Source: Amphiscolops sp. MND2022
Taxonomy: Eukaryota
NCBI GenBank assembly: GCA_964187785.1
Contig: OZ076409.1
Span: 27,592,001-27,656,000, forward strand
Direction of reading: 5' to 3'
DNA length: 64,000 nt
Shown here: piece by piece, positions 1 to 64,000 of the stretch
How the letters are laid out: every line of letters begins with the position of its first letter
Numbering within the stretch: position 1 is the stretch's first letter
Notes under the pieces: model-generated
The model's database searches: none
What the model saw: only the letters and a program-made list of their open reading frames with translations
What the model was told of the DNA's origin: nothing
Made by a program: the position numbers and the translations under genes

Positions 1-94
1 GTCTGTACTCTGGTAAACTTCAATGAAAAGTATTTTCGTGTTCAAATTTTTGACTCAAATTTAAATTAGTTCTACTGTTTCTTTTACACTCCTG

Positions 95-810
95 GTTTAA
101 AAGTTTCTGAAAACTCAAAGAGTGACTCGAAGAGATAATAACAATTAGGATGGTCTAATTCGTTTTCCGGAACCTGAGTCATGTGGCCAAAATCGATGAG
201 GTTTGAAAGTTCAAAGAGTGACTCGAATTCAATTTCCTTTTGCTTTTGTTGCTCCTGCTGGTTTCAGACAACTGGTTTCTTATAATTCATTGAAAGACTC
301 GATTTCAATTGAAGTTTTTCCTTTGTTGCTCATAGATTAGAAATATTTAGTAATTCTTTGAAAGACTCGATGTCAATTCAATTTTGCTTTTGTTACTCAC
401 GGTTTAGAAACTTTTGACAAGTAGCTTTTGACAAGTAACGAAGTAAAAAGCTAAAATGGAGGTGCTATTGGTTCAGAAAAAAATCTTTGCTGCAATAAAT
501 TGAATTAATCATTCAAAAAATCTAGTAAAAGTCTCAATTAAAAATTAGTTTAGCACCTTAGAATCTAGCTGGTTCAGAACAATTTAACCTGAGCAATCAT
601 TGTAAATCTTTATTTTAATTTTAACAATGATTCTTCCGTTGATTTGATGAAAAAATAATTATCAACTGATCAATTAACCTCACTATTGTAACACTTGAAT
701 AAGAATTCGGGAAAATTTTCTAAGAATCCAGACAATTTCCAAGAATCAATAACATTTCCAAGAATCGACAAAATTTTCAAGAATCGACAAAAGTTCGAGA
801 ATCGACAAAC
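95..810. repeat. Degenerate short repeats (AAGAGTGACTCGAA / AAGACTCGA units, plus a ~20-bp AAGAATCGACAAAA tandem at ~720-810)
   Basis: aagagtgactcgaa at ~118 and ~214; aaagactcga at ~292 and 361; about five aagaatc.. units between 722 and 810. Confidence 0.5.
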
Positions 811-1061
811 TAATGTTAACACATTATCTCCATGTATAAAAATTAGTGTCTAGATTCACGAATGTCTTTTTCTCGATTGTTGAAATTAGTGGAAATACAT
901 GCGCACTATTGTTTTCTCAATTCTTGACTTTTTTATGCGGCATAAACAATTCCTTTGAAGTTCAAATTTCAAGAATTGGGAAAAAATTCACTTCGCTGCG
1001 TTAAACTACCACTTTTCTTGATTCTTGAAAAATTGAACATTTCCCACTTTGGCCCCGTAAT

Positions 1062-2291
1062 GACGATCTCTTCATATGTCCCGTTCTCCATATTGACAGA
1101 TCGTTTCAGTTTTGGAGGCAGTGTTGCGTATAACAAGCTGTCAATCATGCTTTTTGCATTTTCACCAAAAGCTTTTTCTGCCCCTTTATTTAATTCCTCC
1201 AAGAAATCCGGCAGTTTCATGGTATTCGGGTCAAAATTGAGCCGATGCCATTTGTGTTTTGCTGTAGCCTGGCATTCCGGCTTGACATATTTTCTCCGGA
1301 ATATGACCAGCACATCCTCGAGTGTTTGACGGTTAATTGAGTTTATGTTCCTAATTGTCTGCCGGGCCCCTTTCCTGAGCAAGGAATGAAAATGGTTAAT
1401 TTTCTTTTGCTCTGTCATGGCCGGTTGCATTTTGATCATTGTGTGGAACAAGTCCTCAAAAAGTTCAAATTTCTCGCTTTTTCCATCAAACGTCATTGGC
1501 GTGGTTTGGACTGGTCGGATGGTCATCGTTTGTGGTTTGTTTTGCAGACTGACCAGGACGTCTGCCTACCTGTTCAATGGGTCCTGCGGTGCGTCATGTA
1601 CCTCTGTTTCTGGGGCTGGTAGGGTCGTCTCCAGGGAGACATTGTGGTTTGATTGTTGCCTCTCCAGGTTCTGGATTGAGTGGATTCGTCCAGTCAGAAA
1701 GTCGGGAATTTGCTGTTGGGCGTCGTTAGCTCCTGTCACCATGTAAGAGCCAGGTCCCGTGGTGTCTCTTAAATCACCTACGGACCGTGAGTCCTTTTTT
1801 GTTATTTTTGATTTCAACCCGGGTCGATTTTTCCTGTTTTCCTGGCTACTAGGGGACATGCTGGCCTCAGGGTCCCTGTTCCCTGAAGATGACATTGAAC
1901 TCACAAAATTTTGAATTTCTGGGATCACTCTTTCTGATATAGCAGTGTTTATCGATCTGTTTAGTTGATTATGGACTATGGACATCATGGAATTCATTTC
2001 TTGAGACAATCTGAGGTTAAATTCATTCGTGAAGGTCTCAAAAGACTGCCTAACTTCATTTTGTCTAAGGGGCTCGTTTTCTTGTACAAAGTTTCTATAA
2101 GTACTCCTTTGGTACTCATTTACCCCGTAGTCTTCTTGAACAGAGGACTGCTTGATTGCGTCTGCTAATTCCCTCTCAAAAGGGTTTTCAATCCCACTTC
2201 CCAACATTACGTCTAGATTATCTACATCAGACATCATGTCCATTTCCCTAGACTTTCTAGCTTTAGCTTTCTGTCTTCTTGTGGAAGGCAT
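1062..2291 (-). pseudogene. gag: gag of element D: starts in the LTR, in-frame stop at 1566-1568, 3'-truncated
   Basis: ORFs 1566..2447 and 969..1526 are in the same frame. FDGKSEKFELFEDLF...KKINHFHSLLR...LPPKLK aligns with element C Gag (FRGSKDKYNEFEHLL...DKIHFFQSLLR...KLP). The likely start MPSTRRQKAK at 2291 matches the element B LTR ORF. Confidence 0.8.
1730..1741 (-). promoter_or_regulatory. Primer-binding site TGGTGACAGGAG (tRNA-Leu-like) of element D
   Basis: Directly follows the LTR-terminal CA and is identical to the 12-mer after the 5' LTR of element C. Confidence 0.8.
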
Positions 2292-3355
2292 AAGAGACAA
2301 TTGCAAGAGGTAAGAATTGATTATCTTTAGGCTTGCAAGCAGAATAAAATCGATTGATATGCTGCATACAAAAGTTGTGTCCCCCGGTCCAAACGTCCCG
2401 GGTATATTTATGTTTGATTGCATGACTATCGGAAAAAAAACCATCATGTTCTAGCAATAGATAAATACTAATCTAAAAATAGCATCACCTATTTACATGT
2501 AACATGACGCAATGACCTATTGTCCACATCAAAAGGATGGTTCTCTTGCTAGCACCGCCGACAATAGATTAACACTATGTCTGAGTGCCCTTCAGGGCCT
2601 TTCAAGTATACAAGTAGCTTCAACGAAACATTTCATGTAACTGTATTCAAATGGCAACGATTGGCATGTTGAACAAAATATGTCTAAATGCGCATGGTGT
2701 ACAGTTTGCTTCGTTCATGAATTGCTCAAATAGTTCAATGATTTCCATCAAAAGAGGCAATACTACATCGAGAACAACTTGTATTTCAAAAAAGATACTA
2801 CTGGGAGCACCTTTCATTCAATTTTGGACTCAGTGTCCACGCGCCTTTATTTAATAGTGCATCAACTACTATTTGACGGCATATGGCATTTGAGTCCTTT
2901 AATTAGAGCACTGCATAAGAATGATTGAACGAATAGCGCGCTGTGATTGGCTGAGTAATTGGACGGACAGTTTGTCTAGCTAGACAGGAGAGGAAACATT
3001 TGAACTCGTTTCCTCTACCTGTACGCCTTGGTGTTCAATTTCTCAGCTAATGTATATATCTATATAATCTTACATGTATTAGTACATGAAATTCAACTTT
3101 GAAATAATTAAATGTATATTTTACATGGCAATTCCTGATTATTATCGCAAAACGCTTCAGATTTAAGATCATAAAGGCCACAAGTAAAATATTACATATG
3201 TAAAAATCAATCATAATGAAACAAGTTTGTAGTTTATCTTTCATGGCTTTTGGACCAGCAGTCTTTCCGTTAGTTTATTGGAAGCGTACCAGGGAGAGCG
3301 TCATAAATGTATCCAATTGATTACCAGTTTCCATCGCAGGCGGCAGCCCGCGACA
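1742..3355 (-). repeat. 5' LTR of element D (~1.6 kb, TG...CA)
   Basis: TG/CA termini, an adjacent PBS, and length and terminal sequence similar to the element B LTRs. Confidence 0.8.
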
Positions 3356-3974
3356 GTATGCAACACAGATGCAATCTTCATTTCTGAACAATGTGTGAAG
3401 TAATGATTACCCACCAAAACCTCCAGGACTTTGGAAAAATGGAACGTAGTCTGATAGAGGAAAAAAGTTTTGAAACTATTTTTTTCTGAAAAAGTCTTTT
3501 CTAGATGATAACCTGCTTGTTGTTTTATTACCAGGTCTTCTTATTCATTGAGTACGCAGAAATCAAAAAATGAACACTTTTCGATCCTTAAGTGGGTATT
3601 CTGTGTAGTTTACAAACTTACCGCCATCTTTCTAAGGCTGCAGAAGACTCAAAGTTTGTGTTTTCGAACGCGGCAATTACTCCTACCCACCAAAAAACTC
3701 AAAAATGTACGAAACATGACTAACAAGTAAAAATGGAGGTAATTCGGCCCACCTTCAAGTGCTTTATGTGACCATCTCTGATGAATAGAAGAAACTGTCA
3801 GCATATTATCAAAAATGCAAGAGAATTTGATATAATGGCCGTCTTTTTGCCTTCATTTTGCCCTTCAAATTGCTCGGCTGTAAAGCATATCATGCAACAG
3901 ACACCTGTTGGCGGAAAATATGGCCAAAAATGTTTAGAGAAATTCGTTCAAGCTATTGTTCATATCCAGCTTGC

Positions 3975-6900
3975 TTCGCCATAGCAAGCAGAATGCCCCA
4001 CCTGTTAGACCACGATGCAACAGGAATAGTCACACCTTCACCACAATTCGAAAGCCACGACAGCATTTTCATCACATCGTCACTTAGTACGGTCAACAAT
4101 AATGCTATCGGGTACCAAATAATCAACTTTTCAGAACTTCCATATACAATAGTTTGTGACACCCATCTAGCAGACTTCAAAAACCTCACACCCGAACAAA
4201 TCAAACATATACAACCTGTAGATCCAGCGATGTTGTCATTCATGATACAACATGAGGAAACAACTGAGATCTACATAAATGAACTGCTGAAAGTTCCTTC
4301 ACAAAACCCCGAACAAGAATCTTATTGGTTCCCAACACCAGAAGAACCAGGGGATCCTAGAACGTATACCCCAATCCAACAACGAATATACAATGAACTC
4401 CTTGAGCTCAAAGAACTTGAACAACTCAAGCCACAAGACAATGCAAAATCAAGAAAAGCTTTCCTCTCGAATTTCGACTGGACCGACACAACGCTCAGCC
4501 CAGAAGAACAGAAACAAATTGAAGAAATCCTCATTGAATTTCACTATATTTTAACCAGACACCGATTCGACATTGGCACCAATCGTGAATTCAAGGTTAA
4601 ACTCACACCAAATGATGATCGACCAGCCTTCAGTCAAAGTTTGCCAACCCCAATCAACCTCAAAGATGACATTACGGTAGAACTAGCACTTCTACACAAA
4701 TATGGAGTCATAACAACTCTACCTTTTTCAAAATACGCTAGTCCAATCTTTGCACAACGCAAACCAAACGGACGCCTCAGAATACTTGTGGATCTCAGAA
4801 AAATCAACAATTTAATCACTGAAGACTACATCAACAATAACCACTCGGTAAGCACACTGTCGGATGCAGCACAACACATGGCAGGCAAGAAACTTTTCTG
4901 GAAATTAGACTGCTCCCAAGCTTACCACTGCCTTCAAATGGCAGACTACCAATCCATTCAGATGCTTGCCTTCAACTTTGCAAGCCGAACCTTTGCTTAT
5001 CGCCGACTCGCTCAAGGCCTTAGCAGATATCTCTCGGCCTTTTCTAGCTTCATGAGGGAGTACCTTGACAAGGCGATCAAGGCTGACCAATGTGCACAGT
5101 ACGTCGATGACATTGGTATAGCAGCAAATGACTTAAAACAGTTATGCGCCAACATCAGGACGGTCTTTGAATGTATCCGTAATGCTGGACTAAAACTCAC
5201 AATGTCCAAATGTCATTTCGGAGTCAAACAAGTAGACTTTCTAGGCCGCACAATCACACCTGATGGCGTGGCCCCTCAAGCCGACAAAGTCAAAGATTTC
5301 TTGTCGAAATTGAGATTCCTCAAATCCAAAAAAGCACTCCAAAGGTACATAGGATTTCTAAACTATTACCGCAATTACATCCCGAGACTCTCTGAACGTC
5401 TCTCTCCATTTTTCAAACTCCTCAAAGAAATCTCCAAATTCTATGTACCCACGAACTTGGTGGAAGACTTCACCAACCTAAACAAACTTCTCGAAAATTC
5501 TTGCCAATTAGCTTTGAGACAACCTCTCAAAGACAAACAACTCATAGTCATGTCTGATGCAAGATTTACATTAGCAGGACATGCTATCATGATAGAAGAC
5601 AATCCCAGCCAAAAACTCCAGTCCAAACGCAAAACATATGCACCTATAGCATTTGGTTCGAAAACCTTCAACCCAACACAAACAAAATTGTCGATCTATG
5701 CGAAAGAATTCCTTTCCATATACTTTGCTTTTGTTGAATTCGGGCACCTCATGTGGGGAAGCACTTTTCCAGTCATAGTGTTCACCGACAACAGATCGGT
5801 AACCCGCTTTTTTCAAGCAAAACTCATTCCTCCAGCACTTTGGAACGCATGCGATTATGTCCTACAATACAATTTTGTCATCGCCCATGTCGCTGGTTCA
5901 ATGAACACTGCAGCGGACTTACTATCCAGAACGGGGGTCAACCCAGTTGAAAAACTTGAAATGAGCATTAGAAACGATATCCAAATCAAAGCGATAGAAG
6001 TCAATATACAATCTTCTGGTATTGTGGAAGAAGAACAACTTTACATTCTCCCCGACGATGAGTTTGATGAAAACAAAATTTGGGAAGAAAAGCAAATCGT
6101 GAGAAATCAAGCTGAAACTGAAACTCACAATGACCCTGAAAACAATGTTACTGAACTTCAACATTTTCACCAACCAACATCAGATTTAAACACATGCTCT
6201 GAAGGGCATTTCCGAGACAATCAGACTCGAACAAAACAATGACATTCTCCTTAGGAACCTCAGAGCTAAAATAGAAGGAAACATCTTTGATGAAAACGAC
6301 TTGGCATCTGATTACAGATACCAGCATTACCTCCAAAACATAACCAGAATCGAAATCAAGCAAGAGGTTCTAACGAGAAAGTACTACTCAGACACAGGAA
6401 CCACTTCGCACTATCAGATTTTGTTACCAACACAACTCCTAGAAGAACTACTCCAAGCCTTACACGGTCACAACTCAAACCATCCGGGTATCACAAATAT
6501 GATACAAGAAGTAAGGCAGAAATACTATTACCCTTGTATTGCAAAATACATCACAAAATGGGTGAGTAATTGTCAAATCTGCATACAAACCAAAAGAATC
6601 AACAATGACCTCCTCAGGGCCGAACTACTTAATTGCCCAGAATGGGATCTCGGCCCTGAAGACGTTCTTCAAATGGACATTCTACCAAATCTACCATCCA
6701 GCGGTGGATTTGACCATATAATAACAGCGATCGATGTTTTCTCTCGATACCTGTTTGCATATCCAGTGACCCGCATCACTGCAACATCAGTAGCCAGAGT
6801 AATGGACATATTATGCAAACATACATACCTTCCAATAACAATCATCACAGATCTTGGCACACAATTCAATGCTCAAGTAACCCATGAAGTTACAGCTGTC

Positions 6901-7981
6901 CTTGGTGTTGAGCTAAAACATGCAACAATGAAACATGCTCAAACAATAGGACTTCTGGAAAGAATACATGCTTCAGTCAAAACCCAACTCAAAGCAGCAA
7001 CTGGAGAATTCCGACATAACTGGCATAAATTTCTCCGTTAGCAGTACTAAACCACAACACAACCTATCATGCATCGCTTGGTTGTGAGCCTTCACGAGTT
7101 TTTCATGGCCGCATCCCGCACAACATACTGGATTACAAGTTAGGATACAATCCTAATCCGAAATATCAACCCCAAACTGACGTTGCAGAAGAAATACAAA
7201 GACGAATGAGAATACTTTTAGACAAGACCAAAAAGAACATAATGCAATCCTATCTCAAATACAAAGCCTTTATGACAGGAAAGCAAAAGCATCACCGTTA
7301 GAAACAACGGACTACTGCTACAATTTAAACCCAAAAGCTGACACAAAAGCAACAAAAATACCGTTTCGGGAATTCAGATGGCAGGGTCCTTATAAAGTCG
7401 AAAAAATCCTTCCTAATAACAATTATATAGTTTGGAGACTGGGAACAAATAAAACACAGCTTTTACATAGAATCAGATTGAGAAAACTCACACCGCAAGC
7501 ACCGTTAGCCAATATTTTTGTACGAGAATCTGATTGGCAAAAAGATGATCGAATGCCAGTGGCACATGATGACTTATATGCCCAATCATGGAACACAAAT
7601 TTTGGGCCTAACCCATTTGAGGATAGCCCTCCAGATTATACACAAATTACTGATGATATTGAATATGTACCTGTTGAAGTACCTGGAAATAACCACCCTC
7701 CCTCCCCCAAATTTCCAAAAAATAGTGGGGGGAGCCCAGTGGAACAGACCACTGAACGCGAAGAAGAAAATTGTGATGAAAATCTACAAGAAATTCAAGA
7801 TGAAGAATCAGAAATCTTCCAAAAAACCCCAAAAGAAAATACACCAGAAACGCAAACCCAAAAAACCACAGAAAACACCGAAAAAACCCCATTGCAAGAA
7901 GAACCCATAAATACTCGTGGTGAAAAATACAACTTACGTCCTAACCCTAACCCAAACTATTCGGACTCTTATAGATACTAG
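3975..7981 (+). pseudogene. pol: pol of element A (RT, RNase H, integrase), frameshifted
   Basis: RT: YASPIF..LVDLRKIN, KLDCSQAYH, QYVDDI. RNase H: VMSDA..AKEFL..FTDN. Integrase: H-x5-HPG...CQIC, MDIL..IDVFSRY..ITDLG..LER. Pieces are 3858-6242, 6301-7041 and fragments to 7981. Confidence 0.93.
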
Positions 7982-8175
7982 AAAAACAGATTGAAGGTTA
8001 TCATTCTTCTGTCGGTTTATACTCGCCGACTATGCTTCTTTTCGTTCAATTCAAATCGTTGATAAACACAAAACATTCATCCTAATAATACAGTGGATGG
8101 ATAAATAAATACAACGATGAAAAACTATATAACGCAAAGCAAAAGAACTCAAAATGAAACTAGAAGAAATGTTTC

Positions 8176-11100
8176 TCAGTCTTTCTTCCCTTTAGTCCCT
8201 TTGGACTTGGCTTTCTGGTTAGCGGAATTGTCACCTGCACAACGTGTCAGAGAGAGCGTAGCTTTTCCCAAAACTGAGCGAGGTGATGGAGAACTGTTAC
8301 TAGTAGTGGAACCACTGCCACAAGTGATATCTCCGTCATCCGGTAGCTTCTTATCATCAGGAGCCACAACTGAACGCTTGTACGCACTTTCAAACTTGGT
8401 GCAAAGAGTTGAACTTTTTGCTCCACTACCTCTCAAAAATTTCCATATGGAAAATTTACGGTCCTCCAGAAGCTCCTTCCTTCTTCCTAGTAGTCGAAAG
8501 ACTCTTGAAATGGCGCGAGGATCCTGGTACAAGCTCGAGACATTGGGCACTGTAGAGTATGAAAGCTGTATAGCCCCTATACAAGATCGAAGTGATTCCT
8601 CATCAGTACCCAATTCGGGTATCGGGATTACAAAGGGAGCTGGGATCTGTACCAATGGGGGAAGACACAAACTAGATAGCTTGAATAATTTATGTAACTC
8701 AGGCCGACATTGCAATTCGTAGTGAGAGACGAGGAATTGAAACCAATCCTCAACTTGTCCCATGTTGACTGTCCGGAATTTTGACACAAGAGATCGATAC
8801 TGGCTGACCGACTTTGTTTTCTCACTGAGGTTCAACCACCCAATCTCTACGAAATGACCAGTGAGACACTCAACGGCGGCAACATACTGGTCCTCGGATC
8901 CATGTAACATAACAACAGAGTCTAAACATGCAAGCCCTCGAATTAGATCGGATTTAATAATTTCGTGGGACAGCAATATCCCACAGAATGCCTTGCAGAA
9001 TGAAATAGTTTGTTCAACGAATTTACCAGGCCTTGGAAGTTTGCTTGTACTGACGAGATTGTGGTATTCGGAATTCAGAATGAACTCATCTGGAGACTTG
9101 AAGGGAAGATGACTTGGGTTGACTCAGGTTGATACTCAAATACTTCTTCCGATCGGAAATGTTACCAAGGAAATTGTCGGGTAAAATGTTTTGTAATTGA
9201 CTATATACAAAAACAGCGTACCGGTTTTACAATCGAAATCCGGCACCAAATTGATCACGGACCTCAGTGAAGGCTGAATTATCTGAAACACATGAGAAGG
9301 TTGGTCAAAAGTCTTCAATAAATGAAACGATCCTTCACCATTCTACGCTTTTACCTGAATGATTATACATAACTATGCGGATTCCAGCCGGTGACTATGC
9401 GTCACTATTCGGATTTCAGCAAATGATTATACACAACTATGCGGATTCCAGCCGGTGACTATGCGTCACTATGCGGATTTCAGCAAATGATTATACACAA
9501 CTATGCGGATTCCAGCCGGTGACTATGCGTCACTATGTGGATTTGAGCAAACGATCACACGCTACTATGCGGATTTCGGCCAACGATTATACGGCACTAT
9601 CCAACTTTCAGCTGACGAATGTACGGAACTGCATAGCTCAGTTGACTTTTGTACGTCACTATACGTCCTTCGATTAACGCACATGCTGCGCTACGGGGTA
9701 TTTACAATTATTAAAAGCACGTGCCTACTCTAGAGTGTAGTTATTCATCATTATGCGAATTTCTGAAAACGAGTATGAGTCATCATTCGGTTTTGGACTA
9801 CAATCATGCGTTACTATGCGGAATTTACAATGGTGTATATGCGACACCATACTGAATCCCGGCATCGATTACAATCCTACAAGGTGAAAAGAAATGCATG
9901 CTGAACAAAAATCCAAGATTTTGGGAAATCTACCTAGGGATAATAATTGCAAGCACTTTTAATTAAAAGAAAACAGAAGTCTTAATACAAAGAGCTTTAG
10001 ATCACAATCGAAATAGAAAAACAACTTTAGACTCTGCACTAACACTGATCGAGGACACATCTGATGATAAATAGCCGTGCCAAATAAGTGGTATCAAGAC
10101 GAAAACACTCGTCGAGGGTACTGGGCTGGAAACATAAAAGATGTATTAGATGAATAGATGCTTGAACAATGCGGATTATGGGAAGTAAATACTGACCTCT
10201 CTCATAAGAAACCGATAGGACGGCAATCGGGACACACGATTAAGGTGGTCCAGGACTTTATCCCAGTGGCTGGATAACAACTCGATCAAGATAGATGCTT
10301 CTCGGGGAGAATAGGAGAGGTCCAAGACGCACTGAAATACAAAACGAATTGAGCCTCAAAAGAAACGTATAATCTATTCTGAAAGAATCCTTATTAACGA
10401 AAATAGTTCAAGTACCTTGTGTAAGGTCGGAAGAGACTGTAGCCAAACCCGGTCCAAAGCTGTGCGAAGTTTCATTAGAAGGAAGTCAAGGATCGTACGG
10501 TGATTGTGCCTTTCCAAAATTTTCGATGTAGGAAGAGCAAGACATCTCTCCAGTTCATTTTGTCCAAAGCCATTGACGGAAGTAACTCGATACCTTCCGA
10601 GCAGAGAAGTTTTGAGACTGGAATTTAGCCTGTCAGGACAATTAACAAGGCTGACGCATGAAATGGAAGATTCAAAGATGCTAAGAAATGATGCGATAAA
10701 ATTGATGATTTTCTTGGGAATCAAGGTTCCTCTCGGTCCAGTGCCGAGGCAAATTTGGTAAAAAGACATTACCAGACCAAAAGTTGACGAAATCATGAGT
10801 GGTAAACTGGTCACTCTGGAAAGAAAGGGAGTAAGACCCGGAAGTTGTAATGGACGTGACCCCATAACTCAACAATTCACGGTACATGAAGACAAGTATA
10901 GCCTGTGAACATAATACTATTTACACCAGGAATATGTGCTATATAAAACAAAAAATAAAAATTATTTACAAATAACCGTTGTCGTTCCCAACTGAAGGAG
11001 GAAGCTTGAGAGTTTCCAGGGAATAAGCGAACTGTCTCATTCCACATCCCAATCAGACTGTCAATGTGCCCGCCATGACGTAACCTATGCTCCAGAATGC

Positions 11101-12322
11101 GGATCTGAGAAATGACGTCTTCGCTTGGGCTGGACGTAATGGTAAAATCCGGTAATTTGTCCTGCGCAACCATCAATCTACAAACATCTAACTGGGGGGC
11201 GATAGGGTAGGTCTCTTTTGCCGTTCTTCTGGCGGCCAATAGAGCGTTCCCTGTCAGCTCTTTTTCAAACTTGTCGTACAGGGGCAATCCTGGAATTTCA
11301 AGTCTAATGCGATGTTCTTTGACGAGATGAGAGTCGGTTTTAAAACTCAGTGATAATAACTCAAGAACACCCCTGCTCATTATTGACAGCTCCACACGGC
11401 AAACACGACACCACCATTTATAGGGAGTCTTGTTCCGATCAATTGGCCCGGTGGCAAAAAATTTCAAAACAGGATGCTTACGCAGCATGTGGACTCTCAA
11501 AGAGTATTTTGGACGTTGTCGCTTTGTCCTGACAGTAAAGGCTTCATCGCAACTAGATAAAGTGTTGACATTCTCTTGACTGGGTCCAGTATCTATAGGA
11601 TCGATGTTTTGAACGACACCTTTATCCGGAGATTGGGGGGGATCTTCAATCACATTCAGGGTAATGTTATCTGTCTCGTCCACCTCAGTCTGACTGATCA
11701 GCTCCCGTGGGATTCTGCCTAATACACTTGAAGGGGTGAAGGCTTCTTGCCGAGTGATAACTAGTTCTTGTGGTGTCGCGGTAGGAGGTCCTGATGTTTC
11801 TACTTTGGGACTTCCATTCTGTTCGGGTTCACCTGAATGTTCAGGGGGACTTTCCCCAGAAACCACCTCGGGAGGCTCAGTTGGGTCGGAAGCATCTTCG
11901 GAGCGTAAGAGAAAGGCAGTAAATCGGGGTGAATTGGATTGAGAGACGGGTGGCGTAACGGTGTTCTCCGGGTTACCCAATATTTTTGGATCACTAACAC
12001 TCATCAATGAAAGATCTGGTAACGCCGGAGAGATCTCAATTACTAACGGTTCAGCCTCTTCACCTTCCGCTCTATCGAATTTGTCGGGATCATGAATAAC
12101 GAGTTGACCAGATGAAAAAGAGGTGTTGAGTTCGTCAGCTAACACTTGTTCAATCCCATCGTTAGCCTTTGGTGGCGTGCTATTGGAGGGTTGAACCGGC
12201 GAGGATGGTCCAGCAACAGTGAGTTCAGCGACCTGAAGGGGAATATAGGTCCTAGTTGGGGACCTGGCAGGCGATTTTAGCGATGATCCAAGTTCAACTA
12301 AAACAAATGGGTTTATTATCAC
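8176..12322 (-). pseudogene. Antisense spliced accessory gene of A: disordered N-terminus, BED/C2H2-like finger, hAT-transposase-like body. Exons ~12322-10970, 10902-10416, 10331-10197, 10125-10044, 9282-8176
   Basis: GT..AG introns at 10969-10903, 10415-10332, 10196-10126 and 10043-9283. The spliced product aligns with the B and C genes. A few frameshifts and a stop are present. The start codon is uncertain. Confidence 0.8.
9360..9551 (+). repeat. 64-bp tandem repeat x3 (two ~32-bp TATGCG subunits) in intron 4 of the antisense gene, degenerate to ~9845
   Basis: tgattatacacaactatgcggattccagccggtgactatgcgtcactat.. starts at 9360, 9424 and 9488. Confidence 0.9.
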
Positions 12323-13074
12323 GATGATTCACGAATCAAACCACGATCAACAATTTCCGCTAAATTATAGACTGAAACAGGATACGGTAGAAAGAAATTA
12401 AAGTGGGCGGAAGTGATTGATATCAAACCGGAAGCTTAGTTGCTTCAAAAAATCAATCTTGATTTGAAGAAGATCGACCTTATTGAATAGTCTGGCCAGC
12501 TAATTAATTAAAACTTTTTTCTGATCAGAAAATCCAAATCAAAACTCGAAATTCTGAACAAACTATGAAGTGAACTTACGTTAAGTAATCGCAGTTGGTG
12601 ACTTGTAACCCCAAGAAGTGAGCTGTTTCCGCGGAGTTTGTTGTTGTCTTGACTTCCTCCGATCGGGAGAATCCATGGTATCGCTAATGCGGCTGATAAT
12701 CTCGGAGAATACAAATGGGGAATTACAATTGGAACTTTAATGATGAGAAACTAAAGAAGTGTAGATCGATGACTGAAGGAAAGAATGAAACTTTCTAACT
12801 GAAACTAAAAAGACTGCAACTGAAATTAATACAATACTAGAAACTTAAAAGACTGCAATTATGTACGGAATTAACAAGTTGACGTTGAAATTCAATAGAA
12901 GGCGTGGCGTTAAACGAAAGGCAAAAAGCAAATGAATGCTGAAATTTGCGAATTAATCCAGAAAATACTCTAACCTGATTGATCAATTAATTACCGTCCA
13001 TTACTGCCAGAATGGACGATTACGTAATTATCAAAATTAGCGACCGGTCAACGATGCAGATTTCATGAACGGCC

Positions 13075-13440
13075 CTCATGCGGCATGGAGAGGAATTTGA
13101 CCACTGCCTATGCGGCAGTATACGAAAACGACTTTATCAATAATGCGACAGTATGCGGAAATTTACAACTGCATATGCGTCAGAATACTGAAAGCCGCCA
13201 TTACACATGCGGCAGTATGCGGAAATCCACAACCGCATATGCGGTAGTATACGGAAAATCATCACTACACATACGGCAGCATGCGGATATTTGCAACAGC
13301 ATGTGCGGCATATTACAGATAACCAATCCCACGCTGAAAGCTATGTCTGCTTGTTTTAAAGGACATACACAATCTAACTTCAACTTCTTACGGTGTTGTG
13401 ATGTTCAGTAGATAACACTAGCTACGGAATATGCGAAAAT
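13075..13440 (+). repeat. Degenerate ~32-bp TATGCG-n4-TATGCG array between the two accessory genes of A
   Basis: Repeated tatgcggcagta(t/c)gcggaaat-like units. Confidence 0.75.
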
Positions 13441-14124
13441 GATGGTTTATCAACAAAATGCACTCTTATGCATTGATGAGCCAATACAGATGAACTGAGT
13501 GGAAATAAAGGATAAACTAGACCTGATGTTCTTTTACCTTTTGAGATATAATGCACTTTTCAAGTGCGGGACTTGAAACAAAACTTTGATGAACTATGAA
13601 TAAATGTGATATTTCACAAAATTTAAACTTTCAGTCCTGAAAAATTTCATTCATAAATGTAAGCCTCAGTCATGTAAATCTAGATATGTATATCAATTGT
13701 CACTTCATTTCTCTATCAATGGAAGTTATTAGTCATGAAATCCTTTGAAGTTAGTTTAGTTATGATTTTGTTTATATCTCATTAAAATGGTTCAACACTG
13801 TCAAGCGTCTTGGGTGAAGATGAGATTCTCCCCGAAAACTGAAGAAACACCTTAAATGGTAGATGTTTATATCGAACTAAAAGGAAACTTGACAATTTTC
13901 GTGGATTCAACAATTCCTGTCACACAAAGGACCCTATAAGGAAAACAAAAACCCCGAAATCATGACACTCAGTTTTTCTGCGGGTTTTTGTTATAAGCGA
14001 AAGAAACGGAAAAAACAATCTCCATATGGTCTTTTGACTCGCCCAAAAACAGTAACTCCAACTGAAACGAAAACTACCTTTAAACCTTACCTGAGAAAGT
14101 CATCCTACAACATAAGAAGAGAAT

Positions 14125-15182
14125 ATGAATAACCTGCAATTTACCCTTGAAGATAGCCCTTTGCTCTCGATTCAATCTCCTGGGATTGTAGATATATCAA
14201 GCGATTCAGGAGAAGAATTTGTCGTTCATCCGGATGATCTTTCCGAAATAGAGGAAAGATTCAGGGTTGGTGGACCAAGATCGGATATGTTGAAGGCATT
14301 CGTGGGTGCAACTTCGGCAAACCTTTTCACATCTGGACCAGAAGACCCCTCAATTGCTGAGACAATTGACACTGCTGGAACACAAATTGAGCGTCAGATG
14401 ATGGAAATCATTGAGGAGCATCAATTCAGTAGTGGGTCTTCATTAACTTCATTCATTGATACGGAACTGGAAGACTCACCCATGTCGCCATGGGAGTCAG
14501 CTGAACCTTCGACACGACCTGTAAACAGCTACGGGAGGCCAGCTGCGGCAATCCTCCCTACACCGAGAAGCAACAACCACGAGACGACAGTGGTCAATAG
14601 ACCCATTCCTACTTACCCGCCTAATTTTGCAAATACTTACCCAATTTATCAACCCCAACAAATCACTGACCCTACATACCACCAAGCAGATCACCCTGTC
14701 AACGGTATCCAACCTAGGACATTGGGCAACAGTGGAGCCTTCTCCGCTAACCCTAATGGTTTGCCTATATTTAGTAATGCACCAATAATGATCCAGATAC
14801 CTCCCCATGAAGGAAGCGCCCATGTTTCACAATTGATTACTGGACCTAATGCTGGACCCTCCCCTCACTTTCCGTTCCAAGCGAACATAGTACAAATCTA
14901 CTGCTCTTGCCTTTTCAAGAAAGACTGCAATATCGACTTTTGCCCCCAGTATTGCCAAACGTCGCTGGATTTTGCGATTGGTGTGGTAAATGCTACAATT
15001 TGATAGCACTTGAGACGCTGGGAGAGTACCTTATTGCAACCACTTATGACGGGGAGACGGTCAGGGACAGAGGTGTCAGGTCCCGTGCCTTTATAGATGG
15101 GTTCGAGGCTGCACTGTTCTCCTTTAAAGGTGCGGGACTGTCGCAGCCTCATGGGTGCTCTGGGTCTGTTCTGCAAGAGTAA
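14125..15182 (+). pseudogene. Accessory ORF-X of A (acidic/Pro-rich N-terminus, CxxC domain), one frameshift near 14830-14900, ending inside the 3' LTR
   Basis: ORFs 14125..15003 and 14907..15182. The C-terminal 58 aa align without gaps to element B ORF 18655..19473 (20 identities). Confidence 0.75.
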
Positions 15183-16767
15183 AAAGGAAAACGAAGAAGC
15201 AGCCTGAAAGACAAACCCAATTTGATGAAACTCAATAAACTACCTTCCCCCCTTTTTAATTCTTTGCTTTTATTGTCTCGTTGTTTACTCTAACCGATGA
15301 GTTAAGTCATGTAAATATTTATTTTATAGTTTCTTTGGTTGAATTGCGAAAGCCAGGTGTAAATTAAGACATGTTGACCAGGTTTTCTTAACTTTTCACC
15401 CTAATTATTGCTTGAAACATTGAGTTGTTTAGTTGAATTTAGGCCATAATCTCTGAATGGAAGCAATGATTAATCTAAACGAGACTTTTCAAATCAGTGA
15501 GTATGCGTCACAGTACGAAAATGTGAAAATGGATACACTTCATCATGCAGTTTGTAATTAATAATTATGCACTATCATACGGAAAATTTCTGACGCATAT
15601 ACTGCAATATGCGGATTTTAACCACCGCTTATGCGGCACCATGCGGAAAATCGTAATTTCCTTGATATGTTGTCACGGTGATAATTGCACGTCACTATGC
15701 GGAAAATCGACGGCGCTTATGCGTCAATATGCGGTTTTCCGAGTCTTTCATCATACGGTGCTATACCATTATTGCATTGTGATTATTCGTTGATATGCGG
15801 AAATTTAAGACCGTATATACGCCATTATGCAGTTTTCCAGGGTTTTTGTCGTAGTTGTACAATACTGGTTTCTGCTTGTCATGTAATGTATATTTAGAGT
15901 TATAAATAGAATTACGACACATGATGTAATTCTTTTTATAGAATATGATGACCATGACACCCATAAAAACGGGTGTAATCCACACCATTTTTCCCTTGTG
16001 CTCAGGACCTTAGAACCCAATCATTCTTTGAAATAACTCTCGTTGAAACCAGTTGATAAAACCTACACTCCAAACCACTGTAAAAGCAGTTTCTCATAAT
16101 CAACAGTTGTCTCATTTTCCAATTTGTTTTGTTGAAAATCTCAGCTGAATTCAAATTCTTCCCTAGCAAACCCAACACATTTTTCACTTGAGAACAATGG
16201 GAAATAAGAGAAACAGAAGATCTAGAAGACATGAAACACCATCGCCTGACCGAGAATTGAGTGAAGCACAAGAAGAAACACCAATGCAAGGTAATGAAAC
16301 TTTAACTAATGTTAGTACTGTTATTCAGGAACCTTTAGGTGAAAACGAAATCAGATCTAGTCTGATAGAACCTAGTCAAATCAGTAACGAAATCCAAGTT
16401 TGGACAGAAAACTTCGAACAAAAGAACAATGATAGGATTATGAAAATGAGAAAAGAAATGGAGAACAAGTTTGATGCAATTTTGAAAGAAATAAGAACAA
16501 GCAAAACAGCATCAACAATAACAAACCCTAGGTCTGAACCAAATGGAATCTACAATTTGCAACCTTCGGGATCCAAAAATGATAAGTCTAGTGGAGTACG
16601 CGCATCTAATATAGAAAACTCAGATACCGAAAATGAGGATGATCATCCCCTCAAGGCCTCCGATATTAGAGAATTAAGGAATCCTGCTAGACCACTTTGT
16701 CAAAATGTACCGAATCTAGACGAAACAATAATATCAGAAGGGGACTCCGAGGAGGAGGATTATCACA
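15139..16767 (+). repeat. 3' LTR of element A (~1.63 kb, boundaries inferred)
   Basis: Starts TGTCGCAG after GCGGGAC, at the same ORF-X codon (G-L-S-Q) where the B LTR starts (G-V-S-Q). Ends GATTATCACA in the same codon phase as the B, C and D LTR ends. No second copy is present to confirm. Contains a TATGCG cluster at ~15500-15830. Confidence 0.7.
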
Positions 16768-16796
16768 CAACACGTTATTGGTTTTCGAGGCTTTGA
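16197..16796 (+). CDS. LTR-encoded Gag N-terminal segment of A, reading out into the flank
   Basis: Basic start MGNKRNRRSRR, a coiled-coil-like segment (RIMKMRKEMENKFDAILKEI) and an acidic end, positioned like the LTR ORFs of B, C and D. Confidence 0.6.
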   Translation: MGNKRNRRSRRHETPSPDRELSEAQEETPMQGNETLTNVSTVIQEPLGENEIRSSLIEPSQISNEIQVWTENFEQKNNDRIMKMRKEMENKFDAILKEIRTSKTASTITNPRSEPNGIYNLQPSGSKNDKSSGVRASNIENSDTENEDDHPLKASDIRELRNPARPLCQNVPNLDETIISEGDSEEEDYHTTRYWFSRL

Positions 16797-17087
16797 GCTT
16801 TCCGAGATGCACATATAGTGCAGTTTTTAATTTTTCGCAGATTTCTTGACATGTGCCTAATTTTCAAAATTGTGAGGCAAATTGCTCGGAACCCAAAATA
16901 GACATAAATACCATGTTTTTGCTAAAAGTTGCACCAGAAACTAGGCTAGAATCGAATTTAATTCTATGAGTTTTTAGCGAGGAAAATTTTGAAAAATTCA
17001 ATTTTTGAGTGTTTCTCTCAAAACCGAGATCATGAAATACAGAGTTCATGGTTTCGTAAATTGTACAAGGGTTTTATAGGTTACATT

Positions 17088-17783
17088 TTAGACTAAAAAA
17101 TGACTTAATTTGTTTTCTTTTTCGGGCAAAATAGGGATGCTGTCGCGATTTTGTTCGCTATTATTAGAGTCTGTTGAACTCTCTCTAGACCTCATTCTAC
17201 TATTTTCCTGTGTGAAACAAGTTCTGGGACGGTTTTCCCACGATTTCTGAGGATTTCCTACTTCGGCGTTCCGTTGTAGCCCACTGGGCCTCCGGTTCCT
17301 TATGGTGAAATCGGTTGACCTTGGGCTAGGATGCAGCCCGTTGGACCCTCGGTCCACCGTGGTGAAAGTAGGTCTCCCCTGCACTTCTAGTGTATTTTGG
17401 ATAGAAGGAAGCACTATACTTGTTATTGCAGCTGTGATAGCTTCCTGGATTTGAGAATTCAGGCTGGTTTTGACCTCATTGAGTTTTATAGACATTTGAA
17501 TGGAAATTTCTTCGTTTATCAACCTAGTGGTCTCAATTGCAATTTCGCTGTTTTCTCTGCTATTGGAATTAAGTAAAGATCTAAAATCTTCTCCTATAAC
17601 GTTTGAACTTTGTTGTGGTCTACTAGACCCTGAGTCCAAATTCACTTCATTTTCGCTAATATTATTTTCTTCATCATCTCTAGAGTAGCTTCCAAGCATT
17701 ACGTCAACATTTTTTACATCGGACAGCATGTCTAACTGTCTAGAACGTCTTTCTTTAGCCTTTTGCTTTTTTGTTGAAGGCAT
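17088..17783 (-). CDS. LTR-encoded Gag N-terminal segment in the 3' LTR of B, reading out into the flank
   Basis: MPSTKKQKAKERRSRQLDMLSDVKNVDVMLGS is homologous to the D Gag start MPSTRRQKAKARKSREMDMMSDVDNLDVMLGS. Confidence 0.7.
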   Translation of the reverse strand: MPSTKKQKAKERRSRQLDMLSDVKNVDVMLGSYSRDDEENNISENEVNLDSGSSRPQQSSNVIGEDFRSLLNSNSRENSEIAIETTRLINEEISIQMSIKLNEVKTSLNSQIQEAITAAITSIVLPSIQNTLEVQGRPTFTTVDRGSNGLHPSPRSTDFTIRNRRPSGLQRNAEVGNPQKSWENRPRTCFTQENSRMRSRESSTDSNNSEQNRDSIPILPEKENKLSHFLV

Positions 17784-18746
17784 TGAAGAAAATAAACACA
17801 ACAACAATGAATTGACAGAACAAACTAAAGTTAATATGGTTGGTGAATGAAATGTACAGATTGTACTGAAAGTAAAATTGTGATCGCAATTAATGCAGTT
17901 TGAATTGGATTGTGACTTCAAGTTGAGTTTCCAAAGAATGATCCCTCTGGTCTCCTGGGCCTTGCTATAAATACCCTATTCTGCATGACAAGCAAATTTA
18001 CAGGCATCATGTTACTAAATATAAACATGACAAACTAAAAAAAGTAGCAAATATGGTTCCGTCAGCATGACGTCAATACATCAAAGAGCAAGATGGGGGG
18101 CTTTGGCGGTTATGCCAACAAAGTGAGAAAATGTTTATAGCGACCTGTAAGTACATTCAAGGTTAATCTACAACACTACATGTTTCCAGAATACATAATT
18201 TCATGTTATTTAAGCTTTTCACCATAGCGGACGTTAAGTCCGCGTGGCCACACTCAATTACAGCACTAGCAGCACTTGTGCGTTAATTTCACCGTGGCAG
18301 ACATTCTGTCCACGGAGCGTCACTAATATGCTGCACTCTGATTGGTGTAAAATACTTGTACGGCGAGTACAGTGAATTAGAAGAAGCGTTCATTTGAACG
18401 CGTTTCCTCTTCCGCTTACTATTGCATCATATTATTTCATCAATTTACAGACTATCTAATAAATTACGTCAGCATTTTGATACCAAAACAGGCACAGGAT
18501 AAACTACTAAACAGTGAAATACATCCTTGTAGACTAAAATTATTATTTGCACTGAGGCCGCAAGGACCATAAGTCTTTCATGGTGAAAATCAAAATAGTA
18601 AAAATAGCAACAAAATACTTGTAGTTTATATTACCTATTAGTCTTTGCCAGTGTTTAAATGGGAAGAACTCCTGGGGGAGGGTTAGAGTTATCTCCGTCC
18701 AACGTGATTTGATAAAAATTGCCATCAGAGGCGGCAGCCTGCGACA
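17141..18746 (-). repeat. 3' LTR of element B
   Basis: Matches 29019-30621 and is preceded on the minus strand by CCTAGGGGAG (PPT position). Confidence 0.95.
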
Positions 18747-19473
18747 CTCCCCTAGGGATAAAGAGCACTGTACCTTGGTCCATTCCGGCTAAGTAGGCGT
18801 CACGTCTCCTCTGTCGGTTGTCATAACTCTCTCCTCTATAAGTGGTAGACTCCAAGTATCCAAGGACAGCAGTCTCCTTTATTTGTTCGTAACTTCTTCC
18901 GCACACTATACAATCACCATTTTGTGCTTGGTTCGGCTGGCCACATTGTGACGCTATGCGGACACTCAGTCCTTGTATATGCGAATTAGGCTGGAGCGGC
19001 ATCTGACTTTGCGTCGTCGGTGTGTATTCGCGATTGTTGTAAATTGGGCCACGCTCGTGTGGTGGAGGAGATTGAGGCGAGTCAACTATAGGCGTTAATT
19101 GCCCACAATATTTTATGGGTGGGCTCCTGCTTCGGGTAGCTGTACTTGGCCCTGCTCCCCTGTCCAGCGGGTCTGCCTGGCTGTCCACTAGTCGCATCAT
19201 ACGATCAAAATCTTCCCAAGGAAAGTTAGGGTAAGTGTCTTCTGTACTTTCTGTCAACTCCACGGTCATTTTGAGTCCTGCAACTAGTCCTTCTGGCTGG
19301 ATTGGTACTTGCCGGCAACACGCGATCACTTCTATATCACTATCTTCAGTGTCGTCCCGGGTAGCACTGACTGACTCAATGTCCACTTCCATTTCTTCAT
19401 TAGAAGAGTAGTAACTAGGACTGACTGGAAGAGCTGAGAGGTCGTCTAGAAGGAACGGTAGATTCATTTCCAT
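18655..19473 (-). CDS. Accessory ORF-X of B (272 aa, intact), last ~30 codons inside the 3' LTR
   Basis: Open ATG-to-stop frame containing CIVCGRSYEQI..YLESTTYRGES..R..R..AYLAG, homologous to A ORF-X. Confidence 0.8.
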   Translation of the reverse strand: MEMNLPFLLDDLSALPVSPSYYSSNEEMEVDIESVSATRDDTEDSDIEVIACCRQVPIQPEGLVAGLKMTVELTESTEDTYPNFPWEDFDRMMRLVDSQADPLDRGAGPSTATRSRSPPIKYCGQLTPIVDSPQSPPPHERGPIYNNREYTPTTQSQMPLQPNSHIQGLSVRIASQCGQPNQAQNGDCIVCGRSYEQIKETAVLGYLESTTYRGESYDNRQRRRDAYLAGMDQGTVLFIPRGVSQAAASDGNFYQITLDGDNSNPPPGVLPI

Positions 19474-20714
19474 TTCGTTTTGAAATCTACTGAGAAAGAT
19501 TTTCTTCGCAATTTTGAGGTTTCTTTATCCAACTGTTTTAAGCTTTTCAATTCGAGATGAATGATTTCTCCTCTAACTACTTGGACTGCCGGACTTCCCA
19601 TTTTCGCGGGAGTTTGCCGGCGGGGAAACAGTTTCTGATCTTCCCTAAATTTTTACTAAACATTCCATATAAGTAGGTGTTGTCGAATTCCCAGAAATGA
19701 TGAATAAGGTAAACTTCATGATAATTGCCCTTTGGAGTAGGCTCTAGTTGTTTACACAACTACTTGATGACAGTAAATTGGTGTAGTGAGAGGTAACTCA
19801 AGTTAACAGTTGGTAAATAATTTCACCATCAAAGACCTTCGGTCCGCGCGGCTACATCAACTGAAGTAGCCAATGAGGTGTCGTTGATAAATGAATGCTG
19901 AAAATTGATGAAAAATGAGTGAAAATGAGTGAAATTTTCTAAATCAATACTAATCTAAACGGAGAACTAATTCCCCAAACTGAATAAAGACATGAATATC
20001 ACTGGCAGTTTCAATCCAAGCTGAAAAGGATTATAATTGACTAAATGTAATAAGGGAATATGGCATAATTGGTATATAATTATAAATGAAAGAAGTAGTC
20101 AGTAGGCCACGACGTCCAAGTAAGATAATAAGTAATCGATCGTCTTGGAGGTTTAAGATATTGCGTAACTTGACTGTAATTCTAGTAAAGTCGAAAAGTA
20201 CAAGTATTAGTATTATACAGTAATTCACTTTCTGTGTCTGTGATCCAGTATTCTTCACACCTTTTCTCATTCAATACTTGAATTGCTTATTATCCCATTG
20301 AGTATCCAACTCCTCAACGCGAGGCACGGACTTTAAGTCACATTGGCTACAGTAACAGCTAAACTCACAGCAGTCAATCTTCTAAAGGAGTCTGCCAGAA
20401 TCCCACTGTTCCTCTCTCGGAATTGCATCCCCAATCAGCCGACTTTGGACTAAAAGAATTCTGCTTTCCCGTCATGGAAATAGCATCAGGTTGTCTTGAC
20501 TAAACTTGATCAGGGTTTAGGCTTGACTATTTTACTTCCTCCATCATGAAATGTTTTCACATTGAGTTGAATGAAATGAACTTAACTTCCGGAAGATTTT
20601 CAAAAGCGGCAAGATGGATTTTTATGCAGGAAGTGAACCGCGCGAATTTATTCCTTTTTTTTAGAAAAGGAACCAAACGGCCAACCAAACCAAACGGCTA
20701 CTGAGAGTAACAAC

Positions 20715-23700
20715 ATGAGCAGTGGTACTGGAATTACTGAAGACGTGGCGACCAACGAGACTCTTGGACAAGAGGTGGAGAGGAGCCCAGATGCCCCAAC
20801 TCCCCAAACTTCTGACCAACTGCCTCTTGTGAAAGTGCTGCCTACTGCAATAGAAATAAGTGAAGAAGGACCTTCAAGGAACGGGAGGTAGATTGTCTCC
20901 TACTACTCTGACCGAAATTGACACCGGGGCCCCGGGACTACTGTCACCTGACTACTCTCCTTCATTGCTTAATTTGCTTGGAACAGATGGGAGCAGTTCT
21001 GGAGAAAGCATACAGGCCTATTTCACCCGTAAACTTGAAACACGAGCAGAGGAAGTAGGCCAGCCTGGACCCAGTGGCGGACAGGCGAAATGTAGCGTCA
21101 GTGATCCAATCCAGCTGAACTCTTCCCCCAATTTACCACCAGAAACTGAAAGACCAAAATTGTCTGAGTCCCCAGAGATTGTTCCCGTTTCCTCGACTGG
21201 GACCACGCGCCTGCCTGAAGCTGACGAACCAGGAGGCTCAGCAAAGGGACCAAGAATTGGTGGTAGCACTACCGATGACGTTCAGTCCCCTCTCAAGTTC
21301 GGACTCCTCTCATCATATTTAATTAACGCCGATCTAATTAGTGTGCAATCAGGACAGGAAGAACAGAACGACCCTTCCAGATCAACTAGGGGTGCCAGCA
21401 GTTCGGAGGTTGAACTCGAGACAGACGCTGAGTCCATTAGCCGCCCTGCAGGCTCAACCATCGCTCAAGCTATTACCGCCAAGACTAAAAATCCGAACTT
21501 GGACATCAGTGACTCTGGCAGTACCATTGGTCCAACAACGATGCAAGGAGCTACCAAGAATACTGGACTTCGGGCTAGCGGGAGAGCACTCATCAAGGAG
21601 TTCTTCTCTGAATCTGAAACTTTCAATCTGCCTAAAGGACACCCTGTAATTGCTTTCACAGGAGACCAGATCAGCGCCGTCCTGAAAGTTGTCGCCGAAG
21701 AGACCGCCAGGACAACCCAGGATGCAATGGAGAGACTGATCAGTCAGGTCAATGAGCTGAATATACCTCCTGGAAGTAGTGGAGCCCAATCGACTGGCAG
21801 GGCAACTGGGCTCGGAAAACGTTACCGACCAAGTATTTGCTCTGGCCGTTATAGTGACACCAGCGGAGCTATTCAGAGTGACGATGACTTCTCCAGTATT
21901 GGATATTCTTTCGAAGGTCAGGAGACTAGCGAGATCGCTCACCCACAGGCCGGAACAGTCCCCAGCTGCAGTCGCGACATCCAGACGGCTGGACCCAGCG
22001 TCTTTGAAGCTGGAAGCCCTGGGGAACAGACCTTAGCCTCACTCAAAGCTGAGGCTATGAAAGACAAAGGAACTCGATCTCGCAACAGACAAGGACGTTT
22101 CGTCCAATCGGCTACATCTCAAGGAACAAGAAGAAAGGTGACCCGCTCTGGCAAGATCATGAAGGAGGCCTACTTCAAAGGCATGGAGTGGACGCGCACC
22201 TTCGTATCTGGACCAGTACACCCACGTTGGAACCCGTACAAGTTCCACTGCCAGATTTGTAAATCCAACGTATCGATTTATGGAAAAGGGGCAAGGGAGA
22301 TCCTTCGACATCACTCCACCGAGAAACATCTCCGCAAGGATCAGAGGTGGAGGTACGAACACCTGTACGAAGTGGACCCAGTCACCAAGGCCAAAATACA
22401 TCAGGTCAGAGGAAAAGATGGAAAAATCTTGACTCCCTATCAACTGGAATTGAAGCTTCTTGAATTCAGGCACGTAGGGTTGGTGGAGATTGGGCAGAAA
22501 CTCCCCTTCTATGAGGAATACATGTCAGGTACGGACTACATGGCTTCCTCGTTGAACAACAGGGCACGGATCCAACTGTCTGTTCTTGGACGATTCCTAC
22601 CACATTATGGCGACCTGGAAGTGTTAAAGGCTTTCTGGAATGACGTGGGAGTCATAGTGAACCACCAGTCTCTTTTCACCGATTTCAAGTGGAGCCGAGA
22701 GCGATTGATTGTAAGTTTTCCTTTAAAACCATTCCAAGTACCATGACTTTGACTAAGCTGATGTTCTAGCAGGTAAGATCGCAAAATTGTTTCATTGTTT
22801 AGGTTTTGTTCCATCACATGTTTTGTGAACTCGTCAACGACATTTCGACCCAGATTAACGCGAATGGTGAATATGCCGTGGAGTTTGCGAGCGATGGGGT
22901 CTTCATGCTTGCCTTTGTCCCCTTCTGGCGCCAAGACGAACTTTGCCGTGTCTTTCTAAAACGGACCAGCAGGCTGCAAGGACAGACCGACGCCGAAATT
23001 TGTCTGATTGCATACATCATGGCGGCAATTTCCACCACTCCCAAACTCATCAGCTGCACTGGCTGTTGTATGAGGACAATTCAATTGATGGATCTGAGTA
23101 CGTACAGTTCCTTCAGCGTCCAAAGTCCCCCCCCAGATTTGAAGAACTGTCATTGCCGCAACTAATGCACCGAAAGAGCCGAAGTGTTTTCGGGCGTGTG
23201 GACTTCTTCTCCACTCTGCGTTATCTTGTGGTTTCATTGGGAGGAAGTCTGGAGCTGGGCTGGGTGCTGCTCTCGCCAGAATTATCAAGGGTATGCTGAT
23301 CTTAATTCTTCTCTTTCTTAAACTTTAGTTTTGAATAGTTGCAATACACGTTAGCACTGCAATTATGCACTAAGTTATCGACCGAATTCAATGGACCTAA
23401 CACTTCCATTGCCATGTTTTAGGCCATCCGTACTTGCCAGTTGGACATCTGTGGACTGCCTGCTTTGTGTAGAGAACTCCTCGACAATTGGTCTAAAGTC
23501 CACTCTTACTTGACCAAGAATGCGCCGATTCAAGAATACCAAGGAGTACGGAGACAAGTAAATATCCTACTTCTTTGTGGCTTCTGGTACCGTAAGTCCA
23601 TATGTGCATAAGTTTCCCATTGTTCTAGCCGCAGAACCTGGAGTGGTCGATCGTGTATGACTGTCTTTTCCCTAGTCGACTTGAGCTTTTTTACCGACTT

Positions 23701-24919
23701 GTCCAGGATTGTAAGTGGGTTTTTTGACGGTTTGGGAATTCCTGTGATAATCGGACTTTTCGCAATGTTTTCCTTTTTAGACACCAACAGTTTTACGCTG
23801 AACTTGAAATCGCGCCGGGACAGAGGTTTCCACGTTTACAAGGAATTGTGCCAATTCCTCTTCAAACTTGCCCGCAGGTGCATCCGTCCTAGTAGTTTGC
23901 CTGCTGACAACGACAATCATGGTATTTTGCAATTCTCTTTCCCCGAAGCTAAAGCCCTGGTGGTAGACGACTTCATAACCCGCTCCAAACTCGGACCCCG
24001 TCTCGATATTGGTTGCAAACAAAAGGCCGAAAAAGAGCGCAATGAAGGGGACAACAAAAACTTGAGCCTTGAAGAAATCACCGCTAACAATCGTGAGGAG
24101 TTCGGAAGATCTGCCCGGGGGTATGTGGTTTATTTAGTTGGAGCCACTCAGGAGCTCAACCGTTTCACTTCCGATATTGTGCGCGGGCTTGGCTCTTTTG
24201 ACCTGGAGGTTCTTCTTGTGGACCCGGTGGAACAAGCCATGTATTGTTTCAAGCAGCTTTTTTCCAGTTTTAGGCTCCGTGGGGTCGTGGACCCAGGAGA
24301 AGAGCCAGTGTACACAGCAGAATACCTTTCATTCATCGACGAGTTACGTCGTCTCCATCCCGATGTCCAGCAGCCGAAATTACTTATTGCCGATACTATC
24401 AAATTCATATCAAATCAAGAGGCTCTCAAGACCAGACGTCGCCTCACGAGAATCTTTCGTCTCTGTTGCTTTTGCTTGGACGAACCCAGGTTCAGTTTCC
24501 CTGGTGTCCGATTTGATTCCGCGAGGACCGATGATCCCACTTGCAGCATGTTTGACGTTGTGGCACCCATACAGTCGTTTCTCGGCAGTGTTTCCCGTGG
24601 ACTTGACGCTCTCACATCTGAAGCTTCCGTTTCTCGGTCCCTACATCAGGAGCCGACCTTTGGTGGTACTGGCCTGGAAAGCACCTACAGTCCTTGGGAC
24701 AGCTTCAACCATTTTGGTCGACAACAGATTAGAAAGACCCTAAGTTCTAGCCTAAGAATATCATCCGTGTCTGGGACTGGCCGGTCTACTTCAGGCAAAT
24801 CTCCGAAGGTTGTCTGTATATCCCCTGGCAAGCCCTCTTCCCAACGTGGTGCTACTGAGGCCGATGAGGCACCAATTTCCAACTCTTGTGATTCGAGTGG
24901 AAGCACATCTAAACTATAA
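20715..24919 (+). pseudogene. Antisense spliced accessory gene of B (zinc finger plus hAT-transposase-like body). Exons ~20715-22710, 22803-23290, 23423-23557, 23629-23710, 23781-24919
   Basis: Donors GTAAGT 22711, GTATGC 23291, GTAAAT 23558 and GTAAGT 23711, each with a pyrimidine-rich AG acceptor. Finger: CQICKSNVSIYGKGAREILRHHSTEKH. Probable frameshifts near 20880 and 23085. Confidence 0.82.
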
Positions 24920-25074
24920 TTGTACTGTATGTATACATGTGCAGTAGTCTTTCTTTTGTATATATTTCGTTGTGTTTATTCATTCTCATTATTCGTATTA
25001 TGTCTTTTGTTCACAAGTTAGTTTGGTCCCTGCTAAAGTATTTATGCAAAAAGGGGCGATAATTTAGAGTTTGT

Positions 25075-28000
25075 CTAGTATCTGTATTCATCATTGAAGT
25101 TGGGGGTGGGGTTAGGACGAAGGTTGTACTTTCCTCCCCTAGGACTTTTGTTGTCTACAAGTACATCATCATTTTCATCGTCTTATACTTCGGGCACGAT
25201 AGTATCGCTCCTTCCTGATGATTGTTGATCATCGTTTTGTTCATTCAAGCGGTCTGAGCACGTTTCTTGAGTCGTATCAAAATCGTCATTTTCTTGTAGC
25301 CCGGGGGACTCAAGGTCCTCGCTGGTCAAATTGTTATCGGGGGCCCTGGCGCCCTTTTCATGATGAGGCCCGGTGGACGTAAGGTCCACGTCGGTGAAAA
25401 TTTCGTCTTGCGTGATGGTATCACTGTCAAGGTTGCTGGAATTGCCTAGGCCATCTTGGCGCGTAGGAATTGCGTTTGTATCAGAGAAATTGGGGAATTC
25501 TCCAAAATTGGTTTCCCACGTAATGACATACAAGTCGTCTTGCGGTATAATAATTTCGTCCGGTTGTAAATTGCCTTCCGATCTAATGTCTTGTAGGGCA
25601 GTGTTGGGTTCGTATTTACGTAGTCTAATTCGGTGTAAAATTTGCGTTTTATTAGAATTAAGTTTTCGTAGAATGTAGTTTTCATTCGGCAAAACCTTTT
25701 CCACGATGTAGGGCCCAGTCCATCTGTTTTCTCGGAACGGTAACTTTGATCCTTGGTGGTCTGCGATAGGTTGTAGTATAAAGCAATAGTCGTTTTGTTT
25801 CAAAGGGGCCGCTTTGGCCTTCCGGTCGTAGTACTCTTTGTACTTCAAATAAGTTTGCATGATGTTTTTCTTTGTAGAATCTAGTAGTATCCGCGTGCAT
25901 CGTTGAAATTCGTCCGCAAAATCTGTAGTCGGTAGGACCTTCGGGTTTGGATTAAGGCCCAATTTGTGATCCAGTATATTATACGGGATTCGTCCGTGAA
26001 AAATTTTAGATGGTTCACAACCCAGGGTGGCGTGATAAGTCGTGTTATAGTTTAATACGGCTAAAGGCAAATATTTATGCCACTGTCGCCTATAGTCCCC
26101 TGAGGCCATCTTGAGGTTTGTTTTGAGACTGGCATGAGTACGTTCTAGTTTGCCAATTGTTTGCGGATGTTTTGTAGTTGCGCATTTTATGCGAATTCCG
26201 AGAATTTGAGCCACTTCAGCGACTAATCTGGACGTAAAAGCCGTCCCTTTGTCCGTGATCAATGTGGTAGGCAAGTAAGTATGTTTGGTCATTATGTCTA
26301 TAATAACCTTTGCCGTGTTTGTGACTGAAGCGTCGGTAACGGGGTATGCAAAAAGATATCTTGAAAACACATCCACTGCAGTTATGATGTTTTCATAACC
26401 TCCGCTGGGGGGCAGGTTCGGTAACAAATCAATTTGCATTGCATCTTTTGGACCTAAGTCCCATTCAGGCAAGTTGAGCAATTCGGGCGTTATGGATGAG
26501 TTGGGAATTTTTTTGTCTTTTATGCAAGTTTCACAGCCCTGAACCCATTTTTTAACAATTTTTGCGATTCCAGGATAGTAATGTTTTTGGCGAATTTCTA
26601 TGAGCATCTTGGATATTCCAGGGTGTTTATTGGCTGTGCCGTGTAGGGATTCGAGTAGTTCTTGGACCAGATGTTTTGGTAATAACACTTGATTGTATTT
26701 GACAGCTCCTGTTTCATCAAAATACTGTCTGGTAATAATTTCATCCATAACGGACAGTCGGTCCATTTGGCGACGGTAATGTTGGTAACGAGTATCTTGC
26801 AGGAGGATGGTCTCAGAATAGCTTTCTTTCAGTATTTTTAGGCGTAATTGTGGCAAAATGACGTCGTTGTTTTGCTCGACTGCTATAGAGTTCGGATAGG
26901 ATAGTTTTTGAAGCGTGGAGAGTCTGTGATAGTCACTTTTGTGTGTAGTAAATTTTTCGAATGAAATATCAGGTAATTGATTTGATGGATGGTCCCTAGC
27001 GTCTTTTTTACGCTGTAAAATTTGTTCTTCCGTCTCGTCGTCATCCTCGGTATAAAAGATTTGTTCCTCTTCGGAAACTCCGGCTGATTGGACGTGTAGT
27101 TCAATCGATGTTGTAGGAATATCTTCTCTGATTCTGAGGATTAAATTCTCTTTTGGAGAGATATCCAGACGTGACAGGTAATCGGCGGCAGTGTTGTTTT
27201 TGCCTGGAATGTGTGCTATAGTGAAATTGAATTGAATAACGTAATCACAAGCATTCCATAATGTTGGCGGAATAATTTTAGTTTGAAAAAATCGTGTGAC
27301 GGACTTGTTGTCTGTGAGTATAATCACCGGTTTTGGGGTTCCCCAAAAGGTATGTACAATATCCTTGAAGGCAACGAAAATTGCTAAGAACTCTTTTGCA
27401 TAGATTGACATTTTCAACTGGGTAGGACTAAAGGTCTTGGATCCATAAGCTACTGGTGCGAAAGCTTTCCTCGTGGAAGTGTACTTCTCAAGTGGATCGT
27501 CCTCGATAAGAACTGCGTACCCCGCGGCCGAAAAGCTGGCATCCGTCATGAGGGCTATTTGCTTGTTCGGTAAGGGTTGTTTGAGTGCTAGTTCACAACA
27601 TCGATCAAGGGCTTTGTTTATCTCCAGGACTTTTTCATCTTTGATGAGCAATTTGAAAAACGGTGTTAGTTTTTCTGATAGTCTTGGGATGTAGTTTCGA
27701 TAATAGTTCAAGAATCCTAAGTAACGCTGTAGGGCTTTCTTGGAATTCGGGAATTTCGTATTTTCTAGGAAATTTTGGACCCGTGGTCTCTGCGGCTTCA
27801 CTCCAGCAGGGGTGATGGTGCGTCCCAGAAAGTCGATTTTTGTTGCGCCGAAATGGCATTTATGCATCGTAAGCTTGAGACCAGCTTTTTGTATGCATTG
27901 GAATGTGGCCCTCAGGTTGTTGATGAGTTGTTCAGCTGCTTTGATGACTTTATCCAAATATTCGCGCATGAAACTGGAAAAGGCAGATAAGGCTCTGCTA

Positions 28001-29015
28001 AGACCTTGTGCCAGTCTTCTGTACGCGAAGGTTCTGCTGGCAAAATTGAAAGCAAGAATTTCAATGGACCGTTGGTTCGCCATTTGTAGGCAGTGATATG
28101 CTTGGGAGCAGTCCAGCTTGCAAAAATGCTTTTTCCCAGCCATATGTTGGGCTGCGTCGGTAAGTGTACTCACTGGGTGGTTGTTGTTAATATAATCGTC
28201 CGAGATAAGGTTGTTGATCTTTCGCAAATCGACTAAGAGTCGCAGTTTGCCATTGGGTTTCTTCTGGGCGAATATGGGGCTTGCGTATTTGGAGAATGGG
28301 AGTGTTGTAATGATCCCATAACGATGTAGTAGTGCCAATTCCACAAGGATGTCTTCCTGGAGATTGATCGGCGTTGGTAGGATTTGACTATAGGCCGGAG
28401 AGTCGTCCTTCGGTGTCAACTTGACCTTGAAGTCCTCATTCATGCCTATGTCGAATCGGTGTCTTGCAAATATGTCGTGGAATTCGACAAGTAAGTCTTC
28501 TATGCGAGCTATTTCAGCTGATTGTAGCATAGAGTCTGTCCAATCAAAATCGGACAAGAACTGTCGTCTGGACTCGAAATCATCCTGAGGATTAAGTTTC
28601 TTTATTTCCTGAAGGTTGATGAGTTCGGACAAAATCCTTTTCTGAATTGGTGTGTGATATTGAGGGTCCCCTGGGTCTTCGGGTGTCGGAAACCAGTAGT
28701 TTTCTTTGGAGTCCTCAGTTATAGGAGATTTGATCAGGCTACTTGCATAATAAGCGGCGTTTTCAGGGTTGTCTTGTAGGAGGTGCCATGTGGTCACCGG
28801 ATCAATAGGCTTGACATATTTCATCTGTTCTGGCGAGAGGACAGTGAAATTAGCCACCTGTGTGCCCCCCTTGAGGGTGTACGGAGTGTCAGTAAAATTG
28901 TTCAGATGAAATGATACCTGACCATTGATCAGGGTGACTAGAGCAGCACAGAAGGCGATGTCGCCATCATCTGTAAGATTATTGCTCGGTTGAAGGATCC
29001 CAGTAACTGTAGTGT
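25075..29015 (-). pseudogene. pol: pol of element B (RT lacking its catalytic motif, RNase H, integrase)
   Basis: ORF 25183..28857 is homologous to A pol. After a premature stop the frame continues to KYNLRPNPTPNFNDEYRY* at 25075. The YVDD block is absent. Confidence 0.93.
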
Positions 29016-29018
29016 TCT

Positions 29019-30621
29019 CGATTTTGTTCGCTATTGTTAGAGTCTGTTGAACTCTCTCTAGACCTCATTCTACTATTTTCCTGTGTAAAACAAGTTCTGG
29101 GACGGTTTTCCCACGATTTCTGAGGATTTCCTACTTCGGCGTTCCGTTGTAGCCCACTGGACCTCCGGTCCCTTATGGTGAAATCGGTTGACCTTGGGCT
29201 AGGATGTAGCCCGTTGGACCCTCGGTCCACCGTGGTGAAATTAGGTCTCCCCTGCACTTCTAGTGTATTTTGGATAGAAGGAAGCACTATACTTGTTATT
29301 GCAGCTGTGATAGCTTCCTGGATTTGAGAATTCAGGCTGGTTTTGACCTCATTGAGTTTTATAGACATTTGATTGGAAATTTCTTCGTTTATCAACCTAG
29401 TGGTCTCAATTGCAATTTCGCTGTTTTCTCTGCTATTGGAATTAAGTAAAGATCTAAAATCTTCTCCTATAACGTTTGAACTTTGTTGTAGTCTACTAGA
29501 CCCTGAGTCCAAATTCACTTCATTTTCGCTAATATTATTTTCTTCATCATCTCTAGAGTAGCTTCCAAGCATTACGTCACCATTTTCTACATCGGACAGC
29601 ATGTCTAACTGTCTAGAACGTCTTTCTTTAGCCTTTTGCTTTCTTGTTGAAGGCAATGAAGAAAATAAACACAACAACAATGAATTGACAGAACAAACTA
29701 AAATTAATATGGTTGGTGAATGAAATGTACAGATTGTACTGAAAGTAAAATTGTGATCGCAATTAATGCAGTTTGAATTGGATTGTGACTTCAAGTTGAG
29801 TTTCCAAAGAATGGTCCCTCTGGTCTCCTGGGCCTTGCTATAAATACCCTATTCTGCATGACAAGCAAATTTACAGGCATCATGTTACTAAATATAAACA
29901 TGACAAACTAAAAATAGTAGCAAATATGGTTCCGTCAGCATGACGTCAATACATCAAAGAGCAAGATGGGGGGGGGGCTTTGGCGGTTATGCCGACAAAG
30001 TGAGAAAATGTTTATAGCGACCTGTAAGTACATTCAAGGTTAATCTACAACACTACATGTTTGCAGAATACATAATTTCATGTTATTTAAGCTTTTCACC
30101 ATAGCGGACGTTAAGTCCGCGTGGCCACACTAATACAGCACTATCAGCACTTGTGCGTTAATTTCACCGTGGCAGACATTCTGTCCACGGAGCGTCACTA
30201 ATATGCTGCACTCTGATTGGTGTAAAATACTTGTACGGCGAGTACAGTGAATTAGAAGAAGCGTTCATTTGAACGCGTTTCCTCTTCCGCTTACTATTGC
30301 ATCATATTAATTCATCAATGTACAGACTATCTATTAAATTACGTCAGCATTCTGATACCAAAACAGGCACAGGATAAACTATTAAACAGTAAAATACATC
30401 CTTGTAGACTAAAATTATTAATTGCACTGATGCCGCAAGGACCATAAGTCTTTCATGGTGAAAATCAAAATGGTAAAAATAACAACAAAATACATGTAGT
30501 TTATATTACCTATTAGTCTTTGCCAGTGTTTAAATGGGAAGAACTCCTGGGGGAGGCTTAGAGTTATCTCCTTCCAACGTGATTTGATAAAAATTGCCAT
30601 CACAGGCGGCAGCCTGCGACA
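29019..30621 (-). repeat. 5' LTR of element B (last ~5 nt, PBS, rest of gag and protease deleted)
   Basis: Identity with the 3' LTR ends at ..AAATCG and joins directly to pol linker sequence (NTTVTGILQPS..). It carries the Gag N-terminal frame (28979..29656) with ATG changed to TTG. Confidence 0.92.
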
Positions 30622-31819
30622 GATGCAAACTGATTTTCTCATTTATAGCTCATATTTCCCAGAACTGAAACAGTTTACTGAAACCATTCTTTTTCAGAAA
30701 GTACGACAAGGATGTAGGCTACTTTTTCCACCATCAAAGTTTCCGTCATAGAGTATGTTGTCTTCGTTTTCCTGCCAAAAATACTTTTTTCCTGGTCTTT
30801 CATCAAAAATTCCTGAGAACATTGAACATTTCTGCTCGAAGACAAACGCGAGGTGCCGTCACTCCTATGTTCTCTTTTTTGTTCCTCATTTGGTGTAATC
30901 TCCACTTCTCAAACTGCATGCTAAAATGCTCTGGTTTGTTGTTTTTATCGTGAATGAAGTCAATTCGTATTAAAATGGCGGTAAAATAGATAACATTTCA
31001 ATGGAATCTGCCAAATATCAAATCAAGGCTTCAATTTGCCGCCAAGACTTGGAAGCTTCTTTTGATCAACTTGATTAAAATCGTTCAAAACGTGATTAGA
31101 GTCTCTTTGCATTTGAAAAAAGCGGTAAATTTGAAAATGAACAATAGAACTAATTAGAGAATAAAAGAGTTAAAGGTTTCGACTTGACTTTCAAGCAGCT
31201 TGATTCAAGCAAGCAAACTTTAATTTCAACTAGCAAAGCTGCACTTCAACAGAAAAAGATGCCGAAATGAGAATATTTTTTTCGGGGTATTTTGTTAGAC
31301 CAGAGAGCTCACATCGAATGGTGCAGATCTATAGACTTCACCCCAAAAACTGAACCATATTCCAAGAGGCCAAAGAGTCCTTGGGGTTCATCGAATTTTT
31401 TTGATCTACAGAAGCATATGAGACCAAAGAGTTGCCACTTTGAGTATTGTTGCGGCGCTGTGCTACCTTTCTTCAGAAATTTTCGCTTTTGTTTTTTGTA
31501 TGAATGCTTATTTGAGATTGAACGTTTTCATCGGTGAATACTTTTCGGCACTGCTCGAAGTTTTTCTGACTTTTCGCGGAGAGAACTGTTCAATTTCTTG
31601 AACGAATCGGAGCCGACTTTATACGTTCTCGTCTTGCAGCTCAACAAAAAATTGTTGTGACGTCCAGCAGCCTTGTCACAGAACACCTGTCAGAACTTTA
31701 CCAACACCTGTCAGAACTTTACCAAAATTACGAAGTAAAGTAAACAAGACGCCCGCTAAGCAGCTGGATATTTTCCGCCCTGTTCGTCATCACCAACTGA
31801 GCCATAGCTGCCTCAGCGA

Positions 31820-31930
31820 ATAGGATCTAAAGAATAAGATCTAAACTTTAGTGATTTTAGATCTTATTCCTTTTAGATCTTATTCCCGCCCTGAAATTTT
31901 AGATCTTATTCCCTTTAGATCTTATTCCCT
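31820..31930 (+). repeat. Short tandem repeats (TTTAGATCTTATTCC)
   Basis: Four to six copies of agatcttattcc / agatctaaa. Confidence 0.7.
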
Positions 31931-32427
31931 TTTTAGGAGTCGGAAAAAAATTTCGACTACTTATGCAATCGTGCTGTTTTTTTTCTCCCGACCTTTTCAT
32001 GAAAATTTCAAATTTCTCAAAAACTGTACATACGATTTTCACGAAATTTTGCACAGTCATTCTACACCCAAAGGGGCCCCTGCGTGTGCAAAGGCATCAA
32101 AATCGTATGGCTGGGATGTGAGAAACATAGCCAAAATTAGCCCAAAAATGGCCAAAAAACAGCCATTTTTCGACTTTTTTCGACTTTCTCAAAAACTGTC
32201 CATACGATTCGAACGAAATTTTCTACAGTTATTCTACACCATATTAGAGTCCTTTATGTGCAATGGCATCAAAATTGTATGGCTGGGATGTGAGAAACAT
32301 AGCCACGATTAGCCCAAAAATGGCCAAAAAACAGCAATTTTTCGACTTTTTTCGCTTTTCTCAAAAACTGTCCATACGATTCGAACGAAATTTTCTAGTT
32401 ATTCTACACCATATTAGAGTCCTATAT

Positions 32428-34199
32428 TGTCATTCCAGCATGATGGAAATATAATCTACTAAATATCTGTAATGTAAATAATATGTCTTATGTACTTAAA
32501 TATGGGCAATATGGTGTCATATAATAAGATCTATGGTTGTGAGCAACCCTACGTTACATGTACCTAACTCCCTATTTCCCAGTGAGATTTGAGCTATTTA
32601 TCTATTTAATACTGAGCATTCTAGTTCCGTTTGTCCGCAATTCATGATCGTGCTAATAAGTAAATGATGCTACTTTATATTTTAAATGGCTTGTCACGAG
32701 AAGAGAAAGTAGTTTCTCGGTCAAACTGGACCACCATAACCAATAGACGAGAATGACACTCGCTAGGGAACTCCCGCCTCAAAGGAATCTAGCGCGACAA
32801 GCCTCCTCTCTTTGAAATATACGAAACGATGAAATAACGATGTTATTGGTGCTAGAATTCATAATTTAACTCAATCTAACAAGCTTCATCCATATTACAT
32901 CGTCTAACCGTGACCAAAACGCCAGAAAACGAGAAAATTGAAAAACGATGTAAAAGCAATGAAACTACTTGATTGAATACTTGTTGCCATATGTTTCATC
33001 ATTTGTGCATCGCTCACGCTTCCAAAACCTGAAAACAGTGCTAAAATAGCTAACGATGGAAAAACGATGGAAATCTTTCATCGTTTTCTTGTCTATAGCT
33101 AAATCACGCTTCCAAGACCTGAAAACAGTGCTAAAATTGAGAACGATGGAAAAACGATGGAAATCTTTCATCGTTTTCTCATCTATAGTCAAAATTCACC
33201 TATATTGATGATAAAGCGATGTAACTACTCCAGAACTATATGCAGTGCTCCCCCCACAACTCATTCCATCGTTTTCACATCTAGTTGATCGCTTTAACAC
33301 TAGAGCGAAGCTCATTCACCATTCCTGCATCCGCAGCCACACAAACAGAATCAACTAGTGAAAACGATGCCGAAACGACAAAACTACTGAATCCCGTATC
33401 TCCAGTTAACTTAGCGCTATTGATTCATCGTTTTTACATCACATTTGTTTAAAATTGATTTAATCGATCCCCCGTTAGATTGTACCCCAGTTTGATGTAA
33501 TTTCGACACTTGCCGTGACTCAGACGGTGCCTATTACAAGTTGCTAATTTGAATGCATTAAATATTCATAGTAATTGGTTTAAATAGATTAAGCGCGCAA
33601 TTTCAATTGGTAACCCTCCAGCGACATGCAGTACAACCGGTCACGTGACCAAGTGCTAATTAGCACCTTGCTAACCAACCAATGAGAACGAAAAACGATG
33701 GTAAGAATTGAGTCTTACCATCGAGCTGGAGGTAGGCTACCTCAGAGACACAAGATAACTAACGCTACATTGTACAAGTACTTGTATTACTCATCCTTTA
33801 TACGTATCTTACTCCAGATTTTACAACAATTCAACTCTTATCCGCAATAGTCATCTCTTCTCCATCATATGAGTTCTGATTCCCAAATAACATTAAGAAA
33901 CAGGAAAACAATAACTTGTACTACTTCAATAAATTCAACGAGACCTACTCACGAAGAGGAAACTATTAACATGGAAAATAACATTGAAAACGTGAATGAA
34001 CAAGCCCAGTCAGGACAAAATTCGTCGAATTCTGAGATAGATTCTCAGAGGGTCAATGACGAAAGGTTTAGCCACATACAGTCAGAAATGTCTATGCTGA
34101 AGGCCATGATGGAAAAGTTGCTAGAACAAAACGAAGAGAGAAATAGACAAACGGATGCCAATGCCGCGGCATCTTCGTTCGCGGTACGGTCGTCCAACA
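32428..34199 (+). repeat. 5' LTR of element C
   Basis: Direct repeat of 46869-48640, roughly 99% identical by eye. Confidence 0.97.
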
Positions 34200-35356
34200 T
34201 GGTGACAGGAGTCAACAGGACTCACAGAAACCAACGCAACTACTTCCACGACGAAGAAGATGAAGATGATTACGAAGACACACCAAGCAACTCAACGGAG
34301 ATTGCATTACTCAACGCCATCCAAGATCTACCAAGGAAATTGCAGAAAACAAACACGAAACTCCTGCAAGCCCACGTTCCCAATTTCCGAGGCTCTAAAG
34401 ACAAATACAACGAATTCGAACACCTCTTACTTAACCATTTCCGACCCATCGCCATTAAGATCACAGGGGAAGATAAAATACACTTCTTCCAGAGCTTACT
34501 CCGCGATGAAGCCATTGGCTTTTGCCAAACCATCACCATCAACCCAACCACCACTCTACAGGACGTCCTGCAACTATTCAGAAAAGTGTTCGCAAAAGAA
34601 GATATGAGAGAAGTCGCTCGCTACAGAGGGAATGAGGCCAAAGACGACCCGACCACCCAGACATTCGGAGATTTTCTAAAAAACCTCAAGAAAATAGCCA
34701 TGCAAGCATACGGCGACGAGGCCGACAAATGCATCAAGATGTTCCTCTTCGGGAAATTACCAATCGAAAGCCAACAAGAGCTGACAATGGCGAACAAAGA
34801 AGACAGCAGCCCCGAAGAAATCAAAACCTACCTACTCAGAAAATACCAATATCAGAACGTCCTACAACAACCTGCAGCGACATATCAGCCATTCAACCAG
34901 ATGTCTGATAACAACTCCAAACGAGAATTCACACGCTCCGACCAATCTCAGCCCGAATCAGACACTAAACGATTCGATGGAAAATGCTTCTACTGTGGTA
35001 AACAAGGCCACAGGAAACAAGAATGCAGAGGACGCCAAAGAGATGAAGCTAATGGCATTAACAAACCAGACGCCATACAACCTACCAAACGGCAAGATGA
35101 AGATAAGCCAAAATACAACCCAAAACTGGTATGCCAGATTTGCGGGTGTACTGGCCACTCAGCCAGGGACTGCAGAAAAAGAATCCCAAAGCAAACGAGC
35201 ACACCCTACGGACAACTACCACATCAACGAACAGATGACCAAGAGAACAAAGAACGACGACGAGAATTAAAACAACAACAGCGCCCAATGAACCGAATGG
35301 AAATACAAGACAACGATGAAGATCCATCCTCAGAAGGAGAACAGGAGTTTCAGTAA
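33869..35356 (+). CDS. gag: Gag of element C (495 aa, two CCHC knuckles), first 110 codons inside the LTR
   Basis: CFYCGKQGHRKQEC and CQICGCTGHSARDC, a capsid-like central region, and an open frame across the LTR/PBS junction. Confidence 0.92.
   Translation: MSSDSQITLRNRKTITCTTSINSTRPTHEEETINMENNIENVNEQAQSGQNSSNSEIDSQRVNDERFSHIQSEMSMLKAMMEKLLEQNEERNRQTDANAAASSFAVRSSNMVTGVNRTHRNQRNYFHDEEDEDDYEDTPSNSTEIALLNAIQDLPRKLQKTNTKLLQAHVPNFRGSKDKYNEFEHLLLNHFRPIAIKITGEDKIHFFQSLLRDEAIGFCQTITINPTTTLQDVLQLFRKVFAKEDMREVARYRGNEAKDDPTTQTFGDFLKNLKKIAMQAYGDEADKCIKMFLFGKLPIESQQELTMANKEDSSPEEIKTYLLRKYQYQNVLQQPAATYQPFNQMSDNNSKREFTRSDQSQPESDTKRFDGKCFYCGKQGHRKQECRGRQRDEANGINKPDAIQPTKRQDEDKPKYNPKLVCQICGCTGHSARDCRKRIPKQTSTPYGQLPHQRTDDQENKERRRELKQQQRPMNRMEIQDNDEDPSSEGEQEFQ
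34200..34211 (+). promoter_or_regulatory. Primer-binding site TGGTGACAGGAG (tRNA-Leu-like) of element C
   Basis: TGG start directly after the LTR-terminal CA; identical to the D PBS. Confidence 0.85.
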
Positions 35357-38300
35357 AGCCACATTTTCACTCCGCGAACAATCAAAGTCCGCACCCACAC
35401 TCTGACTTCAAAACTCACTCGACTCATCAAACTCAACACAATCGTCATCAGAGGTCTTGGCAGCCCTCTGGTGATTCCAGCAAAGCAGACGAAGTCTATC
35501 TGCGAAGATACCGGAAACCCGATGAACAACCGATGAAAGCGATGAAAACCACCAACAGATTCACTCCATTGGAAAATTCACTTGATGAACAAACGATGAA
35601 CTGGCATAACGACGCATTGAGGCCTGCGCACGATGCCAAAGAGATGTACTCACATCTACAACAGACGGACCGACTCTCAGCTGATGACAAAGCGACAAAA
35701 CGGCTTAGTAGTAAAACACATGCAAACGACAAAAATAGTAGTACCAAAACTAAAAAACATGCAACCAATAATCAATTTCACGTACTTAGTCCCACATTAC
35801 ATTTGAATAAAAATGATAAGATGTTGTTTGTTCCCCTCCAGTTTAACAGCTACGAAAACCAAGGTCTTTTCGACACAGGAGCAGTGCAAAGCGTACTTTC
35901 GGAAGCAGAATTACGCAAATTCACCGCTGCTCATCCCAAAGCAGTACTAGACGAATTACCACCCCCTAACTTTAAAGTTCAGATAGCTAACGGCAACTTA
36001 GTCCCCATTCGAAAACAAGTCCTCTTACGCTTTTTTATAGCTGGAAAAGTCTTCGAAGAAGTCTTTTTGGTCCTCCCAACATTGGGAACGATCCTGATCG
36101 GAATGTCATTTTTTGAAAAGTATTCTGTCAACCTTGACATCAAAAATCATCTAGTTCACTTTCCTAACCATTTGATGTCAATGCAAGTGAGACAACAAAC
36201 AAACAAAAAATTCAAAACTGGGTTAATTGATTTGTATTCCAGCAGCAGAACGACCATCCCTCCCCACCACCAAGTACTGATTGAGGTTCACAGCGACGCG
36301 GACATATCACGTACAACCGGCACGGTAGAAGGGACTCCAGCATTCATGCGCAAGACGTGTCTCTTGGTGTCTCCAGCAGTGGTTGACCTAGACGATGGAA
36401 AAACGATGATTCAGGTCACCAACCACAATGAGCACGTGTACACACTCGAAGCCAACACCAACCTGGCAAACTTTAGAATACCAACGCCCCACCAAGCCGC
36501 CAACATCACACCGATGCCAGTCGGACACCTGAAGTTGATCACCGATCACCCCGACGATGCAGCAGCAGTGATCAATCAACTCTTTGTGAACCCCGAGATG
36601 AAGTCTACAAAACGGTACCCGACACCAGAGACGTGTAGTGAGCCAGACAAACTCAACAAGATCGAACGACGCATTTTCGATGAAATTCTGGCCCTCAGAG
36701 AACTGGAGAAGCTTGATCCCGGCCGCTTCCACGATGAGCGAGTCAAGTTCCCGCAGAACTTCAAGTGGGACGAATCACTTCTTTCTCCGTCTCAACAAGC
36801 TCAGGTAGAGGAGTTGCTGGTAAAGTACAACTCCATTTTTGATAGACATCGTTTAGACATCGGCATGAACACTGATTTTAAAGTAAAATTAACACCCCAG
36901 CATGAAGAACCGGTGTACTCCCAAAGTCTCCCTACCCCTACTAACCTAAAAGATGACTTGCTTGTAGAATTAGCGTTAATGCAGGAGTACGGGATTATAA
37001 CTACTCTCCCTTACAGCAAATACTCGTCACCGATATTTGCACAGCGTAAACCGAATGGTAAACTAAGGATTTTAGTTGACTTGCGGAGAATCAACCACCT
37101 GATCAAGAACGATTACGGAGAACACAACCACCCAGTCACAACTGTTTCAGACGCTGCTCAACACATGGCCGGGAAAAAATATTTCTGTAAACTTGATTGT
37201 TCCCAGGCCTACCACTGCATTCCAATGGCTGATGAGCAGTCAGTCCAACTGTTGTCTTTTAACTTTGGATCCCGTACTTTTGCTTTTCTTAGACTAGCTC
37301 AAGGTCTTAACCGTTCCCTTTCAGCCTTCACCAGCGTAGTCCGCGAGTACTTGGACCCCTTGGTCAAAGCGGACCGCTGTGCCCAGTATGTTGACGACAT
37401 AGGCATAGCAGCAAATACGCCTGATGAGTTGATTGAAAATTTAGAACATGTTTTTCAGCAGTTGTCCAAAGCTGGTTTGAAACTCAGCATGAATAAATGT
37501 GAATTCGGACAACAACAAATTGAATACCTCGGCAAATCAATTTCTAGCACTGGAATAGCACCCATCGAAAAACGAATAACTGATTATTTAAAGAAACTCA
37601 AACCTCCCAATTCAGTTAAAGCTCTCCAACGGTACTTAGGATTTGTCAACTTTTACAGGTCCTACATTCCCCGGTTGGCAGACAAAACAGCCGTTCTTCA
37701 CGAATTAATCAAAAAGACACTACTTTTAAACTAGAACAACGTCACAAAGATGTAATTTTTGACTTTAACGAAAGTTTACTCAAGGCTACTAAACTGTCAT
37801 TGAAACTTCCCCTTCCGGATAAACAATTAGTAATCATGTGTGACGCGAGTGAACATGCAGCAGGTTATGTCCTTTTAATAGAAGACTACTCTGAAACACA
37901 ATCGGGTAGCTTGAAGAAGTACGCACCAGTTGCTTTTGGCTCTAAGAAATTTCAGGGTGGACATATGTCATTAACAATGTACGCTAAAGAGTTTTTAGCC
38001 ATACACTTCGCGTTCGACGAGTTCGGCCACATTCTATGGGGTGTAAAGAAACCTATAATTGTAATGACAGATAATAAAGCACTCACCCGTTTCTTTCAGG
38101 CTAAACACATACCACCGTCACTTTGGAATTTTTGCGACCAGACGCTTCAGTTTAATTTTATTTTAGCACATGTACCAGGTGTAGAGAATCCCGCAGCGGA
38201 TAACTTTTCCAGGTTGGAAATTCGACCTGAAGATCGTGTTCATCTAAAATCAACTTATTCCATTCCAGTACACCATATAGAAATCGAAATCGCCTCAAAG

Positions 38301-40496
38301 ACGCCAAAACAGGAGGAAGACGAACCAGACTACTTTCCTCCTAGCGAAACACTGAGACAGAAGAGGTCACACGATGCTAAACCGATGAAAGTGATCAACT
38401 CTGAGACAGTGACGATCAATGATGGCAAACCGATGAAAACAGTTGACGTAGCGACGACAGCCGGTGACGATGACGAAACGATGAACTACGTACACTCCAC
38501 ACCACTGGCCTCTGAGAATGATCACACAAGCTCCCCTCAGATTTACCAGCTAATGACTGACGCTCACCTACCAGGGTACCTTAGATTCATCGTAAAAACA
38601 TCGTTACTACACCCGGTAACGAAGGAAGTTAGCCCCCCAGGGGGAGTCTATCTAATTTTAACCCAAAAAACGAATAGTGACATTCAACTTATGTTAAAAA
38701 TTTTGTCTGGCGAAACAACTTTGACCCACTCTGTGAACTTGATGTCAACGTTTTTCCAAAAACTTCACTAAAACAGAAAACGCCTTGAAAATGTAAACGG
38801 AGTTCTGTACCGTATCTTTTATGACCATACTGGCCTTGAGTCCCATAAACAAATCGTCGTACCTGATCAAGTGATGTTAGAAATAATCAGGTCCTTACAC
38901 AGTAACACTGTACAGGGACACCCCGGTTCTAAAAAGATGTCACATGAACTACGCCAACGATACTACTCTCCAAGTCTTGCTGAAAAAACACAAAAAATAC
39001 TCGAAAGCTGTGAAACTTGCATGCGATCGAAATCGACGAACGAATCAAAGATCCGTCCACCGGTACAGAAAATATACGACCCGTGTAACGGCCCTACTGA
39101 TCTGATGGAAGTTGACATAGTCGGACCACTGCCTGCATCAAACGGATTCACACATATCCTGACCGCAGTCGACGTATTCTCGCGTTATTTGTTTGCTGTA
39201 CCGCTACGAAAACCCGATACACCATCCGTCGTTAATGCTCTACTGTCGGTATTCGCCAAACACGCGTACGTCCCAACGCATATCCTGACTGACAAAGGAT
39301 CCGTGTTCACTGCCGAATTATTCCAACAACTGCCCAAAGCCATTGGCATTGAAATCTCCCATGCAACTATAAAACATGCACAAACCATAGGAATGGTTGA
39401 GAGAAGTCATGCAAAACTTTAAAAGATCCTAAAAATACATGTGAATGTAGACAGACCTCAATGGGACCGCTATGTCGACATAGCAATCATGGCCCATAAC
39501 ACAACGTACCACACTTCTCTGAAATGTTCACCAACTGACATCTTTCACGGACGCACTCCATACAACGCTTTGGACCTAAAATACTCTAACCCTGAAAGAC
39601 GATTCGACACCAAGTTCGGAGACGTCAACCAGATCCCAAACCGCATGAACGAAATCTACCGAAACAACACAGACAACATAGTAGCTGCATACCACAAGTA
39701 CAAAGCTTATTATGACAGAAAAGCCAAAGCACAACCGCTCAAAGTGAACGACCTTTTTTTCCTACTTGACCCCAAATACGACTCTCAGGGTTGCAAAGAA
39801 GAGTTCGAGACCTTCCACTGGAAAGGTCCGTTCAAAGTGATGAAAGTGCTGTCCGACAGTAACTACATCATACGAAAGGTAGGAACGTTCAAATCACAAT
39901 GCGTTCATCGTATACGACTGAAAATGTTCAAACCAGAGTTCCCTGTAGAAGACGTGGACATCAATAACCAACCAGTATACGCTGACACGGACCGAACGAA
40001 AGGTTCTGATATTTTCGATCCCCACATTCCATCACAAACAAAATTAAACTCGGACGAACCAGAAACTGATGAAGAAACACCAGTTGAAAGAGTCATCCGA
40101 TTCAAATTGCCAGATTATCGGCAGGCAATCAAACACGACAGACCATTGAATCGACTACCGAACCGACTGTCGTTATCACCACAACCGGAAATAATCATAG
40201 ACGACCTGCCCCGAAACGCCCCACAGGTACAATTCAATGAAAATTATGAGATAAATCTACAGGAAATCACTCAAGATACAGCAAAACAGCCAGAACCATC
40301 AACAAAACCTGCCAACACCGAGACACCCCAACAGGTGAACGACGACGAAACGCCAAATCTGATAGCAACGAGGACAAATAAAAGCAAATATAGTCTACGC
40401 GAAAATCCTCAGCCGAAACGCTACTCAGACTTCCTAATTCATGAAATCTCAATTGCTCGAAGCGCCCTACGCAAAACAAACACTACTCTGCAGTAG
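35320..40496 (+). pseudogene. pol: pol of element C (protease, RT, RNase H, integrase), -1 frame relative to gag, with a frameshift near 37730 and stops at 38769 and 39420
   Basis: Protease LFDTGA; RT QYVDDI; RNase H MCDAS..AKEFLA..MTDN; integrase GHPG..CETC, VDIVGP, VDVFSRY, LTDKG, VER. Confidence 0.94.
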
Positions 40497-40499
40497 AAA

Positions 40500-41840
40500 A
40501 CGATAGAAAAAACATGTAAACGACAATCTCACATCAAAACGATGGTTAAATAACACCCCATCGTGAAGAAACAGTGAAATTACCAGAAACGATGTAAAAC
40601 CGATGGAACATTTCCATCGGCACCACATCGCTTCCAGAAACACGTAAAATTCAAGTGAGTTTAACGATGGCTCACATCCATCGTTTTCTCATCCCAACCT
40701 TCTCTCTGACCACGCCACTAAAACAATCTGAGTTTCCATAACCTCTCTTTTGATAATTCGTAGGCTTTGCCTCGTGTCAACATCTGATTAGCGACCCTCC
40801 GTTGAGGAAAACTTGATTACCAATAGCTGGATGGCAAGTAGACAAACCATCGCAATTGGCTGAAAATTTATCACAACACGATGTAAAAGAGATGGAATTT
40901 CTCCATCACTTCTACATCTCCCGTCTCTCTACAATTACCTTCAGTAAAGAAAAAAAATCCTCAATCGTCAACAAACCATAGGCCCCGCCCTGGGTTGACC
41001 TTCAGTTCAATACTCCCCTAATTGAGGACACCGAAAAGATACAACTGCTATTCAAACTGCTAACGCATCAACAGACACACGCCGATGAAAAAACGATAGA
41101 AATCTTTCATCGTTAGTTCATCGCTTCCACTCCCCAACGCAAAATTAACTAGTTATCAGTCGACGATGGAAAAACGATGAAAATGTTTCATCGTTATCGC
41201 ATCGTCGCATAGTTCGTCGAACAACCTTAACAAACTCATCGCCACGATGACAAAATGATGGAAAACCTCCATCGTTTCACACAACTCTTGAAGAACGCAC
41301 GAAAATCCACCCTGAAGGAAATAAAATGGAAATCTTTCATCGGTTACTCATCGCTTCTAGAATTTCCACCTCAAATGAACCAACTCTCAGTCAACGATGA
41401 TGGAATGATGGATGTACTCCACCGTTCTACTCACCTTTACATATCTCAACGCCAAAACCCACTCAAGCCTCTGTATCGATGCCTACACGATGAAAATACT
41501 TTATCGCGTACACATCATTCCGAAAAATTAACATGAAACTCAGGCTATTCATGCAATTCAAAATACATGTAATTTTCACGCACGCGAGTACAACAACAGT
41601 CACGATGTATAAGAGATGGAGTTTCCCCATCACCAAATCACTGGTAACAACCTAACATGAAAACTACCTAAGTCTCGTAACCTACACTTCGAATACATGC
41701 AACTGAGCCCGGCGATGAAAAAACGATGAGAATGTTTCATCGTTTACTTATTATCCAAAGGTTTCATACTAAATTACACACAAACGCAATTACAGATGAA
41801 ATAACGATGGAAATGTTCCATCGCCCTCTCATCTCCCTCA
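40500..41840. repeat. Array of 41-bp four-half-site palindromic motifs CGATG-n6-CGATG-n9-CATCG-n6-CATCG
   Basis: Perfect copies at 40590-40630 and 41164-41204. Near-perfect copies at ~40879, 41083, 41246, 41604, 41713 and 41794, and in the LTR at 33054 and 33144. Confidence 0.85.
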
Positions 41841-42066
41841 TCGGCTCGCCTACCAACTAACTTCTATCTTATAGCACATGAAAACTCTAACTAAATGTTC
41901 AATTCAGAAAAACACTAATAACTTTCGCACAAGTACAAAAAAAATAAAAACAAACAACTATAGCCAAATCCCAACACAAATGTTAGTGCTTCGCACTCTC
42001 TAATAATCGTGTACATACTCAATCAAAGTTAAAACAACGAATAAATAAGTGTGAAATAAATAGTTT

Positions 42067-45000
42067 TCAAAATCGATGCTCTCCACCAATTTCCAGACTC
42101 TCAGCCCTTCCTCCATCCGACGTGAAACCTAACCGCTCCAAAACTGCACCACGATACCCATCAGGAGACTCTCTGCCGATTTCATCCCACAAACTGCCTA
42201 TCGTGACGTTTCGCAAATCTTCCGCTCTTCCAATCACTTCGCTACTTTCCATCACTAATCCATCAGGAATACTCTGTAGACCCCGCACATTTCGGGCCTC
42301 ACACCAACTGAGAATTGTCAGGAAAATACTTCTCAGGGACTCTGAAGATAAAGTTGGCAAGCAAATATTGACCATCTGAACACTTTGAATTACACTGCCG
42401 CTCAAACATAACGACAGCTGCATCATCCGCTGCAAATTAGCATCGTTAGTACCATACTGCAACAACTCCCTATCATGGACATCCGATGCATACTCACTCG
42501 TATGGTCATCTCGAAATTGTCTGACAAATTGTACATAAGATTCAGACATCGCAATCCTTTCTTCTTCAGCTATAACTCCATTTCCCTCTAGAGCCTCAAG
42601 AAAGTAGCCAATGGTTTCCTGCATTTCATTGACACTTCCGCGTCAGCACATCAGGACACCAACATGCTAGGGCCATATTGACTTGATCAGAAATCTGTGG
42701 CATCCGTAGCAAGTTCATAGCAATGGTAATCAGGAACTCCTCAACAACGGTAACTGCCGCTCGATACTCCCCCCCCACAAGCATAACAGGCGCGATGAGC
42801 TTCGAAAGTCCGATACAACTGCGACTCTCTCGCTGCACTTAACCGTAGATCAACTACTTGAAAACCAGCCCAGCGGTGCATCTCAAATGATTCCGGTACT
42901 GTCGCAGGTTGAGCAACCATCAAACAAAGCTCTCGGACGGTACTCAGCAATTCATTGACCCCATACAATCCATGATGCATACTTCCACTGAAAGTCTGTT
43001 TCATGTTCTTGAGTACTAAAACAAAACGATTAGAACACAACACGTCAATGACCAGATGCTATTCCGATGTACACTGTATAACAACGTCCTCACCTAGTAC
43101 AGACCTAACAAATGACTCGAAATAGTATTTCCACGCCACCTGATATTTTTCCGATGATAACTATAGACAGTTTCCCCCAACCCCCACATAACACGACGTA
43201 TAATCGATTAAACCTGTATAAACGTAATTACATGTAACAAAAGCAAAATCTAACCAATAGAGTATACCACTCCCTTAGCATGCAATTTCAAAGCTAGCCC
43301 TGGTTCCTGCAAGATTAATAATTCCATCCGATTGGGATCTACACTTCCTCCCAACTGGTCAAGACGCTGTATCAACGCCACAAGACTGTCCCACGACTTA
43401 TGTAACTCCTCCAGGACAGATACAATCTCCCAATTAGAGATTTCACGGGCTACGACACACTGAAATAAAACACATTACTTACACACCTCACTTCAAGTTT
43501 CCATGACAACCACCACGTCTTCCCAACTCCACTAGTCTTGCCGAACCAAAACCAAATATATGAACTCACTGACATGCAGCAAAACAGGACATCTGCGTAA
43601 CACAGGATCCGTCAAACAATCGCGAAGCTTCCCCAGAAGAAAGTTCATCACCACATGAGTTTCCTGCCCGACGAACACAGACAATCCAGCCGTTGTGATA
43701 ATCTGCAATACGGCATGCAATTGTAACGGATTCAGCTGCAACCCGCGTCGGCCGCCATCTCCTTCTAACAACCCTCCAACAGTTGAGAGACATCCACAAC
43801 TGATCCCCACTGGGACAAAGTCATCCACCACACAACTCCAGCAGTCCGCGAGCCACTCAGACACTCGCCTCTCCCAGTCGCCAGTAGCTACGACCTCAAA
43901 CAAGACCACACCCTGCACTGCATCTGCCTCAGCCACACTGACAGAGTAACGAACGACACTCCTACCCAACTCCAGGTATAGTCCAACAGGATTTTCACCA
44001 TATAGCGAAGCTGCGAGTGTGCGGACGACATAAGGCCACACTCCGAAGATCAAAAGCGCCTGGAAAAGGTAAAAACATATTCCAAATCACCAATCAGCCT
44101 CACGACAATAGCACACAAAATACCCCCTCAGAACCTAGACCATTTCCCCGTCTATAGACACAGCATGAAGGTCATTAGGAAATTCCAAACATGTAATACC
44201 AAGTATACATGTAATTTATGAAACATAATTACCACTACAACTTCCTTCCGGCATCCGCCACCGAAAAGACTTCTATACGACACGTCCGTCGTAGCCAAGG
44301 AGTCCCATAAGCTGGTAAGGTCCGTAACGTCTCCACCTCGATAGAGCGCGTCAACAACTACGCAAAGAAACATTCTAAGGCTGCGCTCCGTATCAGGCAC
44401 CTCCTGCATGGTCGAACTCCAGATACTTCCACCTCCGGACTCAATCCGAAATACGTCCTGCACTGACAACGAAGGACACACCTCGACGTCTGGGAGAGAT
44501 AGCCCGCGTAACTCCTCCACCATCTGAGCTGCTTCTGCAACTCTCATCACAGCACCGGTTGGCCTTCGTAGCAACAGTCCACGCCGTAGACGCACTAGGC
44601 AATCCAGTTTATGATGTATCACACCGCGACTGCTGACCTTCAGATCGCAACGGCATAGAAGGCACCGGACATACGCATCGGACGATTGATGCTCCCGAGC
44701 AAAACCAAGTGAAATTCCTGCATAAGGGTGCAGAAACCAGGTCGCTTTAATGCTATTCAATGCCACTGAAACAAACCAGATGGAAAACCGATGCAACCAC
44801 CCTACTGACCGCAGGACAGAAGGGACTTCAGTTCTAAGTAACTATAACGATGAAAAAACGATGTTTCAACTGCATCAGTTGAAGAAAACTCCCACGATGC
44901 AAAAACGATAAAAACTCTGAAAACGAAAAAATGAAAAAAACGAAAGAACAACATCGAAAAAAACCTAAATAATCGATTAAGTAGTCAAGAAAACTGAAAA

Positions 45001-45922
45001 CTTGGAAAACAGTGAATCACATGATCGATGAAGGTGTTTAGTTTACCTGCCCGAACTGGTCGACTACCAACAGCAGACGACGAAGGAACAGATGAATCCA
45101 AGATGGAAGCCCCCGTCTCACCCACAACGGAAACACTTTTAGAGGGCCTCACGACATCTTCAGCTACATCAAGGTTCATCTCCTCTGACTCCCTCTGCTC
45201 ATTATCAGAGACCGCCCCGATGCTGTCTGAAACCTCAGAAGGAGACCCAATCGCAAACTCGCGACGCGTTTGGGTAGCAACGTCACACGGTAGCTCAGTC
45301 ACTTCACGTCCACAACACAGACACCAGATGTCGAACGACAGGGCTAGCAACTGACTGCACCTCACGAGGGACTGAAAGTAACAACATTCATCGTTCTTAC
45401 ATCGCTACCACAATCACGATGAGAAACCGATGACACTCTTGTAACCAGCATATACCCGCTAACAGAGCTAGCCAAGACCGACAATACACATAAATTGACT
45501 CACTGGCACTAGCAAGCTCTTCTCTCACGGTACTACGCAATTACCCATCGTACCACCCCAAGGACAAAGAACCCAGTGGTTGTTGCAAAGGAGTGTAAAC
45601 TGAAATAACATGACGATTGATTGATGATGGATACCCGATGGAATTGATGAACAGACGGAATATGACTCACATTGGGAATACATGGGCACCAACGGATGAT
45701 GCGATATGGGAGATTGGACCGTCGTGATTGCTCCCACACCAGTGAGTTCTGCATAGACTCTTGGGCTCCCAGACCCGGACGGCGTCATTCTTTCTTCAGC
45801 AGCTAAATAAAGTGTAACATCAACAACACGCGTGCCCAAAAACCTGAACTGGTATAACGATGGAAATTCGATTACTCACTCAGTACATTCATCTCGTCAA
45901 TTGACTCTCGATTGTCAGACAT
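42067..45922 (-). pseudogene. Antisense spliced accessory gene of C (divergent homologue of the A and B genes)
   Basis: Finger exon YVRCLLCRCDLKVSSRG ends at donor 44232. Introns at 44232-44060, 43573-43460 and 43254-43214 match A/B positions. C-terminal ALACWCP...ESYVQFVRQFR...NLQRMMQLSLCLS aligns with A and B. Several stops and frameshifts. The 5' exons (44985-45922) are tentative. Confidence 0.72.
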
Positions 45923-46868
45923 CGTGACGATAGAACGATTGCAATCTGAAATAATAGAACATGAATGAAGGTAGATAATTAATGCGCATTCAATTTGACG
46001 AAACGAATCATGAATAAACGACAAATATGATGGCCTGATCAACCGTGATATGACACCGATTTATCTCACAGATTCAAAGGAACAAACAACGTTTCGACTA
46101 CATCTAACAATGTCAAGCCAAAAAGAAGAAAAATCTGACAAAAATTCTTCAAGATTGATGCAAATTCTTTATCTCCTTCCACCAGCTAGCAGAGGAAACT
46201 ACGGTTTGACTACAATTATTTACTCAAAATTCAGTGAAAATCTTCTCAAAGTATTAGATGCAGCTGCCAGCGTCGTTAGCAATTTGAATGATTCACACAC
46301 TCAGCGGAAAGAAGCACTCGAAATTGAGGCTACATTGTTGACTTAATGACTAAGTACAAAAACTGAACGTTTCCTCCTCGCACACAGTTTGAATTCCTAC
46401 CGCAACCACTCGTTCAATATTACGTCATTTTTCGTTCACGCTTGTTATAAAATTCCAACCACAGTCCATTCAACTTCTTTAACATGTTGTTTCACTCTCT
46501 TTGATGAACCAAACAATAATGAATTCATCTCCGCCAACCCACCCCAGTTATAAAACGAGATTCTACATCCACTCCTGACAACCAAAGATGCCGATCCGCG
46601 GACAATCGACGGTCCAAGAACTAGAACTGACGCGTCCAAAATTTAACCGATATAACCAAGTTCACAGCCGATATTAACCCGGTGAAAGATGTCTCCTTCT
46701 CAGAGAAGATACAAATGAGACAAAACCAACGAAGGCACCAAACAATTGAGAACCAACGAAGGCAATTCCCCTGAGACCAACGAAGGAAAATGTCAAAGCC
46801 TACGCTGCGACAACCATCCTCTGCACATTTGGCCCCTGCGCTCCCCTTCCAAATCCCTCCCCCGGGAG

Positions 46869-48640
46869 TGTCATGCCAGCATGATGGAAATATATTCTAC
46901 TAAATATCTGTAATGTAAATAATATGTCTTATGTACTTAAATATGGGCAATATGATGTCATATAATAAGATCTATAGTTGTGAGCAACCCTACGTTACAT
47001 GTACCTAACTCCCTATTTCCCAGTGAGATTTGAGCTATTTATCTATTTAATACTGAGCATTCTAGTTCCGTTTGTCCGCAATTCATGATCGTGCTAATAA
47101 GTAAATGATGCTACTTTATATTTTAAATGGCTTGTCACGAGAAGAGAAAGTAGTTTCTCGGTCAAACTGGACCACCATAACGAATAGACGAGAATGACAC
47201 TCGCTAGGGAACTCCCGCCTCAAAGGAATCTAGCGCGACAAGCCTCCTCTCTTTGAAATACACGAAACGATAAAATAACGATGTTATTGGTGCTAGAACT
47301 CATAATTTAACTCAATCTAACAAGCTTCACCCATAATACATCGTCTAACCGTGACCAGAACGCCAGAAAACGAGAAAATTGAAAAACGATGTAAAAGCAA
47401 TGAAACTACTTGATTGAATACTTGTTGCCATATGTTTCATCATTTGTGCATCGCTCACGCTTCCAAAACCTGAAAACAGTGCTAAAATAGCTAACGATGG
47501 AAAAACAATGGAAATCTTTCATCGTTTTCTTGTCTATAGCTAAATCACGCTTCCAAGACCTGAAAACAGTGCTAAAATTGAGAACGATGGAAAAACGATG
47601 GAAATCTTTCATCGTTTTCTCATCTATAGTCAAAATTCACCTATATTGATGATAAAGCGATGTAACTACTCCAGAACTATATGCAGTGCTCCCCCCACAA
47701 CTCATTCCATCGTTTTCACATCTAGTTGATCGCTTTAACACTAGAGCGAAGCTCATTCACCATTCCTGCATCCGCAGCCACACAAACAGAATCAACTAGT
47801 GAAAACGATGCCGAAACGACAAAACTACTGAATCCCGTATCTCCAGTTAACTTAGCGCTATTGATTCATCGTTTTTACATCACATTTGTTTAAAATTGAT
47901 TTAATCGATCCCCCGTTAGATTGTACCCCAGTTTGATGTAATTTCGACACTTGCCGTGACTCAGACGGTGCCTATTACAAGTTGCTAATTTGAATGCATT
48001 AAATATTCATAGTAATTGGTTTAAATAGATTAAGCGCGCAATTTCAATTGGTAACCCTCCAGCGACATGCAGTACAACCGGTAACGTGACCAAGTGCTAA
48101 TTAGCACCTTGCTAACCAACCAATGAGAACGAAAAACGATGGTAAGAATTGAGTCTTACCATCGAGCTGGAGGTAGGCTACCTCAGAGACACAAGATAAC
48201 TAACGCTACATTGTACAAGTACTTGTATTACTCATCCTTTATACGTATCTTACTCCAGATTTTACAACAATTCAGCTCTTATCCGCAATAGTCATCTCTT
48301 CTCCATCATATGAGTTCTGATTCCCAAATAACATTAAGAAACGGGAAAACAATAACTTGTACTACTTCAATAAATTCAACGAGACCTACTCACGAAGAGG
48401 AAACTGTTAACATGGAAAATAACATTGAAAACGTGAATGAACAAGCCCAGTCAGGACAAAATTCGTCGAATTCTGAGATAGATTCTCAGAGGGTCAATGA
48501 CGAAAGGTTTAGCCACTTACAGTCAGAAATGTCTATGCTGGAGGCCATGATGGAAAAGTTGCTAGAACAAAACGAAGAGAGAAATAGACAAACGGATGCC
48601 AATGCCGCGGCATCTTCGTTCGCGGTACGGTCGTCCAACA
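46869..48640 (+). repeat. 3' LTR of element C
   Basis: Direct repeat of the 5' LTR, preceded by CCCGGGAG. Confidence 0.97.
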
Positions 48641-48681
48641 TATATGTGCATTGGCATCAAAATCGTATGGCTGGGATGTGA
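48310..48681 (+). CDS. LTR copy of the Gag N-terminal 110 codons fused to 13 codons of flank
   Basis: Nearly identical to the start of 33869..35356 up to ..VRSSN, then diverges at the LTR end. Confidence 0.7.
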   Translation: MSSDSQITLRNGKTITCTTSINSTRPTHEEETVNMENNIENVNEQAQSGQNSSNSEIDSQRVNDERFSHLQSEMSMLEAMMEKLLEQNEERNRQTDANAAASSFAVRSSNIYVHWHQNRMAGM

Positions 48682-49246
48682 GAAACATAGCCAAAATTAG
48701 CCCAAAAATGGTCAAAAAACAGCCATTTTTCGACTTTTTTCGATTTTCTCAAAAACTGTCCATACGATTCGAACGAAATTTTCTACAGTTTTTCTACACC
48801 ACATTAGAGTCCTATATGTGCAATGGCATCAAAATCATATGGCTGGGATGTGAGGAACATGGCCAAAATCAGCCCAAAAATGGCCAAAAAACAGTCATTT
48901 TCCGATTTTTTTTGATTTTCTCAAAAACTGTCCATACGATTTGAACGAAATTTTCTACAGGCATTCTAAACCATATTATGGTCTTTTTTGTGCAATTTCA
49001 TTAAATTCGTATGGCTGGGATGTGAGAAACATAGCCAAACTTAGCCCAAAAATGGCCAAAAAAACAGTCATTTTTCGACTTTTTCGATTTTCTCACAAAC
49101 TGTTCATACGATTCGAACGAAAGCGAGTCAGAAAGAAAAAGACTTAAGCCGACTCGTTTACCGCATATGCGGCTCTGGTTTGACTTTAGATATTATTCCC
49201 GCTGTATGCTATTTTAGTTACTAGTAGCTATATAAATTAGTCAAGT

Positions 49247-49520
49247 AATCAAAAGGTGGAGATTGTGGAGATTTGGCAAAACTTGTAGAAAAAAACGCGG
49301 CACAGATCATGATTTTCCTCCCCCATTTATAAAATGTGGGGTCAGAAAATAAAAAAAACGCGTCACAGATCATGATTTTCCTCACCCATTTATAAAATGT
49401 GGGGTCGGAAAATAATAATCAAAAGGTGGAGATTGTGGAGATTTGGCAAAATTTGTTAAAAAAAGGCGTCACAGATCATGATTTTCCTCCCCCATTTATA
49501 AAATGTGGAGTCGGAAATTA
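49247..49520 (+). repeat. Local tandem duplications
   Basis: cacagatcatgattttcctc.ccatttataaaatgtgg occurs three times and aaaaggtggagattgtggagatttggcaaaa twice. Confidence 0.8.
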
Positions 49521-49879
49521 AAAACAAATATGGCCGACATGACAGGCACTTGAAATTTTACAGGAAGATAAAAAAGCAACCAAAGAGGGCCCCGGCAGCA
49601 GCTTCCAGAAAAAAATACAAAATCCACCTCGTGAAAACCCTGAGGAGACTGAAAGTGACAACAGCGACGGGAAGAAACGTCTAGAAATGCCAAAATCACC
49701 CTCTTACGCCAGAAAACCCAGACACTGCAGTGCGTGCTTTATCCGGTATGCAGTATCACGTAAGTCAAGTCAAAGTCTCGGTAAGGCTTTGATTCCATGT
49801 TTCATGGCAGTAATTTCCTTAAGCGTGCATTTTTTCACGTATTTGGAGATCCCCATTTTAGATCTTTTTTCCGGAAATT

Positions 49880-50180
49880 CAACGTATTTCAGCTAACTGC
49901 AGTTTTGGACCTCGAGAGTATGTAGGAAGTCGCAGGAACCCTAGGAATGGTTCTTACGGGGGACTTAGGGCTTGTGGGACGTGGCCGGGCTTTGAGAGTG
50001 CCGGCACGTCCCCTCGGAGCTCTAACATGTGGAGCCTCCTTGACGTTTGAAAAGTCACCATAGGAGACCTTTTTCGGGAGAAAAACTAGTCTTCAGGCTT
50101 GTTGTAAGACAATGGTCTACTATTTAGGCAATCTAGGCACTGACCCAGATCTAGGATGTACGCTGCTAGCTTGACGTTGC
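49880..50180 (+). repeat. Dispersed repeat, copy 1 (homologous to ~60920-61220)
   Basis: Shared blocks ttttggacctcg..agtatgtaggaagtcg, ctttgagagtgccggcacgtc, ggagcctcct and aaaaactagt. Confidence 0.8.
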
Positions 50181-50247
50181 ACGTTATTAGCATCTTCAGT
50201 TTGAAGATGCTGATAACGTTTAACGTCAAGCTAGCAGCGTACATCCT
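50153..50247. other. 95-bp near-perfect inverted repeat (hairpin)
   Basis: 26-bp perfect outer stem, 2-nt mismatch, 18-bp inner stem with one G-T pair, 3-nt loop GTT. Confidence 0.9.
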
Positions 50248-50610
50248 TCAAGGATCTTGAAGACTTCAAGGTTCTTTCAGTCGACTGATACTGAGCTCAA
50301 GTTGTCGGCCCCTTCATTGAGTCAAAAATCTGTGGAGGCATTGCTAGTTTCGATTGGCGTACAGTTTATGAAACGCTGCAGTATTCAACAAATTCACCAA
50401 TTGCGATTGAAATGAATAGCCATAAAAATCCCCAAGCATGGAATGCAGAAATGCATTTATATCCTTTCTAGCATCCCATGATTGGTTATTTGATTGCAGA
50501 GTTTTATGCGGAAGCAAAATATTGTTTGAGCTTAAATCAGCTCAAATAATTTCTTGCGCTAATTATTTTCCCGATAAGTGAATGGTATCACCGAAAGGTT
50601 AGTTTCCGAT

Positions 50611-51605
50611 TTTTAGGAGTCGAAAAAATTTTCGACTACTTATGCAATCGTGCTGTTTTTTTTTCTCCCGACCTTTTCATGAAAATTTCAAATTTCTCAA
50701 AAACTGTCCATACGATTTTTATAAAATTTTGCACAGTCATTCTACACCCAAAGGGGCCCCTGCGTGCGCAATGGCATCAAAATCGTATGACTGGGTTGTG
50801 AGAAACATAGCCAAAATTAGCCCAAAAATGGCCGAAAAGCAGCCATTTTTCGACTTTTTTCGATTTTCTCAAAAACTGTCGATACGATTCGAACGAAATT
50901 TTCTACAGTCAATCTACACTATATTAGAGTCCTATATGTGCAATGGCATCAAAATCGTATTGCTGGGATGTGAGAAACTTAGCCAAAATTAGCCCAAAAA
51001 TGGCAAAAAAACAGCCATTTTTCGACTTTTTTCGATTTTCTCAAAAACTGTCCATACGATTCGAACGAAATTTTCTACAGTTATTCTACACCACATTAGA
51101 GTCCTATATGTGCAATGGCATCAAAATCATATGCCTGGGATGTGAGAAACATAGCCAAATTTAGCCCAAAAATGGCCAAAAAAACAGTCATTTTTCGATT
51201 TTTTTTTCAATTTTCTCAAAAACTGTCCATACGATTCGAACGAAATTTTCTACAGTTATTCTACACCATAGTAGAGTCCTATATGTGCAATGGCATCAAA
51301 ATCGTATGCCTGGGATGTGAGAAACATAGCCAAATTTAGCCCAAAAATGGCCAAAAAAACAGTCATTTTTCGATTTTTTTTTCAATTTTCTCAAAAACTG
51401 TCCATACGATTCGAACGAAATTTTCTACAGTTATTCTACACCATAGTAGAGTCCTATATGTGCAATGGCATCAAAATCGTATGGCTGGAATAAGGAGAAA
51501 CATAGCCAAACTTAGCCCAAAAATGGTAAAAAAAGGCCATTTTTCGACTTCAGAAGGAAAAACACCTAAGCCGACTCCTTTACCGCACATGCGGCTCTGG
51601 TTTTT
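50611..51605 (+). mobile_element. Helentron/DINE-1-like non-autonomous element, copy 2, with about five 172-175-bp tandem units
   Basis: 5' end TTTTAGGAGTCG; 3' end CCGACTCCT, CCGCACATGCGG hairpin, then CTCTGGTTTTT. Units start near 50772, 50943, 51115, 51290 and 51466. Confidence 0.72.
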
Positions 51606-51759
51606 CAGTGGAAACAAAAACCAAATCCACAGTTTTAACATATTTACTGAGGAGTTGATACAGCCTGTTTTGTCCTGGTTGTTTTGTCCTAACACTTATG
51701 TGAAATGATCCAGCTGTTAATCTTAAATGAATCTCAATCCAACCTGAGACCGGACCAAG

Positions 51760-53790
51760 GTTTGCTATACATCCATGGTAATTTCCTGAATCCTGAATTG
51801 CTTCGAATCCTGAATAACACTCCCTTGTGACATGCACTACATTGGAAGCATGGATAATCATCCATAGTGCCTTTTTAAATAATTCAAATCATCGAGAATC
51901 AGCAAAGAACTTTTTTCAAACGATTCGATCAACGGATAATCCACGGATAATCCAACGGATGCAAAATGTGACGATCCTTACATTCGACTCTTGGATAATC
52001 AATCAAACAATTTTCAGACAACTCGGATCCTAGATACTTATCTATGATGTGATTAACTACATGCGAGTCATTCGATCCATGGTATTTTCCAATTGCATCG
52101 AATACTGGATAATCATCCTTTGTGGCATTCACTACATTTGAAGCTTGGATATTCATTGGTAGTAATTTTCAGTTATTTCGAACGAAGGATAATCATCCAC
52201 AAAGATTTTCAACTAGTTCGAATCAAGGATAATCATCCCCGAGGATTTTCATCCAATTCAAAGCTTGGATAATTATCCATGGTGACGTTTAACTAATTCG
52301 AATTAAAAATGCTCATGATTACAAGACACAACATTCATGAGCCTCAAAAGCTTATTGAAAATCCTTGAATGCTCCATAAGGGAGATTTCATTGGCCCCTA
52401 ATGTATTTTTTGTATTATTATTACCTATTTGAACTTTTAAAATTTCTGAAAACCTAAAGTTTTTTAATAATTGGTGAAACGGAGGATTATGTATACACGT
52501 AAGGAGTATGTATACACGTAATCAATATTTTGAGCGATTTGCGATCAATTCAAATCTTGGATAATCATCCATGGTTAATATCAAATAATTGGAATCCTGG
52601 ATAGTTAACAAAATAGATTTTTCAGGCAATTTGATTACGGGATAATCAAGCAATGTGAAAATTATACTTTCGAATCTTGGATAACCATCCAAGACGATTT
52701 TTCGATACTACGAATCATTGATACCTATCAGTGATGAAAATCATTACATTCCAGTCATAAATAACCATCCATGATTTTTTCAATTGTTGTTAGCTAATTT
52801 TCATTAAAGCATTCATTACATTCGGAGCATAGATAATTATCCAAAGTAAAATCTAGTTATTTCGAATCCTGGACAATCATTCATAAATATTTTCAACTAA
52901 TTCAAATCATGGATAATCATCTATTGTGATTTTCAACTGATTCGAATCATGACTTATCAGTCATGGGAACTTTCTTTTAATTTTAGTTCTGGATAATCAT
53001 CTCCATCAAATAGGATTTCTCTATGATGACATTCATTACCTTCGAGTCATGGATAATCATCGATAAGAATTTTCAATCGTTTAGAATTGGGGATAATCAT
53101 CCATGGTAATCTCCATTGAAACGGAAATCTGCATAATCATTGATGATGCTATTCAGTTATTCATTATAAAATTCGAATCATGATAAATCATTTTTAGTAA
53201 TTTTCAACTTTTTCGAATTCTGGATTATCATCCCCAATTGTTTCTTTCCAGAGTAACTTCCAAGGTATCTCCCTCGACAATCATTCATAAAAATTTTCAA
53301 CTAATTCAAATCATGGATAATCATATATTGTGATTTTCAACTAAGTGATTCGAATCATGACATCAGTCATGGGAACTTCCTTTTAATTTTTGTCCTGGAT
53401 AATCATCTCCCTCAAAAAGGATTTTTCTGTGATGACATTCATTACCTTCGAATCATGGATAATCATCCATAAGAAATTTCAATCGTTTCGAGTTGTGGAT
53501 AATCATTCATGGTAATCTCCATTAAAACGGAATTCTGCATAATCATTGATGATGTTATTCAGTTATTCACTAAAAAATTCGAATCATGATAAATCAATTT
53601 TAGCAATTTTCAACTTTTTCGAATCCTGGATTATCATCCCCAATTGTTTCCTTCCAAGGTAACTTCCAGGGTAACTCCCAACTAATTGCAATTCTTTGCG
53701 ATCATCCATCCTTAAATTGGAAATTTGCATACCCATCCATGATTATCTTCAAATAATTCGAGTCCTGGAATTTCATCTATGATGGTACCA
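51760..53790 (+). repeat. Degenerate ~42-bp satellite (TTCGAATC.TGGATAATCATCC) with a ~400-bp higher-order duplication
   Basis: Many ggataatcatcc variants. The block ~52872-53260 is repeated at ~53276-53670. Confidence 0.85.
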
Positions 53791-54329
53791 TGCCCGAATG
53801 CATGAATGGAATGAAGGACTACCTTCAACCGTCACAAACTCAAAAATTCACTTATTTGCTCACTCAACATTCATGAAACCATCAGAAGGTGAAAAACGAC
53901 GACTGGCTTATCCGGTCCCCAAGTAATTTAACATTTACGTGCAAATAAATACAATTCACAGTTTTCCTGTCATGAACCATCGATTTCTACAACTTGGTAG
54001 TTTTATCAAACATTACTGTGAAAGGATTGAAATTCACGACAACGACCATTATCGTTGGTGATCATTTTTACTAAAAGTGTCGTTTAGTAAACATTTGGAA
54101 AATTTTATTCACCATTGTAAAATTATGGTCCCCATGGTTACAAGATGCAACCATTTGGTGATATTAACATATGTAGTGTGGACCAATTACTAATTGCTCG
54201 AACTAGTGTGTAGCAGATGCGAATTTACCTTTACGTGCAGGTATATGATGATTAACGACAACTACAACAAGAAGTTGTATTGTGCTAAAATCAACACCTG
54301 AAGCAATAACCAATCAAAATGCAGTTACT

Positions 54330-55800
54330 AACAACGCATTTTTTTCAAATGTCTCCAAACGGTTCCCCCTTCATTTTTTCCTATTTTTCCAAAGAATGGA
54401 TGTTCAAAAACTACCAAATGCCCCCTTTTACATTTGTCGGCACTATGCGACTTACCGAGGACCCAAAAAAATTCAAAAAATTTCTCAAAAAAAATTAATT
54501 TTTTTTTCTATTTTTCCTTCACGTGGGTTTTGTAGAAGAGAATACCTGACACATTGAAGTCCTTTTGCTATTTTTGAGCCTTAGATATGGCGCCGACTTG
54601 GGCCGTTCCCGGCTTGTTATTATTCGGATTCTTCAGAGCAACCGGAAACTCCAAAAATCATACGAGAGAAGATTTGAACAGACCTTTCATATGATAACTT
54701 TGAAATCTTTTTTTTTTCAAATTGTACTGCCTTTGTAATGAAAAACAAATTACAAAGAAACTCCCCTTTTTAAAACAGAACATAAAAACAAAACTGTCAA
54801 ACTTTTTTTGACACTTTTGGTTCTCCAGACGAAAACTTGCTAACGGGACAATTGTTCTCTTCTTCAAGTGCCAAAAAACTAAAGTGGGGACGCCTTCTGG
54901 AAAATTGAACTTTTCGACAAAAAAGGTGCATATATCCAAAAATTTAAATTTCACTCAAATTCCGACGGCGACTAAAAGTAGCGCCGTGCCTTCAATAACT
55001 AAGTTTTGTTTTATGGTCCATTGTATGCACCTTTTTGACCGAGCCCGGTCGGCACTTCATGAAGTGAAACGTGTCTATGCTAGCGACTTTTTTGCAATCC
55101 ACAGGAACTGACCGAAAAAGTTCTACCAAAAATCCTACAAAAGGGGTACTATTTGGCCCATGGAGCTGAGAACTATAGTAGTTATTCCTTTTTCAGCGTA
55201 ACAAGCAAAACTGGATGATACTAGTCCCCCTTTCAATTTTTCGGCGCTGAGACGTTTTTCCAAATGTTTTCAATGTCTCCAAAGGGTCCCTCTTCAATTT
55301 TTTTTGAATATTTTGCAACAGAATGAATGTTGGAAAAGCACAAAGGGTCATCCCTGTTAGCGCACCAGTTCGGTTTTTTTGGGTACAGTGAAAGAGAATA
55401 CTTGACACTTTGAAGTCCTTTTTCTAGAAGTCAAAACGTCCTCAGTAGTCAAATATTGTGTTAATGAATTCGGCGGGTTTTCAAACCCACGAAAAATTGT
55501 CGGAAATTTGCACTAAAAAGTCAAACAAGTCGGCGCCATATCTAAGGCTCAAAAATAGCAAAAGGACTTCAAAGTGTCAAGTACTCTCCTCTACAGTACC
55601 CAAAAAAATTTCCAAAAATTTTTTGAATTTTTTCGAAGTTTCTGGTAAGTCGCATTGTACCGAAAAATGTAAAAGGGGCCCTTTGGCTGTTTTTCAACAT
55701 CCATTCTTTTGCAAAATAGGAAAAAATGAGGGGTGGAGCCTTTGGAGACATTAAAAAATTGCGAAAAAAGTCTCACAAAGCCGAAAAAAATCTACACAAA
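54330..55800. repeat. Fragments of a second non-autonomous, Helentron-like repeat family (~54330-54620 plus, ~55225-55425 plus, ~55525-55800 minus)
   Basis: tgaagtccttttgctatttttgagccttagatatggcgccgacttg at ~54555-54600 is present inverted at ~55527-55571. The plus copy ends in a GCCG..CGGC hairpin followed by TTGTT. Confidence 0.6.
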
Positions 55801-55805
55801 AAAAT

Positions 55806-55852
55806 TGGTCAAGGGCGGGACTCGAACCCATGTCTTTCCGCTTGGCAGACCT
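55806..55852 (-). pseudogene. tRNA-like 3' half (Gly-GCC-like anticodon loop, T-loop, terminal CCA); tRNA-derived repeat fragment
   Basis: Minus strand reads GTCTGCCAAGCGGAAAGACATGGGTTCGAGTCCCGCCCTTGACCA. No D-arm or 5' acceptor strand is recognisable. Confidence 0.45.
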
Positions 55853-56710
55853 CAAAAAGCCGTAACTTCTATGCCAGTGTGGTTTAGTGTTAGTGCCAGA
55901 CAATGTTAGTGCCAGACAGCAGTGTTAGTGCTTACTTATAAAATTTATAAAATCTGTCAGTTCGTTGGTCTTAAAAAAAGTCACTACTATAGTCTGCGTT
56001 TTTCTTCGAAAAGCGCTGACTAAAAAAAGAAAGTCACTACTATAGTCTGCGTTTTTCTACGAAGAAGCGCCGACTAAAAATCGTGCTTCTGTACCTTATG
56101 GGAATTGACTTTCATTGAAATCTTTTATCATAACGTTTATGCTGTCACAAAAGATCGGATGTAGCAGTTTTTGTCGTTTTTGGTGTCTTTGAACTCGGTG
56201 ATGGTTCGAGTTTATCCAGTGATGATACTTTCAGCCTCAAAATTTGAGTCACGAAAATTTTGTGAGATACCGCAAGAACATATGTTTCACCTTTTTTCGG
56301 CACTATTTTTGGTTATTCTCCAGTTTTTGAAAAATCTCCTTGCTCAAGAGAGATTTTGCGCAATGTATTTTTGGCATTTTGAGTATAAGATGACACGAAA
56401 ATATTAAACATTTGAACCATGCATCCGTGAAGTGGCTATCAAATATGTAAGAAATGACCTGGTTGAATTCTTGCAATTTCTCTTAGGTGAATTGAATATT
56501 GTTCAACCTAGTAATTGTTTTTGTATTCCCCTCTATGAGTTTCTGCTACATGATGCATCGTTTCCTCCTATTTCTTTATTTCTTTATTTTCAAACTCACT
56601 TCTCCGTATACAAGCCAGAAACAATTTTTTTTGTTAGCGAATTCCCAACCTGAAGCCTCAAACAGCTTTTTGCATAGACTCCCCTGAAGACTCCCACAGA
56701 CGCTCAGACG

Positions 56711-57553
56711 ATGGATGCTTTATTCCGTGAGTATCATTTCTGGACAATTGGTCCTGTGATGTCAGCAGGAATGTCTATTTTTGCAGTCACCACGGTGTAC
56801 GCTAAAGCGAGGCATCCCAGAACTCCCATCGGGAGATACAACAGCAGTGACCTTTGTATGTTCTACCAATTGTGGTTGCATGTAATTGCTAACGTCATAT
56901 TTGTAGCTTTTTCTGTCCCACAAATCCACGAGTTTTTACCTTGCTTTGCACGTAAATGGCCTATTCTTTATGTTGGGGTAACATTACTTCTTTCGCAATA
57001 TCCGTGCGTCCTAGATTGCGCAATTCGAACCAATGACACCCCATTCTACGAACAATTCCATTCCGTCAGTCCCTACACCCATCTCCTCATGATTGTACTT
57101 TGTACATGGGTCCCGTTATTCGCCACAATTTCTTTGTCGGCATATTTCCCTCAAAATGAACTCAATTCAAACATTTGTGAGTTCGTAGCAGATACTGAGA
57201 CACCTTCTTTCTTCTTCTTGAGTCTCAGATCGCTGTTCCTGCTTTTTGTGGTCTGGTCTTACGTTTACACAATTGCCATCATCATCTTTCGAAACAAAAA
57301 CATCCCAAACTCTACCATCAAGCACTTCAACAGAGTGCTTCTGGTCCGGATGCTGGTTCTACTGCTGCTAATTGCAATAACTCTAGTATCGATGAGGTAT
57401 TCCGATCCGTCATTGGCAGTTATAGAAGCTCGCTTCGGGCTGGGCTGTTTATTCTACACTCTGGGTGATGTGATTGCCGCACTTCTCCTACCGCCATGGA
57501 AACCGTCCATCATTTCTATCTTGACTCCATTCAAACCAATGACAGGGGCCTGA
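56711..57553 (+). CDS. Intronless multi-pass membrane protein, divergent 7TM/GPCR-like (280 aa)
   Basis: About seven hydrophobic segments, a Cys before TM3 and in the putative ECL2, LDCAIR at the DRY position, Trp in TM4, and SY in TM5. Confidence 0.55.
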   Translation: MDALFREYHFWTIGPVMSAGMSIFAVTTVYAKARHPRTPIGRYNSSDLCMFYQLWLHVIANVIFVAFSVPQIHEFLPCFARKWPILYVGVTLLLSQYPCVLDCAIRTNDTPFYEQFHSVSPYTHLLMIVLCTWVPLFATISLSAYFPQNELNSNICEFVADTETPSFFFLSLRSLFLLFVVWSYVYTIAIIIFRNKNIPNSTIKHFNRVLLVRMLVLLLLIAITLVSMRYSDPSLAVIEARFGLGCLFYTLGDVIAALLLPPWKPSIISILTPFKPMTGA

Positions 57554-59799
57554 GAATGAGGTGAGCCATTCCCAAAACGCGAATTTTTTACCAAGCAATA
57601 CCCTGAATTTATCACTTTTCCAAAATTCCAAGATCTAGAGCACAAAATTTAGAAGAAAATAAATGCGATGGGAAGTTTTTCTAATGAAGTTGCTTTGAAG
57701 TCCTTGAAATCCTAATGCCAACTCATATTTGCGAGTTGTATTCTTTATAGTTTTCATAGAAAGGAATAACATTGTTTGAAGAGTCAATTATTGTAAGTCT
57801 GATTTTTATCGAGTCATAGTTCAAAGTAGTTTTGTATCGATTCGTAACATTTGACACTTTTCGAAACTCCATTCGAATTGACAGAATTAATCGAATTAGC
57901 TCAGCGATGAATTGTAAAAAAAAATTCTACTGTCGCATTTTGTGTACCATAAAAGTTTCATTTGATTGTCAGGAACAAAAAATGTTCCCATTTTCCGTTA
58001 GTTCTGCTTGAATTCTACCAATGACATAACTTTATGTATAAAATGTTGTTATCAAGCACACCTTGCGTTTTGTCGTCATCCCCCCTGACAAAAACAGATA
58101 CTCCATAAGCTTGATTGGTGGGTATTATTTGGAATGACCAGCATGTTTCAGGAGAGTAATCCATTTTCCTTTTTAGAGAATTATGTCAGTTTCAAGAAGT
58201 TTCTGCTGAAAAGGGCTGAAAAGTTACTTTTGTTCCAGGGCCTCTGCCATCTAACGTTCCGAATTGAAAACCTGCCGAAGTTTGGTCAAATGAACCGATT
58301 CAATCTAATTGACAGCGCCTCTAATCTGATTACGAAGTATAACGCTACCCTGCATCGCAGAAGAGATACGGTGAGCCCTTTTCTTCGCTTTAATGATACA
58401 GATACTTGAAAAAGTCTCAGAGTGCCAAAAAACCCAGAATGGGACCCTTTATGCTTGAAAGGGACTTTTATAACTGATGACTACGGACTACAAAAAATGC
58501 CACCTATTTTCACCCAGTGAAACTATTTTTTTTGTTTTTTTTTGTCTAAAGAAACTAAATAAAGTCACACCAAATATGTCGAAAGATCCAAAGGGTTCCT
58601 TTCGGTCTCGTTTAGTTTCGGCCCTGCGCTGGTTTCGATCGGGCAATTCTTTTTAATCTTGGCTTCTCACGATATTTTTTCAAGTCTTCAACCTGCTGTT
58701 TTGAATGGTGCTGACTGCAATTCTCGCGATTATTGAACAGAAACGTTTTATTCATTGCGACAGCGCTGTTAAAGAACAACCGTTTTAGCAATCCTTTATT
58801 TGCTAAAAAGCTGTCAATTGTCGTACCACTTGAGTTATTCTTCCTTTCAACTGATAACACTGTTTCCTGTCTTTCTTCTTTCACTTTTACGTAATTGAAA
58901 CAAGAAAATGTCGGATCAAAGGTATCTTCCTTTTGATATCGATTGAAGTAAGCATCAGAACCTTGGTCGTAGAATGAAAAAGGTACAGTCGCATGAGAAT
59001 TCAGTCTCCGAACAATCTTCGTTAGCCCAAAAATTGCTAATCAAAATCCGATCAATATTGTATATGTAAATTGTCTAATATACTATATTCAATATTCGGA
59101 AACGAGACCGTCGAAAAAGGTTGTTTCATGTCTGATAAACTGAAATTTCAAACAAGCAAGTAGCAAGTATTGGAGTTCGGTAAGAAACATTTCTGTTTGG
59201 TGCAATTGCTATCACAACTCCACCCACTAATCCCCGCATATATTTATAATTTGTGACAGTCGGTAAATTACTTTGTTCAGCTTTTTCTTGAACAAAATGT
59301 TTTTCGAACAAGACGCCCTCGAGGAGCATCGTGTTATTTTGGGCCATGAAATAGTTTAGAGACAACATGTAGGGTTATTTCACATTGTAGGGACAAGTTT
59401 AGTTTTTGTTGTAGTCATCGAATAAGTCAAAACAGTTAGAAAAAATTAACTTTTGATATTCGTAGTTTATTTCAGACATATTGTTTTACAGATACTGGGA
59501 TCTTACTTAGAAAAATATGTTTATAGCTTACCCGTACTGAGGTCCCATGCGATCCCATGCATGGTCATGTCACTTTTAAGCATGGAATTGCATGGACCAT
59601 GCATGAACCATGCATGGCCATGCATGGTTTTGAGGGGAAAAGCAATCGCAAAAACGCCCGAAAACGACTTCTAGAAAGGCAATGAAACACCTGGCTTAAT
59701 TAAAAACTTATCTATGGCCTTTTCTGAGATGAAAAAAATTCAGTAAAAATATTCAATTCAAAAACAATGTTAGAAATGTGCCTTCAGAGATTGTGCAAA

Positions 59800-60395
59800 A
59801 AGCATAATGGGGGAAAGCCACAGGACCTAAAATTAGGAACTTGACGAAACTTCTTATACACAATCCTCATAAAATGTAGAACAATTGTGGAAAGTTTGAG
59901 CGAAATCGTCTCGATAGTGCTTGAGATTATAATGAATTTGAGATGAAAAATCGCAATTTCTAACACTTTTTCAATCATTTTTGGCTATTTCTCAGATCCT
60001 ATGAATAGGAAGTTGATGAAATTTTATACACACGATCCTCATAAGGTGGACAATAATTTTGGAAAGTTTGAGGGTAACCATGTCAATAGTTTTTGAGAAA
60101 TTAGATGAATTGCGATTAGGAAAATCGTAATTTTTGACATATTTTTTTGAACATTTTCATCTATTTCTCAGGACCTAAAATTAGGAACATGACGAAACTT
60201 CTTATAAACAATCCTCATAAAATGTAGAACAATTGTGGAAAGTTTGAGCAAAATCGTCTCGATAGTTCTTGAGATTATAATGAATTTGAGATGAAAAATC
60301 GCAATTTCCAAAATTTTTTCAATCATTTTCATCTATTTCTCAGGACCTAAAATTAGGAACTTGACGAAATTTCTTATACACAATGTATACAATCT
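59800..60395 (+). repeat. ~170-175-bp tandem repeat, about 3.5 units
   Basis: caggacctaaaattaggaac.tgacgaaacttcttata at ~59821, 60168 and 60341, with a diverged unit at ~59990. Confidence 0.85.
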
Positions 60396-60919
60396 TACCG
60401 AGAAAATTCCTTTGGGGCGATGAGTTGAAATAATTTTACTATCGTGAACATTCATTATTCATGGATCTGTAACGTCCGGCAGTCGGCGTTGCAGAAGTTT
60501 TAGAAAATTTCGATCAAAAATTCGAAATGTGCGACATCAAACAAGCACATTCAAGATGGCCGACCCGGCAGGTATGAAAACCGTAGAGGAAGCAAAAATA
60601 AAGGCAAAACACGCCCAAAAAGACCCAACCCACCACCCAGGAATGAGAATGTCCGAGATGTCATCACCCAAAAGGCGTGAGAATCAGGAATTCGGCCATC
60701 TGACAGCAAAAAGACAGGGTTTTGGCAGAAAAGTGCCAAATGAGACCATTGTGCCCCGAAGATGAGGAATGATGCCAGAGGCAGGAAGCCGATGATCGCC
60801 ACCGAACTGTAACTGTATACTTTATTGGGGCCTATCCCCACCTACTTTGACTGTTTATAGCGTATTTGGATAATGTTTGACCTACTAGGGCCTCATTTTA
60901 GTCCTTATTCACCAATATA

Positions 60920-61220
60920 ATGTATTTCAGCTAGACACCCTTTTGGACCTCGGAAGTATGTAGGAAGTCGTAGGAACGTGCTAGAAACCTTAGGATACGT
61001 TTTTACAGGCTTGTGGGGCGTGTCCGGACTTTGAGAGTGCCGGCACGTCGCTTCGGAGCTCTAACTAGAGGAGCCTCCTTAGACGTTAGAAAAGTCCCCC
61101 TTGGAGACCATTTTGGGATCAAAAACTAGTGTCTAGGTATGTAGTAAGACAACGGTCTCCTGTTTAAGCATCCTAGGCATTGTCCCTCTTCCTTGATGTG
61201 CGCCGCTAGCCGGACGTTAC
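60920..61220 (+). repeat. Dispersed repeat, copy 2 (homologous to ~49880-50180)
   Basis: Shares the blocks ttttggacctcg..agtatgtaggaagtcg, ctttgagagtgccggcacgtc, ggagcctcct and aaaaactagt with copy 1. Confidence 0.8.
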
Positions 61221-61789
61221 ATCTGGAATAGTTTTTATGGCGACCACAGAGGGATATTTTTCCTTACCGCGTCCTGCGAGGAGCAACTCCTGCTTTCTGG
61301 CCCCGAAGGGTCCAGATCTAGGAAAACATTTTGGAGAGTCCTAGATTATTTTTATTGCCTTAACCAAGCCTTTTAGGCTTTCTTCTAGCTGAATTCCTGC
61401 GTTTCCTGCATGTTTCCGAGGTCTGGAAAGAGAAATAACTGATTTACGGCAAAGTACCGTTTTGACACCGTTTCTGCTTACCGAGATTAACCATCCGGCT
61501 TAACCGGATTCTGTTTTAAAGGGTTTTGTAGTCTCATTTCAGCTTAGTTGTAATGTATTGGGACTGCAGGGACGTGATGTGAGCGCCTCCACTAGCTGTG
61601 ACGATGGTGCGACGTCCTTCACGGCAACACCCCATTGACCCACTGGTGGATCACTACGAATCGGCTGGGTTACAATCTCTTTTTTTGTTTTTATGGCTTT
61701 AAAAGCCTATTCCCAGGCGTACTCCCATTAGTAAGAACTGAGAAAAATACCCACTGGGTATTCCGATAGTTTTCTGAAAAAATATAGCG

Positions 61790-62490
61790 AGCTAGCCATA
61801 ACACCCTATATAGCTCAAATATCGATTTGGTCACTTTTAAAAGTCGAAATTTTTCAGAAGATAGTACGGCCAGTGGGAATACAATAGAAACGTTCCATTA
61901 GACCTATCAGGTCAGGAACAGAAAAATTTGTTTAGCTAAATTGTCAAAAACACCGAAAACTTTAGCGATTTTTGTTTGAAAACGTCAACTTTGGACTTTG
62001 AGACGAAAAATGATGAGGGCGAAGCCTTGTTCGTTTTTCTCAGAGCATTGCGAGCCACCTAAAATTCTTTTTCCCGAGCCAGATATTAGAAAACGTTATC
62101 GTCAAGCAGTTTTTTGAGGCCCTCCAATGAAATATTGAATAAGTTACTAGCCAATTTTAATTTTCATACAATAGCCACTTATTGGTCATCATTAGTTACA
62201 AAAGCCAAAATTTTTCAGAAGAAGGTACGGCCAGTGGCAATACAATAAAAACGTTCCACTAGACCTATCAGGCTAGGAACAAAACTTTTTAACCCGCTAA
62301 TTTACTTGAAAACAAAAAAAATTAGCGATTTTTGTTTGTGAAGACCCAAAATGGCCTAACAGACCAAATGTGGTGAGGGCGAAGCCTTGAGCGTTTGTTC
62401 CAAAGCTTTCAGAGCTGCCCAAAAACATTGTTCCCGAGCTTGGTGGTACAAAACACTACTGCCAAGACGTTTTTTACCCTTCCCCAATAT
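61790..62490 (+). repeat. Diverged ~360-bp tandem dimer
   Basis: ttttcagaaga..gtacggccagtgg.aatacaata.aaacgttcca.tagacctatcagg at ~61851 and ~62212; gagggcgaagccttg at ~62015 and ~62375. Confidence 0.8.
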
Positions 62491-62929
62491 AAATTAAAAG
62501 TTTAACCCTTGACATTCTATTGTTATACATAGACCTGAGTAGAGGACCCCATAGACCTGAGAGTTATAACATCAAAACTAATAATTGAAACAATCCCAGT
62601 CCCGTGAATAAAGTTATTACACCTTATTACGTTACGTTTAGAACTATCCCGAACATCTGAGAACCGAAGAATAAAAAGTTCCTAGGGAAAATACGTGTTT
62701 TTCATAGGTGTTCCCAGAGTGTCCAAGGTGTAACCTAAAATCAATTTTGAGAGACCTTATTTGGAACCTGCCAGGTTTCGCTCGCCTATTTTCTGTTAGT
62801 AGAGAGTACTAGATTACTAACGCCGAAAACCGCGAGTGATTCCAACCAGTGGTTGTTGAGAAATAGCCCAAAACGTGCTATTTTTGCGACCTTATCGGAA
62901 CATCATTACGATACACGTACCGGTAAGCT

Positions 62930-63215
62930 GCCTTTAGTCAAGCAGCGTAATCTGAGTAAAATGGTAAAATGGTCATTCAGCGTAAGTTAGTCAAGACGGT
63001 CTATGCTTCAACGGTGTAGCAAAATCAACGCGCGTAATGGAAAATTGTGTAAGTTAGTCAAAACACGTAATTAGAAAAAAGCGGAAGTTAGTCCAAAAAT
63101 ACTCTTTTTCGTAAGTCAGTCAAAACGTTGACTAACTTCCACTTTTTGCAAATTGAGGGACTCCTATACTTCCGAAAAGTGGAATGTGGTCAAAGTTTTG
63201 ACTAACTTACACCAT
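62930..63215. repeat. Direct and inverted GTAAGTTAGTCAAAAC motifs (foldback/MITE-like)
   Basis: Direct copies at ~62982, 63049, 63085 and 63111; inverted ttgactaactt at ~63128 and ~63198. Confidence 0.6.
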
Positions 63216-64000
63216 GTTTATATGCATTCAAAACTCAGTGTTCATTTTAATTCTAATTCGTACCACAGCATCATAAACCAGTCAAAGTAAACAATGATTC
63301 AATAAATAATTAGTTATCATTACTGAGCTCTACCGTGCATAGTACGTATAAACTGCATTCAATGCAAGTTGCACACGTGAACACGTGTGTTTCATCCACG
63401 CATTTACGTGCAAATAAAATACCTTGTAGCTTCTAATTAGTACAATTGATTGATCTGTCAACAGGTTTCCTATTTTAACAAAACAATTTTAAAGCAGCCC
63501 TCATTAATAGTTGCCTAACTAATTTTAATTTTGGCCCCTGTCGTGAGCACAGTCACCGGAATGATTGGTTAACTTGTTATTTTGGTCTGGGTATTTTGAG
63601 CCAGGGTATTGGCAAGGATCTATTTTGATCCCTGTCGTGAGCAACATCAAGAAAAGTTGTAACAAATAATCTATACGAAGTTGAAACTTTATCAAACCGA
63701 AAACAGTAGTTTATGGAATACCGATCTTGAATTATTGAACTAAAAACGAAGTTTGGACCATGTGCCTTATCCTCCCTCAGATAAATACTGTTTCTTATCC
63801 AACAACACCCCCCCCATCCTTCAATTGGTCAAATGGAAAAGAGAATGAGAGAATTGATTTCAAAATTGAATTACTTTGTATCATGGTTAAGCATTAAAAG
63901 CATTGAATAAAGCCACGTGACATATACGTCACGTTACATATACGGTACATGTATGTTTTAAAAGTTTTTGAACGTGTGCAAAGCAGCGGCAAGTGGGGAT

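Follow-up and report, generated by a model that had tools for sequence, protein, structure and literature searches.

A conserved multi-exon gene antisense to pol in one Ty3/gypsy clade of Amphiscolops, probably derived from a hAT-type transposase

Introduction

Introns in the sense strand of a retroelement are, as a general rule, lost in reverse transcription. How, then, can a gene with several introns persist inside retrotransposons? The question is raised by a window of 64,000 nucleotides from the genome of Amphiscolops sp. MND2022, the whole stretch of DNA analyzed here, in which the initial annotation described introns at equivalent positions in three retrotransposons, designated A, B, and C. 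It proposed that the antisense orientation shields these introns and that the retained splice sites imply lasting expression from a separate antisense transcript. The rule on which this proposal draws has exceptions, as Ogre elements retain a sense intron (PMC4408406).

LTR Elements and Antisense Gene Models

A, B, and C are Ty3/gypsy LTR elements, each with an antisense gene between pol and the 3' LTR (Table 1). The order of the pol domains, as assigned by Pfam, is protease-RT-RNase H-integrase in C and RT-RNase H-integrase in A and B; the copy of B lacks most of gag and the protease. The LTRs of B and C have TG..CA ends and 5-bp target duplications (GCATC and TATAT, respectively), which are the mark of an integrase. 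A second LTR copy of A is absent within the 64-kb window. The mobile unit visible around the antisense gene is the LTR element, and the first antisense coding exon lies 0.9-2.5 kb inward of the 3' LTR. The extra sense ORF of A resembles that of B, as judged by eye only.

The antisense gene has five predicted coding introns each in A and B, and seven in C. The four introns previously placed at equivalent codons in A and B were recovered with the same coordinates, GT..AG ends, and phases (0,0,0,1, checked on an unbroken B-type copy), and the identical sizes of exon 3 (135 nt) and exon 4 (82 nt) were found as described. The count of four was too low, since upstream introns had been missed, a single one each in A and B and four in C. 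For the latter four, the counts of GT and AG were 38 and 39, 37 and 37, 36 and 36, and 37 and 37, respectively, in 38-39 copies. The upstream intron contains conserved CTTCCGG-type motifs in A (alignment of eight copies) and conserved ACTTCCGGAAG / CAGGAAGTG motifs in B (copy alignment), and intron 4 of A contains a tandem repeat at approximately 9358-9630. The introns have the properties of spliceosomal GT-AG introns, i.e., fixed codon positions, free lengths, and restoration of the frame by their removal.

In C, introns 1 and 2 were located as annotated, and the reported lack of intron 3 is borne out by a single 205-nt exon, the final 27 codons of which are in register with exon 4 of A and B. 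Intron 4 is also shared, but it ends at 43016 and not at 43214. With the acceptor at 43016 and an unchanged donor and phase, the last exon is in register with that of A and B and has 304-329 codons in 5 of the 20 family C rows. The 41-nt intron that results from an acceptor at 43214 was rejected, as the last exon would then be open for 16-50 codons in 19 of these rows and for 250 in the remaining one.

Table 1. Features of elements A, B, and C in the window.
Element	Feature	Position	Strand	Basis or remarks
A	pol (RT, RNase H, integrase)	3831..7978	+	three broken frames; Pfam RVT_1, RT_RNaseH, Integrase_H2C2, rve
A	last exon, helical domain	8176..9282	-	frameshift near exon start in window copy
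A	intron 4, phase 1	9283..10043	-	761 nt; GT..AG
A	exon 4	10044..10125	-	82 nt
A	intron 3, phase 0	10126..10196	-	GT..AG
A	exon 3	10197..10331	-	135 nt
A	intron 2, phase 0	10332..10415	-	GT..AG
A	exon 2, RNase H-like core	10416..10902	-	487 nt, frameshifted in window copy; 486 in most copies
A	intron 1, phase 0	10903..10969	-	GT..AG
A	exon with low-complexity region and C2H2 zinc finger	10970..12297	-	sequence
A	upstream intron, phase 1	12298..12579	-	GT 37/37, AG 37/37 copies
A	first coding exon	12580..12676	-	97 nt, ATG start, stop inside in window copy; alignment of 8 copies
A	sense extra ORF, 5' of 3' LTR	14116..15000	+	ORF; protein without Pfam match
A	probable 3' LTR	15139..16769	+	approximate ends; inferred from B/C-like terminal motifs
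B	3' LTR	17141..18746	-	97.5% identity to 29016-30621; TG..CA ends
B	sense extra ORF extending into 3' LTR	18658..19524	-	ORF; protein without Pfam match
B	first coding exon	20474..20489	+	16 nt, ATG
B	upstream intron, phase 1	20490..20664	+	GT 37/39, AG 36/39 copies
B	exon with low-complexity region and C2H2 zinc finger	20665..22710	+	sequence
B	intron 1, phase 0	22711..22802	+	GT..AG
B	exon 2, RNase H-like core	22803..23290	+	488 nt, frameshifted in window copy; 486 in most copies
B	intron 2, phase 0	23291..23422	+	GT..AG
B	exon 3	23423..23557	+	135 nt
B	intron 3, phase 0	23558..23628	+	GT..AG
B	exon 4	23629..23710	+	82 nt
B	intron 4, phase 1	23711..23780	+	GT..AG
B	last exon	23781..24919	+	378 open codons
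B	pol (RT, RNase H, integrase)	25186..29064	-	Pfam
B	5' LTR	29016..30621	-	inner end fused to pol
C	5' LTR	32428..34199	+	99% identity to 46869-48640; then PBS-like TGG motif
C	gag (zinc knuckle) and pol (protease, RT, RNase H, integrase)	33851..40493	+	several broken frames; Pfam
C	last exon	42067..43015	-	frameshifted in window copy
C	intron 4, phase 1	43016..43254	-	239 nt; corrected acceptor
C	exon 3+4, unsplit	43255..43459	-	205 nt; intron 3 absent
C	intron 2, phase 0	43460..43573	-	GT/AG in copies
C	exon 2	43574..44059	-	486 nt, open
C	intron 1, phase 0	44060..44232	-	GT/AG in copies
C	zinc-finger exon	44233..44765	-	sequence
C	antisense gene 5' part, ATG at 45922	44766..45922	-	copy alignments
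C	four upstream introns, all phase 1	45879-45803, 45670-45600, 45503-45372, 45046-44766	-	GT/AG
C	3' LTR	46869..48640	+	repeat pair

Conservation of Splice Sites and Reading Frame

The conservation of GT and AG among family copies, which had been suggested as a check, was assessed in 138 copies from the Amphiscolops sp. MND2022 genome, and both dinucleotides were found at 88-99% of the predicted junctions. For GT and AG, respectively, the counts were 68 and 71 of 72 junctions in family A, 79 and 79 of 80 in family B, and 57 and 58 of 60 in family C. At in-register junctions of 40 diverged A/B-type copies, they were 148 and 145 of 160, vs. 40 and 24 of 960 when the positions were shifted by 3-9 nt in the same copies. 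Two further copy sets yielded 53 and 53 of 60, and 49 and 53 of 55; 5 of 60 loci (L040, L049, L050, L062, and L081) had been dropped as truncated before the splice sites were counted. Over the copy sets, shifted-position controls gave 1-16%.

Across the 138 copies, exon lengths and frame are retained, introns drift, and dS is mostly saturated. Exon 2 measures 486 nt in most copies of families A, B, and C. In eight pairs of subfamilies, exons showed 67-81% identity with 0-2 gap columns, vs. 38-66% with 15-88 gap columns for introns. Among unbroken copies, which have frames of 1,300 residues and to which the dN/dS counts and the trees were restricted, dS had reached saturation in 127 of 136 pairs from A and in 107 of 120 from B, with a dN of ~0.3. 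In five of the six bins with dS above 0.1, dN/dS was 0.05-0.27; the exceptions were one bin of four B pairs (0.51) and near-identical pairs (0.34-0.57). As splice sites, exon lengths, and frame are kept across subfamilies with saturated synonymous sites, selection must act on a spliced antisense product, and it can be stated with great confidence that this is a real spliced gene under selection. Thus, of the proposed shielding and lasting expression, the position of the introns antisense to gag-pol within LTR-bounded elements and their long-term constraint stand, with the transcript itself being predicted from the conserved sites.

In further copies, collected via the antisense gene itself, pol on the opposite strand adjoins the last exon in 40/40, 19/20, and 20/20 cases (79/80 together), and the gene is absent from the 10 kb past RNase H in 16 of 16 other gypsy-type loci. 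No locus with the gene was found in scans of metagenome and viral contigs, and two word-index searches among longer proteins gave no match to its product, which is weak evidence. Only 1 of 47 copies had a canonical poly(A) hexamer in the 300 nt next to the stop codon, fewer than the ~11 expected from shuffles. On the pol strand, 41 of 47 copies have a poly(A) signal 3' of the gene, which was discarded as a candidate feature, since base composition mostly explains it (34 expected).

Intron Absences and Phylogeny

The trees of RT and of the antisense protein have the same topology, C,((A,B),D), where D is a fourth clade; the antisense gene and RT co-descend at the family level. Within families, the antisense tree bears little resemblance to that of integrase (Spearman 0.27 and 0.33), with conflicts at 5 of 29 supported splits, and the antisense protein evolves 6-8 times faster than integrase.

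The initial annotation regarded the absence of intron 3 in C as a gain or loss within the lineage. The absence fits one event of either kind, because, with the RT tree rooted, C branches off as sister to the remaining carriers. Clearer cases of loss appear to be offered by intron 2 in clade D and by intron 4, which would have been lost three times. In 15 of 20 copies of clade D, for six loci of which the exon structure was read from the frames, intron 2 is precisely absent, leaving an open exon 2+3 of 621 nt (486+135). Intron 4 is precisely absent (length 0) in three lineages, i.e., that of L100, L103, and L106, and two lineages comprising 5 of 20 D copies. These precise absences at four places in the tree point to the past existence of spliced antisense RNA.

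The Encoded Protein and Its Probable Relation to hAT Transposases

The protein contains a zinc finger with the pattern C-x2-C..H-x5-H, in which C-x2-C..H is invariant and the second H nearly so. In Pfam, only zf-C2H2_ZN292 matched the finger, in 4 of 13 cases and below the cut-off; the finger may be BED-like. The predicted model of exon 2 (helix-b1-b2-b3-a-b4-a; pLDDT 63.8) is an RNase H-like core. Foldseek placed chains of the hAT transposase Hermes at ranks 1-6, 8, and 10, with a best E of 0.0015 (none reached 0.001) and a TM by query of 0.36. VIA-align was headed by generic RNase H-like folds, i.e., CoaX (Z 8.5, rmsd 3.1, 85 aligned), ParM, and Hsp70, and Hermes was absent from the best 50 rows listed. 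An RNase H-like fold by itself has no hAT specificity.

In a profile comparison, the last exon matched the C-terminal 130 columns of hAT (E 0.0094, probability 4.3%). The match was weaker in another run (E 0.14) and missing with other profile builds and for exon 2. The spacing from strand 1 to the C-terminal match is ~310 residues, vs. ~300 in a hAT protein. The last-exon model is all-helical (pLDDT 49) and had no Foldseek match. A relationship to tyrosine recombinases was rejected, as the match of the last exon to the XerD N-terminal domain (Z 5.4, rmsd 3.2, 72 aligned; best Z 5.5) lies in the noise band. Exon-wise Pfam scans detected no hAT or BED family and neither Transposase_28 nor PMD, PDB sequence searches returned nothing meaningful, and the top matches in an Atlas search (0.80 and 0.86) were below threshold. 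HMMs of the antisense protein found no match among 405 ORFs of 45 hAT loci of the Amphiscolops sp. MND2022 genome or in 50 ZMYM-type hAT proteins, nor did a DUF4371 profile find one in this genome.

Altogether, the comparisons are suggestive of a hAT origin of the protein, which is considered likely. That the real spliced gene instead originated as a host gene or in some other DDE/RNase H-fold family, such as the Mutator, P, or Kolobok type, is less likely, but deserves to be taken seriously. It would agree with the generic fold assignments of VIA-align, where a transposase, ISCth4, appeared at Z 6.7, with retroviral integrases following Hermes in Foldseek, and with a best E of only 0.0094 for sequence profiles against hAT. 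It does not explain why Hermes fills 8 of the top 10 Foldseek rows, or why the finger is followed by an RNase H core, a helical region, and a hAT-like C-terminus in the order and spacing of hAT, the transposase type covered by the profile comparison.

Is the protein still an enzyme? Strong purifying selection over the whole core and the retention of five acidic positions in 33-34 of 34 rows could suit an enzyme with nuclease or transposase activity that mobilizes or cuts the element via DNA or assists integration, and an active site may have shifted to these conserved acids. However, acidic residues occupy the expected catalytic places, as defined by the model and by analogy, in no more than 20 of 34 rows (end of strand 1) and 5 of 34 rows (end of strand 4), E606 of hAT aligns to a non-acidic residue, and the conserved DDE triad of active hAT transposases was not found. 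Moreover, hAT transposases generate 8-bp target duplications, unlike the 5-bp integrase-type duplications of B and C. Continued activity is therefore improbable, and the protein is likely a dead hAT transposase.

Proposed Origin and Function

The explanation that is on balance favored is that one Ty3/gypsy clade carries a conserved antisense multi-exon gene, the introns of which are kept by its backwards position, and that a dead hAT-type transposase serves as a DNA-binding helper. For the helper role on its own, which is argued by analogy, the assessment falls a little short of even. An ancestral element would have received an intron-bearing hAT transposon in reverse orientation. Since its sense genomic RNA would show CT..AC rather than GT..AG, the spliceosome would spare the introns, and reverse transcriptase would copy them. 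An internal promoter near the 3' end could produce a separate antisense pre-mRNA to be spliced and translated, and occasional recombination of the element with the spliced RNA or cDNA would cleanly remove a single intron. The protein would have retained its zinc finger and fold and lost its cutting residues, and would most likely bind the DNA or chromatin of the element, thereby aiding transcription or shielding it from silencing. More tentatively, a whole intron-bearing hAT gene may have been domesticated in a single ancient event to become a disarmed DNA-binding factor that evolves fast and with which the element protects or activates its own copies, with the intron losses recording the action of the element's own reverse transcriptase on the antisense mRNA.

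Antisense RNAs have been discussed in the regulation of LTR elements (PMC7264820), and the RNA might be primary here, as self-limiting double-stranded RNA, small-RNA trigger, or export control, with the protein secondary. Constraint at the codon level, fixed in-frame exon lengths, and an invariant zinc finger are signatures of a protein and make this slightly less credible even than continued enzymatic activity. A functionless nested insertion, to which all three broken window copies and the copying of backwards introns whatever their function might point, is hardly conceivable, as a passenger could not have preserved GT/AG and exon lengths over a divergence that saturated both introns and synonymous sites, so that the data on splice sites, dS, and exons vs. 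introns already contradict it, and the breaks are private to single copies, as expected after insertion.

The fast change of the protein within families is as might suit a factor in conflict with host silencing. Retroelements are deemed intron-poor because their RNA is copied after splicing; in Amphiscolops, five to seven predicted introns in one gene are probably maintained throughout a large clade by the backwards orientation of that gene. The clade offers a test bed for intron loss mediated by reverse transcription: its copies are numerous and its tree is resolved, it shows at least four precise losses, and its antisense gene is carried along with the element's own reverse transcriptase.

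Comparison with Known Systems

With hAT proteins such as Hermes and the ZMYM1/THAP12-like proteins, the antisense protein shares the order of C2H2 finger, RNase H-like core, and helical region and a weak collinear C-terminal profile match; it differs from them in having no Pfam hAT match and no conserved catalytic places. Domesticated hAT genes include DAYSLEEPER and ZBED. The antisense gene differs from hAT elements and genes in that it rides a retrotransposon rather than its own inverted repeats or the host genome.

Among retroviral antisense genes, HBZ is spliced. HBZ of HTLV-1 and AS1 of BLV are regulatory products encoded antisense at the 3' end of a retroelement (PMC11963269, PMC7264820). 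They resemble the Amphiscolops gene in this location and orientation, but they belong to retroviruses, are expressed from a 3' LTR promoter, and are small and unrelated, whereas the first coding exon in Amphiscolops is internal.

Antisense extra genes are already known in plant and fungal elements. The brtn gene of the Boty-like elements of Botrytis cinerea is an additional antisense gene in a Ty3/gypsy element (Zhao et al. 2011; PMC8365987, PMC4227169), as is the gene in A, B, and C. In the literature searched, mostly outside subscription journals, there was no report of an LTR element with an antisense gene that has multiple introns or derives from hAT. The plant aORF-3R genes, antisense between pol and the 3' LTR, include gene23 of maize Grande, those of rice RIRE2 and Silene Retand/TRP28, and the PMD ORFs of Tat elements; gene23 has its own promoter and encodes a nuclear protein, a TE origin is proposed for Tr28, and PMD is akin to MULE-borne domains (PMC7264820, PMC11963269, PMC4408406). 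The word "intron" is absent from the Retand paper (PMC11963269). A review of 2020 considered the origin of most aORFs unknown and called for a search for antisense and spliced transcripts (PMC7264820). The Amphiscolops gene has the same place and orientation in Ty3/gypsy elements as the plant aORF-3R and is likewise retained in most copies, but no sequence relation between them was found, and it differs in its five to seven predicted introns, a length of up to ~1,300 codons, lineage-specific precise intron absences, and a likely hAT origin. Capture of a DNA transposon, i.e., the taming of one mobile element by another, is a likely answer to the question of aORF origin raised in that review (PMC7264820).

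Arrangement of the elements

The three Ty3/gypsy LTR elements in the window (A, B and C; see table) each carry a multi-exon gene in antisense orientation, located after pol and ahead of the 3' LTR. Element B is flanked by 1.6-kb repeats of 97.5% identity with a target duplication GCATC, and C by 1.77-kb repeats of 99% identity with a target duplication TATAT. In all three copies, private frameshifts or stops disrupt the antisense gene.

Pol regions of the three elements and predicted introns of their antisense genes
Feature	Position	Strand	Remark
A pol	3831-7978	+	Ty3/gypsy pol region by Pfam
B pol	29064-25186	-	Ty3/gypsy pol region by Pfam
C gag-pol	33851-40493	+	Ty3/gypsy pol region by Pfam
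A introns 1-4	10969-10903, 10415-10332, 10196-10126, 10043-9283	-	
B introns 1-4	22711-22802, 23291-23422, 23558-23628, 23711-23780	+	
C introns 1, 2	44232-44060, 43573-43460	-	

A gag-like frame starts within the LTR (33851-34199, 48292-48640, 17975-17141 and 16167-16769), so that each 3' LTR contains a stub of this frame. In B, the 5' LTR is fused directly to pol (29016-29064), and gag and the protease are largely lacking. Element C lies within an array of a ~172-bp satellite (31930-32427 and 48641-51550). Immediately ahead of the 3' LTR, A and B contain an extra sense ORF (14116-15000, + strand, and 19524-18658, - strand, the latter extending into the LTR), for which a Pfam search gave no match.

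Conservation of introns and coding capacity

Inspection of sequence and alignment bore out what the initial annotation described for A and B, namely their four introns with the respective phases and the exons of 135 and 82 nt, as well as the lack of intron 3 in C. The acceptor at 43214 proposed there for intron 4 of C did not hold: in 19 of 20 rows the frame behind it closes after just 16-50 codons, and the stretch downstream of it has a one-base difference between subfamilies. This acceptor was dropped in favor of 43016, which keeps the donor and the phase and places the last exon in register with those of A and B. Not mentioned earlier were the length of exon 2 (486 nt in the majority of copies from each of the three families) and six further predicted introns upstream. 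Of these introns, A and B have one each and C has four; all are in phase 1, with GT and AG each present in 36-39 of 37-39 copies. The length of intron 4 varies from ~370 to 850 nt in A-type copies; in A itself, related 32/64-bp tandem repeats occur within this intron (repeat at 9358-9630) and upstream of the gene (repeat at 13092-13308).

The splice dinucleotides were examined in two sets of loci from the same genome. The first comprised 60 loci found by DNA similarity, minus five truncated ones, aligned with the window copies; GT and AG were present at 68 and 71 of 72 junctions in A, 79 and 79 of 80 in B, and 57 and 58 of 60 in C. The second comprised 80 further loci, found by last-exon protein similarity and picked to span identities, in which exon ends were predicted from peptide register and neither GT nor AG was a condition. 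The GT/AG counts in this set were 148/145 of 160 (five of these places being without intron 4), 53/53 of 60 and 49/53 of 55, against 40/24 of 960, 56/16 of 360 and 23/4 of 330 in controls of the same groups shifted by 3-9 nt; exon lengths in these three counts are partly imposed by the method, and the free test lies in the alignment of the first set and in the long open frames obtained on removing the introns. The dinucleotides are kept far above shifted controls, and the antisense gene with its predicted introns is a real feature of these elements.

Comparison of eight subfamily pairs gave an identity of 67-81% for exons, with 0-2 gap columns, and of 38-66% for introns, with 15-88 gap columns. 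When 36 unbroken copies were compared in pairs, dS had reached saturation in 127 of 136 pairs for A and in 107 of 120 for B. Of the six bins with dS above 0.1, five had a dN/dS of 0.05-0.27 and the other one 0.51; near-identical pairs had values of 0.34-0.57. Since divergence between subfamilies accrues over rounds of reverse transcription, this constraint acted on transposing lineages, which argues that the product of the antisense gene serves the element.

History of the introns

A FastTree reverse transcriptase tree of 34 rows, rooted with other gypsy elements of the genome, has the shape C,((A,B),D), with supports of 0.93, 0.96 and 0.77, where D is a fourth clade. The tree of the antisense protein (34 rows, FastTree) has an identical shape. 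In clade D, exons 2 and 3 form a single exon of 621 nt, exactly 486+135, which is open in 15 of 20 copies. A sublineage of B (L100, L103 and L106) and two separate D lineages (L204/L208 and L211/L213/L215) lack intron 4 with single-base precision; in L107 and L108, which belong to that B sublineage, the absence is nearly as precise, but these copies are frameshifted. By parsimony, these patterns would represent a single loss of intron 2 in D and at least three losses of intron 4. The initial annotation had read C as the record of an intron gain or loss; the absence of intron 3 stands, but gain and loss take one step each, because only C, the first branch, lacks it. As clean loss of an intron needs a spliced template, the antisense RNA appears to have once been spliced and in contact with reverse transcriptase.

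Within families, the tree of integrase and that of the antisense protein are poorly congruent (Spearman 0.27 and 0.33), with conflicts at 5 of 29 supported splits, and the antisense protein diverges 6-8 times as much as integrase. These results suggest that subfamilies have recombined and that change has been faster in the antisense protein.

The gene was absent at all 16 loci examined from other gypsy-type lineages. Other gypsy lineages of the genome (L246-L252) have, downstream of pol, a possibly env-like sense ORF of ~790-810 codons and a further ORF of ~350-370 codons. L253:- has a long unrelated ORF of 1,344 codons, on the strand opposite an RNase H match, which may belong to a neighboring element. 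A last-exon profile matched 671 clusters (50% identity clustering). The best 150 of these were all at most 419 residues long, a length that corresponds to the last exon by itself; 53 of them were less than 40% identical to the nearest A, B or C copy, and one cluster shared just 29% identity with the sequence it matched best in the Amphiscolops genome. With such low identities, the family is probably present in other organisms. In three distant homologues from other assemblies (P0209, P0222 and P0146), the intron-4 site is read through, and in P0209 and P0222 apparently intron 3 as well; further intron-poor lineages may therefore exist.

The predicted protein and its possible function

The predicted protein has ~750-1,300 residues: a low-complexity N-terminus, a C-x2-C..H-x5-H finger and ~550-640 conserved residues. 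Pfam scans found no family that names it. For exon 2, a model built on 35 sequences (pLDDT 63.8, pTM 0.58) shows a helix, three strands, a helix, a strand and a helix. In Foldseek, chains of the Hermes hAT transposase took ranks 1-6, 8 and 10, followed by retroviral integrases; the best Hermes match had E 0.0015, probability 1.00 and a TM by query of 0.36, and nothing in the ranking reached E 0.001. VIA-align confirmed an RNase H-like fold, with CoaX, ParM and Hsp70 domains at the top. The last-exon model is all-helical and of poor quality. A last-exon profile of 100 sequences matched, over 130 columns, the C-terminal region of hAT proteins of the ZMYM1/THAP12 type (E 0.0094, probability 4.3%); a separate run scored 20.6 against hAT, with ten block shuffles reaching at most 17.9, and other profile builds gave no match. 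Strand 1 and this match are ~310 residues apart, and the corresponding spacing in a hAT protein is ~300. At the two positions where catalytic residues would be expected, no more than 20 and 5 of 34 rows, respectively, have an acidic residue, and five other acidic places are conserved in 33-34 of 34. From these results together, we consider it fairly probable that the protein is a dead hAT-type transposase.

The genomic RNA would be the gag-pol sense strand, in which the introns would appear as reverse complements, remain unspliced for that reason and be copied whole. A separate antisense transcript would initiate within the element; the ATG lies ~0.9-2.5 kb away from the 3' LTR. In A and B, the first intron contains conserved CTTCCGG-type motifs, which we take to be ETS-like and which may be part of the antisense promoter or belong to the nearby divergent sense ORF. 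Since this ORF starts divergently from the antisense gene, both may have a common promoter region. The conserved non-coding motifs in this intron (20560-20660 and 12300-12500) are ACTTCCGGAAG, CAGGAAGTG and TAGCTGGCCAG, instead of which the C introns carry repeated CATCG motifs. A canonical poly(A) hexamer after the stop was absent in 46 of 47 copies. The protein would most likely be nuclear and act via DNA binding, with activation, anti-silencing or targeting as candidate roles.

Comparison with known systems

A literature search found no report of this antisense gene family. Extra ORFs in antisense orientation, situated after pol and ahead of the 3' LTR, have been described from plant elements and from Botrytis Boty (PMC7264820; PMC11963269; PMC4408406; PMC8365987; PMC4227169). 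According to a review, the origin of most of them is unknown, and antisense and spliced transcripts are worth examining (PMC7264820). The extra ORFs of rotifer elements (PMC5408684) and the internal promoters of Oikopleura Tor elements (PMC4402516) are looser parallels. The kind of layout is ordinary; it is the number of introns, their dynamics and the likely origin of the gene that are unusual.

Follow-up and report, generated by a model that had tools for sequence, protein, structure and literature searches.

Evidence that the LTR end and the primer-binding site lie inside gag in a clade of Ty3/gypsy elements

The 64,000-nucleotide stretch of DNA analysed here (the window; Amphiscolops sp. 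MND2022, contig OZ076409.1) contains four related LTR elements, A, B, C and D, all four copies being defective. In C and D the gag reading frame opens deep inside the 5′ LTR and continues, without a change of frame, through the LTR end and the primer-binding site (PBS) into the body of gag. Taken together with the predicted proteins of their relatives, these frames suggest that the 3′ end of the LTR and the PBS lie inside gag throughout one Ty3/gypsy clade and that Gag is translated from an ATG within the LTR, an explanation which, judged from sequence data, we consider likely as a whole. The first-pass annotation had described a gag start in the LTR and a frame through the LTR end and PBS in all four elements; C and D bear this out directly and are the only copies in which the junction can be read within the window, B and A having no junction there.

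Element C is the only copy that is complete in outline. Its 5′ LTR (32428..34199, plus strand; 1772 bp, TG...CA) is 99% identical to the 3′ LTR (46869..48640, plus strand), with 18 differences between the two, and the element is flanked by a TATAT target duplication (32423-32427 and 48641-48645). The gag ATG is at 33869, 331 nt upstream of the 5′ LTR end at 34199, as had been annotated. The LTR-encoded start of gag (33869..34199, plus strand) comprises 110 codons and one base and specifies a short start motif, a disordered part and a helix at residues 54-101. The frame then crosses the junction as ..AAC A|TG GTG ACA GGA (..SSN|MVTG, the SN-MVTG crossing of the earlier annotation), the junction codon and PBS (TGGTGACAGGAG; 34199..34212, plus strand) reading M-V-T-G-V, and remains free of stops to 35356. 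The resulting gag (33869..35356, plus strand) encodes 495 aa, with the N-terminal region followed by capsid-like helices and two zinc knuckles. The pol frame (PR-RT-RH-IN; 35320..40496, plus strand) is interrupted by a frame change and stops; it lies in the -1 frame relative to gag and overlaps the gag end by 37 nt (35320-35356), which suggests a programmed frameshift. In the 3′ LTR the same gag-start frame begins at 48310, stays open for 110 codons and then enters unrelated flank. Four of the changes between the two C LTRs fall in the gag-start frame and 4/4 alter residues, but the LTR pairs of C and B cannot be used for selection tests because their differences arose after insertion. The U3 part of the C LTR carries a 90-bp tandem duplication (33014-33188 and 47455-47629), and the element sits in an array of 172-175 bp satellite units (31845-32427 and 48641-51550), whose unit is restored by the TATAT duplication.

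Element D retains one LTR, a 5′ LTR of 1614 bp (1742..3355, minus strand) with the gag ATG at 2291, 183 codons and one base inside the LTR. Its PBS (from 1741) and gag body (1098..1741, minus strand) contain one internal stop and are truncated downstream, and the junction reads GSY|MVTGA, in agreement with the roughly 183 codons and the SY-MVTG crossing reported previously. The 12 nt from the LTR end onward, starting with TGG, are identical in C and D. Element B has two LTRs with TG...CA ends and a GCATC target duplication. Its 3′ LTR (17141..18746, minus strand; 1606 bp) has an ATG at 17783 followed by 214 codons and one base to the LTR end, and it is here alone that the whole 214-codon frame is visible; the 5′ LTR (29016..30621, minus strand) has TTG as its start codon and has lost its last bases, the PBS and gag to a deletion. 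Of element A the window holds pol, accessory frames and a single LTR, the 3′ LTR (15139..16767, plus strand), in which the ATG at 16197 opens 190 codons and one base; the left end of this LTR was set by its resemblance to the LTR starts of B and D, and the right end by relatives reading DYH|MVTG. In both B and A the LTR end falls after the first base of a codon, so that the earlier counts of about 214 and 190 codons and the common end phase hold.

All four are Ty3/gypsy (Metaviridae) elements, as indicated by the pol order PR-RT-RH-IN in C, B and A (Pfam) and by solved-structure matches of the B reverse transcriptase, the best of which are Ty3 RT (E 2e-20 and 4e-20). Gag contains zf-CCHC above the Pfam cut-off, its Atlas neighbours carry Ty3_capsid, Retrotrans_gag and zf-CCHC at 0.92-0.94, and a fold search with Gag gave weak HIV-1 CA matches only (best E 0.03). 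Membership of Ty1/copia (Pseudoviridae) was ruled out by the position of the integrase downstream of RNase H, the likeness to Ty1 being confined to the gag/PBS layout. Self-priming of the Tf1 type was ruled out as well, the longest complement to the PBS in the element's own LTR being 6 nt in C and 8 nt in D where about 11 nt or more would be expected. A tRNA-end pattern matched 12 loci in viral contigs, called by ARAGORN as Leu (2), Met (3), Ser (1), Tyr (1) and Arg (1), with no call in four; the pattern itself fixed 11 of the 11-13 matching bases in these 12 loci. Among the metagenome contigs and viral contigs searched there were no loci related to the elements.

We then compared the junction across relatives obtained by protein searches, all of them predicted proteins: the best 120 of 165 matches for C, the best 120 of 2980 for D and all 111 for A. 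Among the matches listed, the junction motif is present with upstream sequence in 104/120 (C), 120/120 (D) and 111/111 (A, mostly ..DYH|MVTG), the D and A lists being biased to long forms, with the LTR part only as the A query and the best 120 of 2980 matches for D. Four of the 120 listed C relatives begin at the junction motif and 12 lack it. The junction Met is preceded by N, D, Y or H in 329 of the 335 listed relatives, against an upstream background of 16%; in the remaining six the preceding residue is S, V, I or C, and K, E, Q, M and W never occur at this position. Since N, D, Y and H are exactly the residues coded by x-A-C, the protein motif reports an LTR that ends in ACA and is read in one fixed phase. 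The in-frame Met formed by the terminal A of the LTR and the TG of the PBS, as annotated previously, is thus seen directly in C and D, and the relatives supply it for A (DYH|MVTG) and B (NRD|MVT). The open frame across the junction in C, D and their relatives also supports the earlier proposal that the integrase attachment (att) end and the PBS serve at the same time as coding sequence.

The B junction was approached through the LTR frame, with the best 150 of 665 matches listed, 40 of which extend to the LTR end. Six of these 40 proceed into Gag, reading NRD/NHD|(M/I)VT(G/E)A. Just past the LTR end, 35 of the 40 peptides have a residue that is possible from an A-initial codon, after which most diverge immediately, as should be the case for 3′ or solo LTRs; of the five that do not fit an A-initial codon, four resemble offset alignments. 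The listed B matches (P0427-P0576) are mostly short peptides in which the match breaks off no later than the LTR end. In this clade, 3′ and solo LTRs have been annotated as genes in quantity (665 clusters at 50% identity).

Several comparisons bear on whether the LTR frame is kept as coding sequence. An open frame of this kind arose in 9 of 20000 base shuffles for C and in no shuffle for D, B or A (20000 each); the five remaining frames of the LTR parts contain 2-26 stops. The C search admitted proteins of 272-867 residues, and hence short forms too; among its listed clusters, 88/120 have representatives with at least 95 LTR-coded residues (1669 of 1844 members, counts that include fragments), and the 4/120 with junction starts are clusters of one or two members (7 members in all). 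We counted about 1220 corrected substitutions and 13 gaps in the LTR part across ten lineage pairs at 35-73% identity; the pairs are not fully independent, and two of their 20 proteins represent clusters with only 1 and 3 members. Over the same pairs, neutral evolution would be expected to introduce about 57-75 stops, an expectation that is inflated because the relatives are predicted proteins and are therefore open by construction. Start motifs, of three kinds, are kept in 272/305 long relatives. Compared as proteins, the LTR frames of B and D align with a score of 191 (best of 200 shuffles, 84), and over 124 codons the identity at the three codon positions is 0.48/0.62/0.42, the second position being best kept, a pattern towards which a protein-guided codon alignment leans. 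The frames of C, A and B/D did not align with one another. In 5/6 groups, Gag varies most in the LTR part (identity 0.47-0.75 vs 0.81-0.97 for the capsid), where substitutions have BLOSUM62 values of -0.22 to +0.19 vs -0.34 to -0.24 for neutral change and so are only marginally more conservative; the better-kept patches are the first 15 residues and the helix. On these alignments the LTR part is a strictly kept open frame with loose residues, in which residue-level constraint is weak.

We also modelled what the LTR part encodes. In the model of C Gag, the mean pLDDT of which is only 56 over the whole protein, a helix spans residues 54-101 (pLDDT 83-90 over 61-90) amid disorder and is followed by capsid-like helices and zinc knuckles. 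A three-copy model of residues 50-105 scored 0.56 vs 0.10 for the best control, with at least 94% of contacts in agreement between runs and pLDDT of at least 78. The 0.56 mark was attained by 21/30 proteins solved as pairs and by 0/23 solved as single chains; the three-copy job is unlike this calibration, and passes among animal proteins may reflect memory of solved coiled coils. The LTR-encoded helix of C Gag is predicted to self-associate, and the coiled coil suggested for the LTR part in the first-pass annotation agrees with this model. The basic, NLS-like start suggested alongside it fits B, D and A, which have 6-7 K/R in the first 16 residues, and does not fit C, which has only 3. The LTR part had no Pfam match and no usable Atlas match, and showed no sequence match to any named family. 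To call it an extension, as was done before, is misleading: in the available text of two studies, a helix and disorder ahead of the capsid, without a matrix domain, are usual in metaviral Gag (PMC10516033), and Cer1 Gag has a long helix or coiled coil with disorder in the same place (PMC10309623). As helix plus disorder is typical of metaviral Gag, what we observe is best described as an ordinary Gag N-terminal region, with nothing added, in which the PBS and LTR end are located 100-214 codons inside the gene.

These observations lead us to the following proposal. Transcription would start inside the 5′ LTR ahead of the gag ATG, probably in the ATG-free 170-240 nt that immediately precede it. 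The ATG-free gap before the gag ATG is the longest in the LTR in C (171 nt), B (203 nt) and A (243 nt), with probabilities at the LTR's own ATG rate of 0.013, 0.004 and <0.001, and measures 76 nt in D (P ~0.1); at the LTR ATG the base composition shifts to A-rich, resembling the gag body. A search of the LTRs for shared promoter or poly(A) motifs found none, and no conserved TATA or poly(A) signal places R. The genomic RNA would be translated from the LTR ATG through 103-214 LTR codons, giving a short conserved or basic start, a disordered spacer and the putatively self-associating helix, and translation would then cross ACA|TGG (N/D/Y/H-M-V-T-G) into a linker, the capsid and the zinc knuckles. 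A host tRNA would prime the same RNA at the coding PBS, so that minus-strand strong-stop DNA would copy the first fifth to third of gag into R-U5 and each LTR would come to carry a gag start. With one RNA serving as both message and template, the strong-stop DNA would have to exceed 331-643 nt, and the gag start would be copied into both LTRs. The LTR-coded part would be the normal N-terminal region of a metaviral Gag, preserved chiefly as an open frame, with residues conserved in two patches. Of the three phases at the junction, one contains a stop, one reads H-G-D-R and one reads M-V-T-G, and the clade could not easily change the phase once it was fixed.

The status of the junction Met is central to two of the alternatives. 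Were Gag to start at this Met, with the upstream frame a relic or kept for RNA-level reasons, its near invariance among relatives and the weak residue-level constraint upstream would be readily understood, and in the C family the Met has a purine at -3 (from the N or D codon) and G at +4. However, an LTR-terminal CA followed immediately by TGG forces the Met, which is therefore invariant without selection of its own and would be a by-product rather than a separate start. The D and A families have a pyrimidine at -3 (from the Y or H codon), the upstream frame is open at 35-73% identity with its start motifs kept, and junction starts are limited to the few small C clusters described above. Moreover, 9-15 ATGs precede the junction Met in the LTR frame region, so that scanning ribosomes should rarely reach it. 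We regard an exclusive start at this position as very improbable. The first-pass annotation had raised the possibility of long and short Gag isoforms, which would require both starts to be used, the short form arising through an internal start site or a shorter RNA. An in-frame Met is indeed present in nearly all relatives, the capsid would be whole in the short form according to the C Gag model, and Ty1 is reported to have a truncated Gag made from a subgenomic RNA (PMC4551931). Yet selection on the Met itself is not required, ribosomes would be unlikely to leak past 9-15 ATGs, one alternative phase is closed by a stop, an RNA beginning near the junction would leave almost no strong-stop template, and we have no positive evidence for the short form, with 4/120 junction starts among the listed C relatives; isoforms thus find no support here, and use of both starts seems unlikely.

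A further alternative holds that the LTR frame acts mainly as a separate peptide or a spliced-on exon that gives an accessory protein the same N-terminus as Gag, produced from spliced or trans-spliced RNA or from 3′ or solo LTRs. The precedent would be Cer1, in which, in the accessible text of PMC10309623, Gag and the Cer1-derived CERV have in common an N-terminal segment that carries a leucine zipper and an NLS, and an acceptor lies before the ATG. Pyrimidine-rich AG sites do occur 30-90 nt upstream of the ATG in A, B and C, but they are unremarkable, ranking 2-5 among 22-34 such sites per LTR. The elements also carry accessory frames. The frame itself, however, is not closed by a stop at the LTR end but continues into random flank, and it is always in phase with gag. 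As the main function we consider this quite unlikely; it could supplement rather than replace translation of Gag from the LTR ATG, which remains our preferred explanation.

Coding sequence that overlaps an LTR is familiar from HIV nef, MMTV sag and the 3′ ORF of plant centromeric retrotransposons. Those overlaps lie in U3 of the 3′ LTR and end there, without extending through the att end and PBS into gag; in A and B, the accessory frame entering U3 is a comparable case. The statement that gag is established to start downstream of the PBS, on which the first-pass annotation relied, is overstated, as Ty1 and Tca5 are published exceptions (PMC5454406, PMC4139406). In the copia-type Ty1 of Saccharomyces cerevisiae, as far as the available text describes it, the LTR contains the GAG start and the PBS is part of the coding sequence, the RNA begins at nt 241 of a 334-bp LTR, the PBS occupies RNA nt 95-104 and some PBS mutations are silent in GAG (PMC5454406); the accessible part of PMC3681743 contains nothing further on this layout. 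From these figures we calculate about 13 LTR codons for Ty1, in contrast to 103-214 in the present clade, and Ty1 is copia-type and primed by tRNAi-Met whereas the clade is Ty3/gypsy. Matching element C in depth is Tca5 of Candida albicans, a Ty5-like copia element with an ORF from nt 382 of a 685-bp LTR, hence about 100 codons and an inset called "unusually deep"; it is a single low-copy element whose start site is termed unclear in the review (PMC4139406, available part). Tca5 is a lone copia element; the present case is a gypsy clade whose predicted proteins number in the hundreds to thousands, whose phase is fixed and in which coding sequence takes up as much as 40% of the LTR. Cer1 and other metaviral Gags resemble the clade in having a long helix or coiled coil and disorder before the capsid and no matrix domain, but the available text of PMC10309623 and PMC10516033 does not place this N-terminal region inside the LTR. 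No gypsy or animal gag that starts inside the LTR came up in a literature search by literal phrases, which covered few subscription papers and argues only weakly for absence, and the accessible main text of the acoel genome papers and of a bdelloid-element paper does not mention the layout; the repeat libraries of the acoel genome papers may bear on its novelty. The principle is known from Ty1 and Tca5, and what we describe is a variant of it, characterized in this animal gypsy clade by its depth, by a phase that stays fixed across many lineages and by the inclusion of an entire structural region in the LTR.

In this clade, integrase attachment, tRNA priming and protein coding would be superimposed on the same dozen bases across wide divergence, and the coding share of the LTR is 19-40%. 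Annotators who seek gag only downstream of the PBS lose 100-214 residues in the clade, and its solo LTRs seed many spurious predicted proteins. Conversely, the N/D/Y/H-MVTG motif locates the LTR end from the protein sequence alone. If solo LTRs express the helix, they would offer a testable route to copy-number control or new host genes. It is tempting to speculate, although we hold the full scenario to be doubtful, that a single relocation of the priming site into gag, in the ancestor of the clade, turned U5 into the entire Gag N-terminal domain, with coding sequence at the opposite LTR end as well. Each 3′ or solo LTR would then consist of a promoter, an ATG and a stop-less, self-associating fragment of 100-214 codons, which might be expressed at thousands of genomic sites either as capsid-less poison peptides limiting copy number or as ready-made N-terminal fusions to host sequence.

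Coding sequence may also extend into the left LTR end, in which case both LTR ends would be coding in the clade. A sense accessory frame of element B with a CxxC motif (18655..19524, minus strand) crosses the polypurine tract and continues for 30 codons into the 3′ LTR, and its homologue in A (14850..15183, plus strand; tblastn E 7.6e-07) enters the LTR for 14 codons in the same phase. Element C has a short frame at about 46775-46905 (plus strand) in the same phase as the A/B accessory frame, with a similar DGN motif. The polypurine tracts (46845-46868, plus strand; 18747-18770, minus strand; 15120-15138, plus strand) have only a short G-rich end (GGGAG, GGGGAG and GCGGGAC) after pyrimidine-rich sequence, an atypical form that may reflect a coding role.

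Between pol and the 3′ LTR lie two antisense frames, homologous in A and B (E 7e-07 and 2e-12), at 8176-9123 and 10877-12328 (minus strand) in A and at 23612-24919 and 20860-22746 (plus strand) in B; remnants resembling them in C (42067-42642 and 44152-44841, minus strand) have no significant similarity. One of the A/B frames has a C-x2-C...H zinc-finger-like motif. Neither has a Pfam match, and they may resemble pieces of a DNA transposase. Elsewhere in the window, 54335-55788 carries long inverted repeats (54335-54600 vs 55526-55763, 78%) with identical 40-bp cores and looks like a non-autonomous DNA transposon. Tandem arrays are found within element A (9294-9645, 32-bp unit) and at 52085-53679, 59821-60384 and 61839-62475, with units of about 406, 172-176 and 361 bp, respectively.
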